64,000 nucleotides of DNA from Candidatus Latescibacterota bacterium (GTDB taxonomy: Bacteria > Latescibacterota > UBA2968 > UBA8231): the NCBI GenBank assembly GCA_965204725.1, contig OZ242005.1, positions 4,032,001-4,096,000 on the forward strand, written 5' to 3'. Under the pieces are notes generated by a model. The model had not been told where the DNA came from. It saw nothing but the letters and a program-made list of their open reading frames with translations, and made no database searches. The translations under genes were made by a program, and so were the position numbers. Shown in pieces: positions 1 through 64,000 of the stretch. Each line of letters begins with the position of its first letter. Position 1 is the first letter of the stretch.

Positions 1-643
1 CGTATAGTCCGAAGGGAGCGGCCACCGCGCAGCCCACCACGATGCTGATGAGCGGTGCCCACAGTCGCCAAGTTACTGGGGCGCACAGGGCCAACGCCAC
101 CAGCGTAGCGAGCGTCGCTCCGGCTGCGGCCGGGGCTGCGGCCGACGGCATGCCTTCGGGCACATCCGCCAGCAAGCCGAACACGATTGGCATGACCGTG
201 ACGGCGATGAGCATGATCACCGTGCCAGCGACGACCGGCGTGATAATCCGGCGCAGCAGCGAAAGCCGGGCGGCCAACGCAAACTGAAACAGCGACGAAA
301 CCACGATCAGGCTCGCCATCAGGGGCGGTCCACCCTTCACTAGGGCCGTGATGCAAACCGCGATGAAGGCCCCAGAGGTGCCCATAATGAGCACGTGCCC
401 GGCCCCGATCCGCCCGAGCCGGGCCGCTTGTAGAACCGTGCTCGTTCCACTGATCAGCAGGGCCGCGAAGGCGATCCACGTCAGGTAGCTCTCCGGCTGG
501 TTGGCCGCCCGACCAATAATGACCGCGCTGAGCACCACCGGCGCGATGATGACCACTGCGGCCTGAAAGCCGACTCCAGCGGCGATGGAGTGGGGGGGAC
601 GCTCGTCCGGCTCGTAGCGAATGTTTTCGTTTGCTCTCGCCAT
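1..643 (-). CDS. Xanthine/uracil/ascorbate permease (NCS2 family), runs off the left edge
   Basis: Not in the ORF track. Manual translation from ATG at 643: MARANENIRYEPDERPP..GFQAAVV..ALLISGTSTVLQ..GRIGAG..IMGTSGAF..ITPVVAGTVIMLI, typical NCS2 N-terminal motifs. Confidence 0.85.
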   Translation of the reverse strand, partial: MARANENIRYEPDERPPHSIAAGVGFQAAVVIIAPVVLSAVIIGRAANQPESYLTWIAFAALLISGTSTVLQAARLGRIGAGHVLIMGTSGAFIAVCITALVKGGPPLMASLIVVSSLFQFALAARLSLLRRIITPVVAGTVIMLIAVTVMPIVFGLLADVPEGMPSAAAPAAAGATLATLVALALCAPVTWRLWAPLISIVVGCAVAAPFGLY

Positions 644-715
644 TGCAAACCATCTCTTTCACAGGTTACGCGATAAATCCGCAAGGGGCTGTATCTCATT
701 TAAGCGGCAACTTTA

Positions 716-843
716 CTACACGACACCAGCCGCTAGCCTGCCAAGGATCGAGGGCATCTTGCCCTCGTCGAGGGCGGGACGCCCTCGATCCCGGACGCAA
801 CGGGAACACCAAAAAATGTGAACTCAAAGTAGGTGTCGCGTAC
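716..843 (+). mobile_element. MITE family A, complete copy, with internal paired REP-like hairpins
   Basis: Imperfect TIRs CTACACGACAC...GTGTCGCGTAC, flanked by TTA on both sides. Core GGATCGAGGGCATCTTGCCCTCG-TCGAGGGCGGGACGCCCTCGATCC. Four more copies in the window. Confidence 0.8.
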
Positions 844-871
844 TTAGGCAGCACCCGCCAAAAGCCCCTCT

Positions 872-1666
872 TCACAGACGCCATACCAGCAGCAACTGAG
901 CCGTGCTCTCGTCTTCGTCCGTTCCCAGCTTGTTGAGCCAGTATTGGTACTCGATGCCGACCATGAGTTGATCGGGGACGCCGACCGCCTTGCCCAAATC
1001 CCAAGTGAACTGCGGCTGAGCGAGCATGGAACCCTTGACGGTTTCACCGAATTCGTTGGTGCGGCGGCCGAGGTACTCGGCATGGCCGACAATGGCCAAA
1101 GACTGATTGCCAACATTAAAGGGCAAGGCCCAACTGACGTCCAACATGAAGCTGTTGTCGGTTTGGGGAGCGTTGTCGGTTTGAGGAGCGGTGCCGGTGT
1201 TGGCGTCAATGTAAGCCGTCAGGTCCGTATTCAAAAACAAAAATCCCGGCAGGTCCCAAGAGGCTCGCAAACCGGGCAGGTACTTCACGACGTTGGCGTC
1301 GCCGCCGAGATTGACCCCGGCAATCAGGGCAAAATCCCGAATGGGGCCGACGCGCAATTCCCGGCCGGCCAGCTTGCCGAAACTCAGGGTTGGATACCAC
1401 TCGCCATAGAAATCTCGGTCGTTGAAGCTCGGTTTATCGCGGACGTCGTCGTTGAGATAGTCGATAAAGAAGAAGCTCTCCCCCAATTTCCACCCCGCAG
1501 CCTGTTGCACGGTAAATACGAAGGTCGGGTGGGCGGCACCCGAGAATGGATTCTTGTGTCTGCCGTACTGCAGGTGAAACTCGGTTTGCGAAAACGCTGC
1601 GGTCTGGGCGGCCAGCAGCGCGATTAGGAACATACTGGCGCGTACTGTTTTCATTTCGGTCCTCAT
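872..1666 (-). CDS. Tsx-like nucleoside-specific outer membrane channel
   Basis: Signal peptide; GWKLGESFFFIDY, DFYGEWYP, AQPQF, GIEYQYWLNKLG; C-terminal beta strand; upstream of the NCS2 permease. Confidence 0.75.
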   Translation of the reverse strand: MRTEMKTVRASMFLIALLAAQTAAFSQTEFHLQYGRHKNPFSGAAHPTFVFTVQQAAGWKLGESFFFIDYLNDDVRDKPSFNDRDFYGEWYPTLSFGKLAGRELRVGPIRDFALIAGVNLGGDANVVKYLPGLRASWDLPGFLFLNTDLTAYIDANTGTAPQTDNAPQTDNSFMLDVSWALPFNVGNQSLAIVGHAEYLGRRTNEFGETVKGSMLAQPQFTWDLGKAVGVPDQLMVGIEYQYWLNKLGTDEDESTAQLLLVWRL

Positions 1667-1775
1667 CTCCTTTTGGGGACTAACACGCTGTGCTGTAACG
1701 CGGAAGTGGGCATGGGGCGAAAATCGAACATAAAAGGGGATGGGTCAAGCGGAAAATATGGATCACAAACCTGCT

Positions 1776-3743
1776 CTACGGGGATGCAGCAAGGCGCGCT
1801 AATGCCTCTTGGGCGGATTGGGTCAGGCGAGGGTCGCCCCGCCACTGCGCGAGGAAATGCTCGTACGCGCGGATGGCTCGGCGGGGTTGCGCGGCCTCTT
1901 GGTAGAGAACGCCGAGTGCATAATGCGCTCGGGCGTAGGTAGAATCCGCACGCAGGGCGGCTTGGTACTGGCGCACAGCCTGAGCGGGCGCGTTCTGTTG
2001 GGCGTAAAGGCGGCCCAAGTTGTAGTGGGCTTCGGCAAAGTCGGGGGCTACCTCAAGTGCCTTTTGGTAGGCCGTAGCCGCCTGTTGGAGCGCGTTCTTT
2101 TCTAGATAGATATTGCCCAAATTGTTATAGGCTTGGGCATGGGTAGGCTCTAGTGCCAAGGTGCGCTCTAAGGCGGCTTCGGCCTCCTCAATGCGGCCCT
2201 GTGCGTGGTAGAGATGACCGAGCGTAAAATAAATTTTATGGCGGGCCGAATCCGGAGGGCTGTGCGCTAGGGCCTCTTGGCATACCCGCAACGCGCTGGC
2301 GAACTGGCCGCGCTCGGCGTAGAGGCCGCTTAGCTGGAGACGCGCCTCCAAATGGGCCGGCGCGAAGGAGAGCAGAAGGCGGTACTGGGCTTCGGCTTTT
2401 TCCCACTGCCGGAGCATGAGGTAAGCACGGGCCAGACGCAAGCGGGCTGCGGCGTTGGCAGGGGTGGCGGCGAGGGTTTGCTGTAACTGGTCGATGTGGT
2501 TGTGAAGGCGGCCGAGGCGTTCAAAGCGGCTTTGTAGGCGCCCGGCCTCCGTCGCTTGGCCAAGGGCGAGCAGGACGTTGGCTAAGTTGTAGTGGGCTTC
2601 CGGGTGCAAGGGATTGATTGCGAGAACTTGGCGCAGCATCTGGGCCGCTTCCTCGGGGCGATTCAAATCGCTATAGAGCAGGCCCAACTGACGCCGAGAT
2701 TCGCTGTGCTGCGGATCCATGGCCGCGGCTTCTTTTAAGATGGCTTCGGCCTTTTGGTACTGGGCTTGGCGGATGTAGAGTGTCCCCAGTTCGCTGCGGG
2801 CTTCCACCCCGTTGGGTTCGGCCTCTATGGCTTGCCGCAGGGCTTTTTCGGCTTTGTCGTACGAGCCTTGGTTGGCGTATAGCCGCGACAAGAGATGCAA
2901 GGCCGCTGTCTGGGTCGAATCGAGTGCGACGGCTTTTTCGGCCAAGGCCACGGCTTCGGGGATGCGCTGATAGCTGGCGTAGATGGCCCCCAACTTGTAG
3001 TGAGCTTCGGCGTTGTCTTGCTCCAACTCCAAGGCGCTTTCGTACTCGTGGACCGCCTCGTCCAATTTCTCAACGCGGGCATAGACATCTCCTAAGCGGA
3101 TGTGGAGGTCGGCACTGGGCGCGATGCGGAGGGCCTCGCCGTAGGCGGCTATTGCGGCTTCAACGCGAAAATTTTCAGCGTAAAGATGGCCCAAAGCCGC
3201 ATGGCCCGCTTGGGAAAACGGGTCGCGGTCAACAGCCTGCAACAGGACTGCCACCGCTTGGTCGGGTTCCCCCAACTCGCGCAGGGCGCGGGCGAGATTG
3301 ATGTAGAACGCGATGTGCTCTGGAGCTTGGCGCACGGCCGCTTGATACGCGGCGACCGCTTGTTCCAAGGCCCCATTCTGGTAGTGGATATTGCCCAGAT
3401 TATTGCTCGTCGCCGCCAAGGTGGAGTCGAGGTCAATAGCCTTTTGAAAGTGGGCCGCGGCCTCTTCTAAGGCACCGCGCCGCTGGGCCAAAAGCCCCAA
3501 GCCATCGTGGGCAAGGGCGTAGTTTGGATCGAGATCGAGTGCTTTGGCGTAGTTGCGCTGGGCTTCGTCGTAGCGGCCGGCTTGCGTATAGGCTACGGCC
3601 AAGTTGTAGTACGCAGGCGGCGCGGTGGGGTTTTGGCGGGTGAGGCGGAGGTGCTTTTCCAAGGAGTCGCCATCGGGGCTTTGGGAACAGGCCGCGCCCA
3701 GCATTAGCAGGGCGGCGAAGAGGTCGAACCGCGTCATCTGCAA
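1776..3743 (-). CDS. Multi-TPR lipoprotein
   Basis: Lipobox-like LGAAC; many TPR units (AYYNLA, AHYNLG, AYNNLGNIY). Confidence 0.85.
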   Translation of the reverse strand: MQMTRFDLFAALLMLGAACSQSPDGDSLEKHLRLTRQNPTAPPAYYNLAVAYTQAGRYDEAQRNYAKALDLDPNYALAHDGLGLLAQRRGALEEAAAHFQKAIDLDSTLAATSNNLGNIHYQNGALEQAVAAYQAAVRQAPEHIAFYINLARALRELGEPDQAVAVLLQAVDRDPFSQAGHAALGHLYAENFRVEAAIAAYGEALRIAPSADLHIRLGDVYARVEKLDEAVHEYESALELEQDNAEAHYKLGAIYASYQRIPEAVALAEKAVALDSTQTAALHLLSRLYANQGSYDKAEKALRQAIEAEPNGVEARSELGTLYIRQAQYQKAEAILKEAAAMDPQHSESRRQLGLLYSDLNRPEEAAQMLRQVLAINPLHPEAHYNLANVLLALGQATEAGRLQSRFERLGRLHNHIDQLQQTLAATPANAAARLRLARAYLMLRQWEKAEAQYRLLLSFAPAHLEARLQLSGLYAERGQFASALRVCQEALAHSPPDSARHKIYFTLGHLYHAQGRIEEAEAALERTLALEPTHAQAYNNLGNIYLEKNALQQAATAYQKALEVAPDFAEAHYNLGRLYAQQNAPAQAVRQYQAALRADSTYARAHYALGVLYQEAAQPRRAIRAYEHFLAQWRGDPRLTQSAQEALARLAASP

Positions 3744-3753
3744 CTCCTTGGAA

Positions 3754-6306
3754 TCAGGGTTTGGATTGAATTATGGGTACAATCTGATCGGCCGCCACCT
3801 TTTCTAAGGTCTGCAACGTGCCGTCGGGCCAGTAAATTTTGACCGTGGCCGAGGTGGCCTCTCCTAGGCCAAAGTGGAGCCGGGGGTCGCTGCTCGAAAG
3901 ATAACTACCGCCCGACTGGAATTCCCGGACTTGGCGCTGCCCATCAGCGATCACGACGACGCGGGTTCCGCGGGCTGCCAACTGAATCGTCAGCCAGTGC
4001 TGGCGGTTGCCCCCGTCGTTGCGCAGGAGGTTGGGGGCCGCGGCAACATTGGTCACTAGCAGATCGAGGTCGCCATCGTTGTCGTAGTCGGCCGTGGCCG
4101 AAGCGCGGCTTACCTGCGCGAGCGCGGGATGGACCCTAGCCGAGACATCGACAAAGCGGATTCCCCGCTGGTTGCACAACACCTGATTGGGCTGCGGATA
4201 GGCGTGGTCGGGGTGTACCTGAGTGATTTTGTCCATGACGTGGCCGTTGGCGACAAAGAGGTCGAGGTCGCCGTCGTTGTCGTAGTCGAAAAAATTGGTG
4301 CCAAAGCCCAGCGGTTTGTAACTACACTCGGCGAGGCCGGCGCGTTGGGTGATGTCGTAGAATTGCCCCTGCCCATCGTTGCCGTACAGGGTATTGGTCT
4401 CTTGGGCGAAGTTGGTCACAAAAATATCTTGGAACCCATCGTTGTCCCAATCCCCGAACTCCACCCCCATACCTGCTTCGGCCAAGCCGTCCTCGTTGTA
4501 GCGTCCTCCGGCGTAGAGGCCGACCTCGGCAAAGCGCGCCCCTTGGTTTTGATAGAGGAAATTCATGGTGCCGTCGTTGGCTACGTACAGGTCGGTGTCG
4601 CCGTCGAGATCGTAGTCTGAGAATGCCACGCCCAAGCCGCGCCCCTTGTGGATGATTCCCGTTGCGGCCGCCACGTCGCGGAAGTGGCCGTCCTCGTTGC
4701 GGTAGAGCACATCGCCTACCGGCTCGTAAAACTTTGGCTCGCAATAGGAGCGAATACCGCCCTCAGCACAGACGATGTTTTTTTGCGGGTCAAATTCTAC
4801 ATAGTTGGTCGCGTAGAGATCCAAGTCGCCATCGAGGTCGTAGTCTAGAAAGCCGCAACTAGTGCCCCACCGGGCATCGCCCCCACCCACGGCTGAGGTC
4901 ACATCGGCAAAGCGCCCATTGCCCTCGTTGCGCAGCAGGAGGTTGGGACCCACGTTGGTCACGTAGAGATCCACGTCCCCATCCGCGTCGTAGTCGGCGG
5001 CCGTGCAGCCCATGCCGTAGCCGGTGTGCCCGGCCCCGGAGGCGGCCGTCACATCGGCGAAACCGTCGGCCCCGGTGTTGCGGTACAGGCGATTGGTGGG
5101 GATTGGATCGGGGAGTTCGCCGCTTAGGGGCGCGCCGTTGACTAGATAGAGATCGAGCCAGCCATCGCCGTCCGCATCGAGGAAAGCCGCGCCGGCCCCA
5201 AAGGTTTCGACGTAGTAGTATTCGCCCGCAAAGCCGTTGTAGTGCTCAAAATGGAGGCCGGCCGCTTGGGTCACATCGGCCAGTTGAATGGGGCCGCAGC
5301 TAGGGTCGGCGGGGTCCAGCGGTGGGGTCGGGCGGGCCGCGGCCTTGGGCCTTAGCGCTATGAGCGGAGCGGTCACATCGGCCAAGTCGGGGGCGACGCT
5401 AAAGTGGGCGCTGGGCTGGAAGGGCCGGGCAAAGGTCGCGCCGGCAAAGGTGGCTTCCTGTTTGAAGCGGCTGTCACCGAAGAGAGCCGAGTCGTGAAAG
5501 TAGGCATCGACAAAGCGGGCCGGGCCGCCAAAGACGATTCGGCGGAAGGAGGCCGCCGCGGAGAAAGTGGCTCGCTCAAAGTGGACTGCGCCGCCAAAGT
5601 AAGCCGCAGCAAACGTGGCGGCTCCCACAAAGCGGCTGTGCGCGAACCGGGCGTCCGCGCCAAAGCGCGCCCCGGCAAAGGAAACGGTCGATTGCCACAC
5701 CGCTTCTTTGAAGGAAGCCAAATCGGCAAAGGACGCATCCCGAAAAAGGGTGGCGCGGGCGAATGCAGCCTCGTCGAAATAGGTCGCCCCCTCAAATTGG
5801 GTGCGCTCAAAGGTGGTTTCGCCGCCAAAGACGGTCTGCTGAAAAAAGGCCGCGGCCGAAAACTCGGTGGCCGAAAAATCTACATCGGCCAGCCGAGTCC
5901 GTTTGAAATTGGCCGTACCCACGATGCGGCACTCGCGGCAGGCAAACCCTTTTTCGAGGCGGGTTTCGAGCAGGGAGATCCCCTGTTGGAAGTGGGTGCG
6001 AACAAAGCGCAGCGGTTGGCGAAAAACGGCGCGTTCTAAGACTACGGGGCTGGTAAAGCGCACATCCGCAAAAGCGAGTGCCGCGCTCAGGGTGTCGCCG
6101 GTTAATTCGAGCGGCCCCTGCACCACGAGGCGGTTGTATTCGAGCGCGGTGTCGGCGGGTGCTCGTTGGATTGCTGCGACGAGATCGCGGGCGAGGACGA
6201 GTTGGTAGGCTTTGCCCTCTAAGGTCACTTCGTATTGGGCCGCCGAGGACAGCGGAACCAGTAGGAACAGCAAGAGAAGCCGATGGACAGATGCGTAGAA
6301 GATCAT
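3754..6306 (-). CDS. Secreted pentapeptide-repeat + FG-GAP/CRTAC1 (ASPIC/UnbV) fusion protein
   Basis: Likely start ATG 6306 (MIFYASVHRLLLLFLLVPLSSAAQ); the longer ORF start runs through a MITE. N-half has AxFxxAxF repeats; C-half has DYDxDGDxDL repeats and the GGSYLSSSDPRLHFGLG tail. Confidence 0.8.
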   Translation of the reverse strand: MIFYASVHRLLLLFLLVPLSSAAQYEVTLEGKAYQLVLARDLVAAIQRAPADTALEYNRLVVQGPLELTGDTLSAALAFADVRFTSPVVLERAVFRQPLRFVRTHFQQGISLLETRLEKGFACRECRIVGTANFKRTRLADVDFSATEFSAAAFFQQTVFGGETTFERTQFEGATYFDEAAFARATLFRDASFADLASFKEAVWQSTVSFAGARFGADARFAHSRFVGAATFAAAYFGGAVHFERATFSAAASFRRIVFGGPARFVDAYFHDSALFGDSRFKQEATFAGATFARPFQPSAHFSVAPDLADVTAPLIALRPKAAARPTPPLDPADPSCGPIQLADVTQAAGLHFEHYNGFAGEYYYVETFGAGAAFLDADGDGWLDLYLVNGAPLSGELPDPIPTNRLYRNTGADGFADVTAASGAGHTGYGMGCTAADYDADGDVDLYVTNVGPNLLLRNEGNGRFADVTSAVGGGDARWGTSCGFLDYDLDGDLDLYATNYVEFDPQKNIVCAEGGIRSYCEPKFYEPVGDVLYRNEDGHFRDVAAATGIIHKGRGLGVAFSDYDLDGDTDLYVANDGTMNFLYQNQGARFAEVGLYAGGRYNEDGLAEAGMGVEFGDWDNDGFQDIFVTNFAQETNTLYGNDGQGQFYDITQRAGLAECSYKPLGFGTNFFDYDNDGDLDLFVANGHVMDKITQVHPDHAYPQPNQVLCNQRGIRFVDVSARVHPALAQVSRASATADYDNDGDLDLLVTNVAAAPNLLRNDGGNRQHWLTIQLAARGTRVVVIADGQRQVREFQSGGSYLSSSDPRLHFGLGEATSATVKIYWPDGTLQTLEKVAADQIVPIIQSKP

Positions 6307-6349
6307 GGTTTGCGAATGCTCGGGACATTGGCTTTTCGAGCGCGCCATA

Positions 6350-6483
6350 GAAGCGTTCTTAACACTCCTGTTGCTTTTGGCTCGTCTTGCCTGACGACGC
6401 GAGGCGTCATTCCCGCGCAAGCGGGAATCCAGAAAAGGACCCAGCCGAATCAAAAACGGAAACCCTAATTTTAAGAACGCTTC
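6350..6483. mobile_element. MITE family B with RS3/RPE-like palindrome
   Basis: Perfect TIR GAAGCGTTCTTAA...TTAAGAACGCTTC with TA on both sides; internal GTCATTCCCGCGCAAGCGGGAATCCAG (6406-6432); closely similar inverted copy at 55752-55885. Confidence 0.8.
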
Positions 6484-6573
6484 TAACGACGGAGCGGCCA
6501 AGCGCACTCTCTTGACATCGGGGGTAAATGCTACTTTCTTCACGCCCTCCTCACAAATTAGTTGGTATAGCGT

Positions 6574-8553
6574 ATGCGTTGCAAAGTACAGAGCAGGCCG
6601 AATTGTCCGGCGGCTTTTCTCACGGCGCTGTGCATTCTCGCGCTCACTCCCCTAACAAGGGTCCACGCTGAATCCGGCCAGCCGGGGTCGGCCAAACTTC
6701 TCAAGCCCTTTCCCGAGCCGGCCGCAATCATCGATCCCCCGTGGTTGGCGCGTCGCCAGCAAGCCCAACTGGAGGCGGCCCAAGCCTACGAGGTCTTTTG
6801 CGATTTCTCCTTTACCGACCAGCTCAAAGCGAGCGGCATTGCGTTTCGCAATCGGGTGGTGGCGGATTCAGGCAAGGACCATATCCCGGTTCACTACGAC
6901 CACGGCAATGGGCTCGCGGTGGGGGATGTGGATGGCGATGGACGCTACGACCTCTACTTTACGACCCAAGTGGGCAGCAATCAGCTCTGGCGCAATCTCG
7001 GCCGAGCGCACTTTGCAAACCACACTACGCCGAGTCTGGAGCTGGCCGACCGGATCGGGGTAAGCGCGTCGTTTGGCGACATTGACAACGACGGCGATAT
7101 CGATCTGTATGCCACAGCGGTGCGGTTGGGCAACCGGCTCTTGGTCAACGACGGCACCGGCCGCTTTGAGGATGCAACCGAGCATTCGGGCACGGGCTGG
7201 CAGGCGCACTCGTCGTCTGGTGAGTTCTTCGATTACAATAACGATGGGTTGCTGGATCTGTTTGTGACCAATGTGGGGGTCTATACCCAAGACGAAAAGA
7301 GGACGGCCGCGGTCGATCCGCTGCGGCTGGAGGCGGGAGCGACCTATCAGTACTACCGAGGTTTCAAGGATGCCTTCTCCGGGCACTTGAAGCCCGAGCG
7401 GGCCGAGCTGAGCGCGCTGTTCAAGAACTTGGGACAGGGGGTTTTCGCCGAGGTCTCCCGCGAAGTGGGGTTGTTGGATTCGAGCTGGTCGGGCGACGCC
7501 AGCCCGGTAGATTTCAACGGGGATGGCTGGCAGGACCTCTACGTGCTCAACATGCAGGGGCACGACTCCTACTACGAGAATGCGGCCGGGCAGCATTTCA
7601 TTAAAAAGAGCCGCGCACTGTTCCCCAAAACGTCGTGGGGGGCGATGGGGATCAAGTCCCTCGACTACGACAACGATGGCCGGATGGATCTCTTCATCTC
7701 CGACATGCACTCCGATATGAGTCAGCCGGTGGGGCCTTGGGACGAAAAACTCAAGGCGTACATGCAGTATCCAGAAGATTTTTTGCAGAGCGAAGGGTTG
7801 AGCATCTTCGGCAACTCCTTTTACCACCACGTAGGCGCGGGGCAGTTTGAAGAAATCTCCGACCTAATCGGCACGGAGAATTATTGGCCGTGGGGGTTGA
7901 GCAGCGGCGATCTCAACGCCGACGGCTGGCAGGATGTGTTCGTGGCTTCGAGCATGAATTACCCCTTTCGCTATGGGATCAACACCGTCTTGCTCAACGA
8001 CCGAGGGCGCGGCTTCCTTGACAGCGAGTTTGTGTTAGGAGTAGAGCCGCGACTCAACAGTCGGACCGCGCAGCCGTGGTTCGCCCTCGACTGCGATGGA
8101 GCGGATAGGGAGCACAAAAACTGCGAGGGTCAACAAGGCGGCTTGCTGGTGTATGGTGCCTTGGGGACGCGCTCGTCGGCGCTGTTCGACGTGGAGGGCG
8201 ACGGCGATCTCGACATTGTGACCAATGAGTTCAATGGAGTGCCGCAGGTCTTGCTCAGCGACCTGAGTCAGCGTCGGGCGGGGTTGCGCTACTTGGAGGT
8301 GATACTGGTGGGAAAAGCGTCGAATCGCGACGGGTTGGGCGCAGTGGTCGAGGTAAAAGCCGGCGATCAGATCTATACCCAAGTGCAGGATGGGCAGTCG
8401 GGGTATCTGTCGCAGAGTGCTGGTGGACTCTACTTTGGCTTGGGGACAGCGGCCGCGGTGGATCGCCTAACGGTGCGCTGGCCCTCGGGTCAGGTACAGA
8501 CCTTGGACGGCCCCATCCCGACCAACCAGCGCCTCACCGCAGAGGAACCTTAG
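6574..8553 (+). CDS. CRTAC1 / FG-GAP / ASPIC-UnbV family secreted protein
   Basis: Signal peptide, repeated D(Y/V)DNDGxxDL, C-terminal SNRDGLGA..GYLSQS..LYFGLG. Confidence 0.85.
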   Translation: MRCKVQSRPNCPAAFLTALCILALTPLTRVHAESGQPGSAKLLKPFPEPAAIIDPPWLARRQQAQLEAAQAYEVFCDFSFTDQLKASGIAFRNRVVADSGKDHIPVHYDHGNGLAVGDVDGDGRYDLYFTTQVGSNQLWRNLGRAHFANHTTPSLELADRIGVSASFGDIDNDGDIDLYATAVRLGNRLLVNDGTGRFEDATEHSGTGWQAHSSSGEFFDYNNDGLLDLFVTNVGVYTQDEKRTAAVDPLRLEAGATYQYYRGFKDAFSGHLKPERAELSALFKNLGQGVFAEVSREVGLLDSSWSGDASPVDFNGDGWQDLYVLNMQGHDSYYENAAGQHFIKKSRALFPKTSWGAMGIKSLDYDNDGRMDLFISDMHSDMSQPVGPWDEKLKAYMQYPEDFLQSEGLSIFGNSFYHHVGAGQFEEISDLIGTENYWPWGLSSGDLNADGWQDVFVASSMNYPFRYGINTVLLNDRGRGFLDSEFVLGVEPRLNSRTAQPWFALDCDGADREHKNCEGQQGGLLVYGALGTRSSALFDVEGDGDLDIVTNEFNGVPQVLLSDLSQRRAGLRYLEVILVGKASNRDGLGAVVEVKAGDQIYTQVQDGQSGYLSQSAGGLYFGLGTAAAVDRLTVRWPSGQVQTLDGPIPTNQRLTAEEP

Positions 8554-8666
8554 AAGCGGTCCGCAAACCCGCCTTGGGTCATGTTGAACAAGCCGTAGAG
8601 ACAGGATCCGTCATTCCCGCGCAAGCGGGAATCCAGCCACCACTACCAGAGTTTTCAGACAGCTTC
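8553..8666. mobile_element. MITE family B copy at the CRTAC1 stop codon
   Basis: TTA|GAAGCGGTCCGCAAAC...GTTTTCAGACAGCTTC|TTA; palindrome 8610-8636. Confidence 0.75.
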
Positions 8667-8683
8667 TTAGAAGCGGTCAGGGA

Positions 8684-8706
8684 ACGAACCACGAACCACG
8701 AACCAC
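8684..8706 (+). repeat. Short tandem repeat (ACGAACC)x3
   Basis: acgaacc acgaacc acgaacc ac, read directly. Confidence 0.7.
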
Positions 8707-8723
8707 TAAACAGAGCATTCAGC

Positions 8724-11252
8724 GTGGAAGAACGCGATCGGGACTTGGATCGGTCAGAACAAAAGACGCTCTGGGTCCTGTTCTTTTTTTCGGGGGTTAG
8801 CAGTTTAGTCTATCAGGTCGTGTGGGCGCGGATGCTGACCGTAGTCTTTGGCACCACCCTACTGGCGACTAGCACCGTGCTCAGCGCCTTCATGGCGGGC
8901 CTAGCCTTGGGTAGCTGCGTTTTGGGGCGGCGCATCGACCGCTGCAAGCACCCGCTGCGGGTTTTTGCCGCGCTAGAAGCCGGCATTGGTCTTTTTGCCC
9001 TCCTCTTTCCCAGCCTTAGTGCGAACTTGGGCAACGCCTACGGAGCGTTAGTGGGGTTACAGGGGAACTTCTACCTCTTTTCCTTGGCCCGCTTCGGCCT
9101 GTGCTTTGCCCTGCTCCTGATCCCCACGGCACTGATGGGGGGAACCCTACCGGTCGTCGCCAAATTTGCGGTGCGGCGGCTGGGCAGATTGGGCGGGCGG
9201 GTCGGGCAACTCTATGCGGTCAACACGCTAGGGGCGGTCGTCGGGGTGTTGGCCGCGACCTTCGGACTGATGGAAGGGCTGGGTTTGCAGGGAACGACCC
9301 AAGCCATCGCGGCGGTGAATCTTTCGGTGGCGGGCTCAGCTTGGCTGTGGGGGAGCCAACGGGCTGTCGGCGGCGGCGAAGAGGCGGTGGTGAAAAAGAT
9401 CGTTCCCGCCAACCGCGTCCTGTGGGGCGTATTGGCCGGCTTTGCCCTCTCCGGTTTTGCCGCTTTAGGCTACGAAGTGGCGTGGATGCGGCTCTTGATG
9501 GTCAGTTTCTCCTTCAATTCACACTACGAGTTCAGCATTGTCTTGGTGGCCTTTTTGAGTGGACTGGCCTTGGGCGGCTGGCTGGGCAGTCGGCTGCTTA
9601 CGCGGCGGGCAAACCTGCTCTTGATTTTTGTCTGGGTCCAGTTTTTGATCGGCGCGTGTGGTGCCCTGTCCGTGCTGGCCTTTGCCCATGTATCCGCTCT
9701 TGTGACGCCGATCCAGACAGCGGACTCGTGGTGGGTGTCGAGGACCGGGGTGTTTTTTACGGCCGTTGCCATCATGTTGCTGCCGACCTTGGCCATGGGG
9801 GTTATCTTTCCGCTGGTCGGCCAAATCTACACGCGACAACTGGCGAGTCTAGGGCGCGGCATAGGGGATATAGGCGCGGTCAACAGCTTGGGCGCGGTTG
9901 GAGGAGCCTTTGTGACCGGGTTTGTGCTGATGCCGCTGCTGGGGACCGAGTGGAGCGTCAAGGTGTTGGCGGGGCTGAACGGCTTGGTCGGCCTAGCCAT
10001 CGCCTTCGTTGGGCAGCAACGTAAGGGGCTGGTCTGGAGTGGGGCGGCCGGGTTGGCTCTGCTGCTGGTCTTAGTGCCTTCGGACGTGCTGCGGCGCGTT
10101 GCAGAGCCAGCGGCCGTCAACCGGGAGTTGGTGTTTTACCAAGAGGGGGTCGAAGGCGTCATCACCGTCGAAAGGCAAACCGATGGTTTCCGCAAAATGG
10201 CCCTTAATGGGGGCGGGCAGGTGCCCACCGATTACAGCTCGCTGCAAATTTTCCGCTTACTGGGCCATTTACCCCTGCTCCTGCATCCCGATCCGCAAGA
10301 GGTGTTGGTCGTCTCCTTGGGCGGCGGGATCGCCTTGGGGGCCGCGGCCCAGTACGAGCCGCGACGCATCACGTGCGTTGAGCTGGTGCCGGAGGTAATT
10401 GACGCGGCCCGGGCGCACTTTGGCGAATTTAATCACCACGTCCTTGAGAACCCGACGGGGTGGAACGTCGAACTAGTCATCGACGACGGCCGCAATTTTC
10501 TCCTCTCCAGCCGCAATACCTACCAAGTCATCACCGGGGACGCCACCCATCCGACGAGTGCCGATAGCTGGGTGCTCTACACCAAGGAATTTTACGAGTT
10601 GTGCCGCGCCCGCCTCAGCACCGACGGGATCATGGCTCAGTGGCTGCCCTTTCACGGCCTGCCTCCAGACGACTACAAGACCATCGTGCGGACCTTTCAG
10701 CGCGTTTTCCCCCACGCCACTTTGTGGCGCTCGAACAACTACTCGATCATGGTGGGAACCATGCAGCCGCAGGCGATTGATTGGGCGGTGCTGCAAGAGA
10801 AAATGACGCCGCCGCGAGTGCAGCGCAGCTTGGAGGACATCGACCTAGGCAATGTATTCGCGCTCCTGAATAGCCTCGTGCTGGACGAGAGTGCCCTGCG
10901 GCGCTATGTGGGGGAAGGGCCGCTCAACACCGACGACCATCCTTACATCAGCTTTGTCAGTCCGCGGGGCTACAACAGCGGCTCGTGGGAGGTATTGGAA
11001 AGTTTGGCACCGCACCGCACCTCGGCGTTGTCGCTGCTGACGGCCCCCTCTGCTGCGGTACGGCAAAAGCTGGAGGCGTACTTCAGGGCTGGCGAGCACG
11101 CGCTAACTGGGGATATAATGCGGCTGCAAAACCGCGATCGGGCCGCGGCAAGGGCCTATCAGCGCGCACTAAAGGCGAATCCCGAGGACAGGTCGTCGGC
11201 CTATTTCCTCCAACTGCTGGCCGAGCAACTCAGCCGAAGATCGCCCCTATGA
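8724..11252 (+). CDS. Fused membrane (MFS-like) / spermidine synthase-like protein with C-terminal TPR
   Basis: FFFSGVSSLVYQVVWARML, LYAVNTLGA, about 13 TM segments, then VLVVSLGGG, VEL, DDGRNFL, LYTKEFY, QWLP. Start moved to GTG 8724 because the ORF-track N-terminus is MITE-derived. Confidence 0.8.
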   Translation: MEERDRDLDRSEQKTLWVLFFFSGVSSLVYQVVWARMLTVVFGTTLLATSTVLSAFMAGLALGSCVLGRRIDRCKHPLRVFAALEAGIGLFALLFPSLSANLGNAYGALVGLQGNFYLFSLARFGLCFALLLIPTALMGGTLPVVAKFAVRRLGRLGGRVGQLYAVNTLGAVVGVLAATFGLMEGLGLQGTTQAIAAVNLSVAGSAWLWGSQRAVGGGEEAVVKKIVPANRVLWGVLAGFALSGFAALGYEVAWMRLLMVSFSFNSHYEFSIVLVAFLSGLALGGWLGSRLLTRRANLLLIFVWVQFLIGACGALSVLAFAHVSALVTPIQTADSWWVSRTGVFFTAVAIMLLPTLAMGVIFPLVGQIYTRQLASLGRGIGDIGAVNSLGAVGGAFVTGFVLMPLLGTEWSVKVLAGLNGLVGLAIAFVGQQRKGLVWSGAAGLALLLVLVPSDVLRRVAEPAAVNRELVFYQEGVEGVITVERQTDGFRKMALNGGGQVPTDYSSLQIFRLLGHLPLLLHPDPQEVLVVSLGGGIALGAAAQYEPRRITCVELVPEVIDAARAHFGEFNHHVLENPTGWNVELVIDDGRNFLLSSRNTYQVITGDATHPTSADSWVLYTKEFYELCRARLSTDGIMAQWLPFHGLPPDDYKTIVRTFQRVFPHATLWRSNNYSIMVGTMQPQAIDWAVLQEKMTPPRVQRSLEDIDLGNVFALLNSLVLDESALRRYVGEGPLNTDDHPYISFVSPRGYNSGSWEVLESLAPHRTSALSLLTAPSAAVRQKLEAYFRAGEHALTGDIMRLQNRDRAAARAYQRALKANPEDRSSAYFLQLLAEQLSRRSPL

Positions 11253-13168
11253 TGCCGTATCGTGCCCTGTTCGTCGGTGCTTTGATGGCCGTGGTGATCA
11301 ACACGGTTTTTCCTTATGGCCTCTTGGTGATGGGGACCCTCGATTGGACCGGGGATTTCATCGCCCTGAGCGCGATCTTCCTCCTCTTTCTCCTGCTGTT
11401 GGTCAACATTCCGCTCAAATGGATCGGGCGTCAATGGAACTTGTCGGCCCGGGAACTGGTGGTGATCTACGCCATGATGGTCGCGGCTTCGGCGATTCCC
11501 TCCACCGGGGTCACGGCCCAATTGGTCCCCTTTTTGGCCGGCGTCTATTACTATGCTACGCCCGAAAACAACTGGGCCGAGCTGCTGCACCCTTACATCC
11601 AGCCGTGGCTGGCACCGCAAGACCCAATGGCTGTTAAGTACTTCTACGAGGGGTTACCCCAAGAGGCGGCCATCCCTTGGGGAGCATGGCTGGTGCCCCT
11701 GTTGGCGTGGGCTTCTTTTTTGGCCGCGCTCTATTTGATGATGATCGCCCTGTCGGCGCTGCTCCACGAACAATGGGCCCGCAACGAGCGCTTGATCTTT
11801 CCGCTCGTCCAGTTGCCGCTGTACATGATCCACGAGGACGACCGGCCCTCGGCGGTCAACCCCTTTCTCAAGGAACCGCTGATGTGGTTGGGGTTTGCCA
11901 TTCCCTTCGTCCTATTGGGAATCAATGCCCTGCACAAGTACTATCCCTTTGTTCCCCCCATTGAGCTGTCAACCCAGTTGGCCGTGTTCCACGATATGCG
12001 GGGGGTCTTGTTCAACTTGTGGTTTATCGTCCTCGGCCTGACGTACTTTCTGAGCTTGGAGGTCTCCTTTAGTCTGTGGTTTTTCTACCTGCTCAACTTC
12101 TTCCAGTTGGGCCTTTTCAATACCCTCGGGTTCAGCATTGCAGAAATCCGGCTGATGCACACCGAAGGGTCCATAGCGACCGCCCAGCAGGCCATGGGGG
12201 CGTTGATTGCCCTCGTCGCGGCCTGCTTGTGGACCGCCCGTCGGCATCTCAAAAAAATTGTCGTCGGGGCGTGGAAAAGGCAGGAACCGACGGAGGATCG
12301 AGGGCATATCCTCTCCTACCGCAAGGCCGTGTGGCTCCTGCTCGGGGCCTTTCTCTACGCGCTCCTATGGCTGAAAAGCGCGGGATTGCCCGTGGGGGCG
12401 GCCCTGCTGTTGCTCGGTATCGCCTTTGTGGTGTTCATCGGTTTGACGCGGATTGTCGCCGAAGGGGGCATGGGGTATGGCCGCGCCCAGATGACGCCCA
12501 CAGCCTTTGCGATCAATGCGCTGGGCACGGCCCCCATTGGGCCGCAGGGCCTGATGGTGCTCGGGTTTGCCAACGGCTGGGCCGGAGATATTCGCACGAC
12601 CGTTATGGCGGCCGCTTCCAACAGCACCCGGCTGGCCGAGGTCGTCGGGACGCGCCGGCCACCGCTCTTTTGGGCTTTGCTCCTAGCTATCGCCGTGAGT
12701 TTGGTCGCCTCGGCTTGGACGGTACTTTCCATCGCCTATACCTACGGCGGGGTCAATCTACACTACTGGTTTTACAGCATTATGGGCCGCTGGACGTTTA
12801 AGGACATGGTGGCGAATCAACTCAACCCGGTGGCCGAGTGGAATTTTTGGGGCCCACGGGGCGCGTTCACCGGCTTGGGGGCCGGGCTGATGTTTTTGTT
12901 GTTGTACCTGCGCCACCGCTTCTTGTGGTGGCCCATTCACCCGATTGGCCTGCCGGTGGGGGGGACTTATGTGATGTTTTTCGCTTGGTCGAGTATGGCA
13001 CTGGGCTGGCTGGCGAAATGGATCGCCTTGCGGTACGGCGGCATTAAACTCTTTCGCCGGCTGCGGCCCTTCTTTCTCGGCATGGTGTTGGGCCAAGTCA
13101 GCAGCGCGGGTTTATGGATGGCGGTGGATCTGATCGCCGGGTGGGACGCCGTGGTGACGCGGTGGTAG
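11249..13168 (+). CDS. DUF6785/DUF6784-type polytopic membrane protein (putative transporter)
   Basis: ATGA overlap with the upstream stop; YYYATPENNW, QWARNERLIFPLVQLP, WWPIHPIG, RPFFLG motifs. Confidence 0.7.
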   Translation: MMPYRALFVGALMAVVINTVFPYGLLVMGTLDWTGDFIALSAIFLLFLLLLVNIPLKWIGRQWNLSARELVVIYAMMVAASAIPSTGVTAQLVPFLAGVYYYATPENNWAELLHPYIQPWLAPQDPMAVKYFYEGLPQEAAIPWGAWLVPLLAWASFLAALYLMMIALSALLHEQWARNERLIFPLVQLPLYMIHEDDRPSAVNPFLKEPLMWLGFAIPFVLLGINALHKYYPFVPPIELSTQLAVFHDMRGVLFNLWFIVLGLTYFLSLEVSFSLWFFYLLNFFQLGLFNTLGFSIAEIRLMHTEGSIATAQQAMGALIALVAACLWTARRHLKKIVVGAWKRQEPTEDRGHILSYRKAVWLLLGAFLYALLWLKSAGLPVGAALLLLGIAFVVFIGLTRIVAEGGMGYGRAQMTPTAFAINALGTAPIGPQGLMVLGFANGWAGDIRTTVMAAASNSTRLAEVVGTRRPPLFWALLLAIAVSLVASAWTVLSIAYTYGGVNLHYWFYSIMGRWTFKDMVANQLNPVAEWNFWGPRGAFTGLGAGLMFLLLYLRHRFLWWPIHPIGLPVGGTYVMFFAWSSMALGWLAKWIALRYGGIKLFRRLRPFFLGMVLGQVSSAGLWMAVDLIAGWDAVVTRW

Positions 13169-13180
13169 GTTGGTTGGTTG

Positions 13181-13308
13181 CTACACGACACCAGCCCTCC
13201 GCCTTCCCGGGATCGAGGGCATCTTGCCCTCGTCGAGGGCGGGACGCCCTCGATCCCAGGTGCAACGGCAACACCAGAAAAGGCGGACTCAAAGCAAGGG
13301 TCGCGTAC
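13181..13308 (+). mobile_element. MITE family A copy between convergent genes
   Basis: CTACACGACAC...GTCGCGTAC with the same core as 716-843. Confidence 0.8.
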
Positions 13309-13325
13309 TTAGGGTTGGTTGGTTG

Positions 13326-14963
13326 CTAAGGCTCGCGCACGGTTAGGACCTGATTGGCCGACACCTCGTGCAGCGTCTGGACCGTGCCGCTGGGCCAGTG
13401 GAGGACGACGCTATCGACGACCGCGGCGGCGCCCAAACCAAAGTGGACCTTGAGATCGCTGTGGGAGAGGAAGCTGGTGCCGCTACGCACCTCGGCGGTC
13501 TGGTGCTGGCCCGCAACGCTTATCTCGATCCGGGTGCCGATTCCATCGCGGTTGCTGCGGGTGCCTACGGTGGCGATTTGCAAGTAGTTGCCGTCGTTGC
13601 CGCCGTCGTTGCGGAGGAGATTGGGCGTGCTGTTGAGGTTTAAGACGAACAGGTCTATATCGCCGTCGCGGTCGTAGTCGGCAAAGCTGGCCCCGCGGCT
13701 CACCTTGACTAAGGCCAAGCCCGGTCCGCCGCGGGCAGAAACCTCGGCAAAGGTGCCGTCGCCCAAGTTTTGGTAGAGGAAGTTGGGCGCGGCGTACCTG
13801 CTGTTGGTATGGGGCAAGTCGGCTTGAGGATAGGTGTGGCCATTGGCCGCAAAGAGGTCTTGGTCGCCGTCGTTGTCAAAGTCGAAGAACCCTGTGCCCC
13901 ATCCCACCTCGGGAATGCCCCGCGCCGCAACGTGGGATACAAAGGATACGTCGAGAAAAAATGTGCCGCGCTGATTTTTGTAGAGGGTATTGTACTCGCC
14001 TTCAAAGTTGGTGACAAAGATATCGAAGTAGCCATCGTTGTCGTAATCGCCGACCGCAGCACCCATGCACCCCTGTTCGGTGCCGTCCCCGCTATAGGCC
14101 ACGCCCGCGCTGAGGCCCTCGTCCACAAAGGTTCCGTCGCCTTGATTCTGGTACAGATTGTTGGGGGCCGAGTCATTGGCGACGAAAACATCGGGCCAGC
14201 CATCGCGGTCGAAATCGCTAAAGACGACCCCGTACCCATAGTACTTCGCGCCGGCAATGCCGGCTTCCTCGCTGCGGTCAGCCAAGGTGCCGTTGCCGCG
14301 GTTGTGGTAGAATACATCGCCGGCGGGCCGCAAACCGCGCGGGCCGCAAAAAATATCGACCGTCTTCCATACGCAGGGAACGGTAGAAGAATAGTCCCGC
14401 GAAAAGTCGATATAATTGGCTACGTACAGATCGACATAACCGTCTAAATCGGCATCGCCGAAAGCGCAGCCCACGCCCCAGCGGTCGTCCCCGACGCCCG
14501 CTTTTTCTGTAACATCCTCAAAAGTGCCATCGCCCTGATTCTGGTAGAAGGTATTGCGGCCGAAGTTGGTCACGTACAGATCCAGATCGCCATCGTTGTC
14601 GTAGTCCGCAGCGGCACAACCCATGGACCAACTCGTGTCGCCGACCCCCGCGGCCGCAGTCACATCGACAAAGCGATCGCCGAGGTTGCGGTAGAGGTGG
14701 TTGGTTGGCTCTTGGCCCGGTGGAAATCCCTCAAAGCGGGAGCCGTTGGCGACGTATAGATCGACATCGCCATCGCTGTCGTAGTCGAAAAAGGCCGTGC
14801 CTCCCACAGCAGTTTCAACGATGTATTCTTGGGTGCTACCCGAGACGTTCCGGGCCGTGATGCCGAGTGCGGCGGCTTGGTCGGTGAACTGAGCCGGCAG
14901 GGGTTGGGCTGCTAGGAGGGCCGGACCGAGGAGGATGAAGGCCCCGCTTACTAGCGCGTACAT
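13326..14963 (-). CDS. CRTAC1 / FG-GAP / ASPIC-UnbV family protein
   Basis: Signal peptide, DYDNDGDLDL repeats, SNRDGIG..SFLSHSD..VHFGLG. Confidence 0.88.
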   Translation of the reverse strand: MYALVSGAFILLGPALLAAQPLPAQFTDQAAALGITARNVSGSTQEYIVETAVGGTAFFDYDSDGDVDLYVANGSRFEGFPPGQEPTNHLYRNLGDRFVDVTAAAGVGDTSWSMGCAAADYDNDGDLDLYVTNFGRNTFYQNQGDGTFEDVTEKAGVGDDRWGVGCAFGDADLDGYVDLYVANYIDFSRDYSSTVPCVWKTVDIFCGPRGLRPAGDVFYHNRGNGTLADRSEEAGIAGAKYYGYGVVFSDFDRDGWPDVFVANDSAPNNLYQNQGDGTFVDEGLSAGVAYSGDGTEQGCMGAAVGDYDNDGYFDIFVTNFEGEYNTLYKNQRGTFFLDVSFVSHVAARGIPEVGWGTGFFDFDNDGDQDLFAANGHTYPQADLPHTNSRYAAPNFLYQNLGDGTFAEVSARGGPGLALVKVSRGASFADYDRDGDIDLFVLNLNSTPNLLRNDGGNDGNYLQIATVGTRSNRDGIGTRIEISVAGQHQTAEVRSGTSFLSHSDLKVHFGLGAAAVVDSVVLHWPSGTVQTLHEVSANQVLTVREP

Positions 14964-15003
14964 CGCTTTTGCTGCGACACCAAAGACGAGGGCAGGGAGA
15001 CCG

Positions 15004-16695
15004 TCATAACCTAGAGAGCGGAAGTTTTTCTGAAAAAAACTGTAGATCGAAAAAGTTCAAGGACCCATCGTCCACCTCAACGGTGGGTTGCCGAGCACCC
15101 CCGCGATTCTGGGTGACAAAAAGATAGGACTTGTACCCCTCGTCTGAAAGGCGTTGCAACAGGCTCTCGTAGTGTCTGGGGGTGGCGACGTAAAAGAAGG
15201 GCCTTTGGTAAAATTCGCCGCACAGGGCGTGGGGAACCCAGCGCAGGTTGGTGATGACGACCTCTTCGCTGCGCTGGCTCATCTCGCTATGGAGACGCTG
15301 GGAAAAGGCCTTCTTTTTGGCAAGAAGCGAAACTCCATACACTTGGGCGGCCAAGCTAAACGCCAGCACAGCACCCACCGCGAGGACGCCGGCACTAAAG
15401 TAGGGCCGCTGGCGTTTTAGCCACTCCAGCAAGTTTCCGGCGGCTAAGACCGCCCAGAGCGGATAGAGAATCAGAAAGTAGCGGTTGCCCCAGTGGATAC
15501 CGAGGGAACCCACTTTGGGTGCGGCCAAGGCGTAGAGGGCGGCAAAGCTCAAGGCGACTAGCCAAATCCAACGTCTAAGAGGATGGAGGTCGGAATCAGC
15601 GGAACGCAAGAAGGCCAAGGCGACAAAGGGGGCCGAGGCAAAGAGGGCATTGGACGATTTGAGCATGTAGTCAATGGGGCTGGCGGCGAAGAAATAGCCC
15701 CCGAGGGATAAACCGGCACTGATCAGGGCCACCGCACTGTACGCGGGCACGGCCTTTTGCAAAGCCAAGCGCGGGCTGAGTACAAAGGCGAGGATGAACG
15801 GCAGCGCGAGGACGAGGGACAGTGCGGGAATCGGGTTGGACGCTGCGAAGAGGTTGTAAAACACCCGGGGCCGCGCCGCGAGATGATCGACCCAATCGGC
15901 CACAGTGGCTAGGTGCGTACTCAAATGGTAGCCCAAGGGATGGCCGATGGTCAGCCACTGGAACAGCCAGAGGGGCAGCAGGGAAGCGAAGAGGATCAGG
16001 GCCGACGAGACGAGGATTTTTAGTCTGTCGGCGCGGGCATAAAAGGCGATGGCTAGGGCCAGCACGAGGCAAAGCAAATAGAACTCGTCTCTGAAATAGA
16101 CCGATAGTCCGGCCGCGGCCATGCCCAAGCCTAGGTGCTTGGGGGCGGAGTCGGCGAGAAACTGCACCAGATAGCGCACACTCCAAATCCCCAAGCAAAT
16201 CGCCGGGGTGTGCTCCCAGAAGACGAGGCTGTAGAAGAATACCGGCGTGCAAAGCCCGGCCGTGAGAACCGCGACGTGCCCGACCGCAATTCGATGGCCT
16301 ACCAAACGCGCCAGTTGGGCCAAGCCGGCCAGCATGGCCAGCGCGGAGAGCACCGGCACCAGATAAAGCCCCCAGTGACCTAAATGGACGAAGAAAAGGG
16401 CCGAGATAAAAGCAAAGACCGGCGAGAAAACCGAATAGAGTGTGCCGGACTCAACCCGCGTGAAATAGTAAGGCAGAGGATTGTAAGCGAAGTCTGGATC
16501 GACAATCTGCCCCGGCCAAGGGATGGAAAAGTCTGTGTAGCCGCTGTTCGCTAAGGCTTGGACTTGAAGGAATTTGTTGGCGTTATCCGTAATCCAAAAG
16601 CCGCGTTTTTCGAGGACGCAGAGGGCGGCTCCATAGCAGACTGAAACGGCGAGTAGGGAGCACAGAACCGATCGGCCGGGATGGAATCGGCGCAA
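15004..16695 (-). CDS. Polytopic membrane protein, putative GT-C-fold glycosyltransferase
   Basis: TM1 followed by an acidic loop (ITDNANKFLQ), FYSLVFWEH, FRDE, WGNRY, about 13 TM helices. Confidence 0.55.
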   Translation of the reverse strand: MRRFHPGRSVLCSLLAVSVCYGAALCVLEKRGFWITDNANKFLQVQALANSGYTDFSIPWPGQIVDPDFAYNPLPYYFTRVESGTLYSVFSPVFAFISALFFVHLGHWGLYLVPVLSALAMLAGLAQLARLVGHRIAVGHVAVLTAGLCTPVFFYSLVFWEHTPAICLGIWSVRYLVQFLADSAPKHLGLGMAAAGLSVYFRDEFYLLCLVLALAIAFYARADRLKILVSSALILFASLLPLWLFQWLTIGHPLGYHLSTHLATVADWVDHLAARPRVFYNLFAASNPIPALSLVLALPFILAFVLSPRLALQKAVPAYSAVALISAGLSLGGYFFAASPIDYMLKSSNALFASAPFVALAFLRSADSDLHPLRRWIWLVALSFAALYALAAPKVGSLGIHWGNRYFLILYPLWAVLAAGNLLEWLKRQRPYFSAGVLAVGAVLAFSLAAQVYGVSLLAKKKAFSQRLHSEMSQRSEEVVITNLRWVPHALCGEFYQRPFFYVATPRHYESLLQRLSDEGYKSYLFVTQNRGGARQPTVEVDDGSLNFFDLQFFSEKLPLSRL

Positions 16696-16728
16696 GAGGA
16701 CGACCTTATGTGGAAGGAAGAAGGGCGT

Positions 16729-17745
16729 TTACGGCGCACGGGCCGACAAATTGTCAAAGACGATGAACTGATGCTCGGCCAACCCGAGTTGCTCGGCTAG
16801 CGCATAACCCGCGCTCATGGGCAGCGAGGGGTTCCGTTCCACAATCATCAAGTCTCGCTCACCGGGGCCGATCTGGCCCAACTTGGCCAGCCCGTCCAAG
16901 CTGTTCAGGAGCGCGTTGCCGCCAATATAGAGGCTTTTGCCCACTTGCCTGAGATGGTCCAGTCCATCGAGATTTTGCAGTGCTCGATTGTTGTTTATGC
17001 TCAAAGCACCCCCGACCTCCACCAGTGCATTCAGCCCGGCCAAGCTCTTGAGGGCGGGATGCCCATCCACGGTCAATCCCCCCTTAATCGTCGCAATCCC
17101 ATTCAAACCCCGCAGGTCTTTGAGCGCGCCGTTGAATATGAGCAGCAAATCCCCCTCTACCACGGAGAGGCCGCCCAACCCCTTTAGATCCCGCAGGGCC
17201 TTGTTGTCCCTGATTTTGATGCTGCCCCCCACGTGGGTCAGCCCGCTCAGGCCCTCTAGGTGAATCAGTACGGTCGTGGCATCGACAAAGAGATGACCGC
17301 CGACGCGCCGGAGTGCTTTAAGCCCATCTAGATCCCGCAGCGAAAAATTGCAACTAATCTCAAAATCGCCCCCCACGCGCTCCAGCCGCTCTAGCCCCTC
17401 TAGGGCCATCAAGCCATTGTCGAGAATGTGGAAGTTCCCTTGTACATAGCCGAGGTTGTGCAGCCCCTTTAGGTCGGTCAGTGCCCCATTGCTCCGAATG
17501 GCGAAATCGCCCTCTATTCCGACCAGATTGCGCAGCGGCTCCACGCTACTCAAGTACGCATCCTCTAACAACAAATCCCCCCGCACCACAAAGGCTTCCC
17601 TCTGAGTCGCCGCCCAAGCAACCAACTCCTCCTGAGACCCAATGGCTATCGCCTCAGTCCCCCCAACTGCAAGCGGCTCTTTACCGCCCTCCTGACAGCC
17701 GATCCAAAGGGCGACTCCCAAAAAACCCAATCTCCAACTAGCCAT
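16729..17745 (-). CDS. Lipoprotein with receptor L-domain-like leucine-rich repeats
   Basis: LWIGC lipobox; ~25-aa repeats LxxLxGLxxLxxVGGxLxIxxN. Confidence 0.75.
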   Translation of the reverse strand: MASWRLGFLGVALWIGCQEGGKEPLAVGGTEAIAIGSQEELVAWAATQREAFVVRGDLLLEDAYLSSVEPLRNLVGIEGDFAIRSNGALTDLKGLHNLGYVQGNFHILDNGLMALEGLERLERVGGDFEISCNFSLRDLDGLKALRRVGGHLFVDATTVLIHLEGLSGLTHVGGSIKIRDNKALRDLKGLGGLSVVEGDLLLIFNGALKDLRGLNGIATIKGGLTVDGHPALKSLAGLNALVEVGGALSINNNRALQNLDGLDHLRQVGKSLYIGGNALLNSLDGLAKLGQIGPGERDLMIVERNPSLPMSAGYALAEQLGLAEHQFIVFDNLSARAP

Positions 17746-19422
17746 TCACCCCCCCGTCCCGTCTTCGGCCTCTTCCTGAATTTTCAACAAGTTATCCTCG
17801 AAAACCTCGACCGAGTACTGCTCGTGCAACCCGCGCATATACTGCACGTACGCCTTCTGAGAACGGGCGATTTTCACATAAGCCCGCGCACGGCGCTGCG
17901 AAAAAACGTGATAAGGCTTCTTGGGCGCCGGTTGCTTCTCCTCCACCTTAAACACCGAATAGCCCCCCCGCACCTTTACCGGCCCTCCTACATCCCCCAC
18001 TTGGAGGTTTTTGCCTACTTGGTAGAGGTCTTGGTATAGCCCGACCGGACTCAAAACCAACCGCCCCTCGTGGTGCGCTCGCTCCTTGCGAATCGTATAG
18101 TCCCTCGCCAGTTGCACCGCATCGGCCCCCTCCAACAACTCCTCTTTCAGACTGTGGGCCTGCTCCTTAAAGGCGACCAGAATCTCGGTGGTGACAATGT
18201 TTTCAAACCCCTGAAACTTCTCGGGATTTTGATCGTAAAAGGCGCGCGCCTCTGCATCGGTAATCGGCGGCAGCCGCTCCTCAACCGCTCGCTTTCGTAA
18301 CGCGCTGATCAGCATATCGCTGCGCTTGTTGGCCACCGCCGCGAGGATTATTTGATGCTTGTCCAGTCCCTTGCCGCGGGCCTCTGCAAAAAACATCCGA
18401 TTGGGGATGGCCACATCCCGCAGATAATCGACGATCCAGTCTCGCTCGTAATCGCGCGAGTATCCTTCTTCTTTCTCCGGGACGAGCAGGACGAAATCGT
18501 CAATGGTCAGCACACCGCCGTTGTAGCGGCACAATACCGCCTCGCCTTCCTCGGGTGCTGCCACCCGCTCTGCGGGCGACCTCGTGAGACGCATCATCAG
18601 AAGGTCTATGGCGTCGTCGTGAATTTGCGGCGCGTACAGGCCGCTGAGCGAATCGCGCAGAACTTGGGCGCGCTGGAGGCGCTTTTGGGCGAACACCTCC
18701 TCGCGGACAAACGAAGCGACCTCTTGAAAGGTGACCGGGGCATCGTCTAAAACCTTGGCGATCACATAGCGCTGCGGGTCGCCGCCCCACGGCAGCGGCG
18801 CGGAAACCTCGCCGACCTGCATGGAGAAGATGCTGCGGAGCGGTGGCGCCGTATCGTCAATCGCATAATACTTTCCCACGTCCCCGCCTTGGTCCCGCGT
18901 CGCCTCGTAGAGCGAGTGCTCTCTGGCCAGTTGGCGGAAATCAGCACCCGCCGCTAGCTCGTCGAGCAGCGCAAGGGCCTCGTCTCGGGTGGCGACCAAA
19001 ATGCCGGCGTAGCGCAGCGCTCTATCCCGGTGCGAATCCCGGTAGTGCTGCATCAACTCCTCTTCGGCAATGGAAATCCGTTGGTCAATCTCCATGCTTC
19101 TGTAGAGCCTGACGGTCTGGTCTCGGGCAAATTGCTCGACCTTGCGCTTAAACTCCAGTTCGTCCCCAATGCCAACTCGTTCCGCTTCGGCGAGCAGTAG
19201 TTTTTTGTCGATCAGTCCATTGAGTAGAAGCCGGTCGGCCTCAATGCCGGTCTTGCCCAGATGGTAGGCTTGGGGAATAGTCGCGGCATAAGCTCTGAAC
19301 TCGCGGACGGCGATGGGTTGGTTTGCTATCTGGGCGAGCACCAGATCGTCTTGGGCTGCACAGGGCAGCGAGAGCACTAGGAGGCAAACGCCTAAGCGCA
19401 CTATTCCATATCTTCGCTTCAT
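17746..19422 (-). CDS. PpiC-type peptidyl-prolyl isomerase (SurA/PrsA-like foldase, two parvulin domains)
   Basis: Signal peptide; GADFRQLAREHS..GGDVG, GEVSAP; second domain LARDYT..GDVGGPVKVRGGYSVFKV. Confidence 0.8.
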   Translation of the reverse strand: MKRRYGIVRLGVCLLVLSLPCAAQDDLVLAQIANQPIAVREFRAYAATIPQAYHLGKTGIEADRLLLNGLIDKKLLLAEAERVGIGDELEFKRKVEQFARDQTVRLYRSMEIDQRISIAEEELMQHYRDSHRDRALRYAGILVATRDEALALLDELAAGADFRQLAREHSLYEATRDQGGDVGKYYAIDDTAPPLRSIFSMQVGEVSAPLPWGGDPQRYVIAKVLDDAPVTFQEVASFVREEVFAQKRLQRAQVLRDSLSGLYAPQIHDDAIDLLMMRLTRSPAERVAAPEEGEAVLCRYNGGVLTIDDFVLLVPEKEEGYSRDYERDWIVDYLRDVAIPNRMFFAEARGKGLDKHQIILAAVANKRSDMLISALRKRAVEERLPPITDAEARAFYDQNPEKFQGFENIVTTEILVAFKEQAHSLKEELLEGADAVQLARDYTIRKERAHHEGRLVLSPVGLYQDLYQVGKNLQVGDVGGPVKVRGGYSVFKVEEKQPAPKKPYHVFSQRRARAYVKIARSQKAYVQYMRGLHEQYSVEVFEDNLLKIQEEAEDGTGG

Positions 19423-19447
19423 AAATCTAAAACCATAGCTCGTAGGG

Positions 19448-21373
19448 TTAATAAATCAGCCGGACGATCGCGACTTCGACGTCCTTGGCCTTGTCTGAAT
19501 CTACTTCGAGACGCAAGAGATAAAGCCCAGGGGCGAGCAGGTTGCCCGCATCGTCCACGCCCTCCCAAGTAGCCGAGAATCGGCCACTCGCCGCGGTGCT
19601 CTGGGCCACTTCGCACCGCCTCAGCCCCGCTAGATCGTATAGACTTATCGTCACGGGCACCGCCCCGCTGAGATTTACCAGATCGTATTCGATCTGTAGC
19701 ACATCGTTGACGCCATCCCCGTTGGGGGTAAAAAGCGGCGGCGAAAGCCACAAGGCCTGGACCGCCGGATTGGCCACCGTACCCAACCCCACGCTCAAGG
19801 TATTGCTCGCGGCCAGATCATCGGCGTTCCCCTCAGTGATGCGTTGGCGCACCTCATGGGGACGGCGGCTGTCGAAGACCCGGCCCGAAAACACCGTGCC
19901 CACCTGAAAGACTTCGGCCTGAAATTCGACCTCGACCAACTCGCCGGTGCGATTGACATCGATTCGCGGCACTTGGACCACAAAGCGCTCGGCGTCCTTT
20001 TCTGCGATGGTAAAACCCTGTTCCTCGCCGCCGATGTACACGGCGTCAATGCTCGTAACCTCTATCGGGGTGTCGATCTCAATGCTGTCGAAGCCGAGAT
20101 CGTTTTGCTCTAAGTTGGGTAGGATTTTGTAGGTGAATTGGACGACCTCGCCCACTTCAACTTGGTGCGGCACAATCTCGGCCAGCACTTGGCTGGCGAC
20201 CGGGGGCTGGGAGACGCTGAACTGCAAGTACTCCATGCGGCCGGCCGCAAAGGCCCGCTCCGAGAAAAAGTCCGCCTTGAACTGCAAGTAGCGCCGAGGC
20301 CGCGAACCGACTAATTCGGAATGCCCCCGATCGAAGTCGAGCGGCGGCGTCCAGAATTCCCAGCTTTCGTTGTCCGGGCTGATCCCGGCTTTCTCGCCTT
20401 CCTCCAGCCTTTTATAGCGGTCTAAGGAGAGCGGCTCGCCGCTAACTGCAAAGCGGGAACGCTCATCGCCTCTGAACGTGAAGCGCCAGTAGAAATTGGG
20501 GTCTGGGTCGTCGCCGCTGCGCATACTCAGATCGACCGTTGCTCCCCGGTCGCGGCTGCCGGCCCAAGTCAACTCGCCTAAGCTAGAAGCCATACCCAAG
20601 TCAATGACATTGGATACATAGCTGGCCTGCGAGGCAAAGCCATCGCCGAAGATCTCAAATTCGGCGATCTCCCAGTTGCCAACGGGGGCCTTAAAAAGAA
20701 TTTCGGCAATGGGCTGGTCGGGCAGTTCCAAGTCGAGGAAGGGTTCCAAATTGTTTGCGACCTTGAACGCTATATCGTAATCGAGAAAGGCTCCGCGCCA
20801 ATGGTATTGTCCGGCTCGGGTGCCCTTTTTGCGCGCATCGCCATCGTTAGTGCCTATCTCGAACACCTCGATAAACCGCTGGTGGGCAAAGCGCTCGGTG
20901 GTAGAAATTTTGATGCGCCTGATGGGAAACAGTCCGTTCAACTCAAACCAGATGCCCTTCTTGCACGGCGGGCAATCGGCGGCCTGACTGCGGCCGCTGC
21001 CCAAATAAGCCGTGGTCAAATCGCCGTCCATCAAGTTGTCCAAGAGGGCTTCCGATTGCCAACCATAGGAATTGTTCGAGCGTATGCCGCCGCCCCGCTC
21101 CCGAATCAGCGGCGTCAGATTGACGGTCGGATCGAGGCGCTGCGGCTCAATAGAATGCGTCGCGACCTCCAAGAGGTCGATCCTACCGAGCCGCTTTTCA
21201 TCTACATCGGCCCAAGATAACTGGACAAATTCAAAGTCCCCTTCGACTTCCGGCCGCGGCAACTCCTCCCCGCCAATGCGATACACGGTGAGCGCCTCAA
21301 CCGCCGCTAGCCCCCAGCAAAAGCTCCCTACTAGAGCGGCCGCCAAAAGCCACAGCAAATTTTCTCTCATCAT
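19448..21373 (-). CDS. Secreted protein with discoidin-like N-region and C-terminal FlgD-Ig / T9SS type-B-like domain (paralogue 3)
   Basis: Signal peptide; DGDLTT, EIAEFEIFGDGF; C-terminus FTPNGDGVND..YDLAG..WEGVD..PGLY..LIY. Confidence 0.75.
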   Translation of the reverse strand: MMRENLLWLLAAALVGSFCWGLAAVEALTVYRIGGEELPRPEVEGDFEFVQLSWADVDEKRLGRIDLLEVATHSIEPQRLDPTVNLTPLIRERGGGIRSNNSYGWQSEALLDNLMDGDLTTAYLGSGRSQAADCPPCKKGIWFELNGLFPIRRIKISTTERFAHQRFIEVFEIGTNDGDARKKGTRAGQYHWRGAFLDYDIAFKVANNLEPFLDLELPDQPIAEILFKAPVGNWEIAEFEIFGDGFASQASYVSNVIDLGMASSLGELTWAGSRDRGATVDLSMRSGDDPDPNFYWRFTFRGDERSRFAVSGEPLSLDRYKRLEEGEKAGISPDNESWEFWTPPLDFDRGHSELVGSRPRRYLQFKADFFSERAFAAGRMEYLQFSVSQPPVASQVLAEIVPHQVEVGEVVQFTYKILPNLEQNDLGFDSIEIDTPIEVTSIDAVYIGGEEQGFTIAEKDAERFVVQVPRIDVNRTGELVEVEFQAEVFQVGTVFSGRVFDSRRPHEVRQRITEGNADDLAASNTLSVGLGTVANPAVQALWLSPPLFTPNGDGVNDVLQIEYDLVNLSGAVPVTISLYDLAGLRRCEVAQSTAASGRFSATWEGVDDAGNLLAPGLYLLRLEVDSDKAKDVEVAIVRLIY

Positions 21374-21391
21374 CTACTAATCCAACCCGTA

Positions 21392-21429
21392 AATAAAAGA
21401 AGGGGAGGAATGGAATTCCCCCCCTTCTT
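21392..21429 (-). terminator. Intrinsic terminator downstream of the TWG-tail gene
   Basis: Minus strand AAGAAGGGGGGGAAT-TCC-ATTCCTCCCCTTCTTTTATTT. Confidence 0.7.
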
Positions 21430-21457
21430 CAAGGCACTTGTGCGGCGCGAGAACCGC

Positions 21458-22378
21458 TTATTTGCCGAATGAAGCCTTGATCTGGCCCCAAGTGTTGTCT
21501 TCGACGGATGTCGGCGCGACCCCTTCAAAGGCAGACTCGTCAACGGGCAAAAGCACCCAGTCGGCCAAGAAATCGGCGTCGCCGAAGGATTCGACATTGG
21601 GACTGATGGCCCAGCGCGAATGGCAGTTGCAGTCGTCGGACAACTCGGCATCGGTATCAAAGACATGCCCGGCTAGGCCGATGATCTCGTCCTGCTCGAA
21701 GTCGTGGGCGATGCTCCCTTGGGGGTCTTCCCAGTTGAAATCGTCCCAATAGACGCTCCACCATTCGGCCCGTTGGCGCATCTCCTCAAAGGAATTGGGC
21801 GCGGTGCCACTAAACCAATACGCATGATCGGAGTAGGGCGGCGTGTCGTACCAGTCGGCTTGGGTCATCCAAAACCAGTGCCATTGTCCCTCGCGGGCTT
21901 GGCCGTTGTCGAACCAATAGTGGCTGATTTGGGCATGGCGACCGCGCTGGCGCGCCTTCTCCTCGTCGGTCTGGCCTTCTAAATCCCAGAACGAGCCGCC
22001 CGAGTGATCCGCATCTACGGCCGTTTCGACCGATTCGTTGCCCAACTGGTACTTGTCGTCGAAGCGCTCGTAGGCCCAATAGATGCGGTTGGTTTCCTCG
22101 TTCCAAGTGGGAATCCAGCGGAAGGAAATCGAGGACACGTCTAGATCGCCGGTGTAGATCCAAGGCCGAGCCGTGCTCTGGACGACGCTCTGCTCGGTGA
22201 TCCAAAATTCCTCGGGAATGATGTCCCATTCGCTCAGATCGGCATCTAAGACCGGAAGGTGCGTCTCGGGCCACTGCCACACCGCGCCGATAAAATCGGG
22301 CGGGTCGTGGGCTTGGCCCCGGGTGCTCAGGCCGAGCAAAAGCACGGGGACCAATAAGGCGGATAAAACTTTATGCAA
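21458..22378 (-). CDS. Secreted CBM9/DOMON-like protein with C-terminal TWGQIK tail
   Basis: AGGAGG 6 nt before TTG 22378; signal peptide ending GQA; LDADLSEW, DADHSGG; ends PTSVEDNTWGQIKASFGK. Confidence 0.7.
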   Translation of the reverse strand: MHKVLSALLVPVLLLGLSTRGQAHDPPDFIGAVWQWPETHLPVLDADLSEWDIIPEEFWITEQSVVQSTARPWIYTGDLDVSSISFRWIPTWNEETNRIYWAYERFDDKYQLGNESVETAVDADHSGGSFWDLEGQTDEEKARQRGRHAQISHYWFDNGQAREGQWHWFWMTQADWYDTPPYSDHAYWFSGTAPNSFEEMRQRAEWWSVYWDDFNWEDPQGSIAHDFEQDEIIGLAGHVFDTDAELSDDCNCHSRWAISPNVESFGDADFLADWVLLPVDESAFEGVAPTSVEDNTWGQIKASFGK

Positions 22379-22476
22379 AGCGAACCTCCTTTTTAGAGGT
22401 GTGAGGTTGGTTTTGAAAGCTAAGTGCGATGGCCTCTGCTGTACTAACAAAAATATAGTATGCGGTCAAGCAAAAA

Positions 22477-25338
22477 CTACTTCAAGCCGGCGATGATTGA
22501 CAGAAAACTCAAGCCCGAAGTCTCGATCTCGCGGCGTCGCCCAACAACCTCCAGCGAGCGGCGGTCGAGGCGGATACCCACCTGAGTGGTTAGATCATAG
22601 CCTAGGTATTGGCTGGTATTGGTGAGTTGCAACGCCAAAACCGAGCCGCGAAAATCCCCGGTGAAAAGCCCCGCCGCCAGTTCACTTTCTCCTCCTTCGA
22701 GGTCGAAGAAAGTGCGCTGCTCCAAGCCAAACTCAAACTCGGTGGTCTCAAGCACTGGTACGCTACCCACAAAGAAAAAGAGGCCGTCCCAAGAGCGCCG
22801 CGGGTCGAATGCGCGGCTAAAGGGCACCTCGCGTAGGAATTCGCTCTTGAGTTTGGGCCTGAAACTCAGCGACCGCCAGTAAAAAACATATTCTATCTTA
22901 TTGATCAGCCCGACAAAGCCCGAGGTCTGCCGCCCGTCGCGCAAAAATTCTACCTCGCTGTCGCGCTGCCGCCAAGTCTCCCATTTGAAGCGATGCAGGG
23001 TCCGCCACAAACGCGGGCTGGCGTATTCCCAATCGGCGTAAAAAGTGTTGATCCAAGTGTCCGCCGCGGCCAAGGGGTCCAATACCGGCACATTGCTGCC
23101 GGCCGACTCGGCCGGCGCGCCGAATCGGCTCCTAGGGATGACCCATTGCACCAAGTGGTCGGCGATCTCGTCTGCGGCCCTCTTAATCATGTTGAAAATC
23201 CTCAGACGGCCCCACTGCGACCCGCTCTGCTGCCAGAGGAGCATTCCATAGCTCGTCAGGTTGCGGCGGTCGCTCGCCAAGCGGATTTGCCGCAACTGCC
23301 CCACCCTTAGCTCGATACCCGGCGCCACCTCAAGCCCGCCGAAGACGTTATAGCCCCAGTGGTCTCGCTTGTAGGGATAGTCCGGCTCTTGGTCGTTCTC
23401 AAAACGCTCCACCCACCCATTGTTGTTGAGATCAATGCCGAAGAGAAATTCGGGGCGATCGGCGGCATAGCGCAAAAAAGGCTCGTCGTAGTCGGGGAAA
23501 AAATTCACCCGATCGACCGTGCTATTCTGATTGAAATCCGATATGAAGTCGCGGTTCTCGTCGTACCCGGGGAAAACCGCTGGATCGGCCACGCCGCGGA
23601 CCTCGATTGCACTGCGGCGCTCGGTGGGGACAAAGCTGCCCTCGCCCACCCGCAGCCAGTCGGGCTGCCGGTCGTTGTCGTCGTTGTCATCGACAAACTC
23701 GTAGTGCAAGTTGACGGCCTCGGGGGCATAGTCGGACACTCCGTCTCGATTGACCGTCAGGACGCTGGTGCGATACCCGTCTTCCATACCAAACCCCTCG
23801 CCCATAAAACGCAAAGGCCCCTCCCGGAAGGCCAAGTTGACCAACCAGCCTACTTCGTGGCGATCCCCGGCGATGCCGTTGATCGCACGGTGGGAATCGC
23901 GCCCGATGCTGGGGTATTTCCGGTACTGGGTGTTGAGGTTTATTTCGCCGTAAAAATCAAAGCCGTGAAAATCCCGTATCTCGGCCGTCAGCCCGACGAT
24001 CTGGTTGGCTGTCGGCAGCCCGTAATCGAAGACGACCTCGCGTTGGTTCAGTTGGTTTTTGATATTGCCCTCGGCCCGCGCCGCAGGTAAAAATTGCGGT
24101 ACGCCAAATTCGTCGGTCTGCCGATTGGAACTGACCTCGACTCGATAGTCGTTGGCGAGCACGAGGCGGAAACGCACGTCGCGAATGGCACTAATCGCGG
24201 CTTCGGCCTCCGCTAGGGTGAGATCTAAGTGTTGCTGGAAGAGCGCCCGCAGCGTTCCCGCTTCCCCGGTCGTCTCCCTAGGGGCCAAGGGATATTGCAA
24301 AATGATCTGGTCCGCGCCATCGGCCGTTAGAAACCCCCGGTCTCGTCTCCCCCCTTCAATGGTCGGTCTAAAACCAATGCTACTGCTGAGGATGACGGTG
24401 TCTCGCTCCACCTCCACGAGCTGGTCCCGAAGCATCTCCTGACGGCTCAGGGTCGTGCGGATCTCGATCTCCTCGCTGACCAACACCGCACCGCCTTCGC
24501 CGTCTTCTGGCGAGTCGTCCGAGAGCCGCACCAAGAGCAGGTCAACCCGCTGGGCCAACTGCCCCGCCGTCAGAGCCCCCTTGAACACGTTCCCTTGAAA
24601 GCTCTCGTTGCTGCCGGTGTTGTTGTGGCTGTTGACGAAGTTCATCCCCAATGTGAAAGAATCGGTCAGATCGGCTTCGACCCGGCCGGCGGTGAGATTG
24701 GTCGCGTACTGGAAGCGCGCAGTGCCCCCCGACAGGAGCGGAAACGAAATCCGCGAAAAAAGCCCGGTGGCGCGAAAGCGGTCGGCCGCAAAGTCGGCCA
24801 CGACCCCGTTGAACCCGGCCTTGCGGAAGGTCATCGGCGTGAGGGTGGTCCATATCTCGTCGCCGACCATGACCGAATAGCGGTACTGGCCCTTGGTGTC
24901 CCCGGATATAACCAAGCGGCTAAACCAGTTGTTGTACTGGGCACCTTTTCTAACGGAGGAACTCTCGGCGATGAGGGGTTTGGTCTGACGCCAGTCGTAC
25001 ACCAGCCAGCCCCGCGTAATGAGGCGACCAAAGGGATCGTAGAAGAGCGCCCCCTCGGACGAGGGGTCGATATAGCGCTTGTGGGCTTGGCGGGCGTAGT
25101 TGGTGTACTCCCACTGATTGCGGCCAAATTCGCCAAAGAGGGGGGCCGGCATGTACCAGCGCTGCACGGTCGGGTCCAACGCCTCCATATAGGTCGGTAC
25201 GCCGGGCACGTAGTAAATGACGCGATCGCCGACCCGATCCCCCAGACGGCCTCCATAGTCAACTTGCGCAGTGGCTGCCTCCCACAGACCCAACCCGACC
25301 AGAGCAGCCAATGTGATGTACCGCGCCCTCATCCCCAT
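22477..25338 (-). CDS. Large secreted hypothetical protein, putative outer-membrane barrel (paralogue B)
   Basis: Signal peptide; long shared blocks with 25338-28121; acidic DxN loops; amphipathic strands at the C-terminus. Confidence 0.7.
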   Translation of the reverse strand: MGMRARYITLAALVGLGLWEAATAQVDYGGRLGDRVGDRVIYYVPGVPTYMEALDPTVQRWYMPAPLFGEFGRNQWEYTNYARQAHKRYIDPSSEGALFYDPFGRLITRGWLVYDWRQTKPLIAESSSVRKGAQYNNWFSRLVISGDTKGQYRYSVMVGDEIWTTLTPMTFRKAGFNGVVADFAADRFRATGLFSRISFPLLSGGTARFQYATNLTAGRVEADLTDSFTLGMNFVNSHNNTGSNESFQGNVFKGALTAGQLAQRVDLLLVRLSDDSPEDGEGGAVLVSEEIEIRTTLSRQEMLRDQLVEVERDTVILSSSIGFRPTIEGGRRDRGFLTADGADQIILQYPLAPRETTGEAGTLRALFQQHLDLTLAEAEAAISAIRDVRFRLVLANDYRVEVSSNRQTDEFGVPQFLPAARAEGNIKNQLNQREVVFDYGLPTANQIVGLTAEIRDFHGFDFYGEINLNTQYRKYPSIGRDSHRAINGIAGDRHEVGWLVNLAFREGPLRFMGEGFGMEDGYRTSVLTVNRDGVSDYAPEAVNLHYEFVDDNDDNDRQPDWLRVGEGSFVPTERRSAIEVRGVADPAVFPGYDENRDFISDFNQNSTVDRVNFFPDYDEPFLRYAADRPEFLFGIDLNNNGWVERFENDQEPDYPYKRDHWGYNVFGGLEVAPGIELRVGQLRQIRLASDRRNLTSYGMLLWQQSGSQWGRLRIFNMIKRAADEIADHLVQWVIPRSRFGAPAESAGSNVPVLDPLAAADTWINTFYADWEYASPRLWRTLHRFKWETWRQRDSEVEFLRDGRQTSGFVGLINKIEYVFYWRSLSFRPKLKSEFLREVPFSRAFDPRRSWDGLFFFVGSVPVLETTEFEFGLEQRTFFDLEGGESELAAGLFTGDFRGSVLALQLTNTSQYLGYDLTTQVGIRLDRRSLEVVGRRREIETSGLSFLSIIAGLK

Positions 25339-28121
25339 TACAATCCGGCATAAATGGTGATAAAGCTAGTCGTCTCGGTCCGGCCTTGGGTGCGTTTGCC
25401 AAAGACCCGGGGTTCTACCTCGCGCACCGCCTCGGTGAAGGTGCGGCCGAGGCGTAGGCCGAGTTGCGTCGTCAGCTTGTATCCCAAATAGTTCGAGTTG
25501 TTGGTTAGCTGCACCGCAAAAACCGCAGAGCGCAAATCTCCGGTCTCTTCGGCCACGCCCTGCGCGACCATATCCTCCTCTTGCTGGACCAGATCGTTGA
25601 ACTGGGCCAACTCGATCCCTAAGTCAATCGCGCTGCTGTTGAGTAGGGGCACTTGGGCCAAAAGCGAGACAATTCCAGTCCATTGCTTTAGGTCTTCTTC
25701 GGCCAGCACAAAGGCGTCTTGACGGAAGTACTCGCTTTTGAGCCTCGGCTGGAGGATAAAGTGCCCTAGGTGCAGCTTGTACTCGAATTTGTTGATCAAA
25801 CCCAAGAGGGAGGGCGAGCGGGCCAGTATCCGGCCGTTGATGTCGCGGGCCTCGTCTTGGGCTTGGTTGTAGTGCTCGTATTTGAGTTTGTTGACGATCT
25901 CAAAATTGGCAATCGCTGTGTAGTCTAACCCCAGCCACGCGGTGTTGATCCACGTGTCGGGAAAGGCGAGGATATCCGCCACCAGCGGCGGTGTGGGCGC
26001 GTCGAGGAAGGCCAGCGGCGCCCGCCGAGCGTCGGGGATGGTGTCCGCGACCCGCTTGAGCCTATCGAAGACCCGCACCCGCCCCAACCCGGGATAGTCC
26101 TTGTCAAGGGTGAACATGGCGTACGCGATTTGGTTGTCGCGGTCGTCCGAGAGCATGCGCTCGTCGAGCCGCCCCACCAGCAAGCGCGCCTCGGGCCAGA
26201 GGTGAACGCCAAAAAAGACGTTGTACCCGCGCCTATCGGGCTTATAGGGATAGTCGGCCAACTCGTCATCCTCAAAGCGGTCGATCCAGCCGTTGTTGTT
26301 GAGGTCGATGCCAAAGAGGAATTCGGGCCGATCGACGTGATAGCGCAAAAACGGCTCTTCGTAGTCGGGAATGGAGTTGGGCACGGAGCGGTTGTCGTTT
26401 TGGTTGAAGTCGGAAATGAAGTCGAGGTTTTCGTCCCAGCCGGGAAACACCTCCCGGTCATTCGACTGCGAGCCGACCCGCGCCCAGTCGGGCTGGCGGT
26501 CTTGGTCGTCGTTGTCCGCGACAAATTCGTACACCGAGCGTATGGGGTCGTCGTAGAAAACATCCCCTTCGGGCCGGGAGACAAAAGCCGAGGTCGAATA
26601 GTCGGCATCCACCGAATAGGCTTCGCCATAAGCAAAAAACGGATAGGCTTCTTTGGACAGGTTGAAGATGGTGGCCTGGCCGCTCTCCGCAGACACCTCG
26701 TGCCCTTCGTTGGCATTGAACAGGGCGGCATTGGGGTACTGAAAATAGCGCAGGTTGTTGTTCCATTCGCCGTAGAAATCAAAGCCCCACACGTTCTTGC
26801 CTTCAATGGTGAATCCGGCGACCATGTTGGCCGAGGGCAAGCCGTAGTTAAAAAGAACCCGCTGGGCGTTGGATATATCCTTTATATTGCCGTCGGCCCG
26901 CCGTATGGCGATGAGCACTGGCTCGGCTTCTTCAATGACTTGGTTGGTCAGCGGCGGCGGCGGCACCGGGCGCGTACCCGTTTGCAGATTGGACCACATT
27001 TCGACCTTGAAGTCGTTGGCGAGCACATAGTCGAACTCCACCTCGACTAGGGTGGTTAAATCCGGCCCTATATACGCCGGGTCCGTAAAGTCGTAATTGA
27101 GGATGATCCGCTCGCTGCCGTCGGCGGCCAAAAAGCCCGTGCGCTGAAAGCCGCCAAACACAGTAGGCCACTCCGCCCCCTCGCGCACCACCTCGTCCAA
27201 CGTCAAGACGGTCTCTAGACCCGTTTCAAAATCGCGGCTCTTGATGCGTATGTCGTGGCTGAAAAGGGCCGCACCGCCCGCTTCGTCTGCGGGGCTGTCG
27301 TCGCTGAGGACGATGGCTATCGCCGTAACCGGCGTGCTGGTCTGGCCCGAGGTGAGGTTCCCCGCGAGGAGATTGCCTTCAAACATGTCCAAGGCGGTAT
27401 TGGCGTTGTGGGCGTTGACCACGGTCCCGCCCACCGTAATAAAGTCGCCCACCTGAGCGAGTGCCCGGCCCCCGAACAGGGAGGTCGAGTTGGATTGCCG
27501 TCTAGGGTTGATGGTCACCCCTACGGCCGGGTCGTTGATGCGCGAGGCCAGCACGGTGGCGGCGTATTTGTCCGCGGCGAAGTCGATCTGGACGCCGTTG
27601 AAGTTCGGCTTGGAAAAGGTCATCGGCGTCAGGGTGGTGCGTATCGCATTGCCCACGGTAATGGCGTAGGAATACTGGCCCTTTGAGTCGCCGCTTACGG
27701 TCACCGAACTGAAGAATTGCTCGAATTGGCGGCCCTTGAAGATGCCGCTGCCCAGCTCTTGGGGCTGGTCTTGACGCCAGTCGTACACCAGCCAGCCGCG
27801 GTTGATGTAGTTGCCAAAAAAGTCGTAGAAGTAGTCGCCCTCTAGGTTGGTGTTGATATAGCGCTGATACTGGTCGCGGGCGTAGTTGGAGTACTTCCAT
27901 TGACGCCACTTGAACTCGTAGTACAGCTCTTGGGGAACGTACCACTTCTGGACGGCCGGATCGAGCGCTCCAAAGAGGACGCCTGGGCCTCGGGGCTCAA
28001 AGCTGACTTGGCCGCCGCGCTGAATCCCTAGGCGAGTGCCGTAGTCTTGGGCGTGGAGTACGGTTTGGGACGCGACCAACAGCGCTAGCCCAATCGTTAA
28101 ATTCGCTCCGCGGACATTCAA
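25338..28121 (-). CDS. Large secreted hypothetical protein, putative outer-membrane barrel (paralogue A)
   Basis: Signal peptide; TAATG coupling to the next gene; RGWLVYDWRQ, TTLTPMTF, DFISDFNQN, DRPEFLFGIDLNNNGW shared with paralogue B. Confidence 0.7.
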   Translation of the reverse strand: MNVRGANLTIGLALLVASQTVLHAQDYGTRLGIQRGGQVSFEPRGPGVLFGALDPAVQKWYVPQELYYEFKWRQWKYSNYARDQYQRYINTNLEGDYFYDFFGNYINRGWLVYDWRQDQPQELGSGIFKGRQFEQFFSSVTVSGDSKGQYSYAITVGNAIRTTLTPMTFSKPNFNGVQIDFAADKYAATVLASRINDPAVGVTINPRRQSNSTSLFGGRALAQVGDFITVGGTVVNAHNANTALDMFEGNLLAGNLTSGQTSTPVTAIAIVLSDDSPADEAGGAALFSHDIRIKSRDFETGLETVLTLDEVVREGAEWPTVFGGFQRTGFLAADGSERIILNYDFTDPAYIGPDLTTLVEVEFDYVLANDFKVEMWSNLQTGTRPVPPPPLTNQVIEEAEPVLIAIRRADGNIKDISNAQRVLFNYGLPSANMVAGFTIEGKNVWGFDFYGEWNNNLRYFQYPNAALFNANEGHEVSAESGQATIFNLSKEAYPFFAYGEAYSVDADYSTSAFVSRPEGDVFYDDPIRSVYEFVADNDDQDRQPDWARVGSQSNDREVFPGWDENLDFISDFNQNDNRSVPNSIPDYEEPFLRYHVDRPEFLFGIDLNNNGWIDRFEDDELADYPYKPDRRGYNVFFGVHLWPEARLLVGRLDERMLSDDRDNQIAYAMFTLDKDYPGLGRVRVFDRLKRVADTIPDARRAPLAFLDAPTPPLVADILAFPDTWINTAWLGLDYTAIANFEIVNKLKYEHYNQAQDEARDINGRILARSPSLLGLINKFEYKLHLGHFILQPRLKSEYFRQDAFVLAEEDLKQWTGIVSLLAQVPLLNSSAIDLGIELAQFNDLVQQEEDMVAQGVAEETGDLRSAVFAVQLTNNSNYLGYKLTTQLGLRLGRTFTEAVREVEPRVFGKRTQGRTETTSFITIYAGL

Positions 28122-28184
28122 TGCCGCACCCTCCCAATTCTGCGTGATAAAAGTTCATGGCGCGGGAATTCCCCGCGCCTAGCA

Positions 28185-30419
28185 TCAATACGCGACCCCG
28201 ACAATCCCCAACCGCTTTTCCTCGCCGGTCCCCGCATCCAACGCAACAGAAAAGATATAGTGCCCCGGCGGGACTGCGTCGTCCGCATCGTCGCGCCCGT
28301 CCCAAAAGCGGGGGAATCGACCGCTCATATCCAAGCCTTCGTACAGGGTGCGGACCAACCGGCCACTCAAATCGTAGATCCGGAGCCGCACCCGGGTTGG
28401 GTGGGCGATATTGGTTATATCGTAGGTAATGGCCGTGCGCTCGTTGGCCCCGTCGCCATTGGGGGTAAAAACGCCGGGGACGGCCGCCACATTCACGAGC
28501 AGCTCGTCGGTGATCGGCACGTTGACAAAGAGGTTTTCTGGATCGAGAGTGCCCACGGCTCGGCGATCGGGATCATCCAGACCCTCCCGACTCAAATCCG
28601 CTGCATTACCCGCCAACACTACTTGACCCAGCACTGCGTTGTCGGCGTTGAGTGCCCGGCCGGCAAAGCGAGTCCCCAAGCGCAGGACCGTATTCTCAAA
28701 TTCTAAGGTCAAAAGAGCTCCATCCTCCGCAATCCGCTCAAAGGCCATGACAAAGCCGTCGTCGCGCACTGCCACCACGCTAAAACCGTTTTGCTCGACC
28801 GGGAGAGCCGCGAGGGACGAGCCGGAAAAATCCGCCGCTTCTGCCGTGCCATCGGGCCGGCGTATTTCCACTCGGCCAATCGACGCGGTGCGCAGCGGGG
28901 TGCTGATTTCAAAGCGGTCAAAGCCCGCGTTCTGGGCCGTGGATTTGACCAAGACGCTGTAGGTGAAGCGGGTGGCTTGGCCCAAAATGGCGGTGCGGGG
29001 CAGAATCTCGGCGATGAGGGAGTCGGCAAATACCGGCCGGAAAACATCCCAAGCCACCCCGCCGATGCCAGTCGCGGCATCGACCTCCGCGTTGAAGAAT
29101 TCGAGCATGACTTGAAAATAGCGCCGCGGGCTAGGCGACACGATCAGCGCTCCCGCTCCTTGGACCTGAAGTTGGTCTGGGGCGACAATACCCTCGGGCG
29201 AATAGGGGGGCGACCACGGGCTCCAGTTGGTTAGGTCGTCGCGAATCACCGATTTTTGGCCGCTCGCCAGCTTGTTGTAAGCCGCCTCGTCGAGGGTGAT
29301 CTGGGACCGCTGTGCAAAAGGCAACTGACCAAACGTCAAAAGTGCCTCGCGCCCGTCCATCTCTTCGTTGTCGAGGACATTGGCGATCAGACTTTTGAGT
29401 TCGCTGTCTTCTACGTCTTCGGCTCGCTGCCAAGGCGCGTTGATGGGGATGTCGAAAACCGTATCGCCCCGCTGTTCAACCCGGCCCGAGGATTGCTTGC
29501 CGACCCGAGTGAACTCGACCGGCTGGGGATCATCCCCACTGCGGGTGCGGACCAGCACCCTAGAGCGAGTTGGATCGCCCACCTGCTCTTCGAGCCAGCG
29601 CAAGCGGCCCAAAAGCGCTTGGTCGCCAAAATCGAATACATTGGAAATGTACACGGCCTGCGGCACAAACCCCTCGCTAAACACTTGGAACTCGGCGATC
29701 TCAAAATCTGCGGCCGTCAGGGACTTGAGCCGCAAAAAGCGCACGAAGCGAGTGGGAATTCGCACATCCACCACCGCTTCTTGGTTTTGCCCCTCAAAGG
29801 CGACCGTTTCCCAGATTAGACTGCCCTCGCGGCGCGATTCGGGTCGGCCATCGTTGACGAAAATTTCGTAGCCCTTCAAAAAGTCGTCTTGGGACTGGAA
29901 ATCCGGGGCCGGAAAGGCCGGGTCGGCATTGCGGGGGAAAAATTTGAACCGATTGACGCCAAAGATGGCCCCCAAGTCGAACTCGATGAGGAGGCCAAAG
30001 GCCCCGGTGCCCCCGGTGCCCGAGGATTTCACTGCCAAGGCGGTATTGCCGTCGTCGTCGAACATCTGGGGAAAGTCGGCTTCGAGAAACCGAAAGGAGG
30101 GGATGGGCGTAAGGACGCTGCCCCCGCGTTCCTTAGAATTGACGCCGATCAATATGTTGTCCGTGGTATCGGCCTGCTGCGGAAAGATCCATTGGGCGCG
30201 GTCAACGGGCGCAAAGTCAATGACGCCGCCGGGCGTATTGGACTGATCAACGGTCGCCGGGTCGAGGATGACGAGCGCTGGAATCGCCCCACCGCCACTC
30301 TCCCAAGACAACCCCCCCTCGCCCCCTAGCTGGACGACCTCCAGTTCGGCGTCAACAGGTACACTCAATGCTCCGAGCACTGAGAACAGGATAAGCACCC
30401 TATGGATCATGGTTGGCAT
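28185..30419 (-). CDS. Secreted protein with discoidin-like N-region and FlgD-Ig / T9SS type-B-like CTD (paralogue 2)
   Basis: Signal peptide; FDLG, EIAEFQVFSEGF, SPSPRRYFQ; C-terminus FTPNGDGANE..YDLSGRLVRTL..WDGRD..PPGHY..VAY. Confidence 0.75.
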   Translation of the reverse strand: MPTMIHRVLILFSVLGALSVPVDAELEVVQLGGEGGLSWESGGGAIPALVILDPATVDQSNTPGGVIDFAPVDRAQWIFPQQADTTDNILIGVNSKERGGSVLTPIPSFRFLEADFPQMFDDDGNTALAVKSSGTGGTGAFGLLIEFDLGAIFGVNRFKFFPRNADPAFPAPDFQSQDDFLKGYEIFVNDGRPESRREGSLIWETVAFEGQNQEAVVDVRIPTRFVRFLRLKSLTAADFEIAEFQVFSEGFVPQAVYISNVFDFGDQALLGRLRWLEEQVGDPTRSRVLVRTRSGDDPQPVEFTRVGKQSSGRVEQRGDTVFDIPINAPWQRAEDVEDSELKSLIANVLDNEEMDGREALLTFGQLPFAQRSQITLDEAAYNKLASGQKSVIRDDLTNWSPWSPPYSPEGIVAPDQLQVQGAGALIVSPSPRRYFQVMLEFFNAEVDAATGIGGVAWDVFRPVFADSLIAEILPRTAILGQATRFTYSVLVKSTAQNAGFDRFEISTPLRTASIGRVEIRRPDGTAEAADFSGSSLAALPVEQNGFSVVAVRDDGFVMAFERIAEDGALLTLEFENTVLRLGTRFAGRALNADNAVLGQVVLAGNAADLSREGLDDPDRRAVGTLDPENLFVNVPITDELLVNVAAVPGVFTPNGDGANERTAITYDITNIAHPTRVRLRIYDLSGRLVRTLYEGLDMSGRFPRFWDGRDDADDAVPPGHYIFSVALDAGTGEEKRLGIVGVAY

Positions 30420-30599
30420 ATAGCCATCCTAAATGACTTGCAAGCATGTAGAGATGCTTCGACTTCGCTCCGCTGCGCTCAGCATGACACACAGACGGGG
30501 GCTTCGTCCCCCAAACCTTGTCATACTGAGCGCAGCGAAGTATCTCATACCCAAAACGCCATGCAGAACATCCCGTATGAAGGATGTAGGACGGCTATA
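30419..30599. mobile_element. MITE family C with an inverted pair of GTCAT-CTGAGCG-AGCGAAG palindromes
   Basis: TIR TATAGCCATCCTAAAT / ATGTAGGACGGCTATA; internal inverted units at about 30451-30489 and 30520-30546. Only one copy in the window. Confidence 0.65.
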
Positions 30600-30735
30600 T
30601 CTTCCGACGCCTCCTCTGCAAGGCAAGTAACTGTATGAAATACGAAAGGATACATCAACCAAAATCCAGCGACTACCCAAGCGCCCAAGATGGACAATAC
30701 CGCGTGTCTTCTCATATACTAACGGCTCGGTCTAA

Positions 30736-30836
30736 GTACGCGACACTTACTTTGAGTATGCCTTTTCTGCTGTTTCCGCTACGTCCGGGATCGAGGGCGT
30801 CCCGCCCTCGACGAGGGCAAGATGCCCTCGATCCTT
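30736..30836 (-). mobile_element. MITE family A, truncated copy
   Basis: GTACGCGACAC end plus the full paired hairpin; the other TIR is missing and the TPR gene start follows. Confidence 0.75.
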
Positions 30837-30849
30837 AGAAAGGCGATCC

Positions 30850-32352
30850 ATGGCCCGCTTTCACCGCCCCGGCCCTTGGCTGGGGGCCGCCCTTTGTCTC
30901 CTCCTCTGTACCTGTAGCCCCAAGGAGCGCAACTCCTTGGTCCGCGCCGGGATGTACGCCTTTGCTCAGGAGCGCTACAGCGAAGCCATCGTCGCCTTTC
31001 ACCAAGCGCTGGCCTCCCACGCCGACGATTACGAGGTCCACCACTATCTCGCCCGTTCTTACCTAGCGCTGGGCAAATTCCCCCAAGCCCTGCGGGCGAT
31101 CGAACACGCGATTGAACTCGCGCCGCAAGAAAACCAGACGCGGGCCGAGTTGTACGAAATTCTCGGCATCGTCCACACGGCCCGCTACACCTCCAGAGCG
31201 TATAGCCCCAACCAGCACCGCGATGTCCAAGCAGCGCGGGCCGCCTTTGAGCAATCGACCGCGCTCGACCCCCACCGCGCAACCGCGTACTACAACTTGG
31301 GCTTACTACACGGCTATCGCCAAGAAGTAGAGCAGGCCCAAGCCGCGTACACGGCGGCCTTGGCGGCCGATTCCACCTTGGCGCCAGCGCACAAGAAATT
31401 GGGCAAAATTCACCGGGAAAAGGGGTTCCCGTCCGCCGCGGCCCGCGCCTTCAAAAAAGCGGTGCGCTTCGACCCGCAAGACGCCGAAGCGCACTTTCTC
31501 TTGGGACTGGCCCAGCGCGACATCGGCGATAACGAGGCGGCTTTGGCGGCCCTCCTCAAGGCCACCGAGCTCAACCCCGACTCGCCCAAGCTCCGCCTCA
31601 ACCTCGGCAACGTCTATCTCCGCCTAGGCCGCGGCGAAGAGGGCAAGCGGGAAATGGCGCGCTCGGAAAGCCTGCGCCAGCAGCATCGGGGCCTACACTC
31701 GGAAATCTCCCGGCCAGCGCATCAATCGCTCCCCATTGGCTCGGCGCGGGATCACTACAACATGGGGTTGAAGCACCGGATGGCCGGCGAAATCGAGCAG
31801 GCTTTGTTGGAGTTTCGGCGCACGGTCGAAATCAAACCCGATCACAAAGACGCCCACATCGGCCTCGGCCTCCTCCTCGCCGAGCAAGGCCGGCAAAAAC
31901 AGGCGGCCCGGTATTTCCAGCGGGCCATTGAGTTGGAGCCAGAAAATCCCGTCCTGTACGTGCATCTGGGCAATGCTCACTATCAGGCGGGCTTCCTCGA
32001 AGGGGCGGCCCAAACCTTTGCCACGGCGAGCCAACTCGACACCTCCTTGGTCGAGCCTCCTTATATGCTCGGGTTGATCGCCGCCGAGCAGCACCAATTC
32101 AAAGCAGCCGCACGATTTTTTGCCCGCGCCACCAGCCTCGCCCCCCAATACGCCAAAGCTCACTTCAACTTAGGGGTAGCCCATGCCCAGCTCGGGGACT
32201 TTGCCGCGGCCCGCAGTGCGTACCAACGCTTTGTCGAGCTGGAGCCCGAAGATGGGCGCGGCCACCTCTACTTAGGCGATGCCTGCGAAGCACTCGGGCT
32301 GCTCGCAGAGAGTCAAAAGCATCGAGCGCGCGGTCAGCAGCTTTTGGAATGA
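30850..32352 (+). CDS. TPR repeat lipoprotein
   Basis: LLLCTC signal; TPR units (AYYNLG, AHFLLG, AHFNLG). Confidence 0.85.
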   Translation: MARFHRPGPWLGAALCLLLCTCSPKERNSLVRAGMYAFAQERYSEAIVAFHQALASHADDYEVHHYLARSYLALGKFPQALRAIEHAIELAPQENQTRAELYEILGIVHTARYTSRAYSPNQHRDVQAARAAFEQSTALDPHRATAYYNLGLLHGYRQEVEQAQAAYTAALAADSTLAPAHKKLGKIHREKGFPSAAARAFKKAVRFDPQDAEAHFLLGLAQRDIGDNEAALAALLKATELNPDSPKLRLNLGNVYLRLGRGEEGKREMARSESLRQQHRGLHSEISRPAHQSLPIGSARDHYNMGLKHRMAGEIEQALLEFRRTVEIKPDHKDAHIGLGLLLAEQGRQKQAARYFQRAIELEPENPVLYVHLGNAHYQAGFLEGAAQTFATASQLDTSLVEPPYMLGLIAAEQHQFKAAARFFARATSLAPQYAKAHFNLGVAHAQLGDFAAARSAYQRFVELEPEDGRGHLYLGDACEALGLLAESQKHRARGQQLLE

Positions 32353-32375
32353 GACGAGCGCTAATTAATAGATAG

Positions 32376-32483
32376 GTACACGACACCTGCTTTAAGTACG
32401 CCTTTTCTGCTGCTCCCGCTGCGTCCGGGATCGAGGGCGTCCCGCCCTCGATCTTTGGAAGGCTGACCGCTGGTGTCGTGTAG
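32376..32483 (-). mobile_element. MITE family A, internally deleted copy with a single hairpin
   Basis: TAG|GTACACGACAC...GTGTCGTGTAG|TAG, 3-bp target duplication. Confidence 0.78.
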
Positions 32484-32537
32484 TAGCCAGTCTTGAGCTG
32501 GTCCGCCCCCTACCGCGAATACGAACAATCAGACGTA

Positions 32538-34565
32538 TCATCGGCGCGGCGGCAACTCCGCTCCCCAGAGGGTGCGGTTCCCGTCGGCAATCCACTGACC
32601 GATCCGGACCCGGCCAATAGCGTAGTCGGGGAGTCGGACGATCGCGACACACTGATCGGCGACCTACACACGCGCTGTACGATCGAGCCAGTCGAAATGG
32701 AAGTCGAGGTTGTCAAAGCCGAACCGCCTGCGATGGGCTGGCAGGTCGGCCGGATCGACGGGAACGACGTGCAAAGTGAACTTCGCCTGCACGTCCGCCG
32801 GGGCGCACGGCTTTTTGAAGTAGGTCAGCTTGCGTCCATTGCGGTACACGTCCCAGCCGGAGCGAACCACCCGCTCGCCCGCCCATTCGAGGAGTTGCCG
32901 CACGTAGCGTTCCTGATAGCGTTCTTTCTGGGCGCGAAGCCTCGCCTCGTCAAACGGTTCGACCGCGGCCACGACCGTTACGCGAAATACCACGCCTTCG
33001 GGCGACTCGGCCACCGGCTCCACGCCGGGCAGGAAGCGAATGTCGAGGTCGTTGTAGTCATAAAGTCCAGACAGATAGTCGTCTTTGAACCAGACGATAT
33101 GTACTTCGTCGTCGTCCCGTTTGATCCACCGTTCCGCATACCGCGTCCAATCGCGTATCTCATTTGGAAGTTTGTTAATGGCGACGGTCCGACCGGCAAA
33201 CCAGACGAGGAACGGGTTGTTGCTGTAAATCCTGCCCTCAATGCGGTTGTCCCGGAGGTAATTCAGGGTCGCGGACTGTTGCCAATCGGCGGTGTTGTAC
33301 GCCCCGTCCTCTTGGTAGCCGGGTTCCAGTGCTTTGGCAGTGAGACGGAGGTTCCGGTGCGCCGAGAAGCCGGTGTGGGCAAAGACGCCCAGCAAGACGA
33401 GGGACGCCAGACCCCACTTGGCCGCCCCGCCCACCCGGCCCGCAACCTTGATGGACAGGAACCGATCCAGCAGCAACATTGCCGCCAACAGCAACGGCAC
33501 GTACACCGGCAGCAGGTAGCGGGCGGGGATTTCACGATTAACTGTGAAGGGCACAGCCGCGACTATGAATACGAGATAGGCCACGACGAATACCCCGAAT
33601 GGGAGCGCTGGCCCCAACCCGAAGGACGGCGTACCGCGACCCGACAGAACGACAACCACCACCATCGCCACAACAACCAGCCCGGTCGCTGCCCACAGGA
33701 GAGAACTGAACCAGTCCGGTGTGCTCAGCCCGGTCGTCCTCCACAGGAGATAAGCAAACCATTCCACCGCATCCCAGGGCATCACCCACGCCCGGAATAC
33801 ATCCGCCACTCGGCTCAGCCCATCGAACAGGGACTCCCCCGACCCGCTTCTCGGCCCAGTCAGGGTCCCGGAGATCGCCCAGTTGTGCGTTAGCACCCCC
33901 GCGAGAGGCAAGGATGAGACCGCCCCAAATACGATGGCGTCTTTCAACCGGGCGGCCAGCGGCGGGGCGCGACGTACCAGCAGCATGAGGATGCCGACGC
34001 CGATCAGCACCACGCCCGGATAACGGGTCAGCGCGGTCAGCGCGGTGAAAACCGCCGCCCACCACAGGGATGTCCTCACGCCGCGATGGAGGAAGGCCGC
34101 CAACCGGATCAAGGCGAGGATCGTCAACAGGACGAAGAGGGAGTCGGTCAAGAAGTTTGACGCGAAATCGCTCAAGGGCAGGGCAGCCAAGACAGCTAGG
34201 CTGGCGGCTAGGGCCAGCCCCCGCGACCGGAGATTCGAGTGTAGATACAGGCCGGCCGCCAAGATGGTCAACCCGAAGGCGGTGGCATTGACCAGCCGAC
34301 CTGCGGTCAGCGGATCGATGCCGACCCAACCGAGGGCCGCTAGCAGCAGGGGGAACAAGGGCGGCCAGCTCACCGGCGACCAGCCCGTGAAATCTCGCCA
34401 GCCCTCGCCCGCGAGGAAGTTTAGGGCCGTAGAAAGGAAAATCGTGGAATCCGTGCTGACCGTGGCGCCGTAGGTGGCGGTGCGGACGAGAATGTGCGCT
34501 GTCCCCAGCCCAGCGAGAACGACGATGATCAGGGCAAAGGGATCGCGCCCGAACCGGGCGATCAC
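32538..34565 (-). pseudogene. ArnT/PMT-like (GT-C) membrane glycosyltransferase, copy B, with in-frame TAG at 32664-32666
   Basis: GTG 34565; STDSTIFL..WPPLFP..TDSLF..TRYPG..RYLLP. After the TAG the same frame continues VADQCVAIVRLPDYAIGRVRIGQW..LWGAELPPRR to TGA 32538, matching the tail of copy A. Confidence 0.7.
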
Positions 34566-36557
34566 CGGCCCGCCGGAAACTCTGCTTCCCATAGGGTGCG
34601 GTCCTCTTTGGCAATCCACTGGCCGATATGGATGCGGCCGATGGCGTAGTCGGGGAGTTGGGCGATAGCGATACACTGGTCGCCGCGGCGGAAGCCGACC
34701 CACTCGAAATAGAAGTCGAGATTTTCAGAATCGTACTGTTGGCAATGGACTGGCAGGTCGGCTGGATCGACCGGAACGACGTGCAAAATGAACTTCGCCT
34801 GCACATCCGCAGGGGCGCACGGTTCTTTGAGGTAGATCAGCTTGCGTCCGTTACGGTACATAGCCGGCGCGGATCACCGGCTCGCCCGCCTGTTCGATGA
34901 GTTGGTCCACGTAGCGTTGTTTCCGGGCGCGATGCCAGTCCACATCGAAGGGTTCGAGGGCCGTTACGCGGAATACCACGCCGTCGACCAACTCGGCCAC
35001 AGGTTCCACCCCGGGCAGTAAGCGGATGTCGGAGTGGTCGAAGTCGTAAATAGACTTTTTGCCCCGGAGCCATACGATATACGGGGTGTCGTCATCGGTC
35101 GCCTCCAGTATGTACGACGTCATACGGTGAATCTCGGTCGGGAGAGACCGGTGCTTTCCCGGGGCCGCGGTCCGATCCCAAAACCAAGCAAGGGCGGAGT
35201 GGTTGCTGTAGATCCGGTCATCGTTACTAAAATTGGTCTTGGTGTAATTCAGGGTCTCGGAGGATTCCCAGTGGGAGCCATTGGATGTCCAGCTTAAAAA
35301 ACCGTCTCTCCATGCTTGGCGGGTAATATGGAGATTCCTGTGCGTCGAGAAGCCAATGTGGGCGAGGAACCCCAGCAAGACAAGGGACGCTAGCCCGTAC
35401 TGAGCGGCCACCATCCAGCCCGCCGCCTCAATGGACAGGAACCGATCCAGCAAGAACACCGCCGCCAACAACAGCGGCACATACACCGGCAGCAGATAGC
35501 GGGCGGGGATCTGAGACTGGATCACGAGAGGCACGATGGCGACTATGAATAGAAGGTAGGCTACGGCGAACCCCCCGAATGGGATAACCGGCCCCAACCC
35601 GCAGAGCGGCGACGCCGGCCGATCCTTCCCACCTGATCTTAAGCCGAGACCCGACCCCACGACGACCGCCCCCGCTGCCACCACCAGCCCGGCCGCGGTC
35701 CACAGGAGATAATCAAACCCGTCCGGCGCATTCGGGGGAATCACCCACGCCCGGCATACATCGGCCACTCGGCTCAGCACATCGGACAGGGACTGCCCCG
35801 ACTCTTTTCTGTACCCAGTCAGGGTTCCCGAGATCGCCCAGTTGTACGTCAGCACCCCCGCGAGGGGCGCGGATGAGACCGCCCCAAATACGACGGCGTC
35901 TTTCAACCGGGCGGCCAGCGGCAGGGTGCGTCCCATCAGCAGCAGCAGGACGCCGATGCCGATCAGGATCACGCCCGGATAGCGGGTCAGCGCGGCCAGT
36001 GCGGCAAAAACCGCGCCTAACAGCAGGGGTGTCCGCCCGCCGCGGTTGAAGAAGGCCGCCAACTGGATCAAGGCGAGGAGGGTGAATAAGACAAAGAGGG
36101 CGTCGGTCAAGAAGTAGGACGCGAACTCGCTCAAGGGCAGGGAGGCCGTGATGATCGCGGTGGCGGCCAGCGCCAACCCCCGCGACCGGAGATTGGAGCG
36201 CAGCCAGCATCCCGCGGCGAGGATGGTCAGCCCGAAGGCCGCGGCGTTGAGCAACCGACCCGCTTCCAGCGGATCGATGCCGACCCAACCGCTAGCCGCC
36301 AGCAACAGGGGGAACAAGGGCGGCCAGCCCGCCATCGACCCACCCCTGAAATCCCGCCAGCCCTCTCCTGCGAGGAAGTTTAGGGCCGTGGACAGAAGAA
36401 ACGTCGAGTCGTAGGTGACTGCCGCGCCGTAGGTGGCGGTGCGGACGAGGATGTGGGCGGTGCCCAAGATGGCGAGGACGACGATGAGCAGCGCGAAGGG
36501 ATCGCGCACTAACCGGGCCGTTCTCTCAAGGGCGGTGTGCGCCCACGCTGCCTTCAT
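34562..36557 (-). pseudogene. ArnT/PMT-like (GT-C) membrane glycosyltransferase, copy A, frameshifted near 34860
   Basis: ATG 36557; same motifs as copy B. GGC-TATG-TAC versus GGC-TGGGACGTG-TAC in copy B (5 nt shorter). The C-terminal domain continues in ORF 34562-34861. Confidence 0.7.
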
Positions 36558-36633
36558 CCGACCCTTCTTGAAACGCGCCACCGGCTACGTTGTCTATCGC
36601 GGAGTTCGGTTTGTAAAACGCTAGCACCATTGG

Positions 36634-39222
36634 TTAATAGGCCACGACTAGGGTGCGGACCAACTCTTCCCGACCTAGCTCCGCACCCGACGTATTGGCG
36701 TCCAGCCGCAGATGAATTGCGTACACCCCCGGCGGCACGAGCGTTCCCTCTTCGGTCTTTCCGTTCCATCCCATTTCGTACACCCCCGAGGCAAAATCTC
36801 GCTGCTCGGCCAGTTGGCGCACCCAGCGTCCCGCCAAATCGTAGATGGTTGCTTCAACCCGCTGACTGCCTTCCACCAACACCACTGAAAAGCGCAACGC
36901 CACCTCGTCGTTGACCCCATCCCCATTCGGCGTCAACACCGCTGGCTCGATCACTAAATCCGCAAAAACCGAGCGCTGTTGCGGCTGCCCCACCACCAAC
37001 AGCCGATTGCGGCCGACGGCCTCCACCGCTTCCCCGCGATCGACGCGCTGCCAGATCCCCTCCCCATCTTCTCCTTGGCGCAGTTGCACCTTTAGCGGCC
37101 CCCCCCGGGAAAACAGACGCCCCGCAAAGTCTATCCGCAGCACCGCTACTTCGCTCTCCGGCCCCAACCGGGCGAAGGACAAATGCACTCGGTCGGCGGT
37201 AGCGGCCAGCACGGCCGCGGCCAACGGAGAAAAATGCTCCCCATCCGCGCTCCCCAACAACTCGTTATACGTCAGTTCCATGCCCGCCGGTGCTTCTAAC
37301 AACAACTCGTTGAACCCCCCATCCCCGGCGTCAAACTCAGGCCGCACATACACTGAAAAAGGCACCTCGGCCCCCAACCGATCCACCTGACTGGGCACGA
37401 CCTCGCCCAAGAGCCGCCGCGCCACCGGCTCGGCGAAGTGTAGCCGCAGCCCCGACAAACTCGCCGCTACATCCGGTGCGGCCGAGCGCAACGTCGCCCG
37501 CACCTTGAGAAACTCCCGCGGCGACGGCGAAGTGATCGGACTGCCTCCCGGATCGCTGTAGGGCGCACTCCACGGCTCCCAGTCTGCGCCAGCGACTTCC
37601 TCGGACACCACCTCGCCGCGAAAAATGCTCAACAGCTTGTTGTAAGCCGTTTCGGAGATTTCGGTTCCATCCTTTTTGAAGTAGTGCAAGATCTCGCCCA
37701 AGGTGTCGCCGGTGCGGGTCTGAAGCTGTACCTCGGTGCCGGGCGGCGTGTGAGCGTCCCACTCAAGGGCTACCAAGTTGCGGCTGCCCCCCAACCGGAT
37801 CAGGTCCGATTCGAGCTGCACCTCGGGCAAAAACCCCTCGCCAAAAAGTTGTATCTCGCTCAACCGGCTAGCACTCCGGTTGGGAAGGCGCACGTGTTCT
37901 ACTTCAAATACCAAGCGAAAAAAACGCCCCTTTACCGGGTCGAAGTCATTGCCATCCACGTTGAGGGCACCGGCGACGCTCCGCTTTACTTGCTCGCGCC
38001 GCATGGCCGTAGTCCACTTGAGGCCCCCATCTACTTCCCGCGAACCATCCGAAAACTCCAAGCGATAGTTCCCCAAGGCGTACTCCGTGAAACTCATGCG
38101 GTGGCTGTGGATCCAAAAGAACGAGCCTAAGTCGATGAACAACTCGTCCTCTAACCGATTCTCAATGTTGAATAGGGACAGCCCCTCTACGCTGGTCACG
38201 TCGCCGTCAATCATCAACTGGGGATTGATGCTCCCGGGCACCGTAGTAGAAATGGAGCCATTGCGCCGCAGGGCACCACTGGCCAAGTCGTCGCCTTGGG
38301 TCCACACTTCGAGCTCGGCCAACCGGGGCCGCTCGCGCCGAAAGTAGCGCACCGTCCCCTGCCGCTGGGGATCGAGAGCCTCGTACACGGCCCGTTTGAC
38401 CACGATCTCCCGCCCGTCCGCTTGCCGCTTGCTGTATTCGACGATTCCTCGGTCTTCAGCGGGCAGCTGGTCGTATTCCGCTGGGGATACTTCTCGGCCG
38501 CGACCAAAATCGCTGGCTTGGACGACAACTTGGACCAAGCGTCCCACGGCCCGGCGTTGGTCGAGCCCTATCGGGTCGAGCTCGACCTCAAAGGTGCGCT
38601 GGCTTTTGTTGGGCTTTAGCGTCTGGAGCACCGGAAAGAATTCGAGGCTCGACCCGCCAATGGCCTGTACAGGCTTCTGTCCATCCGACACTAGGACATC
38701 AAACAAGAGAAAGGGATCGCCCATGCCCTCCGCGACGAACTTTAACGCGATTTTGTTGATAAAGACAACGCGGCCCAAATCCACAGTAAACCACCACTGA
38801 GACGACAGATCTACATTCTCAGCAACCGGATCAGGCTCCCAGTACGTGGTCAAGTCGCCATCTAGGACTGCGACGACTCCGGCGCGGTTGGACCCGCCCT
38901 GAATGGCGTCGAGGAGAGCGATGTCTTCAGGCTCTTTCTTGGAGAGGTAATCTGGCGGGTTATAGCGCAGAAAATCAACGATATCCAGCGCGGCATTGGT
39001 GTTTTTGCGGACGCGATTGGGCCGCACCGCACCGAGCGAGGAAACCTCGATAGTACCGGGCGCAAATTCCCAGTGTTGCCAATGGTCGGGACCGACGACG
39101 ACTTGGTTCGCACGGCGGTCGAGCCGATGGCCTGCTTGAGCCAGCAAATCCTCGGCCCCATTGGACCAAAGCACTGCGCTGGCCACCACGAGACGCGAGA
39201 GGAGTTTCGGGCGGATATTCAT
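36634..39222 (-). CDS. Secreted protein with discoidin-like domains and FlgD-Ig / T9SS type-B-like CTD (paralogue 1)
   Basis: Likely start ATG 39222 (MNIRPKLL); DGDLTTYW, VDLG, SEIQLFGEGF, SPSPREF; C-terminus LTPNGDGVND..YDLAG..WNGK..PPGVY..VAY. Confidence 0.75.
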   Translation of the reverse strand: MNIRPKLLSRLVVASAVLWSNGAEDLLAQAGHRLDRRANQVVVGPDHWQHWEFAPGTIEVSSLGAVRPNRVRKNTNAALDIVDFLRYNPPDYLSKKEPEDIALLDAIQGGSNRAGVVAVLDGDLTTYWEPDPVAENVDLSSQWWFTVDLGRVVFINKIALKFVAEGMGDPFLLFDVLVSDGQKPVQAIGGSSLEFFPVLQTLKPNKSQRTFEVELDPIGLDQRRAVGRLVQVVVQASDFGRGREVSPAEYDQLPAEDRGIVEYSKRQADGREIVVKRAVYEALDPQRQGTVRYFRRERPRLAELEVWTQGDDLASGALRRNGSISTTVPGSINPQLMIDGDVTSVEGLSLFNIENRLEDELFIDLGSFFWIHSHRMSFTEYALGNYRLEFSDGSREVDGGLKWTTAMRREQVKRSVAGALNVDGNDFDPVKGRFFRLVFEVEHVRLPNRSASRLSEIQLFGEGFLPEVQLESDLIRLGGSRNLVALEWDAHTPPGTEVQLQTRTGDTLGEILHYFKKDGTEISETAYNKLLSIFRGEVVSEEVAGADWEPWSAPYSDPGGSPITSPSPREFLKVRATLRSAAPDVAASLSGLRLHFAEPVARRLLGEVVPSQVDRLGAEVPFSVYVRPEFDAGDGGFNELLLEAPAGMELTYNELLGSADGEHFSPLAAAVLAATADRVHLSFARLGPESEVAVLRIDFAGRLFSRGGPLKVQLRQGEDGEGIWQRVDRGEAVEAVGRNRLLVVGQPQQRSVFADLVIEPAVLTPNGDGVNDEVALRFSVVLVEGSQRVEATIYDLAGRWVRQLAEQRDFASGVYEMGWNGKTEEGTLVPPGVYAIHLRLDANTSGAELGREELVRTLVVAY

Positions 39223-39310
39223 CGGCGGCACCTTGCGGGGGAATCTAACGCCCCTTTGGCCGAGGAACAACATTTGCCTATCCTTACGGCAACTTTGAGA
39301 AAGGGACGCT

Positions 39311-40678
39311 ATGCGACTGAATTGGCGCGAAATCGACCGGTGGATTTTTGGCGAGGCTTGGACCGGCTCGCAAATCAACGAGCACGTGGAGATGTTGTGC
39401 GAGCAAATTGGGCCGCGCTGGGCTTCTTCAGCCGAGGAGCACCAAGCGGTAAAATACCTGCGGGAGCAGTTTGCACAGGCGGGACTCGCCGATGCGGCAC
39501 TGGAGGAGTTTGCGCTGGATACTTGGGCGTACAACCGGGCCGAGGCCACGGTGGGGGATGCAAAAATTGACCTCTTGCCCTACAATCGCTGTCCACCATG
39601 CGACCTCCAAGCCCCAATCGTCCATGCAGGCTATGGTACGGAGCACGAAATCGACCGAGTGCGCGGCCAACTCAAAGGGAGTATCGCCGTAATGTACCTC
39701 GCGCTGGAGCCTTTTACCGCGCCTTCTCCACCCAACGTGCGGCTCGAAGCACTAGGCGACGCGGGCGCGCTGGCGGTGATCGCGATTGATCCAAAAGACG
39801 GGCGGCGCGTGGAGTACCACAACGGCGGCGATTGGCGCGAGCCGGAGACCGCCGAGTTGACCCTGCCCACGGTGACGACCTCGCGGGAACACGGAGCCTT
39901 GTTGCAAAAGTGGGCCAACGAGGACCGGCAACTCAAGCTGGCCGTCGAGAGCCGGTTTTACCAAGCATCCGCGCACAATGTGGTCGCCTCGATTCCCGGG
40001 ACGCGCTGGCCTCGGGAGCGGCTGGTGTTGGGCGGGCATCACGACACGGTGTACGACGCCCCGGGGGGCAACGACAACGCCTCGGGGACCATTGCGGTGC
40101 TGGAGACGGCGCGCGTATTGGCCGGGCTACAATCGGCGCTCGGGGTCGAGCCGGGGATGAGCCTGTGCTTTGCGACGTATAGCGCCGAGGAGCAGACCTT
40201 CCAAGGGTCGAGCGAATACGTGCGGCAACACTGCGCCGAAAAGCCGCGGCTGGCGATTAACCTCGACGAGTTATCGACCGGGCCGATCAAGGGGGTGGTG
40301 CTGGGGTTTGGGCATTTGCGCGGCTTGGTACAGGCTCAGCTCGATGCGATGGGCGATGGGCTGAAGTGCCACGTAATGTCCCAACTCGACGCGACTTCAG
40401 ACCATTTCCCCTTTTTGCGCGCCGGCATTGACGCGGCGCATTTGTGGCGCTGGCGCTTTAGCGGCCGCCATGCCGATTCCAACTACCACCACGAGCCAGC
40501 CGACACCGCCGACAAGCTCAATGTGCGAGAATTAAAAGAATACGTCGGGCAGCTAGCGCGCTTGTTGTTGCGGCTGTCGCACGTGGCACCCGAGGAGTGG
40601 CCGGAGAATCCGGTGACCGAGGAGGCCGTAGCCGAGCGGCTTGCGGCCGAGCGGGGGACTGTGGTGCGGGTGTATTAG
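39311..40678 (+). CDS. M28 family metallopeptidase with PA domain
   Basis: IGPR, GGHHDT, GNDNASG, SAEE, NLD, SDH, YHH..DT zinc-ligand motifs. Confidence 0.88.
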   Translation: MRLNWREIDRWIFGEAWTGSQINEHVEMLCEQIGPRWASSAEEHQAVKYLREQFAQAGLADAALEEFALDTWAYNRAEATVGDAKIDLLPYNRCPPCDLQAPIVHAGYGTEHEIDRVRGQLKGSIAVMYLALEPFTAPSPPNVRLEALGDAGALAVIAIDPKDGRRVEYHNGGDWREPETAELTLPTVTTSREHGALLQKWANEDRQLKLAVESRFYQASAHNVVASIPGTRWPRERLVLGGHHDTVYDAPGGNDNASGTIAVLETARVLAGLQSALGVEPGMSLCFATYSAEEQTFQGSSEYVRQHCAEKPRLAINLDELSTGPIKGVVLGFGHLRGLVQAQLDAMGDGLKCHVMSQLDATSDHFPFLRAGIDAAHLWRWRFSGRHADSNYHHEPADTADKLNVRELKEYVGQLARLLLRLSHVAPEEWPENPVTEEAVAERLAAERGTVVRVY

Positions 40679-40787
40679 AAGCGGTCTGAAAATTCCCCTT
40701 GGGCCGTGTTGAACAAGCCGTAGAGACGGTCTGCGTCCTTCCCTCGCAAGAACGTCACCCCGTGCCCCGACACGGGGCGGCAACCCA
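40678..40787 (+). mobile_element. MITE family B, left half only, ending in a nested palindrome
   Basis: TTA|GAAGCGGTCTGAAAA..TGTTGAACAAGCCGTAGAGAC matches the left arm of the 8553 and 44381 copies. Confidence 0.7.
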
Positions 40788-40875
40788 TGAAAGCGTCCTG
40801 CCCCAACACCTGAAATGTTCTTGCGCGGGCAGGACGGCTTAAACGGGTTCGGATAGAACGCTATTACGCGGCGTC

Positions 40876-41154
40876 CTACTCGGCTTGGTCTAACAGGCGC
40901 CTAAAGGCGTCAAGACTGGGCACCTGTATGGCCGCCCGATGCAACTGCTTGAGACGCTGCACATCGTCGGTGGCCCCAATGCGGGCGGCCAACGGGTCCG
41001 ACGCAGCCAGCCCAAAGCGAATCTCTAGCACCTCAAGCAGACCTTCCGTGGCGAGTTCTCGGCCCCCTCGCTCAATGCCCTGCTCAATGCCCTGCTTAAT
41101 CCCCTGTTCAATGCCCTTTTCCGTGAAATACTGCACTACCGACGATTCGTACAT
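40876..41154 (-). CDS. Predicted in-frame small protein (RpnS-like intragenic antitoxin, 92 aa)
   Basis: GAGGAGGAGACC directly before the in-frame ATG at 41154 (MYESSVVQ), just ahead of the GIEQG repeats. Confidence 0.6.
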   Translation of the reverse strand: MYESSVVQYFTEKGIEQGIKQGIEQGIERGGRELATEGLLEVLEIRFGLAASDPLAARIGATDDVQRLKQLHRAAIQVPSLDAFRRLLDQAE

Positions 41155-41787
41155 GGTCTCCTCCTCAATGATGGTCATAATCGTCTCTAAGTTATATACC
41201 AACCCACTTAACATCGCAAGATCGGCCAGATAGTTCGCCTTGCGTCTCTCGTCCATCGGCACCTGTTGCGCTCGGTTGACACACTGGCGCAACCACCCCT
41301 CGGCATCGACGCCCACGGGCGGCTGCATCAACGGCGCAAACGGCAGCAAGCCCGAAGGTCCGGCGGCGAGAATGCGTTGGCCGTCTATCTCGATTAGCCG
41401 GATGACCTTGTATTGGACTAAGACGCGGTAGCCGGGACGCTCTTGGACGTAGTAACCCGGGTCATTTCGGCCAGCGTCTGGACGGAGATAGATGACGTTG
41501 GAATAGATCGGCCGGCGATGTTGCTCGATGCCGCGTCCGATGTAGCCGGCCATGCGGAGGGGCATGGGGGGGTTGCTGTCGGTGGTTTGGAACTCGTGGT
41601 GGATCAATGCCTTCTGGTCGCCAATTTTGACGCGAATGAGGCTGTCGGTGCGATGAGTTTCGACAGTGGTTTGCTCGGTATCGACGACGCCGAGGACTTG
41701 GATGTCGTCTTGTTGGAGGGCGAAGCGGGCGAAGTCTGCCGGGTAAGTGTGGATGAGGTGTTTGGCGATGGTGTCGAATTCGGCCAT
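40876..41787 (-). CDS. Rpn family recombination-promoting nuclease / PD-(D/E)XK protein
   Basis: Start MAEFDTIAK; RTDSL..HHEFQT..MPLRM..Y; GLLPFAPLM; EKGIEQGIKQGIEQG repeats; LxxRFG C-terminal domain. Confidence 0.8.
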   Translation of the reverse strand: MAEFDTIAKHLIHTYPADFARFALQQDDIQVLGVVDTEQTTVETHRTDSLIRVKIGDQKALIHHEFQTTDSNPPMPLRMAGYIGRGIEQHRRPIYSNVIYLRPDAGRNDPGYYVQERPGYRVLVQYKVIRLIEIDGQRILAAGPSGLLPFAPLMQPPVGVDAEGWLRQCVNRAQQVPMDERRKANYLADLAMLSGLVYNLETIMTIIEEETMYESSVVQYFTEKGIEQGIKQGIEQGIERGGRELATEGLLEVLEIRFGLAASDPLAARIGATDDVQRLKQLHRAAIQVPSLDAFRRLLDQAE

Positions 41788-41929
41788 GGGTCCTGCCTTG
41801 GTTGCGGGTGAGAGGGTATCCACAACTGGCAAAAACCGTGCCGGGGGGGCGGCTCATAGGGAAGGGCGGGGGATCGGCGGCGTGGGGGTGTGGCGAAAAG
41901 GGGACAGGTGTGGGGCGTTGGGGGAAAAA

Positions 41930-41956
41930 CTGGATTCCCGCTTTTGCGGGAATGAC
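41930..41956 (-). repeat. RS3/RPE-like palindrome
   Basis: CTGGATTCCCGCTTTTGCGGGAATGAC. Confidence 0.8.
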
Positions 41957-41968
41957 GAAAGCAGAGCC

Positions 41969-42071
41969 GTCACCCGCGAAAGAACGTCACCCCGTGCCCC
42001 GACACGGGGCGGGAATCCAGCCGTATCGTTTAGACGCAAGGGACGACCTCCAGAGTCTTCAGGCCGCTGTC
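41969..42071 (+). mobile_element. MITE family B, right half only, starting at a nested palindrome
   Basis: ..GGGAATCCAGCCGTATCGTTTAGACGCAAGGGACGACCTCCAGAGTCTTCAG matches the right arm of the 44381 and 55644 copies. Confidence 0.7.
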
Positions 42072-42075
42072 TAAC

Positions 42076-42103
42076 AACCCCGCGCCTTTTCGACGCGGGG
42101 TTT
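42076..42103. terminator. Hairpin terminator downstream of the cyclase gene
   Basis: AACCCCGCG-ccttttcga-CGCGGGGTTTT. Confidence 0.55.
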
Positions 42104-42115
42104 TCCATTTTCCAT

Positions 42116-43093
42116 TCAGCGGATGGCGATTGGCCGCCCCGGCGAGCCCGTGCCGCCTTTGAAGCGGGTCGGCGTAAATATAAAGAGGAACTCGTACACT
42201 TCGTCGGCCAGCACTTCTTCAAAGACCATGTTCTCCAAGTTGAAGATGCCATTCTTGGTGATGAGTTCTTGGTGAACTGGAAAGACCAGTTTAGGGTCGG
42301 GGCCGGGCACTACTTCGGTGGTCCACTGGTCTGAGCCGATCATTGAGGGCTTCATGGATATGATCCACTCGCTCGCCTCCATGCCGATGCCGGGCGGATT
42401 GGTGTTGTAGGTTTCAGGGTCCGTCCACAGCTTGGACCAGCCATAGTTGAAGAGGAGGGCGTCGCCTTCCTCAATGCTGCTTTCGGCAATCCCCTGCTTT
42501 GCGAGCGCGCCGCGAATATCGGCGACGGTAACTTCGTAGCTGTGGTCGAGGCGCTCAACGCCCTTGTACCCGGCAATGTCGATGAGCACCCCGCGGGTGA
42601 CGAAGGAGCGCACGTGTTCAATGCCCAGCTTGGTCACCCCATAAGGACTGGCCATCTCGCTGGTGGGAACGCCGTTGTAGAACACGTCTTGGGTCGAGCC
42701 ATCGGCCATCTTCATGCGCGTACCAATGTGAGCCAGCCCGTCGAACTGAGTGCCGACTTGGCCGATCTCAGCGCAGAGGAACTCGTCGTAGTACATGAGC
42801 ATGTTGTTCTCGCCGAAGGGGCCGCCGGTAGGAGAGCCGGGGGTGATCATCGCATAGGTGCGCTCGCCAAACAGCGGCATGCCGCGCTCGTATATTTGCC
42901 CTAGCTCGTACATCTTGCCGGTCTCGACTAACTGGATGGATTTGAGGATGGTTGCGGCGGTGATGCGATTGGAGGCACCGGCTTGGTCGTCGGCTCCCCA
43001 CTCCGAGGGCCACCAAGGCCCTTGTTCGCGGGTCTGGGAAAAGCACGGCAGAGACAGGGCGAGCACGAGAAGGGCCGCAGCGAGCGATTTCAT
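42116..43093 (-). CDS. Secreted cyclase-family (kynurenine formamidase-like) metallohydrolase
   Basis: WGADDQAGASN, QVGTQFDGLAH, TRGVLIDI, GSD, PVHQ..ENM, GGTGSP. Confidence 0.85.
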   Translation of the reverse strand: MKSLAAALLVLALSLPCFSQTREQGPWWPSEWGADDQAGASNRITAATILKSIQLVETGKMYELGQIYERGMPLFGERTYAMITPGSPTGGPFGENNMLMYYDEFLCAEIGQVGTQFDGLAHIGTRMKMADGSTQDVFYNGVPTSEMASPYGVTKLGIEHVRSFVTRGVLIDIAGYKGVERLDHSYEVTVADIRGALAKQGIAESSIEEGDALLFNYGWSKLWTDPETYNTNPPGIGMEASEWIISMKPSMIGSDQWTTEVVPGPDPKLVFPVHQELITKNGIFNLENMVFEEVLADEVYEFLFIFTPTRFKGGTGSPGRPIAIR

Positions 43094-43170
43094 AAGATAT
43101 GTCTTTCCTTGATAAAGGGGCGCGGAAATTTACCGCGATGGTATAAGGAAATTGAGGCCCTGAATCAAGC

Positions 43171-43623
43171 TCAGACGAACTTGACCACCACCAAGAGCAC
43201 GATGACGATCACCAGCACCGTGGGCACTTCGTTGAGGCCGCGGAAGAATTGCTCGCTCTTTTGGTTTTCGCCGCGTTCAAAAGCCTTGCGATAGGAAGAG
43301 AGCATGCCGTGGAGGGCCGCCATCACGAGTACCAGCACCAATTTGATGTGCATCCAGTAGCCAGTACCGGGTGCGCCGGCCCCTGTGGCGAGAATGAGCA
43401 GGATGCCGGTAATAAACGAAACGATCATCGCCGGGTTCATAATCACCCTCAGCAACTTGCGCTCCATGACCTTGAAGGTCTCATCGGCTTCGGAGCCTAG
43501 GGAGACTCGGCAGTGATAGACATAGAGGCGCGGCAGGTAGAGCATACCGGCCATCCAAAAGATGACGAAGGCGACGTGGATCGCTTTGAGCCACAGGTAG
43601 TACTCGCTTGCAAATGCACTCAT
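43171..43623 (-). CDS. hemJ: Protoporphyrinogen IX oxidase HemJ
   Basis: YLWLKAIH..WMAGMLYLPRLYVYH..MERKL..IMNPAM..NEVPT. Confidence 0.92.
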   Translation of the reverse strand: MSAFASEYYLWLKAIHVAFVIFWMAGMLYLPRLYVYHCRVSLGSEADETFKVMERKLLRVIMNPAMIVSFITGILLILATGAGAPGTGYWMHIKLVLVLVMAALHGMLSSYRKAFERGENQKSEQFFRGLNEVPTVLVIVIVLLVVVKFV

Positions 43624-43638
43624 TATGGGTGAACTCCT

Positions 43639-44274
43639 CTACGCAGAGACTGCCAGCGCGGCTTCGTGGAGGACGGCGACCGTTTCGGCGTCTAGGCCCA
43701 TGTCGAGGTTGGGAATGGATTTGGGCTGGCCGATAAAGAGCGTCGCGTAAAATGTGCAGGCGGCCAGATAGGACCCGGCGAGGTTGGGATGGCTTTGGTC
43801 TTTGTCGTGCAAGACGAGATCGGGATGGGCCGCTAAACAGTGCTGCCAAGCTAGGCCCACGGGCACGACGGTCGCGCCGATTTCGCGCCCCACTTGGGTG
43901 TAGGTCTCGCTCAAGGCGGCTTGGGTCTCGGGAGCGTTTTGCCGCGCCCAAGTCATGTAGAGTACCGTCTGCGCCTTGGCCGCTTTAATTGCGGCGTCGA
44001 ACTCGCGGATGTTTTCTCCGGTGCGCTTGGGGTTTTTCACCGGCAGGGTGCTCTGCTCCTGCAATACGACGTAATCCCAGCGGGATGCCTGCAAGCGTTC
44101 GTGTGCCTCGCCTTTGTTCAAGTGCATCCTGAGCGAGGCTCCGCCGCCGCTGATGAGCTCGCATTCCAACTCGCCCTTGCCGCCGGCGTGGACGAGTTGG
44201 GCGAGGAGACCGGGCAGATCGTTGCGGGCGGTGAAGCTGTTGCCAATGAAGAGGATGCGGGTACTATTGGCCAT
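43639..44274 (-). CDS. SGNH/GDSL hydrolase family protein
   Basis: LFIGNSFT, WDYVVLQEQS, DQSHP..GSYLAA. Confidence 0.85.
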   Translation of the reverse strand: MANSTRILFIGNSFTARNDLPGLLAQLVHAGGKGELECELISGGGASLRMHLNKGEAHERLQASRWDYVVLQEQSTLPVKNPKRTGENIREFDAAIKAAKAQTVLYMTWARQNAPETQAALSETYTQVGREIGATVVPVGLAWQHCLAAHPDLVLHDKDQSHPNLAGSYLAACTFYATLFIGQPKSIPNLDMGLDAETVAVLHEAALAVSA

Positions 44275-44380
44275 GGTCCGTCTGTTTGGGTTGAGGGTGT
44301 CCTGCTCAACATAACCACCGCTTCGCCTCGCGCCAAGTTGGGAGCAGCAACGGCCGCACGATGGAGCAGACGGCTGCTTA

Positions 44381-44515
44381 GAGGCTGTCTGAAGACTCTG
44401 GTGGTCGTCCTTTGGGTCTAACCGATCCCGGCTGGATTCCCGCTTTCGCGGGAATGACGGATCCTGTCTCTACGGCGTGTTCAACAGGACCCAAGGTGGG
44501 TTTTCAGACAGCCTC
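44381..44515 (-). mobile_element. MITE family B, complete copy
   Basis: GAGGCTGTCTGAAGAC...GTTTTCAGACAGCCTC with TA on both sides; palindrome 44432-44458; end overlaps the aminotransferase stop. Confidence 0.8.
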
Positions 44516-45666
44516 TAAGGCAGGGCTTTGAGGAGGCGATCGATGTCCTCGTGGTTGTTGTACACCGAAGGCGAGAGGCGCATCTTGTTGCCGAAGCGCA
44601 TCGCCACATGAACATTGGCGTTCCTGCAACGGGCTAGGACCGCTTCGGGGTGTGGTGCTACGAAGGAGAGGATGGGGCTTTCGTTTCCCTTCGGCGTGAT
44701 CGATTGGTATCCCCTCTTAGGCAGTTCCTCCTGTAGGCGGTCGGTCAGGTCTCTCGCGTGGTCGCGGATTCGGTCAACTCCGAGGCGCAGGATGTATTGC
44801 AGGCTCTCTTGGGCGCACACGACGCCTTCGTACGAGGGGTAACTGACCGCGTAGGCACCGACTCCGGTCGGGGGTGAAAACGATACCTCCTCACCAGCCG
44901 CGTCGGCCTCTTCTACCCACGGGGGATAGTTGAGTGTCACACCCCCCATGGGTTGAGACGGTTTGAGCACATCGAGTTGCAGATCCGAACGCACGTACAG
45001 AAACCCGAACCCCTTTACGCCCATCAGCCACTTGAACGTCGAACAAGCCGCAAAGTCAATGCCCATCGCCTTGACGTCTATCGGAACGCCGCCCGCGGCC
45101 TGCATGATGTCGGCATACAGATACGCGCCGTTGTCGTGCGCCAGCTTGCTCAGGGCCGCGACATCTGCGACGTACCCATTGACGTTCGACACCAATGCCA
45201 CCGAGATCAGCCGGGTATTGCCGTCGACCGCGTCTGCCATGGCGTCCATGTCGATTTGCCAGTTGCGATTCTTGACGATCCGCACATCGAGACCTTGCTG
45301 GGCGCGGAACTTGTAGTTGTACAGGCAGGAGTTGAAGGCCAAGTCCGACGTCACCACGTTGCCGCCCGCCAAATGATCCCGCAAGCCGTTGAGGATATTG
45401 CTCTCCGATTCCACCGTGCTGCGCGCAAAGGCGATTTCGCTGGGGTCGGCGTTGATGAGCTGGGCGAATAGGGCGTTGGCTTGGTCTCGCGGCGGTGCCC
45501 AAGCCGGCCACCACGGCTCCCCCACCTCGTGCGCGACCCAATCGACGTATCGGTGTAGGGCCGCCGCCGAATGTACACTAATCGGATGCGACGAGGCGTT
45601 GTCGAAGTACGCCATGGTCCGCGCTCGCGGAAAGTCTTCACGCACTCTCTCGAAAAGATCGTTCAT
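44515..45666 (-). CDS. Class V PLP-dependent aminotransferase / cysteine desulfurase-like
   Basis: YFDNAS, VSNVNG, DIMQAAG, STFKWLMG, RLSPSVYN. Confidence 0.88.
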   Translation of the reverse strand: MNDLFERVREDFPRARTMAYFDNASSHPISVHSAAALHRYVDWVAHEVGEPWWPAWAPPRDQANALFAQLINADPSEIAFARSTVESESNILNGLRDHLAGGNVVTSDLAFNSCLYNYKFRAQQGLDVRIVKNRNWQIDMDAMADAVDGNTRLISVALVSNVNGYVADVAALSKLAHDNGAYLYADIMQAAGGVPIDVKAMGIDFAACSTFKWLMGVKGFGFLYVRSDLQLDVLKPSQPMGGVTLNYPPWVEEADAAGEEVSFSPPTGVGAYAVSYPSYEGVVCAQESLQYILRLGVDRIRDHARDLTDRLQEELPKRGYQSITPKGNESPILSFVAPHPEAVLARCRNANVHVAMRFGNKMRLSPSVYNNHEDIDRLLKALP

Positions 45667-45800
45667 AGCTATCCTCGGTATAAAACCTGAATTTTACTCA
45701 AATGTGGTGGATGGTTGGTGCAAAGCAAGTTGCCACAAAAGACCCAACGCGACTAGAAACAGATCGCCGCACGCTTTTTAATCACCAGCGTCTGCGGCAG

Positions 45801-46376
45801 CTACAGATCCTTGTACCAAGTCAGTTGCACTTCGTCTAGGCCCTCGGTATGGTAGGCGTAGAGGTGGACTTGACCGAGCTTGGCTCCCATGCGGGCGTAG
45901 AAGCGGCAGGCGGCGACATTGATATTTTGGGTCTCGATCTTGAGCTGGGTGCAGCCTTGCTTCTTGGCGCAGGTCTCGGCGCGTTGGAAGAGTGCCCTGC
46001 CCACGCCTCGCCCTTGACACTCGGGTCGGACGCGGATGTCCCAGAGGCCGGCCAAGTCTTCGCGCCCTTCGCAGTAGCCTAGCCCCTCGCCGTGAAAGGC
46101 GACAATGGCTCCGCCGATGCGCTCTCGCTCCCTATACGCAGCGAGGACAATCCACCGCGAGAGGTCCCACATTTTCCGGGTCCAGCGTTCCGGGCCGCCG
46201 GAGTGGTCGTAGTCTTTGATGTAGGGCGGATCGACGGGTTCCTCAACGAGCTGAATTCCCCCCAAGCCATTGGCGACGGGTTCAACGCGAAAGCGGCTTT
46301 TCACTTCTAAGGCGATGGGCACCCGACCGTATTCGGGCAGGACGTCGATGCTTTCTTCTCGAATGCGAAAGTCCAT
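45801..46376 (-). CDS. GNAT acetyltransferase (streptothricin acetyltransferase-like)
   Basis: WDIRV..QGRGVG, IETQNINVAACRFY..G. Confidence 0.82.
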   Translation of the reverse strand: MDFRIREESIDVLPEYGRVPIALEVKSRFRVEPVANGLGGIQLVEEPVDPPYIKDYDHSGGPERWTRKMWDLSRWIVLAAYRERERIGGAIVAFHGEGLGYCEGREDLAGLWDIRVRPECQGRGVGRALFQRAETCAKKQGCTQLKIETQNINVAACRFYARMGAKLGQVHLYAYHTEGLDEVQLTWYKDL

Positions 46377-46433
46377 TGGTGTTTTGGTCTGAAGGTCGGT
46401 GAAGCTGATTGGCGAGATCAGAGAATCCGCTAC

Positions 46434-47648
46434 TCAGAACGACAAGCCGATAAAGGAGTGGCTGTGATCGGCGAGCCGTGGTGACGATGACGAATTTCCG
46501 TAGTCGAACCGGGACCAACTGATCGACAGGTGTCTGGCAAGGAACTGGAGCACCCCGCGTTCGGAACGGGGCGATTTACTGTCTAGAGAGTGGGCAAAAA
46601 ACTTGAAGAGGCCATCGGACTTAACGGTCCATCCAGAGGTCTTCAAGTGAATCTCGCCATCAAAGTCGTCGTACGTTCCTCGCCGAATCGCGAGCGTTTC
46701 CAGAATCGAAATCTCAATCCCGCTCTTGTCGTCCTCAGCACGGCTCGTGATATGGACACCGTCTATCTGGGGACGGTATATCTCCTTGGAAAATGTCACC
46801 CTGCCGATAGCGAGATCGAGAGCGTCGGAGTTCCAGTCCATTCCCAAACTGCCCGACCATCCGTGCCGCCTGTTTGCTGGTAGAGGATCCGCTTGGTTCC
46901 CATTGATGTAGGCAATGATTTCACCGCCACGGTTCTGCCACGCGACGCCGACCCCGACATCGAGCTTTGGCCGGAGATGCTGTCCCAGAATAAAATCCTT
47001 TCCTGTGAAGCGTTCCAAAACACCGACCACCGGCACTACCGCCATGAGACCGAAGTCGTATGCCTTGGCGGAACCTTCTGCTTTACCCCATTCAAGGCCT
47101 GCCCCAGGTGAACCAAGGTCGGACGAAATCCTCTTGGTTGTGTAACCAACGCCTATCTCCACGACCGATCTCAACGCCAAGCTGATGCCGAAATTGTTGG
47201 ATGCCTCTACACTTGCGAAGGTATCTATTGGATTACCCCGTTCATCTGTGCGGATTTGTTCTCCTAAATCCAGCTTCGTGCGGTATCCGTAGAATGCCGC
47301 TCTAAGCCTCCCCCCGCCGAGAACTCGCTCAACTGCGGCCTGACCGGCAAAGTAATTGTAGCTCAGACCATCTGCCAACGCTGGAAGCCACGGCATCTCG
47401 CTCGGGTAGAAGCGACTCTGTAGCGTGTGTACAGGCGACGCGAGGGCTGCCGCACCGGGGTTGTAGTAACCGGCCGGCTCGTCTGGGAGAGCGACGCCCG
47501 CCTGTCCCATTCCGTTGACGCGCACCGACGGGGAGATCAGCAAGAACAGAGCCCCAGCCCTGCTTTCAGGATTTGCTTCGGCGGATTCGCCCTGTGCGAA
47601 TAGAAGGGCCGCAGCCAAAGCCGCACTGAATACTCTTGAGAATACCAT
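46434..47648 (-). CDS. PorV/PorQ-like (FadL-fold) outer membrane protein
   Basis: Signal peptide; GALFLLISPSVRVNGMGQAGVA..YYNPG, WLP.LA, ADPLP; C-terminal F. Confidence 0.75.
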   Translation of the reverse strand: MVFSRVFSAALAAALLFAQGESAEANPESRAGALFLLISPSVRVNGMGQAGVALPDEPAGYYNPGAAALASPVHTLQSRFYPSEMPWLPALADGLSYNYFAGQAAVERVLGGGRLRAAFYGYRTKLDLGEQIRTDERGNPIDTFASVEASNNFGISLALRSVVEIGVGYTTKRISSDLGSPGAGLEWGKAEGSAKAYDFGLMAVVPVVGVLERFTGKDFILGQHLRPKLDVGVGVAWQNRGGEIIAYINGNQADPLPANRRHGWSGSLGMDWNSDALDLAIGRVTFSKEIYRPQIDGVHITSRAEDDKSGIEISILETLAIRRGTYDDFDGEIHLKTSGWTVKSDGLFKFFAHSLDSKSPRSERGVLQFLARHLSISWSRFDYGNSSSSPRLADHSHSFIGLSF

Positions 47649-47696
47649 AGAATTGGCTCCTTGTGGGTTATCTGCGAATGACTGGACTTTAGGCCG

Positions 47697-48614
47697 TTAG
47701 GAGGTGCTCTTACCCAGCGTGCTGCACATCGATCCAATGACGACCAATATAGTGCCGCCGATGGCGGGTGTATTGAGAGGTTCCATGGGGACTAGGTTGG
47801 GGTCGAAGAGGGCGAGTAGGCCCATCATGGCTATTGTGATCAGCGGCGTCAGCGAGACCAGCGCACCCATGCGCGAAGCCTCCATCCGCTTGAGCGATTC
47901 GGCAAAACTGAGATAAGAAACGAGGGTGAAGACGACCGAGCAGGCCAAGAGCAAGCAGGGGATGGCCGGCAGGTCGAATAGGCGGCTCGGCTGGGCTAAG
48001 GGCAGGAAAAGCAGCATCCCAAACCAATAGACCAAGGCCATGATCGAGGTCGGAGGCAGGTGGCGCAGCAGCGGCTTTTGCGCCAGCATGAAAACCCCCC
48101 AGAGGATGGCCGAGGTAAAGACGAGCCAAACGCCGAGGCCATAGTTTTCCACCACGACGACCAGTTCGGCAACGCGCTGGTTAAAAAAGAGCCCCATGCC
48201 CACGATCAGGACGCCGAGACCGACCCACTGCAAACGGCTAAAGGGTTCTTTGAAGAGAACCAGTCCGCCCAAGAGCACAACTATGGGCGAAAACTGCATC
48301 ACGATCTGCGCCGAACCCGGGGAGATGCGGCCCAGCCCCATCAGATAAGTCAGGTAGTTGCCGCCGAGGCCGAGGACGCAAACCACCGCCAGCGCCAAGG
48401 CGGCGCCGCGGACCCGAAAAGGGGAAGCAAGGCCGTAGCGAAAGTGGATGACCGGGACCAGCATGGCCCCCGCGAGTAGGAAGCGATACCAAGTAACCGT
48501 AAAGGGGTCCAGCGACTGCAACAGCAGCTTGAGTATCACGGGCAGAGCACCCCACAGCAGCAGCGTGGTAAAGGCAAGGGTCAGGCCGAGTGATCGCTGC
48601 TCCGTCCGGCCCAA
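47697..48614 (-). CDS. DMT/EamA family transporter
   Basis: LLWG..P..K, WYRF, LFKE, about 10 TM helices. Confidence 0.88.
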   Translation of the reverse strand: MGRTEQRSLGLTLAFTTLLLWGALPVILKLLLQSLDPFTVTWYRFLLAGAMLVPVIHFRYGLASPFRVRGAALALAVVCVLGLGGNYLTYLMGLGRISPGSAQIVMQFSPIVVLLGGLVLFKEPFSRLQWVGLGVLIVGMGLFFNQRVAELVVVVENYGLGVWLVFTSAILWGVFMLAQKPLLRHLPPTSIMALVYWFGMLLFLPLAQPSRLFDLPAIPCLLLACSVVFTLVSYLSFAESLKRMEASRMGALVSLTPLITIAMMGLLALFDPNLVPMEPLNTPAIGGTILVVIGSMCSTLGKSTS

Positions 48615-48615
48615 C

Positions 48616-49749
48616 CTAACCTCGCCTCAGCCGCTCGACGACCGCTTCATCCACCTCAATCCCCAACCCCGGCCCAGTCGGCACGCGCACAAACCCATCC
48701 TCGTGATCAAATGGCACCGCGCAGATCGTTTGGCGAATGGCATTCGGCGTCCGGTCGAACTCCATCACCGGCTCCTGCAAATAGGGCAAGGCGTTGTGCG
48801 CCGGTGGGCAGGGCGGCAAGGTGGCGGCCACGTGCAGCGTGGCAGCAATCATAACGGGCGATCCCCAGACGTGGGGATTGACCTGAATGCCGCAGGCGTT
48901 GGCCATGGCGCATATCCGCTGCATTTCGGTGATGCCGCCACAGTGCATGACGTCGGGCTGGACAATGTCGTAGGCGCGGCGCGTCAGATAGGGCTTGAAC
49001 TCGTAGCGGGTGCGCAGGTTTTCGCCGCCGGCAATAGCCATAGGTAGCGCGGCTTTGACTTCTAAATAGGCGTCGAAGTCTTGGGCGTTGACCGGCTCTT
49101 CAAACCACACCAGATCCAGCTCGGCCAGCTTTTGACCCATGCGAATCGCCGTGGTGGCGTTGTAGGCTTCGTTGGCATCAACCATGAGGTGAATGTCCGG
49201 GCCGATGGCATCCCGCAGCGCACAGACGCGCGCAACATCCTCGGCCATGGACAGTCCTCCGACCTTGGTCTTCATCCCTTTGAAGCCTTCGGCCACATAG
49301 CCCCGGGCCTCGTTGAGCAGGCGGTCGGGGAACTCGCCTGTGGTGTAGTAGAGGCCGGTGGCATAGACGGCAATTTTATCGCGGACCTTGCCGCCGAGGA
49401 GGGCACAGGCCGGAAGATCAGTGGCTTTGCCAGCGAGGTCCCAAAGGGCCATGTCGAGCGCAGAAAGGGCACTGCCCGCCAAGCCGACCGCGTTGTTGCC
49501 GTTGTAGAGCGCGTGGAACATGCGCTCCCAGAGGCCGGTGCGGTCCATGGGGTCTTGGCCGATCAGCAGCGGGGCGAGCAGGCCGTTGATGAGGTCGGCA
49601 CCCGCGCCTTCGCCCCAGCCGACGAGGCCGTCGTCCGCAATGACTTTGACGAGCGTGGTGCTCCGTGCGTCGAGCCAGCCCTGAGACCAGCCAAAGGGGT
49701 GCTCAAGGGGGGCGATGAGGTCGAAGGTTTTGATGGCAGCGATTTTCAT
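48616..49749 (-). CDS. Mandelate racemase/enolase superfamily enzyme (galactarolactone cycloisomerase-like)
   Basis: GWGE, YATGLY, KTKVG, VDAN, EEP, GE, QPD, PHVWG, EFD, GPGLG. Confidence 0.85.
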   Translation of the reverse strand: MKIAAIKTFDLIAPLEHPFGWSQGWLDARSTTLVKVIADDGLVGWGEGAGADLINGLLAPLLIGQDPMDRTGLWERMFHALYNGNNAVGLAGSALSALDMALWDLAGKATDLPACALLGGKVRDKIAVYATGLYYTTGEFPDRLLNEARGYVAEGFKGMKTKVGGLSMAEDVARVCALRDAIGPDIHLMVDANEAYNATTAIRMGQKLAELDLVWFEEPVNAQDFDAYLEVKAALPMAIAGGENLRTRYEFKPYLTRRAYDIVQPDVMHCGGITEMQRICAMANACGIQVNPHVWGSPVMIAATLHVAATLPPCPPAHNALPYLQEPVMEFDRTPNAIRQTICAVPFDHEDGFVRVPTGPGLGIEVDEAVVERLRRG

Positions 49750-49827
49750 AAGAGGTCTCTGAGGTTGACAGGCGTCGAGGGGCAATGAAATATAGGGTAT
49801 TCAAATTTGCCGATAAAGGAGGCGACC

Positions 49828-50973
49828 GTGAAAATTACCGCGGTAAAATTGCGGGTGTTGGAAGACCCAAGCCACAGGGGAAGCGGCGGCCATAGTATCG
49901 CACGGGTAGAGGGGCTGAGGAGGATACAATACACGCATCGAGGAAGGCCGGATCGGGAATCGCGTCCGGTGCGACAGAGCTTTTTGGAGGTGCATACCGA
50001 CGAAGGGATTGTGGGGCGCAGCGATACGTCGATGACGCCCTATCAGGCCGACATCGTGCGGTATCACGCGCTGGGGCGGAGCCCGTGGGAACGCGAGGGG
50101 TTGTTTCAGCAGTTTTGGAAGGGAACCCGGTGGGTGTACCAGCCTCCGGGGTGGTTTGGAGCGTTTGACAACTGTCTGTGGGACATTTTGGGCCAAGCTG
50201 CGGGGCTGCCGGTCTATGCGTTGGTGGGGCGCGTGCGGCCGCGACTGCCCGCGTATCTGACCGGCGGAGACGCGGATATAGAGGGGTATCTCAGGGCCAT
50301 AGAGACCGGCCGGGACATGGGTATTGGCGCGTACAAGTTTCACACGTATAAAGGAGGCAAGGCCGATATTCCCATTTACCGGGCGGTGCGGGATGCCGTA
50401 GGGCCGGATTACGATTTGATCACCGATCCAGTGTGCTCCTATAACTTGCGCGAAGCCCTAGAGGTGGGGCGCGTGCTAGAGGAACTGGATTTTGTGTGGT
50501 TGGAAGAGCCGATGCACGAGCAAAAGATGAATCAATATCAGGAGCTGTGCCGAGCGTTGACCATTCCGGTGATGGGGACCGAGATGCTGATGCACGACAT
50601 CGATTTGACGGCGCAATGGCTGATCCAAGGGGCGACCGACCGGCTGCGGGGCAATGCCCGGCATGGCACCACGCAGGTGCTCAAGCTGGCGCATCTGGCC
50701 GAGCTGCACGGCGCGAATATCGAACTAAATGGCGGCGGGGCGTTGGATGGGCTGGTACACGCGCACTTGGGCTGCTGTATCGACAACACGGATTTCTACG
50801 AGTTTTTCGGGGCAACAGCCGACAGCTTGCGGCAGACCGGAGCGCGCTGGGGTTTGCTCAATGCGCCCTTGATTGAGGAAGGGCACATCGCACCCCCAGA
50901 GGGGCCGGGCTGGGGCGCGGAGTGGGACGAGGAGAAGTTCAACTCGCTGGTCGTTAAAGAGCACGACGCATGA
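49828..50973 (+). CDS. Mandelate racemase/enolase superfamily enzyme, atypical active site
   Basis: AAGGAGG before GTG 49828; DNCLWD, YKFH, TDP, EEP, TE, YEFF, GPGWG. Confidence 0.8.
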   Translation: MKITAVKLRVLEDPSHRGSGGHSIARVEGLRRIQYTHRGRPDRESRPVRQSFLEVHTDEGIVGRSDTSMTPYQADIVRYHALGRSPWEREGLFQQFWKGTRWVYQPPGWFGAFDNCLWDILGQAAGLPVYALVGRVRPRLPAYLTGGDADIEGYLRAIETGRDMGIGAYKFHTYKGGKADIPIYRAVRDAVGPDYDLITDPVCSYNLREALEVGRVLEELDFVWLEEPMHEQKMNQYQELCRALTIPVMGTEMLMHDIDLTAQWLIQGATDRLRGNARHGTTQVLKLAHLAELHGANIELNGGGALDGLVHAHLGCCIDNTDFYEFFGATADSLRQTGARWGLLNAPLIEEGHIAPPEGPGWGAEWDEEKFNSLVVKEHDA

Positions 50974-51824
50974 AAAACTGGCAACCTACCCCAGACCAAG
51001 CCCGAACTTGGGAAGAGCAGGGCTATTTCACGGTGCCCGGGGTCGCGACGGCCGACCAAGCAGCCGAGATGCGCGGGGTGATCAAAAACATCCTGTACAC
51101 GCCCGCGCCCGACAATGTGCGCACGGACGCCGACCCCATGGACCCGATGGGCGATACGCCCGAGGCGCGGGCGCAGCGCTTTCGCAAGTTCAACCGCTGG
51201 TGCCACACCGCGCCGCTGGTCTGGCACACGGTACACGCCGGGGCGATGGCGCCGCTGGCGCGGCATTATCTAGGCGAGGACATTCTGCTCAAGTTCAGCA
51301 GCGTCTTCGTCAAGCCGGCCCATACCGGAGCGGCCACGCCTTGGCACCAAGACAACGGGTTGTGGCGCGATGGCGAGACCGAGCCGTTCAACTTCTGGAT
51401 GGCCCTCGACCCAGCGCGGCGCGACAACGGCTGCCTACAATTCATTCCGGGCAGCCACAAAACCGAAATCGTCAAGCATGTGCTCTACGCCGACAGCATC
51501 CACGGCGAGCTACCGCGGGAGCGGGTCGCGGCCCTAAAGGCCGAGCGCGGCGTCGAGCATATTGAACTGGCCCCGGGCGATGTCGTCTGCTGGCACAGCA
51601 GTTTATGGCACTACAGCCCGGTCAATGAGAGTAACCAGAGCCGGATTGGCATCGCCGGCGTCTATACCACGCCCACGCTCGCCGACCGCTCCATCCGCAC
51701 TTGGGGCACCTTCCCTTGGGTGATGCGAAAAGGCACACTGTGCCAGAATTTTCCGCCGGACGAATACGAAGTAAGCCCGAAAGACAAGTCGCCAGCCGAA
51801 CCCTTTCCGAGAATGGAATGTTGA
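50970..51824 (+). CDS. PhyH-family Fe(II)/2-oxoglutarate dioxygenase
   Basis: TPWHQD, WMALD..NGCL..PGSH, LWHYS..N..R. Confidence 0.9.
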   Translation: MKNWQPTPDQARTWEEQGYFTVPGVATADQAAEMRGVIKNILYTPAPDNVRTDADPMDPMGDTPEARAQRFRKFNRWCHTAPLVWHTVHAGAMAPLARHYLGEDILLKFSSVFVKPAHTGAATPWHQDNGLWRDGETEPFNFWMALDPARRDNGCLQFIPGSHKTEIVKHVLYADSIHGELPRERVAALKAERGVEHIELAPGDVVCWHSSLWHYSPVNESNQSRIGIAGVYTTPTLADRSIRTWGTFPWVMRKGTLCQNFPPDEYEVSPKDKSPAEPFPRMEC

Positions 51825-51846
51825 TCGGCCCGGTTTTTTTTGAGTC

Positions 51847-51900
51847 GTCATTCCCGCGAACGGACGTCACCCCGTGCCCCGACACGGGGCGGGAATCCAG
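51847..51900 (+). repeat. Nested RS3/RPE-like palindrome
   Basis: GTCATTCCCGCG-aacggac-GTCACCCCGTGCCCCGACACGGGG-CGGGAATCCAG. Confidence 0.8.
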
Positions 51901-51946
51901 TCTTGAATGATGTAGGATGGCTATAAATCAAAAGGGGATGCAGCCG

Positions 51947-52852
51947 ATGAGCCAAGCATACGTAGTAGATAAGAACCTAGGGCAGCCATTGCTGGTGGAG
52001 GAAGGCGACCTGCCGCAAAAAAACGCCGATGGCGAGCCGGTCGTCGCGCTGACCGACGAGCAGAAATACCTCTTCGATGTGCGCGGGTGGCTCTTGGTGC
52101 CTGGGGTATTGGCCGACGACGAGGTCGAGGCCATGCGCGAGTACGCATTGCGCGTGCAAAACCACCCGGAGTCGCTGCCGGAACCCGAGCGTTCTTTCGT
52201 GGCCGGGCCGCTAGAGATGCTGACCGATCATCCAGTGGTCGTGGGCTTCCTCAACGAATTTCTGGCGTTCCCTGGGCTGTCGAGTGCCGAGTGCTACGGG
52301 TTTCGGATGGAGGGCAGCGGCTTGCGCAATCCAGCGGCGACGCCCGAGCGGGAGGGCGTTTTCAACCCGCACAATGGCAGCGGCTTCTTTCGCTTCGCCG
52401 TGGATTCGCACCACTACCAGAGCATTCCCGGCAAATCCTTTAGCGGGTTGACGCGGGTGGTGTGGGAGCTCGCACCGGTCAAGATGGGGCAGGGCGGCAC
52501 ACTCTTAGCCACGGGGAGCCACAAGGCCGCATACCCCGCGCCCGCCGCCATTCAGGAGCCGCATTCGGCCGTGTGGGAGACCTACGAGTGCCCGGCCGGA
52601 TCGGTGTTATTCTTTACCGAGGCACTCGCACACAGCACCTCGCGGTGGACCAATACCGACAACGAGCGGGTAGGCATCTTCAACCTCTACAATAGCGTGG
52701 GATCGCGCTGGAGTTCGTGGTCGCCGCCGGCCGCCCTCGTCGAGCGGATGCCCCCGATGCGGCAGACCTTGTTCCGCGGCACCTACTGCGCGGACAACGT
52801 ACCCGGCTTCCGCTACGGCGGCCAAAACCAGCGAGATCGGCCGGTCGCCTGA
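51947..52852 (+). CDS. PhyH-like Fe/2OG enzyme with HxG motif
   Basis: EQKYLFDVRGWL, NPHNG, GGT..GSHKA, GSVLFFTEALAH, ER; start could be 51917-51947. Confidence 0.75.
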   Translation: MSQAYVVDKNLGQPLLVEEGDLPQKNADGEPVVALTDEQKYLFDVRGWLLVPGVLADDEVEAMREYALRVQNHPESLPEPERSFVAGPLEMLTDHPVVVGFLNEFLAFPGLSSAECYGFRMEGSGLRNPAATPEREGVFNPHNGSGFFRFAVDSHHYQSIPGKSFSGLTRVVWELAPVKMGQGGTLLATGSHKAAYPAPAAIQEPHSAVWETYECPAGSVLFFTEALAHSTSRWTNTDNERVGIFNLYNSVGSRWSSWSPPAALVERMPPMRQTLFRGTYCADNVPGFRYGGQNQRDRPVA

Positions 52853-52863
52853 TGTTGCGACCG

Positions 52864-53004
52864 CAACGTAAGTGTCGCGTACTTAGCGTAGGACGGTAAA
52901 ACCAAGGATCGAGGGCATCTTGCCCTCGTCGAGGGCGGGACGCCCTCGATCCCGGACGCAGCGGGAACCGCAGACAAGGCGTACTCAACGTAAGTGTCGC
53001 GTAC
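52864..53004 (+). mobile_element. MITE family A, partial copy with duplicated right end
   Basis: CAACGTAAGTGTCGCGTAC at 52864-52882 and 52986-53004 around the full hairpin core. Confidence 0.72.
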
Positions 53005-53031
53005 CAAGCACATCTTTTAAGGAGCAATTCA

Positions 53032-53913
53032 ATGACTCAAAAAATCAACCGCGCTGTCGAACTTCTCGCCGCGGATCAGCCAATCTACTACACAGGTGCC
53101 CACGCTGGACACGTGCTGACCTACGAACAGGGCAAACAGGACGCCGGGACTTGGGCCGACTACATCAATGTCGGCATGGAACACGGTTCGTTTGATATGG
53201 CGGGGCTAGACGAATACTTGCGCGGCTTGGTCGCCGGTGGGCCGACCCGCAGTGGGCACCGGACGCCGGCGGTCATCGTCGAGGCCCCGGTTGAGGGCCG
53301 ATCTGAGGAGATCGTGCGCTACAACGCTTGGCAGTTTCGGCAGATCTTGGGCCGGGGAGCGCACGGAATTTTGCTGTGCCAAGCCGAATCGGCCGCGGCT
53401 GTCCGAGCCTTCGTCGAATCGTGCCGCTATCCGATCAACACCATCGGCGTCGGCCCCGACTTGGGCCGGGGTACGCGCGGCGTCGGCTCAGAGGGCGTAT
53501 GTACGGGCGTGTGGGGCATAAGCCGCAACGAGTACCTAACCAAGGCCGATCCTTGGCCCCTCAATCCAGACGGCGAATTGCTGCTAGGGCTAAAGATCGA
53601 GTCGGTCGCGGCCCTGCCTCACATCGAGGAAATCCTGTCCGTACCCGGGATCGGCTTTGCCGAAATGGGGCCGGGCGACTTGAGCCTTTCGCTGGGGTAT
53701 CGGGCGATGCCGCAGCCGTGGCCCGAGCAAATGCAGGAGACGCACGAGCGGGTCAAGGCGGCGTGTCAGCAAAACGGCGTGGCCTTCTTGGACGGCGCCA
53801 CACCCGCAACGGTCGCGGAGAAAATTGACGCTGGGGCGCGCGTGATCTCAGGTGGGAACGAAGAAACGGCGCGGGTGGGACGAGCGCACACGCGGCGAGC
53901 GATGCCGATATAA
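53032..53913 (+). CDS. HpcH/HpaI aldolase / citrate lyase family protein
   Basis: MEHG, CRYP..GTRG, KIES, GPGDLSLSLG. Confidence 0.85.
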   Translation: MTQKINRAVELLAADQPIYYTGAHAGHVLTYEQGKQDAGTWADYINVGMEHGSFDMAGLDEYLRGLVAGGPTRSGHRTPAVIVEAPVEGRSEEIVRYNAWQFRQILGRGAHGILLCQAESAAAVRAFVESCRYPINTIGVGPDLGRGTRGVGSEGVCTGVWGISRNEYLTKADPWPLNPDGELLLGLKIESVAALPHIEEILSVPGIGFAEMGPGDLSLSLGYRAMPQPWPEQMQETHERVKAACQQNGVAFLDGATPATVAEKIDAGARVISGGNEETARVGRAHTRRAMPI

Positions 53914-53915
53914 TA

Positions 53916-55637
53916 ATGGACCGCAATAAAACCCTCCGCAGCGCGGCGTGGTTTGGCGACGAGTGGCACCAAGGGTTTGTCTCTCGCGGCTGGGCCAAAA
54001 ACCAAGGCCATCCCGAGCAGATGTTCGACGGCCGACCCGTGATCGGGATCTGCAATACGTGGTCGGATTTGAATCCCTGCAACGCCCACCTGCGGATTTT
54101 GGCCGAGCAAGTCAAGCGCGGGGTGTACGAGGCCGGGGGCTTTCCGCTCGAATTTCCAGTCACCTCCCTCGGCGAGACCATGATGAAGCCGACGACCATG
54201 CTCTACCGCAACTTGGCGAGCATGGACGTGGAGGAAAGCATCCGCGCCAATCCGCTCGACGGGGTAGTGCTGCTGACCGGCTGCGACAAAACCACACCCG
54301 CTTGTCTGATGGGCGCGGCGAGCGTGGACTTGCCGACCATCGCGGTGACGGGCGGGCCGATGCTCAACGGCAAATTCCGCAATCAGAACATCGGCTCCGG
54401 CACGGATGTCTATCGCTTTACGACCGAGCTGCGGGCCGGGAGCATCTCGCGCTTGGATTACCTAGAGGCCGAGGCCGGGATTTCGCGCTCAGACGGGCAC
54501 TGCATGACTATGGGCACGGCCTCGACGATGGCCTGCATGGTCGAGACCCTCGGGCTGACGCTGCCGAGCGGCGCGGCGATCCCCGGGCCGGATGCGCGGC
54601 GCAAACGCTTGGGGCATTTGGCCGGCAATCGCATCGTCGAGATGGTCCGCGAGGGCCTTTGCATGTCGCGCATTTTGACGCGACCCGCCCTAGAAAACGC
54701 CATCAAGGTCAATGCCGCGCTGGGCGGCTCAACCAATTTCGTGGTGCATTTGTTGGCCATTGCCGGGCGGACCGGCGTCGCGCTCGACTTAGACGACTTC
54801 GACCGCTTGGGCAGCCGCATGCCGCACTTGGTCAACCTAATGCCCGCAGGCGAGTACCTGATGGAGGACTTTTTTTACGCCGGGGGCTTGCCGGCCGTGA
54901 TCCAAGAGATGAAGGAGCATCTACATCTCGATACTCTAACAGTGACTGGCAGGTCGCTCGGCGAAAACACCGCGGGTGCCCAATGCTACAACCGGGCGGT
55001 CATCGCCGCCATCGACAAGCCGCTCAAGGAAGCGGCCGGGATCGCCGTGCTCCGCGGCAACCTCTGCCCGGGCGGGGCCATTATCAAGCCCTCGGCCGCC
55101 TCGCCCGAACTCATGCAGCACGGCGGGCGCGCCGTAGTCTTTGAAGACATCGAGGACTACAGAGCGCGGATTGACGATCCCGCCCTCAACGTGAATAAGG
55201 ACTGCGTATTGGTCTTGAAAGGCATTGGGCCAAAGGGGTTTCCCGGTATGCCCGAAGCCGGAAAGTTCGGCTTGCCCAAGAAGCTGTTGCAGCAAGGGGT
55301 GCGCGATATGATTTGCATCTCGGACGGGCGGATGAGCGGCACGGCCTACGGCACGGTGATTTTGCACGTCGCGCCCGAAGCGGCGGTAGGCGGGCCGCTG
55401 GCACTGGTGCAGGAAGGCGACCGGATCGAGCTGGACGTGGAGAAGCGGTCGTTGAATATGGCCGTGTCCGCCGAGGAGTTGGCGAAAAGACGCCGGGCGT
55501 GGACGCCGCCTGCGCCGAGAGAGACGCGGGGCTATGCTGGGCTGTACATTCAGCACGTGCTTCAGGCCGACAAGGGCGTTGACTTGGACATTCTGGTCGG
55601 CGGCTCTGGGCCGGATGTCTATCGGGAGCCGAGGTAA
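53916..55637 (+). CDS. IlvD/Edd family sugar-acid (pentonate-type) dehydratase
   Basis: GICNTWSDLNPCN, GCDKTTP, HCMTMGTASTM, GGSTN, SDGRMSGTAYG. Confidence 0.92.
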   Translation: MDRNKTLRSAAWFGDEWHQGFVSRGWAKNQGHPEQMFDGRPVIGICNTWSDLNPCNAHLRILAEQVKRGVYEAGGFPLEFPVTSLGETMMKPTTMLYRNLASMDVEESIRANPLDGVVLLTGCDKTTPACLMGAASVDLPTIAVTGGPMLNGKFRNQNIGSGTDVYRFTTELRAGSISRLDYLEAEAGISRSDGHCMTMGTASTMACMVETLGLTLPSGAAIPGPDARRKRLGHLAGNRIVEMVREGLCMSRILTRPALENAIKVNAALGGSTNFVVHLLAIAGRTGVALDLDDFDRLGSRMPHLVNLMPAGEYLMEDFFYAGGLPAVIQEMKEHLHLDTLTVTGRSLGENTAGAQCYNRAVIAAIDKPLKEAAGIAVLRGNLCPGGAIIKPSAASPELMQHGGRAVVFEDIEDYRARIDDPALNVNKDCVLVLKGIGPKGFPGMPEAGKFGLPKKLLQQGVRDMICISDGRMSGTAYGTVILHVAPEAAVGGPLALVQEGDRIELDVEKRSLNMAVSAEELAKRRRAWTPPAPRETRGYAGLYIQHVLQADKGVDLDILVGGSGPDVYREPR

Positions 55638-55643
55638 TGAGGC

Positions 55644-55748
55644 GTCATTCCCGCGCAAGAACGTCACCCCGTGCCCCGATACGGGGCGGGAATCCAGCCG
55701 GGATCGTTTAGACGCAAAGGACGACCACCAGAGTTTTCAGACCGCCCC
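55644..55748 (+). mobile_element. MITE family B, right half with nested palindrome
   Basis: Nested palindrome 55644-55697, then the right arm ending GTTTTCAGACCGCCCC|TAA. Confidence 0.72.
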
Positions 55749-55751
55749 TAA

Positions 55752-55885
55752 GAAGCGTTCTTAAAATTAGAGTTTCCGTTTCTGGTTCGGCTTGGTCCTT
55801 TTCTGGATTCCCGCGTTCGCGGGAATGACCCCTAGCGTCGTCAGGCAAGACGAGCCAAAAGCAACATGAGTTTTCAGACCGCTTC
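55752..55885. mobile_element. MITE family B, complete copy (inverse of 6350-6483)
   Basis: GAAGCGTTCTTAAAA...TTTTCAGACCGCTTC; palindrome 55803-55829. Confidence 0.8.
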
Positions 55886-55991
55886 TTAGAAACATTATTG
55901 TAGATAATGAACCCACACTAACACCAAAGGACGTGTACGATTCTTCGCCAAAATTTCATAACACACCTTCCTACTTTCAGGAGAGCAATCT

Positions 55992-58900
55992 ATGCCGACA
56001 AATAGAGTTCGCGTCTTACTTTTTCTTTCCGCGCTGGTGGGCGTCGTCCTGTTGGGCGAATCCGCTTGGGGCCAATCCCAAGCGACCACCGGCGTCATCC
56101 GCGGCTTGGTGCAGGACCAGTTCAGCCATCCCATTGGCAACGCCACGGTCTCGATCAAAGAGACGCGGACCAACTACGAGCGCACGCTCACCTCGTCTGA
56201 GCTGGGGCTGTTCACGGCGACCTTGCTGCCCTTGGGGCACTACGAAGTAACGGTGCAAGCGGCTGGGCACAGCGAAGTGCGGCAGACCGGAGTGCAGGTG
56301 CGGGTCGGCGAGACCGTGGAACTGATCGTCAAAATGGCGCCGCAGTTGGAGGAGCAGGTCGTTGAGGCGACGGCACCCACGGTGGACATCACCCAGAGCG
56401 AGCCGGCCACGCGCCTGCCGGAAGAAGCCGTGCAGGACTTGCCCAACAACGGGCGCAATTTCCTCGACCTGACCTTACTGACCCCGGGCGTGGCCATTGT
56501 GCAGGGGCCTGATGGCGACGAACTGACCATCGCCGGCCAGCGCGGCATTCACAACAACGTCTCGGTGGATGGGGCCGATTTCAACAATCCCTTCTTCGGC
56601 GAACAACGCGGCGGTCAGCGCCCGGCCTTTACCTTTAATTTGGACGCGGTCGAGGAAATCGTCGTGGTGCCCCAAGGAGCCAACGCCGAATTTGGCCGCT
56701 CTAGCGGCGGGTTTGTCAACGTCATCACCAAGTCGGGCACCAACGACCTGCATGGGTCCGTGCATTTTTTTGGCAAGCACGACGCCTTGTCCGGGATGGC
56801 CCGGCACCAAGGGGTGGAACGCGATCCCGATTTCAGGCAAGTGCAGTCCGGCTTCACCGTGGGCGGTCCCCTAATCGCGGACAAAGCCTTCTTCTTTACC
56901 GCGTACGATCAGCAGATTTTTGAAGACACCAAGCAGGACGACATCGAGCGCATAGACGGCCGCTTGCGCACGTTCATGGACGAGGCGTTCAGCGGGGCCT
57001 TGGCCGGAGATTACGGGGCCATCAACCGCACCAACGACGCCCGCGCTTTTCTCGCCAAGATCGACTACCACCTGTCGGAGACGCACTACGCCACCTTCAA
57101 ATACAACTACACTTGGTCGGAGCAGAAAAACGGAACCTTCGACGTGGATTCGTGGGCTCGCAGCGCCAACGCGGTCGAGCGGGACTGGTCTCATGCGTTC
57201 AACGGCAGTTTGCTATCGGTGCTGTCCGCCACCGCGACCAACGAGTTCCGCTTCCAGATCGCCCGCGAAGACCGGCCGCGTCCGTACTGGGGGCCGGACA
57301 ACCCCAACACCGGCCGACCTTTCCCCGATACGGGCATGGATTTTGCCAAGGGCTATCGCTTTGGCATGCCCTTCTTCATTCCGGTTGATTACTACGATAG
57401 CCGCATTCAGGTGCTCGACAATGTTTCCGTGAGCAAGGGGGATCACTTGATCAAAGCCGGTATTGAGTGGAACCGGGTCGAATCGGCCCAGACCTTCATC
57501 GGCTTTGCCAATGGCCGCTACATCTTCAATTCGGTTGATGGCTTTCTCAACTTCGCTGATCAGGGCAACGGCTATGTCGAGTGCTCGGATGGCAGCACCA
57601 GCATGGACGGGACCTGCCCGGATGGGACGGACATCACCGGCCCCGTCTTGCTCTATTTGCAGCAAGCCGGCGTCGGCGGCCTAACGGTGGAAGAGGCGGG
57701 GACGCAAAGCATCCCGCAGCACGAGTTGGCCCTGTTCGCGCAGGACAGTTGGAAGCCCTCGGCCAAGCTAACGCTCAATTACGGTCTGCGCTGGGAGGCC
57801 CAAATCCAGCCCGATGTCCTCACCGATCCGGACGAGGTGTTCTTCGCCGATTTCATCGGCCAGACCAAGACCAACGAAACCGGCACGTACCAATTTCCCT
57901 CCAACGGCAAAATTCCCTCGGACTGGGATATGTTCCAGCCGCGGGTCGGGGTGGCCTACGATGTCCAGGGCGACAACAAGACCTTGTTGCGCGGCAGTGT
58001 TGGGCTTTACTACGCCCGCATCCCGGGCCTGAACGTGGCCGGTACGCGCTCGACCAACGGCTCGCGCGGCCAGACCATCTTCCGCTCCAGCGCTCTAACG
58101 CCCGTTTTGGGACCGCCGCCGACCTACGGCGAGCTGTTGCCCGCGCCCGAGGGCGCTCCCTTCCGGCCCGATATTACGGTGTTCGACCAAAATTTTGAGA
58201 ACCCGCGCACCCTCAGTACCAACGTGGGGGTTGAACGCGAGTTGCATCCGCGGGGTTGGGTGGGATCGGTCGGGTACACCTACGCCCGCACCGACCACCT
58301 GACGCGCTTTGTCAACCGCAACGACGCGGTCTTCGGCTCCCCTTGGTCAACGGGCTTGGGCGCAGACGGCAGCAACGGCATAAACAACCTGACCGTGGTT
58401 GAGAGCACGGCCAAGTCGCGCTACCACGGCCTCAGCTTTGGCTTGCGGCAGATGGTGCAAGAGAACGTGCAGTTCCAACTCAACTATACCTTGTCGTGGG
58501 ATCGGTCGGACGACGACAACGAGCGCGATCCCTTCACGTTCCGCTACGTCGATCCAACTCGGTTGGAGCGCGAGTGGTCCTATTCAGACCGCGACCAACG
58601 CCACCGCTTCAATGGGTGGGCCTTGGCTGCGTTGCCCGGCGCGGTCTTTCTCAACCAGCGCGTGAGTTACTATTCGGCGCAGCCGACCTCTGAATCCTGC
58701 GGCGCTGACAACCGAGGCTCGGGCGCGCCCTCAACGAACCCGTGGGGGGCCGCCTCCGACCGAGTATGCGGCGATGGCTCCATTATCGAGCGCAACACCC
58801 TGCGTAAGGACAACGCATTTTTCTCGTACGACGTGCGGCTGTCGCGGCCCTTTCCCTTGGGCAGCGGCCAATTGGAGGTCCTCGTCGAGGTCTTCAACCT

Positions 58901-59024
58901 GTTCAACACAGACAACTTCCGCGATCCCTCCAGTGCCGGTCTGCTGTTCAATTTTGACGGCACTGTGCAGTCGGGCTTGGGCGATCCGCGCGAGGTGCAG
59001 GTCGGCTTGCGCTACACCTATTGA
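55992..59024 (+). CDS. TonB-dependent receptor, Oar-like, with carboxypeptidase-regulatory N-domain
   Basis: LPNNGRNF, VDGAD, AEFGRSSGG.VNVITKSGTN, FAQDSWK, QPRVG.AYD, FNLFN, PREVQVGLRYTY. Confidence 0.92.
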   Translation: MPTNRVRVLLFLSALVGVVLLGESAWGQSQATTGVIRGLVQDQFSHPIGNATVSIKETRTNYERTLTSSELGLFTATLLPLGHYEVTVQAAGHSEVRQTGVQVRVGETVELIVKMAPQLEEQVVEATAPTVDITQSEPATRLPEEAVQDLPNNGRNFLDLTLLTPGVAIVQGPDGDELTIAGQRGIHNNVSVDGADFNNPFFGEQRGGQRPAFTFNLDAVEEIVVVPQGANAEFGRSSGGFVNVITKSGTNDLHGSVHFFGKHDALSGMARHQGVERDPDFRQVQSGFTVGGPLIADKAFFFTAYDQQIFEDTKQDDIERIDGRLRTFMDEAFSGALAGDYGAINRTNDARAFLAKIDYHLSETHYATFKYNYTWSEQKNGTFDVDSWARSANAVERDWSHAFNGSLLSVLSATATNEFRFQIAREDRPRPYWGPDNPNTGRPFPDTGMDFAKGYRFGMPFFIPVDYYDSRIQVLDNVSVSKGDHLIKAGIEWNRVESAQTFIGFANGRYIFNSVDGFLNFADQGNGYVECSDGSTSMDGTCPDGTDITGPVLLYLQQAGVGGLTVEEAGTQSIPQHELALFAQDSWKPSAKLTLNYGLRWEAQIQPDVLTDPDEVFFADFIGQTKTNETGTYQFPSNGKIPSDWDMFQPRVGVAYDVQGDNKTLLRGSVGLYYARIPGLNVAGTRSTNGSRGQTIFRSSALTPVLGPPPTYGELLPAPEGAPFRPDITVFDQNFENPRTLSTNVGVERELHPRGWVGSVGYTYARTDHLTRFVNRNDAVFGSPWSTGLGADGSNGINNLTVVESTAKSRYHGLSFGLRQMVQENVQFQLNYTLSWDRSDDDNERDPFTFRYVDPTRLEREWSYSDRDQRHRFNGWALAALPGAVFLNQRVSYYSAQPTSESCGADNRGSGAPSTNPWGAASDRVCGDGSIIERNTLRKDNAFFSYDVRLSRPFPLGSGQLEVLVEVFNLFNTDNFRDPSSAGLLFNFDGTVQSGLGDPREVQVGLRYTY

Positions 59025-59038
59025 GCGGGGCGCGGTGG

Positions 59039-59074
59039 AGGGACGGGGCGCAACTGGGGTTCCGTCCCTTTTTT
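59039..59074 (+). terminator. Intrinsic terminator
   Basis: AGGGACGGGGC...GTTCCGTCCCT followed by a T run. Confidence 0.65.
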
Positions 59075-59092
59075 GTGGAGAAGTGGGTGTAG

Positions 59093-60328
59093 ATGGAACG
59101 GCTAATCAGTCTGTTCGGACTTTTGATTATGGTCGCCTTGGCCTTGGCCTTGAGTGCTGACCGGCGCAAGGTGGATCGACGCCTCTTGTTGGGGGGACTG
59201 GGGCTGCAATTCGCCTTGGCTCTGCTCGTTCTCAAGACGGCGTTTGGGCAGGCGTTTTTCGGCTACATCGGCACGTTCTTTGCCGCCTTGTTCAGCTATG
59301 TCGATGCCGGGTCCGAATTTGTTTTTGGTGCTGATTTCAGCGAGCACTTTTTCGCTTTTAAGGTGCTGCCGACCATCATCTTTTTTTCCGCCCTGATGAG
59401 TGTGCTCTACCACTTGGGCTTGGTCCAATACGGGGTGGCGGCCTTCGCTTGGGTCATGCGACGCACCCTGCACACCTCGGGCGCGGAGAGCTTGGCCGCC
59501 GCGGCCAATATCTTCGTCGGCCAAACCGAGGCACCGCTGGTGGTGCGCCCATACGTGGCCAGCATGACCCGGTCGGAGCTAATGGCCTTGATGGTGGGCG
59601 GGTTTGCCACCATTGCCGGAGGCGTATTGGCGGCCTTTGTCGGCTTGGGAATCGACGCCGGGCACTTGGTGGCCGCCTCGGTGATTTCGGCCCCGGCCGC
59701 GCTGTTGGTGGCCAAGGTGATGCAGCCGGAAGTGGAGGCATCCAAGACCTTGGGGCAAGTAGCTATCGAGGTGGAGCGCACGGCCACCAATGTGGTGGAA
59801 GCCGCGGCCAACGGCACGTTGGATGGCTTGCGGCTGGCCCTGAACGTGGGGGCCATGCTCATTGCCGCCTTGGCCTTGATCGCCCTGCTGGATGGGGCGG
59901 TGGGCTTATTGGGCCGGGGCGTGGGCTACCTCCTCGGTATGGAGGGCTTGGCGTGGTCTTTGTCCGCGGCACTGGGCTACCTCTTTGCGCCCTTTGCTTG
60001 GCTGATGGGGATTGAGGCGAGGGATTGTTTGGCGGCCGGTGAGTTGTTGGGCAAGAAAATGGTGGCCAATGAATTTGTCTCGTACGTCCAACTGAGCCAG
60101 TGGCTCCAGCCCGGCTCGGGCGTAGATCTGAGTCCGCGCTCGGTGGCTATTTTGACGTATGCCCTGTGCGGCTTCGCCAACTTCAGCAGTATTGGCATCC
60201 AGATCGGCGGCATTGGCTCCATCGCCCCGACGCGGCGCGGCGAGTTGGCGCGGTTGGGTTTCCGCGCCATGCTCGGCGGCACGTTGGCCTGTTTTATGAC
60301 GGCCTGCGTCGCCGGGATTTTACTGTAA
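59093..60328 (+). CDS. nupC: Concentrative nucleoside transporter (CNT/NupC family)
   Basis: FAFKVLPTIIFFSAL, SGAES..ANIFVGQTEAPL, NEFVSY, YALCGFANFSSIGIQIG. Confidence 0.93.
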   Translation: MERLISLFGLLIMVALALALSADRRKVDRRLLLGGLGLQFALALLVLKTAFGQAFFGYIGTFFAALFSYVDAGSEFVFGADFSEHFFAFKVLPTIIFFSALMSVLYHLGLVQYGVAAFAWVMRRTLHTSGAESLAAAANIFVGQTEAPLVVRPYVASMTRSELMALMVGGFATIAGGVLAAFVGLGIDAGHLVAASVISAPAALLVAKVMQPEVEASKTLGQVAIEVERTATNVVEAAANGTLDGLRLALNVGAMLIAALALIALLDGAVGLLGRGVGYLLGMEGLAWSLSAALGYLFAPFAWLMGIEARDCLAAGELLGKKMVANEFVSYVQLSQWLQPGSGVDLSPRSVAILTYALCGFANFSSIGIQIGGIGSIAPTRRGELARLGFRAMLGGTLACFMTACVAGILL

Positions 60329-60488
60329 ACTCAAGAGACATACCCGCCTGTACGAATATTTTCATGTCGCAACTCTGCGAGCAATAGTACCGCGGAGCCA
60401 GCGTAAGTTCCTGAGCGCGGCGTTTCCCGCTTACGAGGAGTTTGTATTATTTTATATTATTATTAACGACCCCATCGGAGAACGAACC

Positions 60489-60941
60489 ATGAGCGAGCCA
60501 CGCACAGAGCGTCAAGACCCAGAGCGCGGGCAAGGCCCCGCCGCCCTTAGCAAGGAGCAAATCGAATTGATAGACGCCATCTTAGAACCCCGGTTTGAGA
60601 AGGTGGTTGCGGAGATGCGCCTTATAGCCAAAGAGGAGGGGGAGAAGATGCGCGACTCGATGGATACGGCGATTAAGGAGTTACGCGCCGAGGCGAAGGA
60701 GTTGCGCGCCGAGATGAAGGACGAAGTGCGCCAGCAATCCAAGTATTTTTGTTGGGTTATAGGTATTCTGGTCTCTATTTGGCTTGCTGCGGGGGTTCTT
60801 GCTGTAAATAAGTGGCCGCAAGCTACGCCGGTCGCTCCGGCAGCCCCGGTTGCTCAAGCCGCGCCTGCTATTCCCGACGAGCCTCCCGGTCTGAGCCAGC
60901 CTCCCGATCTGATCGAGCCTCCCGATCTGAGCCAGCCCTAA
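60489..60941 (+). CDS. Small coiled-coil + single TM protein with Pro-rich repeat tail (DUF1640/CCDC90-like)
   Basis: GGAG before ATG; KELRAEAKELRAEMK, hydrophobic WVIGILVSIWLAAGVLAV, PPxLxxPP repeats. Confidence 0.6.
   Translation: MSEPRTERQDPERGQGPAALSKEQIELIDAILEPRFEKVVAEMRLIAKEEGEKMRDSMDTAIKELRAEAKELRAEMKDEVRQQSKYFCWVIGILVSIWLAAGVLAVNKWPQATPVAPAAPVAQAAPAIPDEPPGLSQPPDLIEPPDLSQP
60879..60938 (+). repeat. 18-bp tandem repeat, about 3 copies
   Basis: gagcctcccggtctgagc / cagcctcccgatctgatc / gagcctcccgatctgagc. Confidence 0.7.
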
Positions 60942-61182
60942 TTCCCATACGCGCACCCGGTACTACGATAAAGCGGCCCAAAAAACAGAAACGCCGTCCT
61001 CTTTTTTGAAAAAAGGCCATTAGACACAAAAAAGCCCCGTCCATTCGGACAGAGCCTTTTGACACTCCGCTTCAACCACAAGTAATTGATAATTATTCCT
61101 AAAAAGGGCCAAATCGCGGTAGATCGGCGATCCTCGATGAAAAAACCGCCGATAACCAGAGTTATCAGTGGTCTCCGCATAT

Positions 61183-61218
61183 AAAAAAAGCCCCGTCACC
61201 GGCAAGCGGCAACGGGGC
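61183..61218 (-). terminator. Intrinsic terminator of the LRR gene
   Basis: Minus strand GCCCCGTTGCCG-cttgc-CGGTGACGGGGC-TTTTTTT. Confidence 0.75.
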
Positions 61219-61253
61219 GTTGGGCGTCCTCAGAGTAGAGGACGAGGCTACTG

Positions 61254-62096
61254 CTAGGAGGGCGGAGGCCCGTGATCTACGGATACCCCTTCCCCTTTCA
61301 AGAATAAGAGAAGAGGGTGAAGCTCGCGGGTAACGGAGTTGTAAGCAATATTAATCCTCTGTACGCGCAAATCTGCCAGAACTTTCAGACAAGCAAGCGG
61401 CTTGAAACTCGTAATACCCCGGTTGCCATTTAGGTTTAAGTATTCCAACTTGGGCAAATCTTCCAAAAAAGAAATATCCGTAAGCCCAAGCGCATTTACC
61501 TTTAGATCGGTCAAGTTGGGCATTCCGGCAACCGCTGCCTTCAGACCGTCGCTGCCCATCCTCTGCTTGACGCCGTCCACCACCTGGTAGTTGACCCCTA
61601 TCCGAAGAGAAGTCAACTTGTTCAGACCGGCCAAAGAAGAAACATCCGTAATTTGGTTTTCTGCCAAGTACAAGATTTCCAACTTGTCCAGATCGGCCAA
61701 AGGAGTTACATCCTCAATGCTGTTGCTGCTTAGGTACAGCTCTGTCAAGTTGGTAGCGTGCTCAAGGCCGGTCAAGTCGCTAATCCCTTTGCCGCCAGCG
61801 GAAAGCGTTTCTAGCTTTGCAAGGTTTGCCGTTGTAAGCGGGTTTGTCCCTGCGGGAATGTCAAGTTTCCCTGCTGCCGACAAATCCCAGAGTCCTTGAG
61901 TAACCGCTACCCTTAGACTATCGTCGAGAATGCGAACCTCGGTCGAAAACGTCGATACTTGTGTTGCCGATCCGTCATCGTCCGTCACGGCCTTGTTTGA
62001 AGGGCTGACGGGCGAGGAGTCGGACGAGCACCCGATCCACGCGCCGAAGAAAGCCAGCAGGCTGAGGCCCAGTAGGTTTTTGAGTGACTTGAACAT
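61254..62096 (-). CDS. Internalin-like leucine-rich repeat lipoprotein
   Basis: WIGC lipobox; ISDLTGLEHATNLTELYLSSNSIEDVTPLADL 22-aa LRRs. Confidence 0.85.
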   Translation of the reverse strand: MFKSLKNLLGLSLLAFFGAWIGCSSDSSPVSPSNKAVTDDDGSATQVSTFSTEVRILDDSLRVAVTQGLWDLSAAGKLDIPAGTNPLTTANLAKLETLSAGGKGISDLTGLEHATNLTELYLSSNSIEDVTPLADLDKLEILYLAENQITDVSSLAGLNKLTSLRIGVNYQVVDGVKQRMGSDGLKAAVAGMPNLTDLKVNALGLTDISFLEDLPKLEYLNLNGNRGITSFKPLACLKVLADLRVQRINIAYNSVTRELHPLLLFLKGEGVSVDHGPPPS

Positions 62097-62201
62097 GGTT
62101 TTTCCTTCCGTTGGAGTGAGCGGCGTACCCGCCTTGAGTTACGCCGCAGGTTACGAGACTGATCCACGACGGCAGTTTGTCAATCGCCCTTTTGCGCGGC
62201 G

Positions 62202-62999
62202 TCAAGGACACCGTAGAGGATACACTCTAGGGATGTGGTCAAACGCTACGGCCTGTTTCTTCGGGATGCGTTCAGCGGTGGCAACCGCTTGAACGCTTGC
62301 CACCGCCGGGTCGTCGCGGCCATTGCGTCGTCTATTGCCCTCTCCCGCTTTGGCGATTTTCGCATTGCCCGCCGGGTCTTGGACAAGCCTTGTTTCCGCA
62401 ACTGCTGAACGCAGCAGGAGGCTTTGCGTTGGCTTGACTCGGCCCTCAAGGAAGGCCGTTTTGAAGGCCCTAACATCCTCGCTGCCGTCTTTGAAACCCA
62501 TGCCCCGCGCTTGCACGGGGGCAAGTAGCGCGGCGTTGGTCATGGCGTCGTGCAATTCGCCCAACCGCCATCTATCGGCAGCGATGGCGTCCGGGTAGCC
62601 AAGCCTAAGCTGCGCGGCGTTCAAGAGTTCGCCCACTGGCACGACCTTGTCACCAAGCAAGAGTAGTTCGGCCCTATCTGCCATATTCCGATACAAGCCC
62701 GGTTTCACGCCGTCGAAACGTTCACGGACGCCCAACGGCGGATCGTTGGGGAATGCTGCGATGGCGTCAAGACGGCCTGTTTCCGGGTAGTATGCGGCAA
62801 CGGCGCTCATTGCCGCAGTTGCCCCTAAGTCAATGCCCCAAACACAAGGGCCGGTCTTGTTCGCGCTTGTCGTTACTTCGTCCTCTACGGCCAACCATTC
62901 GTCAGGAGTTACCAAGTAGAGGACGACCACGTCGCTGACGCCCATGTTCAAGCGCAACGCCTTGAATTGGGCAAGCAGGGATGGGTCTCGTTGGGCCGC
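62202..62999 (-). pseudogene. 5'-truncated phage terminase large subunit (nuclease domain only)
   Basis: Frame opens after a TGA at 63000-63002: AAQRDPSLLAQFKALRLN..EW..WGIDLG..ADRW..QDPAGN.K..K..RDDPAVA; no ATPase domain. Confidence 0.72.
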
Positions 63000-63052
63000 T
63001 CACCAAACCCATAACTACAAGCACCACACCGCCCAAGCAAGCCTCAGATAGC

Positions 63053-63700
63053 CTACCCGTCCACAGACTCCAAATAATCCGCCACCTCCAACCAACTGCC
63101 CCGGGCCGCCTCGTCCCGAGCCGTATAGCCATCGTCGTTCTTAGCCCTCACATCCGCCCCCTGCTCTACCAAATACCGCACCACTTCCAACGAGCCGCAC
63201 CAAGCCGCCAAGTGAAGAACCGTAGTGCCGCTGTTGGTCGTAGCCCTCACCTCCGCCCCCTGCTCTACCAAATACCGCACGATCCCCAACCGACCCTCCA
63301 AAGCCGCGGAGTGAAGAACCGCAACGCCGCGGTTAGTCGTAGCGTTCACCTCCGCCCCCTGCTCTACCAAATACCGCACCACTTCCAACGAGCCGCCCGA
63401 GGCCGCCCAGTGCAGAGCCGCCCAGTGCAGAGCCGTCCAGCCGCGGTCATTTGTAGCGTTCACCTCCGCCCCCGCACCCACCAAATACCGCACGATCCCC
63501 AACTGACCCTCCAAAGCCGCGGAGTGCAAAGCCGTAAAGCCAGCGTTATCCTTAGCATTAACCGGCATACCCGCCTCCACAAACAGTTTGACAACCTCTA
63601 CGTTGCCCTCGCCCGCCGCAGCACCAAAAGCCGCTGCCGTATAGTCAATACCACGCCGACCCAGCGCCGCACGTGCATCACCCGAATCCAACGACACCAT
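63053..63700 (-). CDS. Ankyrin repeat protein
   Basis: AGGAG RBS; about five repeats G.TALH.AA..G.L.(I/V)VRYLVEQGAEVNA; 99-bp DNA periodicity. Confidence 0.92.
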   Translation of the reverse strand: MVSLDSGDARAALGRRGIDYTAAAFGAAAGEGNVEVVKLFVEAGMPVNAKDNAGFTALHSAALEGQLGIVRYLVGAGAEVNATNDRGWTALHWAALHWAASGGSLEVVRYLVEQGAEVNATTNRGVAVLHSAALEGRLGIVRYLVEQGAEVRATTNSGTTVLHLAAWCGSLEVVRYLVEQGADVRAKNDDGYTARDEAARGSWLEVADYLESVDG

Positions 63701-63717
63701 AGAAAAGCTCCTTTCTC

Positions 63718-63806
63718 AATGAACTACGAAATGAACTACGTGAACTACGAAATGAACTACGAGTTGACCATTTTAGCACAAAAAGCACAAAAAGCACAAA
63801 AAGCAC
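63718..63806. repeat. Two short tandem repeat tracts upstream of the ankyrin gene
   Basis: TGAACTACG core x4 (63718-63762) and (GCACAAAAA)x3.4 (63776-63806). Confidence 0.75.
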
Positions 63807-63869
63807 CCCCCTCGTATTTGCCCGTATCAGTATCGGGCAACGGCGGCAAAACGTTGCTCCACAAGGCGT

Positions 63870-64000
63870 CTATTTCTGCTCGTGAGAGCGCGTTTCGAGG
63901 CCGAGCACGGCAATGGCCTCAACCTCGACGAGCATCCCGGGCAGCACCAAGTCGGCGACCGTCACGGTAGAACTGGCGGGGACGTGGTTGGGAAAGGCTT
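63870..64000 (-). CDS. RidA/YjgF family protein, 3' end only
   Basis: Manual translation AFPNHVPASSTVTVADLVLPGMLVEVEAIAVLG..*. Confidence 0.8.
   Translation of the reverse strand, partial: AFPNHVPASSTVTVADLVLPGMLVEVEAIAVLGLETRSHEQK

Follow-up and report, generated by a model that had tools for sequence, protein, structure and literature searches.

The window analysed here, a 64,000-nucleotide stretch of contig OZ242005.1 from a Candidatus Latescibacterota genome, carries a 26-kb locus (positions 13,326 to 39,222) whose open reading frames, coordinates and strands are those of the original prediction (Table 1). That prediction described an almost entirely co-oriented surface-assembly locus, and the gene order and strands bear it out: all genes of the locus lie on the minus strand save the TPR gene, D2 is the first gene of a 17-kb co-oriented run, and the BIG-927 gene, directly downstream of D2, overlaps the BIG-953 gene at a TAATG and is translationally coupled to it. 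The TPNGDGxN motif was confirmed in the C-terminal domains (CTDs) of D1, D2 and D3, and the window holds no PorP-type match, in agreement with the earlier remark that no PorP-sized gene lies beside the CTD genes. D3 is paralogous to D2 in both head and tail, while D1 aligns to D2 over residues 362-744 and in the head. Signal peptides of the locus proteins were called by eye. A DUF6785 gene lies just outside the locus start; its ORF is given as listed, and its true start is probably later.

Table 1. Genes of the locus and its DUF6785 neighbour, in window positions, with the evidence for each assignment.
Feature	Position	Strand	Evidence
DUF6785/DUF6784 polytopic membrane protein	10985..13168	+	DUF6785 443 bits, DUF6784 93.6 bits (Pfam)
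FG-GAP/ASPIC (CRTAC1-like) secreted protein, 545 aa	13326..14963	-	FG-GAP_3 193 bits, UnbV_ASPIC 79 bits
Polytopic putative glycosyltransferase (GT), 563 aa	15004..16695	-	NF047440 LA_3751/3752 190.8 bits (cut-off 200)
Receptor L-domain (LRR-like) protein, probable lipoprotein, 338 aa	16729..17745	-	Recep_L_domain 44 bits
Two-PpiC periplasmic foldase, SurA/PpiD/PrsA-like, 558 aa	17746..19422	-	Rotamase_2 72 bits, Rotamase 58 bits
D3, discoidin-type secreted protein with PNGDG CTD, 641 aa	19448..21373	-	CHU_C 26.6 bits, FlgD_ig 23.1 bits
TWG protein, secreted, CBM9-fold, ending TWGQIKASFGK, 330 aa	21458..22450	-	AF2 and Foldseek
BIG-953, giant predicted outer-membrane beta-barrel, 953 aa	22477..25338	-	AF2 model
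BIG-927, paralogous giant barrel, 927 aa	25338..28121	-	40% identity to BIG-953
D2, discoidin-type secreted protein with PNGDG CTD, 744 aa	28185..30419	-	FlgD_ig 33.8 bits, CHU_C 33.0 bits, TIGR04131 22.7 bits (cut-off 35)
TPR protein, probable lipoprotein, divergently transcribed	30850..32352	+	TPR_2 182 bits, with matches to many further TPR families
GT-C-like polytopic protein, 679 aa	32664..34703	-	653-bit match to the 576-aa neighbour
GT-C-like polytopic protein, 576 aa	34851..36581	-	Weak PMT match, 24.3 bits
D1, F5/8 type C head and PNGDG CTD, 862 aa from signal-peptide start	36634..39222	-	F5_F8_type_C 33.1 bits, FlgD_ig 29.8 bits, CHU_C 26.8 bits

When the locus proteins were compared by phmmer with all 20,136 ORFs of the 5.43-Mb genome, 38 barrels were found in 26 loci, so that the locus is no one-off module but one of 26 paralogous copies. 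Regions within 15 kb of a barrel, our definition of "near", cover 16.2% of the genome, and yet they hold 25 of the 27 foldases, 83 of the 105 D proteins and 17 of the 19 TWG proteins. The conserved core of this cassette consists of one or two barrels of about 900-950 aa, D1, D2 and D3, a CBM9-fold protein of about 305 aa and a two-parvulin foldase; core genes total 352.5 kb, or 6.5% of the genome. About three D proteins are present per cassette whether it has one barrel or two, so that tails and barrels are not paired one to one.

The same unit was found in other genomes, where we compared 80 loci surrounding related barrels. A gene-neighbourhood check of this kind had been proposed with the original prediction, and a D gene accompanies the barrel in 78 of the 80 loci (D3 in 71, D2 in 68 and D1 in 57), with the TWG protein in 61 and the foldase, also a core member, in 60; D2 stands immediately upstream of a BIG-927-type barrel in 67 complete pairs. 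That the foldase and the TWG-tail protein form a unit with the two large paralogues and the CTD proteins, as predicted, is therefore supported by recurrence both within the genome and across related loci, and, since the gene set is seen again in 26 loci here and at 78 of the 80 related barrels elsewhere, the co-orientation at the locus is far from chance. In other families of the phylum (13 loci in five genomes), barrels are flanked by a D gene bearing this tail at eight loci and by the TWG gene at seven. Of 168 genomes of the phylum, 107 have barrels, and the 56 genomes of families f2 to f4 have none; the best E-values of the D-tail profile were 1e-11 to 1e-14 in every f2 to f4 genome, against 1e-20 to 1e-41 in family f1, a pattern in which barrels and D tails go together. 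This previously undescribed cassette, with about 26 copies in one uncultured genome, is lineage-wide and massively duplicated in Latescibacterota.

Other genes of the locus are attached to the cassette more loosely, or not at all. TPR proteins (24 of 35 paralogues near a barrel), FG-GAP/ASPIC proteins (24 of 44) and DUF6785 membrane proteins (17 of 33, against 16% expected) are looser companions. The 563-aa GT, a single-copy gene, and the L-domain gene, with three copies in the genome, each occur in 8 of the 80 related loci, all close orthologues in the case of the GT; they are specific to this orthologous locus and kept by close relatives rather than members of the cassette. The 679/576-aa GT-C pair, in which a PMT match is limited to the 576-aa protein, belongs to a family of 72 ORFs (E<=1e-5) that forms three large tandem arrays elsewhere in the genome and is unrelated to the cassette: only 3 of its 60 best-labelled members lie near a barrel, and none of the 80 related loci has the pair, not even the sister species' orthologous loci, where D1 adjoins the TPR gene directly. 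We therefore rejected the pair as a cassette part and regard it as a genome-specific insertion. These distributions weigh on the proposal that the whole 26-kb run, glycosyltransferases included, forms one lineage-specific platform for export, anchoring and glycosylation. Although the genes are co-oriented and tightly spaced, a GT-C-like protein with TPR repeats (PMT_2 61 bits) sits inside one other cassette, and the 563-aa GT, L-domain and FG-GAP genes are kept in the orthologous locus of sister species (8 of the 80 loci), the proposal is largely refuted for the GT-C pair, and the single-copy state of the 563-aa GT means that the 25 other cassettes work without it. The glycosyltransferase component of the original prediction was thus not borne out, and we consider such an integrated platform very improbable.

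The two large proteins were listed originally as unknowns, and family searches gave no match: none of 48 members of the barrel family has a Pfam match, none belongs to a plug or TonB-dependent receptor family, no NCBIfam match was found, and a 38-row profile retrieved no PDB chain with sequence similarity. The family is thus one without Pfam or PDB relative. The AF2 model of BIG-953 (pLDDT 68.7) places barrel strands between residues 141 and 952, about 26-30 strands being predicted, and residues 543-655 form an insert with Asp/Asn-rich calcium loops. Structural matches were generic (Foldseek E 2e-8 to 1e-4 with TM about 0.2; VIA-align Z 10-14 with rmsd 5-10 A), and no family stands out among them. 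FimD/PapC ushers, LptD, MtrB, Deinococcus SlpA and SprA share the overall large-barrel fold, and the plug domain that ushers carry between strands resembles the internal insert of the Latescibacterota barrel, but this similarity is of a general kind only. A barrel with so many strands and a conserved insert of calcium loops has the look of a conduit rather than of something that only anchors, which counts against a purely holding role. The TWG protein was modelled with higher confidence (pLDDT 86.7), and its best Foldseek matches are CBM9 modules (1i82, E 5.8e-8, TM 0.73 on the target), CBM9_1 itself being weakly matched by 7 of 51 family members; homologues are about 305 aa long and share the C-terminal tag TSVExxSWGxIKASF.

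The tails of the D proteins had been taken for type-B T9SS (type IX secretion system) sorting domains, and the HMM check upheld this only in part. On TIGR04131, whose cut-off is 35 bits, they reach no more than 22.7 and 18.2 bits, with no match in D3, and they score equally well on FlgD_ig, but they form a type-B-like subtype distinct from the type-A-like tails of the same genome. The 186 CTD ORFs divide into 101 of the D family and 85 others, PorU among the latter. The D-tail model gives the better score for all 101 D-family tails, 83 of which carry PNGDG, whereas 84 of the 85 others score higher on the other model, none carries PNGDG, their consensus is NYPNPFN, and one reaches the type-A cut-off (TIGR04183 23.6 against 23). 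The two kinds of tail show opposite linkage to the barrels: 81 of the 101 D-family genes lie near a barrel and 20 away from any, as opposed to 11 of 85 for the others, which is the background level. The T9SS core that the original prediction had suggested looking for is present as far as SprA (611.9 bits) and PorU (623 bits) are concerned, both above cut-off and encoded elsewhere in the genome, but GldK, GldL and GldM were not detected, in model searches that had no positive control.

According to the cited accounts, the PorP/SprF barrels to which type-B cargo of Bacteroidota binds are cognate ones, encoded next to it (PMC9143113; PMC12618676), as in the SprB-SprF and PG1035-PorP-PorE systems. 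As far as these accounts go, the resemblance to the cassette is extensive: a second CTD class with a PNGDG-type motif beside type A, a cargo gene adjoining that of an outer-membrane barrel, many cognate pairs per genome, adhesin-like cargoes, and SprA and PorU encoded elsewhere. The present genome, from another phylum, has only two PorP-like genes, both weak (44 and 43 bits, where the cut-off is 90.55), while its type-B-like cargoes number 101, a figure to be set against the 12 type-B substrates given for F. johnsoniae (PMC12618676). Its barrels differ from PorP/SprF in having three times the size, the calcium-loop insert and no sequence relation, and the cassette differs in its three paralogous cargoes, its dedicated parvulin chaperone and its CBM9-fold protein.

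The explanation that we favour on balance, with moderate confidence, is that in the giant barrels the PNGDG tails have their cognate partners in the outer membrane, the barrels being a new family in the role that the small PorP/SprF barrels have for type-B tails, and that these giant barrels display lectin complexes. D1, D2 and D3, with discoidin-like heads, an Ig-like stalk and the PNGDG CTD, would cross the inner membrane via Sec and the outer membrane via the genome's single T9SS (SprA, PorU and a PorV-like protein), and their tails would be handled differently from type-A tails, being received and held by the cassette's own barrel or barrels. The two-parvulin chaperone may aid the folding or insertion of barrel or cargo, and the CBM9-fold TWG protein may enter the complex by its conserved tag. 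The complexes might bind glycans or glycosylated surfaces, and whatever is captured could possibly reach the linked DUF6785 membrane protein by way of the barrel. That the cassette builds cell-surface binding complexes is probable, and if this mechanism is true, about 26 different surface lectin complexes would be made per cell; docking of tail on barrel is an inference, since genes that are linked and co-duplicate would give the same linkage statistics without binding.

The same architecture might instead serve capture and import in the manner of polysaccharide utilisation loci (PULs), an alternative already raised in the original prediction. The barrel would then be a TonB-independent counterpart of SusC fed by the D proteins and the CBM9-fold protein, with DUF6785 as inner-membrane carrier and the many cassettes providing many substrate specificities. 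Like SusC/SusD PULs of Bacteroidota, the cassettes form dozens of paralogous loci that occupy much of the genome, and combine a large outer-membrane barrel with surface proteins bearing carbohydrate-binding-type domains (F5/8 type C in D1, the CBM9 fold in TWG); the barrel's size and conserved insert would suit a gated conduit, DUF6785 genes are enriched nearby, and the flanks repeatedly contain genes for sulfatase, GFO/IDH/MocA, ABC permease and solute-binding proteins. No SusD match was found in the genome, which has 20 plug-domain receptors for its 38 barrels. However, the surface proteins here are T9SS cargo rather than lipoproteins, neither a plug nor a TonB-dependent receptor domain is seen in the barrels, and no regulator recurs inside the cassettes. 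Of the 46 ORFs that lie within cassettes, a scan of 36 gave no glycoside hydrolase, no polysaccharide lyase and no peptidase, and a scan of 6 of the other 10 gave none either. DUF6785 itself, with no PDB relative, no known function and no description in the literature, is near some related loci only (10 of 80, 10-kb flanks). The lectin-type domains, the CBM9 fold and the linked inner-membrane protein leave this alternative some attraction, but we regard it as possible and rather unlikely; it overlaps with the favoured explanation, as one barrel could both hold lectins and conduct substrate.

A further question is what the displayed proteins would bind. If they recognised not nutrients but the cell surfaces or extracellular matrix of a host, the cassettes would be organelles of adhesion to hosts or particles. 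The eukaryote-like domains of the locus (discoidin, FG-GAP/ASPIC, receptor L-domain and TPR) are consistent with such a role, and so is the presence of near-identical DNA in sponge metagenomes: of the words sampled from the barrel region, 54-63% are in runs labelled sponge metagenome, from two studies, and marine metagenomes contain such words too. We nevertheless judge the role unlikely: the cassette is phylum-wide, with barrels in 107 of the 168 genomes, and occurs also in MAGs titled for other settings, such as a deep lake, so that it is no peculiarity of sponge symbionts.

The open reading frames (ORFs) and domain scans of the window bore out the gene order and the strands of the original prediction, which had read this 26-kb run as a T9SS-linked export, anchoring and glycosylation platform or, alternatively, as a PUL-like locus. 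Two large proteins of 927 and 953 aa, predicted to be outer-membrane barrels and sharing 40% identity, are encoded together with three paralogous discoidin-type secreted proteins that end in a C-terminal sorting domain (CTD) with PNGDG (D1, D2 and D3), with a secreted protein that ends in TWGQIKASFGK (TWG) and with a foldase that has two PpiC (parvulin) domains; we refer to this set as the cassette.

Features of the window and, where surveyed, the number of related barrel loci (out of 80, with 10-kb flanks, some loci being cut by contig ends) that carry such a gene
Feature	Position	Strand	Basis or remark	Related loci
D1, 862 aa counted from signal-peptide start	36634-39222	-	F5/8 type C + CTD	57/80
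GT-C-like gene	34851-36581	-	domain scans	0/80 (679/576-type GT-C)
GT-C-like gene	32664-34703	-	domain scans	0/80 (679/576-type GT-C)
TPR gene	30850-32352	+	domain scan	22/80
D2	28185-30419	-	CTD	68/80 (directly upstream of a barrel in 68/80)
927-aa large protein	25338-28121	-		
953-aa large protein	22477-25338	-	TAATG overlap couples it to the 927-aa gene	
TWGQIK-tail protein (TWG)	21458-22450	-		61/80
D3	19448-21373	-	CTD	71/80
Two-PpiC foldase	17746-19422	-		60/80
L-domain protein	16729-17745	-		8/80
563-aa LA_3751/3752-like putative glycosyltransferase	15004-16695	-		8/80
FG-GAP/ASPIC protein	13326-14963	-		19/80
DUF6785/DUF6784 membrane-protein gene	10985-13168	+	just beyond the start originally given for the run	10/80
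892-aa protein with spermine/spermidine-synthase domain	8574-11252	+	63 bits	
404-aa ORF	46434-47648	-	no Pfam family; weak PorV-model match, 34.3 bits (420-aa frame)	

Two further genes of the window lie outside this set. Near two other cassettes the 892-aa spermine/spermidine-synthase-domain protein occurs again, and its relative near one of them has an MFS-like N-terminus and TPR repeats. The 404-aa ORF, some 18 kb away from the cassette, may encode a FadL/PorV-type barrel.

The window's genome (5.43 Mb in two contigs, 94% complete) turned out to hold many copies of the cassette. When all of its 20,136 ORFs of at least 80 aa were translated and searched with the proteins of the locus, 38 paralogues of the large proteins were found at 26 loci (27 under an earlier, looser grouping). 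Each locus encodes one or two large proteins and two to four D proteins from three subfamilies; a protein of the TWG type and a foldase with two PpiC domains are usually there as well, and TPR and FG-GAP/ASPIC proteins often. Against a background of 16.2% of the genome lying within 15 kb of a large-protein gene, this distance was kept by 25/27 foldases, 83/105 D proteins and 17/19 TWG proteins, as well as by 24/44 FG-GAP/ASPIC, 24/35 TPR and 17/33 DUF6785 genes. The core genes of the cassette amount to 352.5 kb, or 6.5% of the genome.

Beyond this genome, the barrel protein was detected in 107 of the 168 genomes of the phylum: each of the 75 further genomes in the window's own family has it, and none of the 56 genomes of three other families (f2-f4) does. 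A scan of reference genomes gave 632 confirmed places for the barrel family and a protein search more than 560 cluster representatives, and among the homologues of the 953-aa protein the named ones are hypothetical proteins from MAGs of Latescibacterota. The gene families of the cassette also co-occur in other genomes, as the original prediction supposed, with a D gene of any kind beside the barrel in 78 of the 80 related loci. Where loci are at least 90% identical to that of the window, the kept order is D2, barrel, barrel, TWG, D3, foldase, L-domain, GT, FG-GAP, DUF6785. Five genomes of other families contributed 13 loci, and there the barrel is flanked by a D gene with this tail in 8/13, by TWG in 7/13, by TPR in 9/13 and by the foldase in 2/13.

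The original prediction had listed the large proteins as unknowns, and this held: none of 48 members matched any Pfam family at E≤1, plug and TonB-dependent barrel (SusC) families included, and the 927- and 953-aa proteins matched no NCBIfam model at E≤0.01, that of PorP/SprF (TIGR03519) included. Sequence searches of the PDB with the barrel profile gave no match, and a barrel homologue compared with the Atlas retrieved 30 clusters, all unnamed, with a DUF6029 lead of 0.89 that is under the trust level. An AlphaFold2 model from 48 sequences (pLDDT 68.7) predicts that residues 141 onwards, up to the C-terminus, form a very large beta-barrel, with some 26-30 strands by our own count of DSSP strands on this model. 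Two parts of the model are conserved and of low confidence, namely the N-terminal 115 residues and an insert (543-655) with invariant Asp/Asn in EF-hand-like runs. Foldseek against the PDB, with VIA-align on the top chains, returned only generic barrels (ushers, FhaC/TamA, LptD, SlpA and SprA).

The sorting domains of the genome fall into two classes. An iterated model built from the D1-D3 tails identified 186 CTD ORFs, 101 with D-family tails and 85 with other tails, including PorU. PNGDG occurs in 83/101 D-family tails and in 0/85 others, the consensus being FTPNGDGVND...VAY for the former and NYPNPFN...LLK for the latter, and each tail generally preferred the model of its own class (101/101 D tails and 84/85 others). 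Whereas 81/101 D-family tails are encoded within 15 kb of a barrel gene, only 11/85 of the other tails are, which corresponds to the background. PNGDG was rejected as the general T9SS tail of the phylum, being absent from the 85 other tails, and the barrel was rejected as a partner of any CTD protein, the non-D CTD genes lying at background distance from barrels. D-family CTDs are linked to an adjacent outer-membrane barrel gene, as is the case for type-B cargo, though the barrel is not a PorP/SprF homologue.

The original assignment of these CTDs to type B stands in so far as the PNGDG class is set apart from type-A-like tails and is linked to barrels, but it does not extend to the type-B model TIGR04131 itself, whose cut-off of 35 bits was not reached (D2 22.7, D1 18.2, and no match for D3 at E≤0.01). 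On CHU_C (PF13585, gathering score 27 bits), D2 scored above the threshold (33.0) and D1 and D3 just under it (26.8 and 26.6), and the FlgD_ig scores were similar (33.8, 29.8 and 23.1 bits for D2, D1 and D3). The type-A model TIGR04183 gave no match to D1-D3 at E≤0.01, while one non-D tail of the genome reached it (23.6 versus a cut-off of 23). When a D2 profile was compared with the PDB, the tail matched only FlgD Ig domains. Annotators should be warned that FlgD_ig and CHU_C matches in Latescibacterota represent a distinct sorting class.

Across the phylum, the best E-values of the D-tail profile ranged from 1e-20 to 1e-41 in genomes of the window's family (f1), from 1e-24 to 1e-37 in families f5, f6, f7, f9, f11, f12 and f13 (with the exception of one f12 genome, 67% complete, at 1e-12), and from 1e-11 to 1e-14 in all genomes of families f2-f4, which have no barrels, a pattern that represents only a few evolutionary events because kin are not independent. 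The full-length D2 profile gave the same pattern.

The search of the genome for sprA and porU that accompanied the original prediction was carried out, and both genes were recovered over their cut-offs: SprA with a sum of 611.9 bits over one frame of 2198 aa (cut-off 200; C1:3034166-3039466, C1 being a contig of the genome) and PorU with 623.3 bits (cut-off 420; C1:347348-350497). A PorV-like barrel adjoining PorU scored 150.5 bits, under the cut-off of 250. GldK gave only generic FGE-sulfatase matches of at most 66 bits (cut-off 350), a search that had no positive control, and the TIGRFAM/Pfam models for GldL, GldM and GldM_1st found no match, with no control genome over the cut-off either. 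The motor and ring may have diverged beyond detection, or the phylum may have a reduced T9SS. Only two PorP-like genes were found, both weak (44 and 43 bits versus a cut-off of 90.55), about 330 aa long and located elsewhere.

Type-B cargoes of Bacteroidota rely on cognate PorP/SprF barrels, which are encoded next to them and to which they remain bound (PMC9143113; PMC12618676). The best-supported reading of our data is that the giant barrel takes this PorP/SprF role in a new protein family and displays a three-lectin complex by a docking that we infer, because the genome has 101 type-B-like cargoes and two weak PorP-like genes and because the giant barrel is the recurring neighbour across genomes. 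The barrel would receive the PNGDG tails of the D proteins, a CBM9-fold TWG subunit would join the three-lectin complex and a cassette-specific parvulin chaperone would aid it. A complex prediction for the 927-aa barrel (residues 25-927, 38-row alignment) with the D2 tail (650-744) and without controls gave no verdict (ipSAE 0.00 in both runs) and speaks neither for nor against docking. Compared with Bacteroidota type-B cargo and its cognate barrel, the logic is the same; what is new here is the family of the barrel, what the cassette is made of, how often it is copied and the phylum in which it occurs.

Concerning the putative lectins, D1 matches F5_F8_type_C above the gathering score (33.1 versus 28.2 bits); D2 and D3 gave no match to it at E≤0.01, and their heads align with each other and with the second head of D1. 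The TWG homologues, of about 305 aa, are predicted to adopt a CBM9/DOMON-type fold (model pLDDT 86.7): CBM9 modules take the first three Foldseek ranks (1i82, 7nwo and 7nwn; E 5.8e-8 and TM 0.73 on target for 1i82) and are followed by heme-binding members of the same superfamily (NxrC, EbdC and the CDH cytochrome, E 1e-3 to 1e-2). By sequence, Pfam CBM9_1 matched 7/51 members weakly (best E 7e-6) and the TWG protein of the window not at all. TWG has a Sec signal peptide and no lipobox, and two of its histidines, one after the predicted cleavage site (ORF residue 48) and an equally conserved one in DADHSGG (ORF residue 149), are found in at least 90% of 51 sequences. By analogy, a metal or heme site in TWG is possible, since the fold superfamily includes heme-binding domains.

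The TWG tail, TSVExxSWGxIKASF, is conserved in the family and appears to be portable: in the genome, 40 ORFs finish with the tag [ST]x[VI][EQD]xx[STGA]W[GA]x[IVL]K and a few more residues. Of these, 21 match the window's TWG at 25 bits or more, and the rest include small unrelated proteins of 150-310 aa. No NCBIfam or Pfam model matched this tag, which looks like a sorting or docking signal. That it might mark partners of CTD genes in general was rejected, a CTD gene lying within 500 nt for 3/19 tagged non-TWG ORFs versus 193/2000 random ORFs. The foldase matched Rotamase_2 (72.4 bits, two stretches) and Rotamase (58 bits) over the gathering scores, and it does not belong to any named orthologue group because all NCBIfam equivalogs score far under their cut-offs.

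The main rival to the barrel as a PorP/SprF-like anchor is PUL-like import, with the barrel as the conduit, for which its size and its conserved calcium insert leave room and with which the enrichment of DUF6785 membrane proteins near barrels would agree; yet a glycoside hydrolase, lyase or peptidase was found in 0/36 scanned ORFs inside cassettes (TPR proteins and unknowns, along with restriction-modification and transposase genes that are insertions), no regulator recurs in cassettes and the barrels have no plug domain. Elsewhere in the genome, 20 ORFs encode receptors with a plug domain, and no SusD was detected in it. DUF6785 itself has no PDB relative, and no mention of it was found in the literature searched.

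Both functions might be combined, in what we consider a rather doubtful scheme: the giant calcium-loop barrel would be a new class of outer-membrane machine coupled to the T9SS, holding three lectins via their PNGDG tails and a CBM9-fold subunit via its C-terminal tag as a modular surface receptor, and would in addition serve as a gated conduit, independent of TonB, through which captured ligand reaches the DUF6785 protein of the inner membrane. It would thereby be a functional analogue of SusCD utilisation loci that arose independently in Latescibacterota and was multiplied to some 26 specificities in each cell.

Latescibacterota are an uncultured phylum of wide distribution, and in the literature searched we found no paper joining Latescibacter* with T9SS, 'type IX secretion' or discoidin. 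More than half of the predicted T9SS cargoes of the window's genome (101/186) belong to the cassette. Should the PNGDG tails indeed have the barrels as their partners, the rule that a type-B tail needs a cognate barrel would reach beyond Bacteroidota and PorP/SprF, a large unannotated family of about 900-aa proteins would be explained, and a handle would be gained on polymer binding, and perhaps uptake, in sediments, water and sponges.

Glycosyltransferases, which the original prediction had counted among the parts of the platform, have to be removed from it: the 679/576-type GT-C is absent from all the related loci, and only 3/60 GT-C genes of the genome lie within 15 kb of a barrel gene. Loci at least 90% identical to that of the window have no such GT-C genes, and D1, wherever it can be seen, lies directly next to the TPR gene, so that the GT-C pair is an insertion peculiar to this genome. 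The 576-aa protein matches PMT marginally (24.3 versus 22.7 bits), the 679-aa protein has no Pfam match and scores 653 bits to the 576-aa protein, and the 563-aa protein reaches 190.8 bits on NF047440 (cut-off 200). The 679/576-aa family counts 72 ORFs in the genome at E≤1e-5, most at 580-980 bits, and three long head-to-tail tandem arrays of GT-C genes lie away from cassettes (C1, about 0.666-0.681, 1.456-1.502 and 1.992-2.036 Mb).

Several observations concern where cassettes, or their relatives, are found. Runs from two studies that are labelled sponge metagenome contain DNA near-identical to positions 21458-30419 of the window (54-63% of the words sampled), and so do runs labelled marine metagenome; none of the 24 runs listed is RNA. 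Many cassette contigs are in MAGs labelled Gemmatimonadota, two are in a 'Planctomycetota' bin and one is in a 'Rhizobiaceae' bin, and the cassette could mark mislabelled or misbinned Latescibacterota contigs. Two distant barrel relatives of 1036 and 1028 aa (126-208 bits) are encoded in the window's genome at C1:93000-110400, in company with an ExbB-type gene and with genes for a TPR/YfiO-like protein of 1090 aa, a CTD protein with a type-A-like tail and a 318-aa protein that bears the tag; this locus may represent the cassette system in an older form or in one that is powered differently. At C1:2164624-2193734, a distant relative of 892 aa, which scores 210-227 bits and falls in no Pfam or NCBIfam family, stands at the head of an array of some nine FG-GAP proteins of about 720 aa with type-A-like tails; one of these FG-GAP proteins reaches TIGR04183. 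Finally, three cassettes carry insertions (C1:417852-419575, 3864598-3865536 and 5043927-5047989) with an IS4/5 transposase and restriction-modification genes, namely a TdeIII-type endonuclease with its methylase and a type I pair, which suggests that cassettes tolerate, or attract, insertions.
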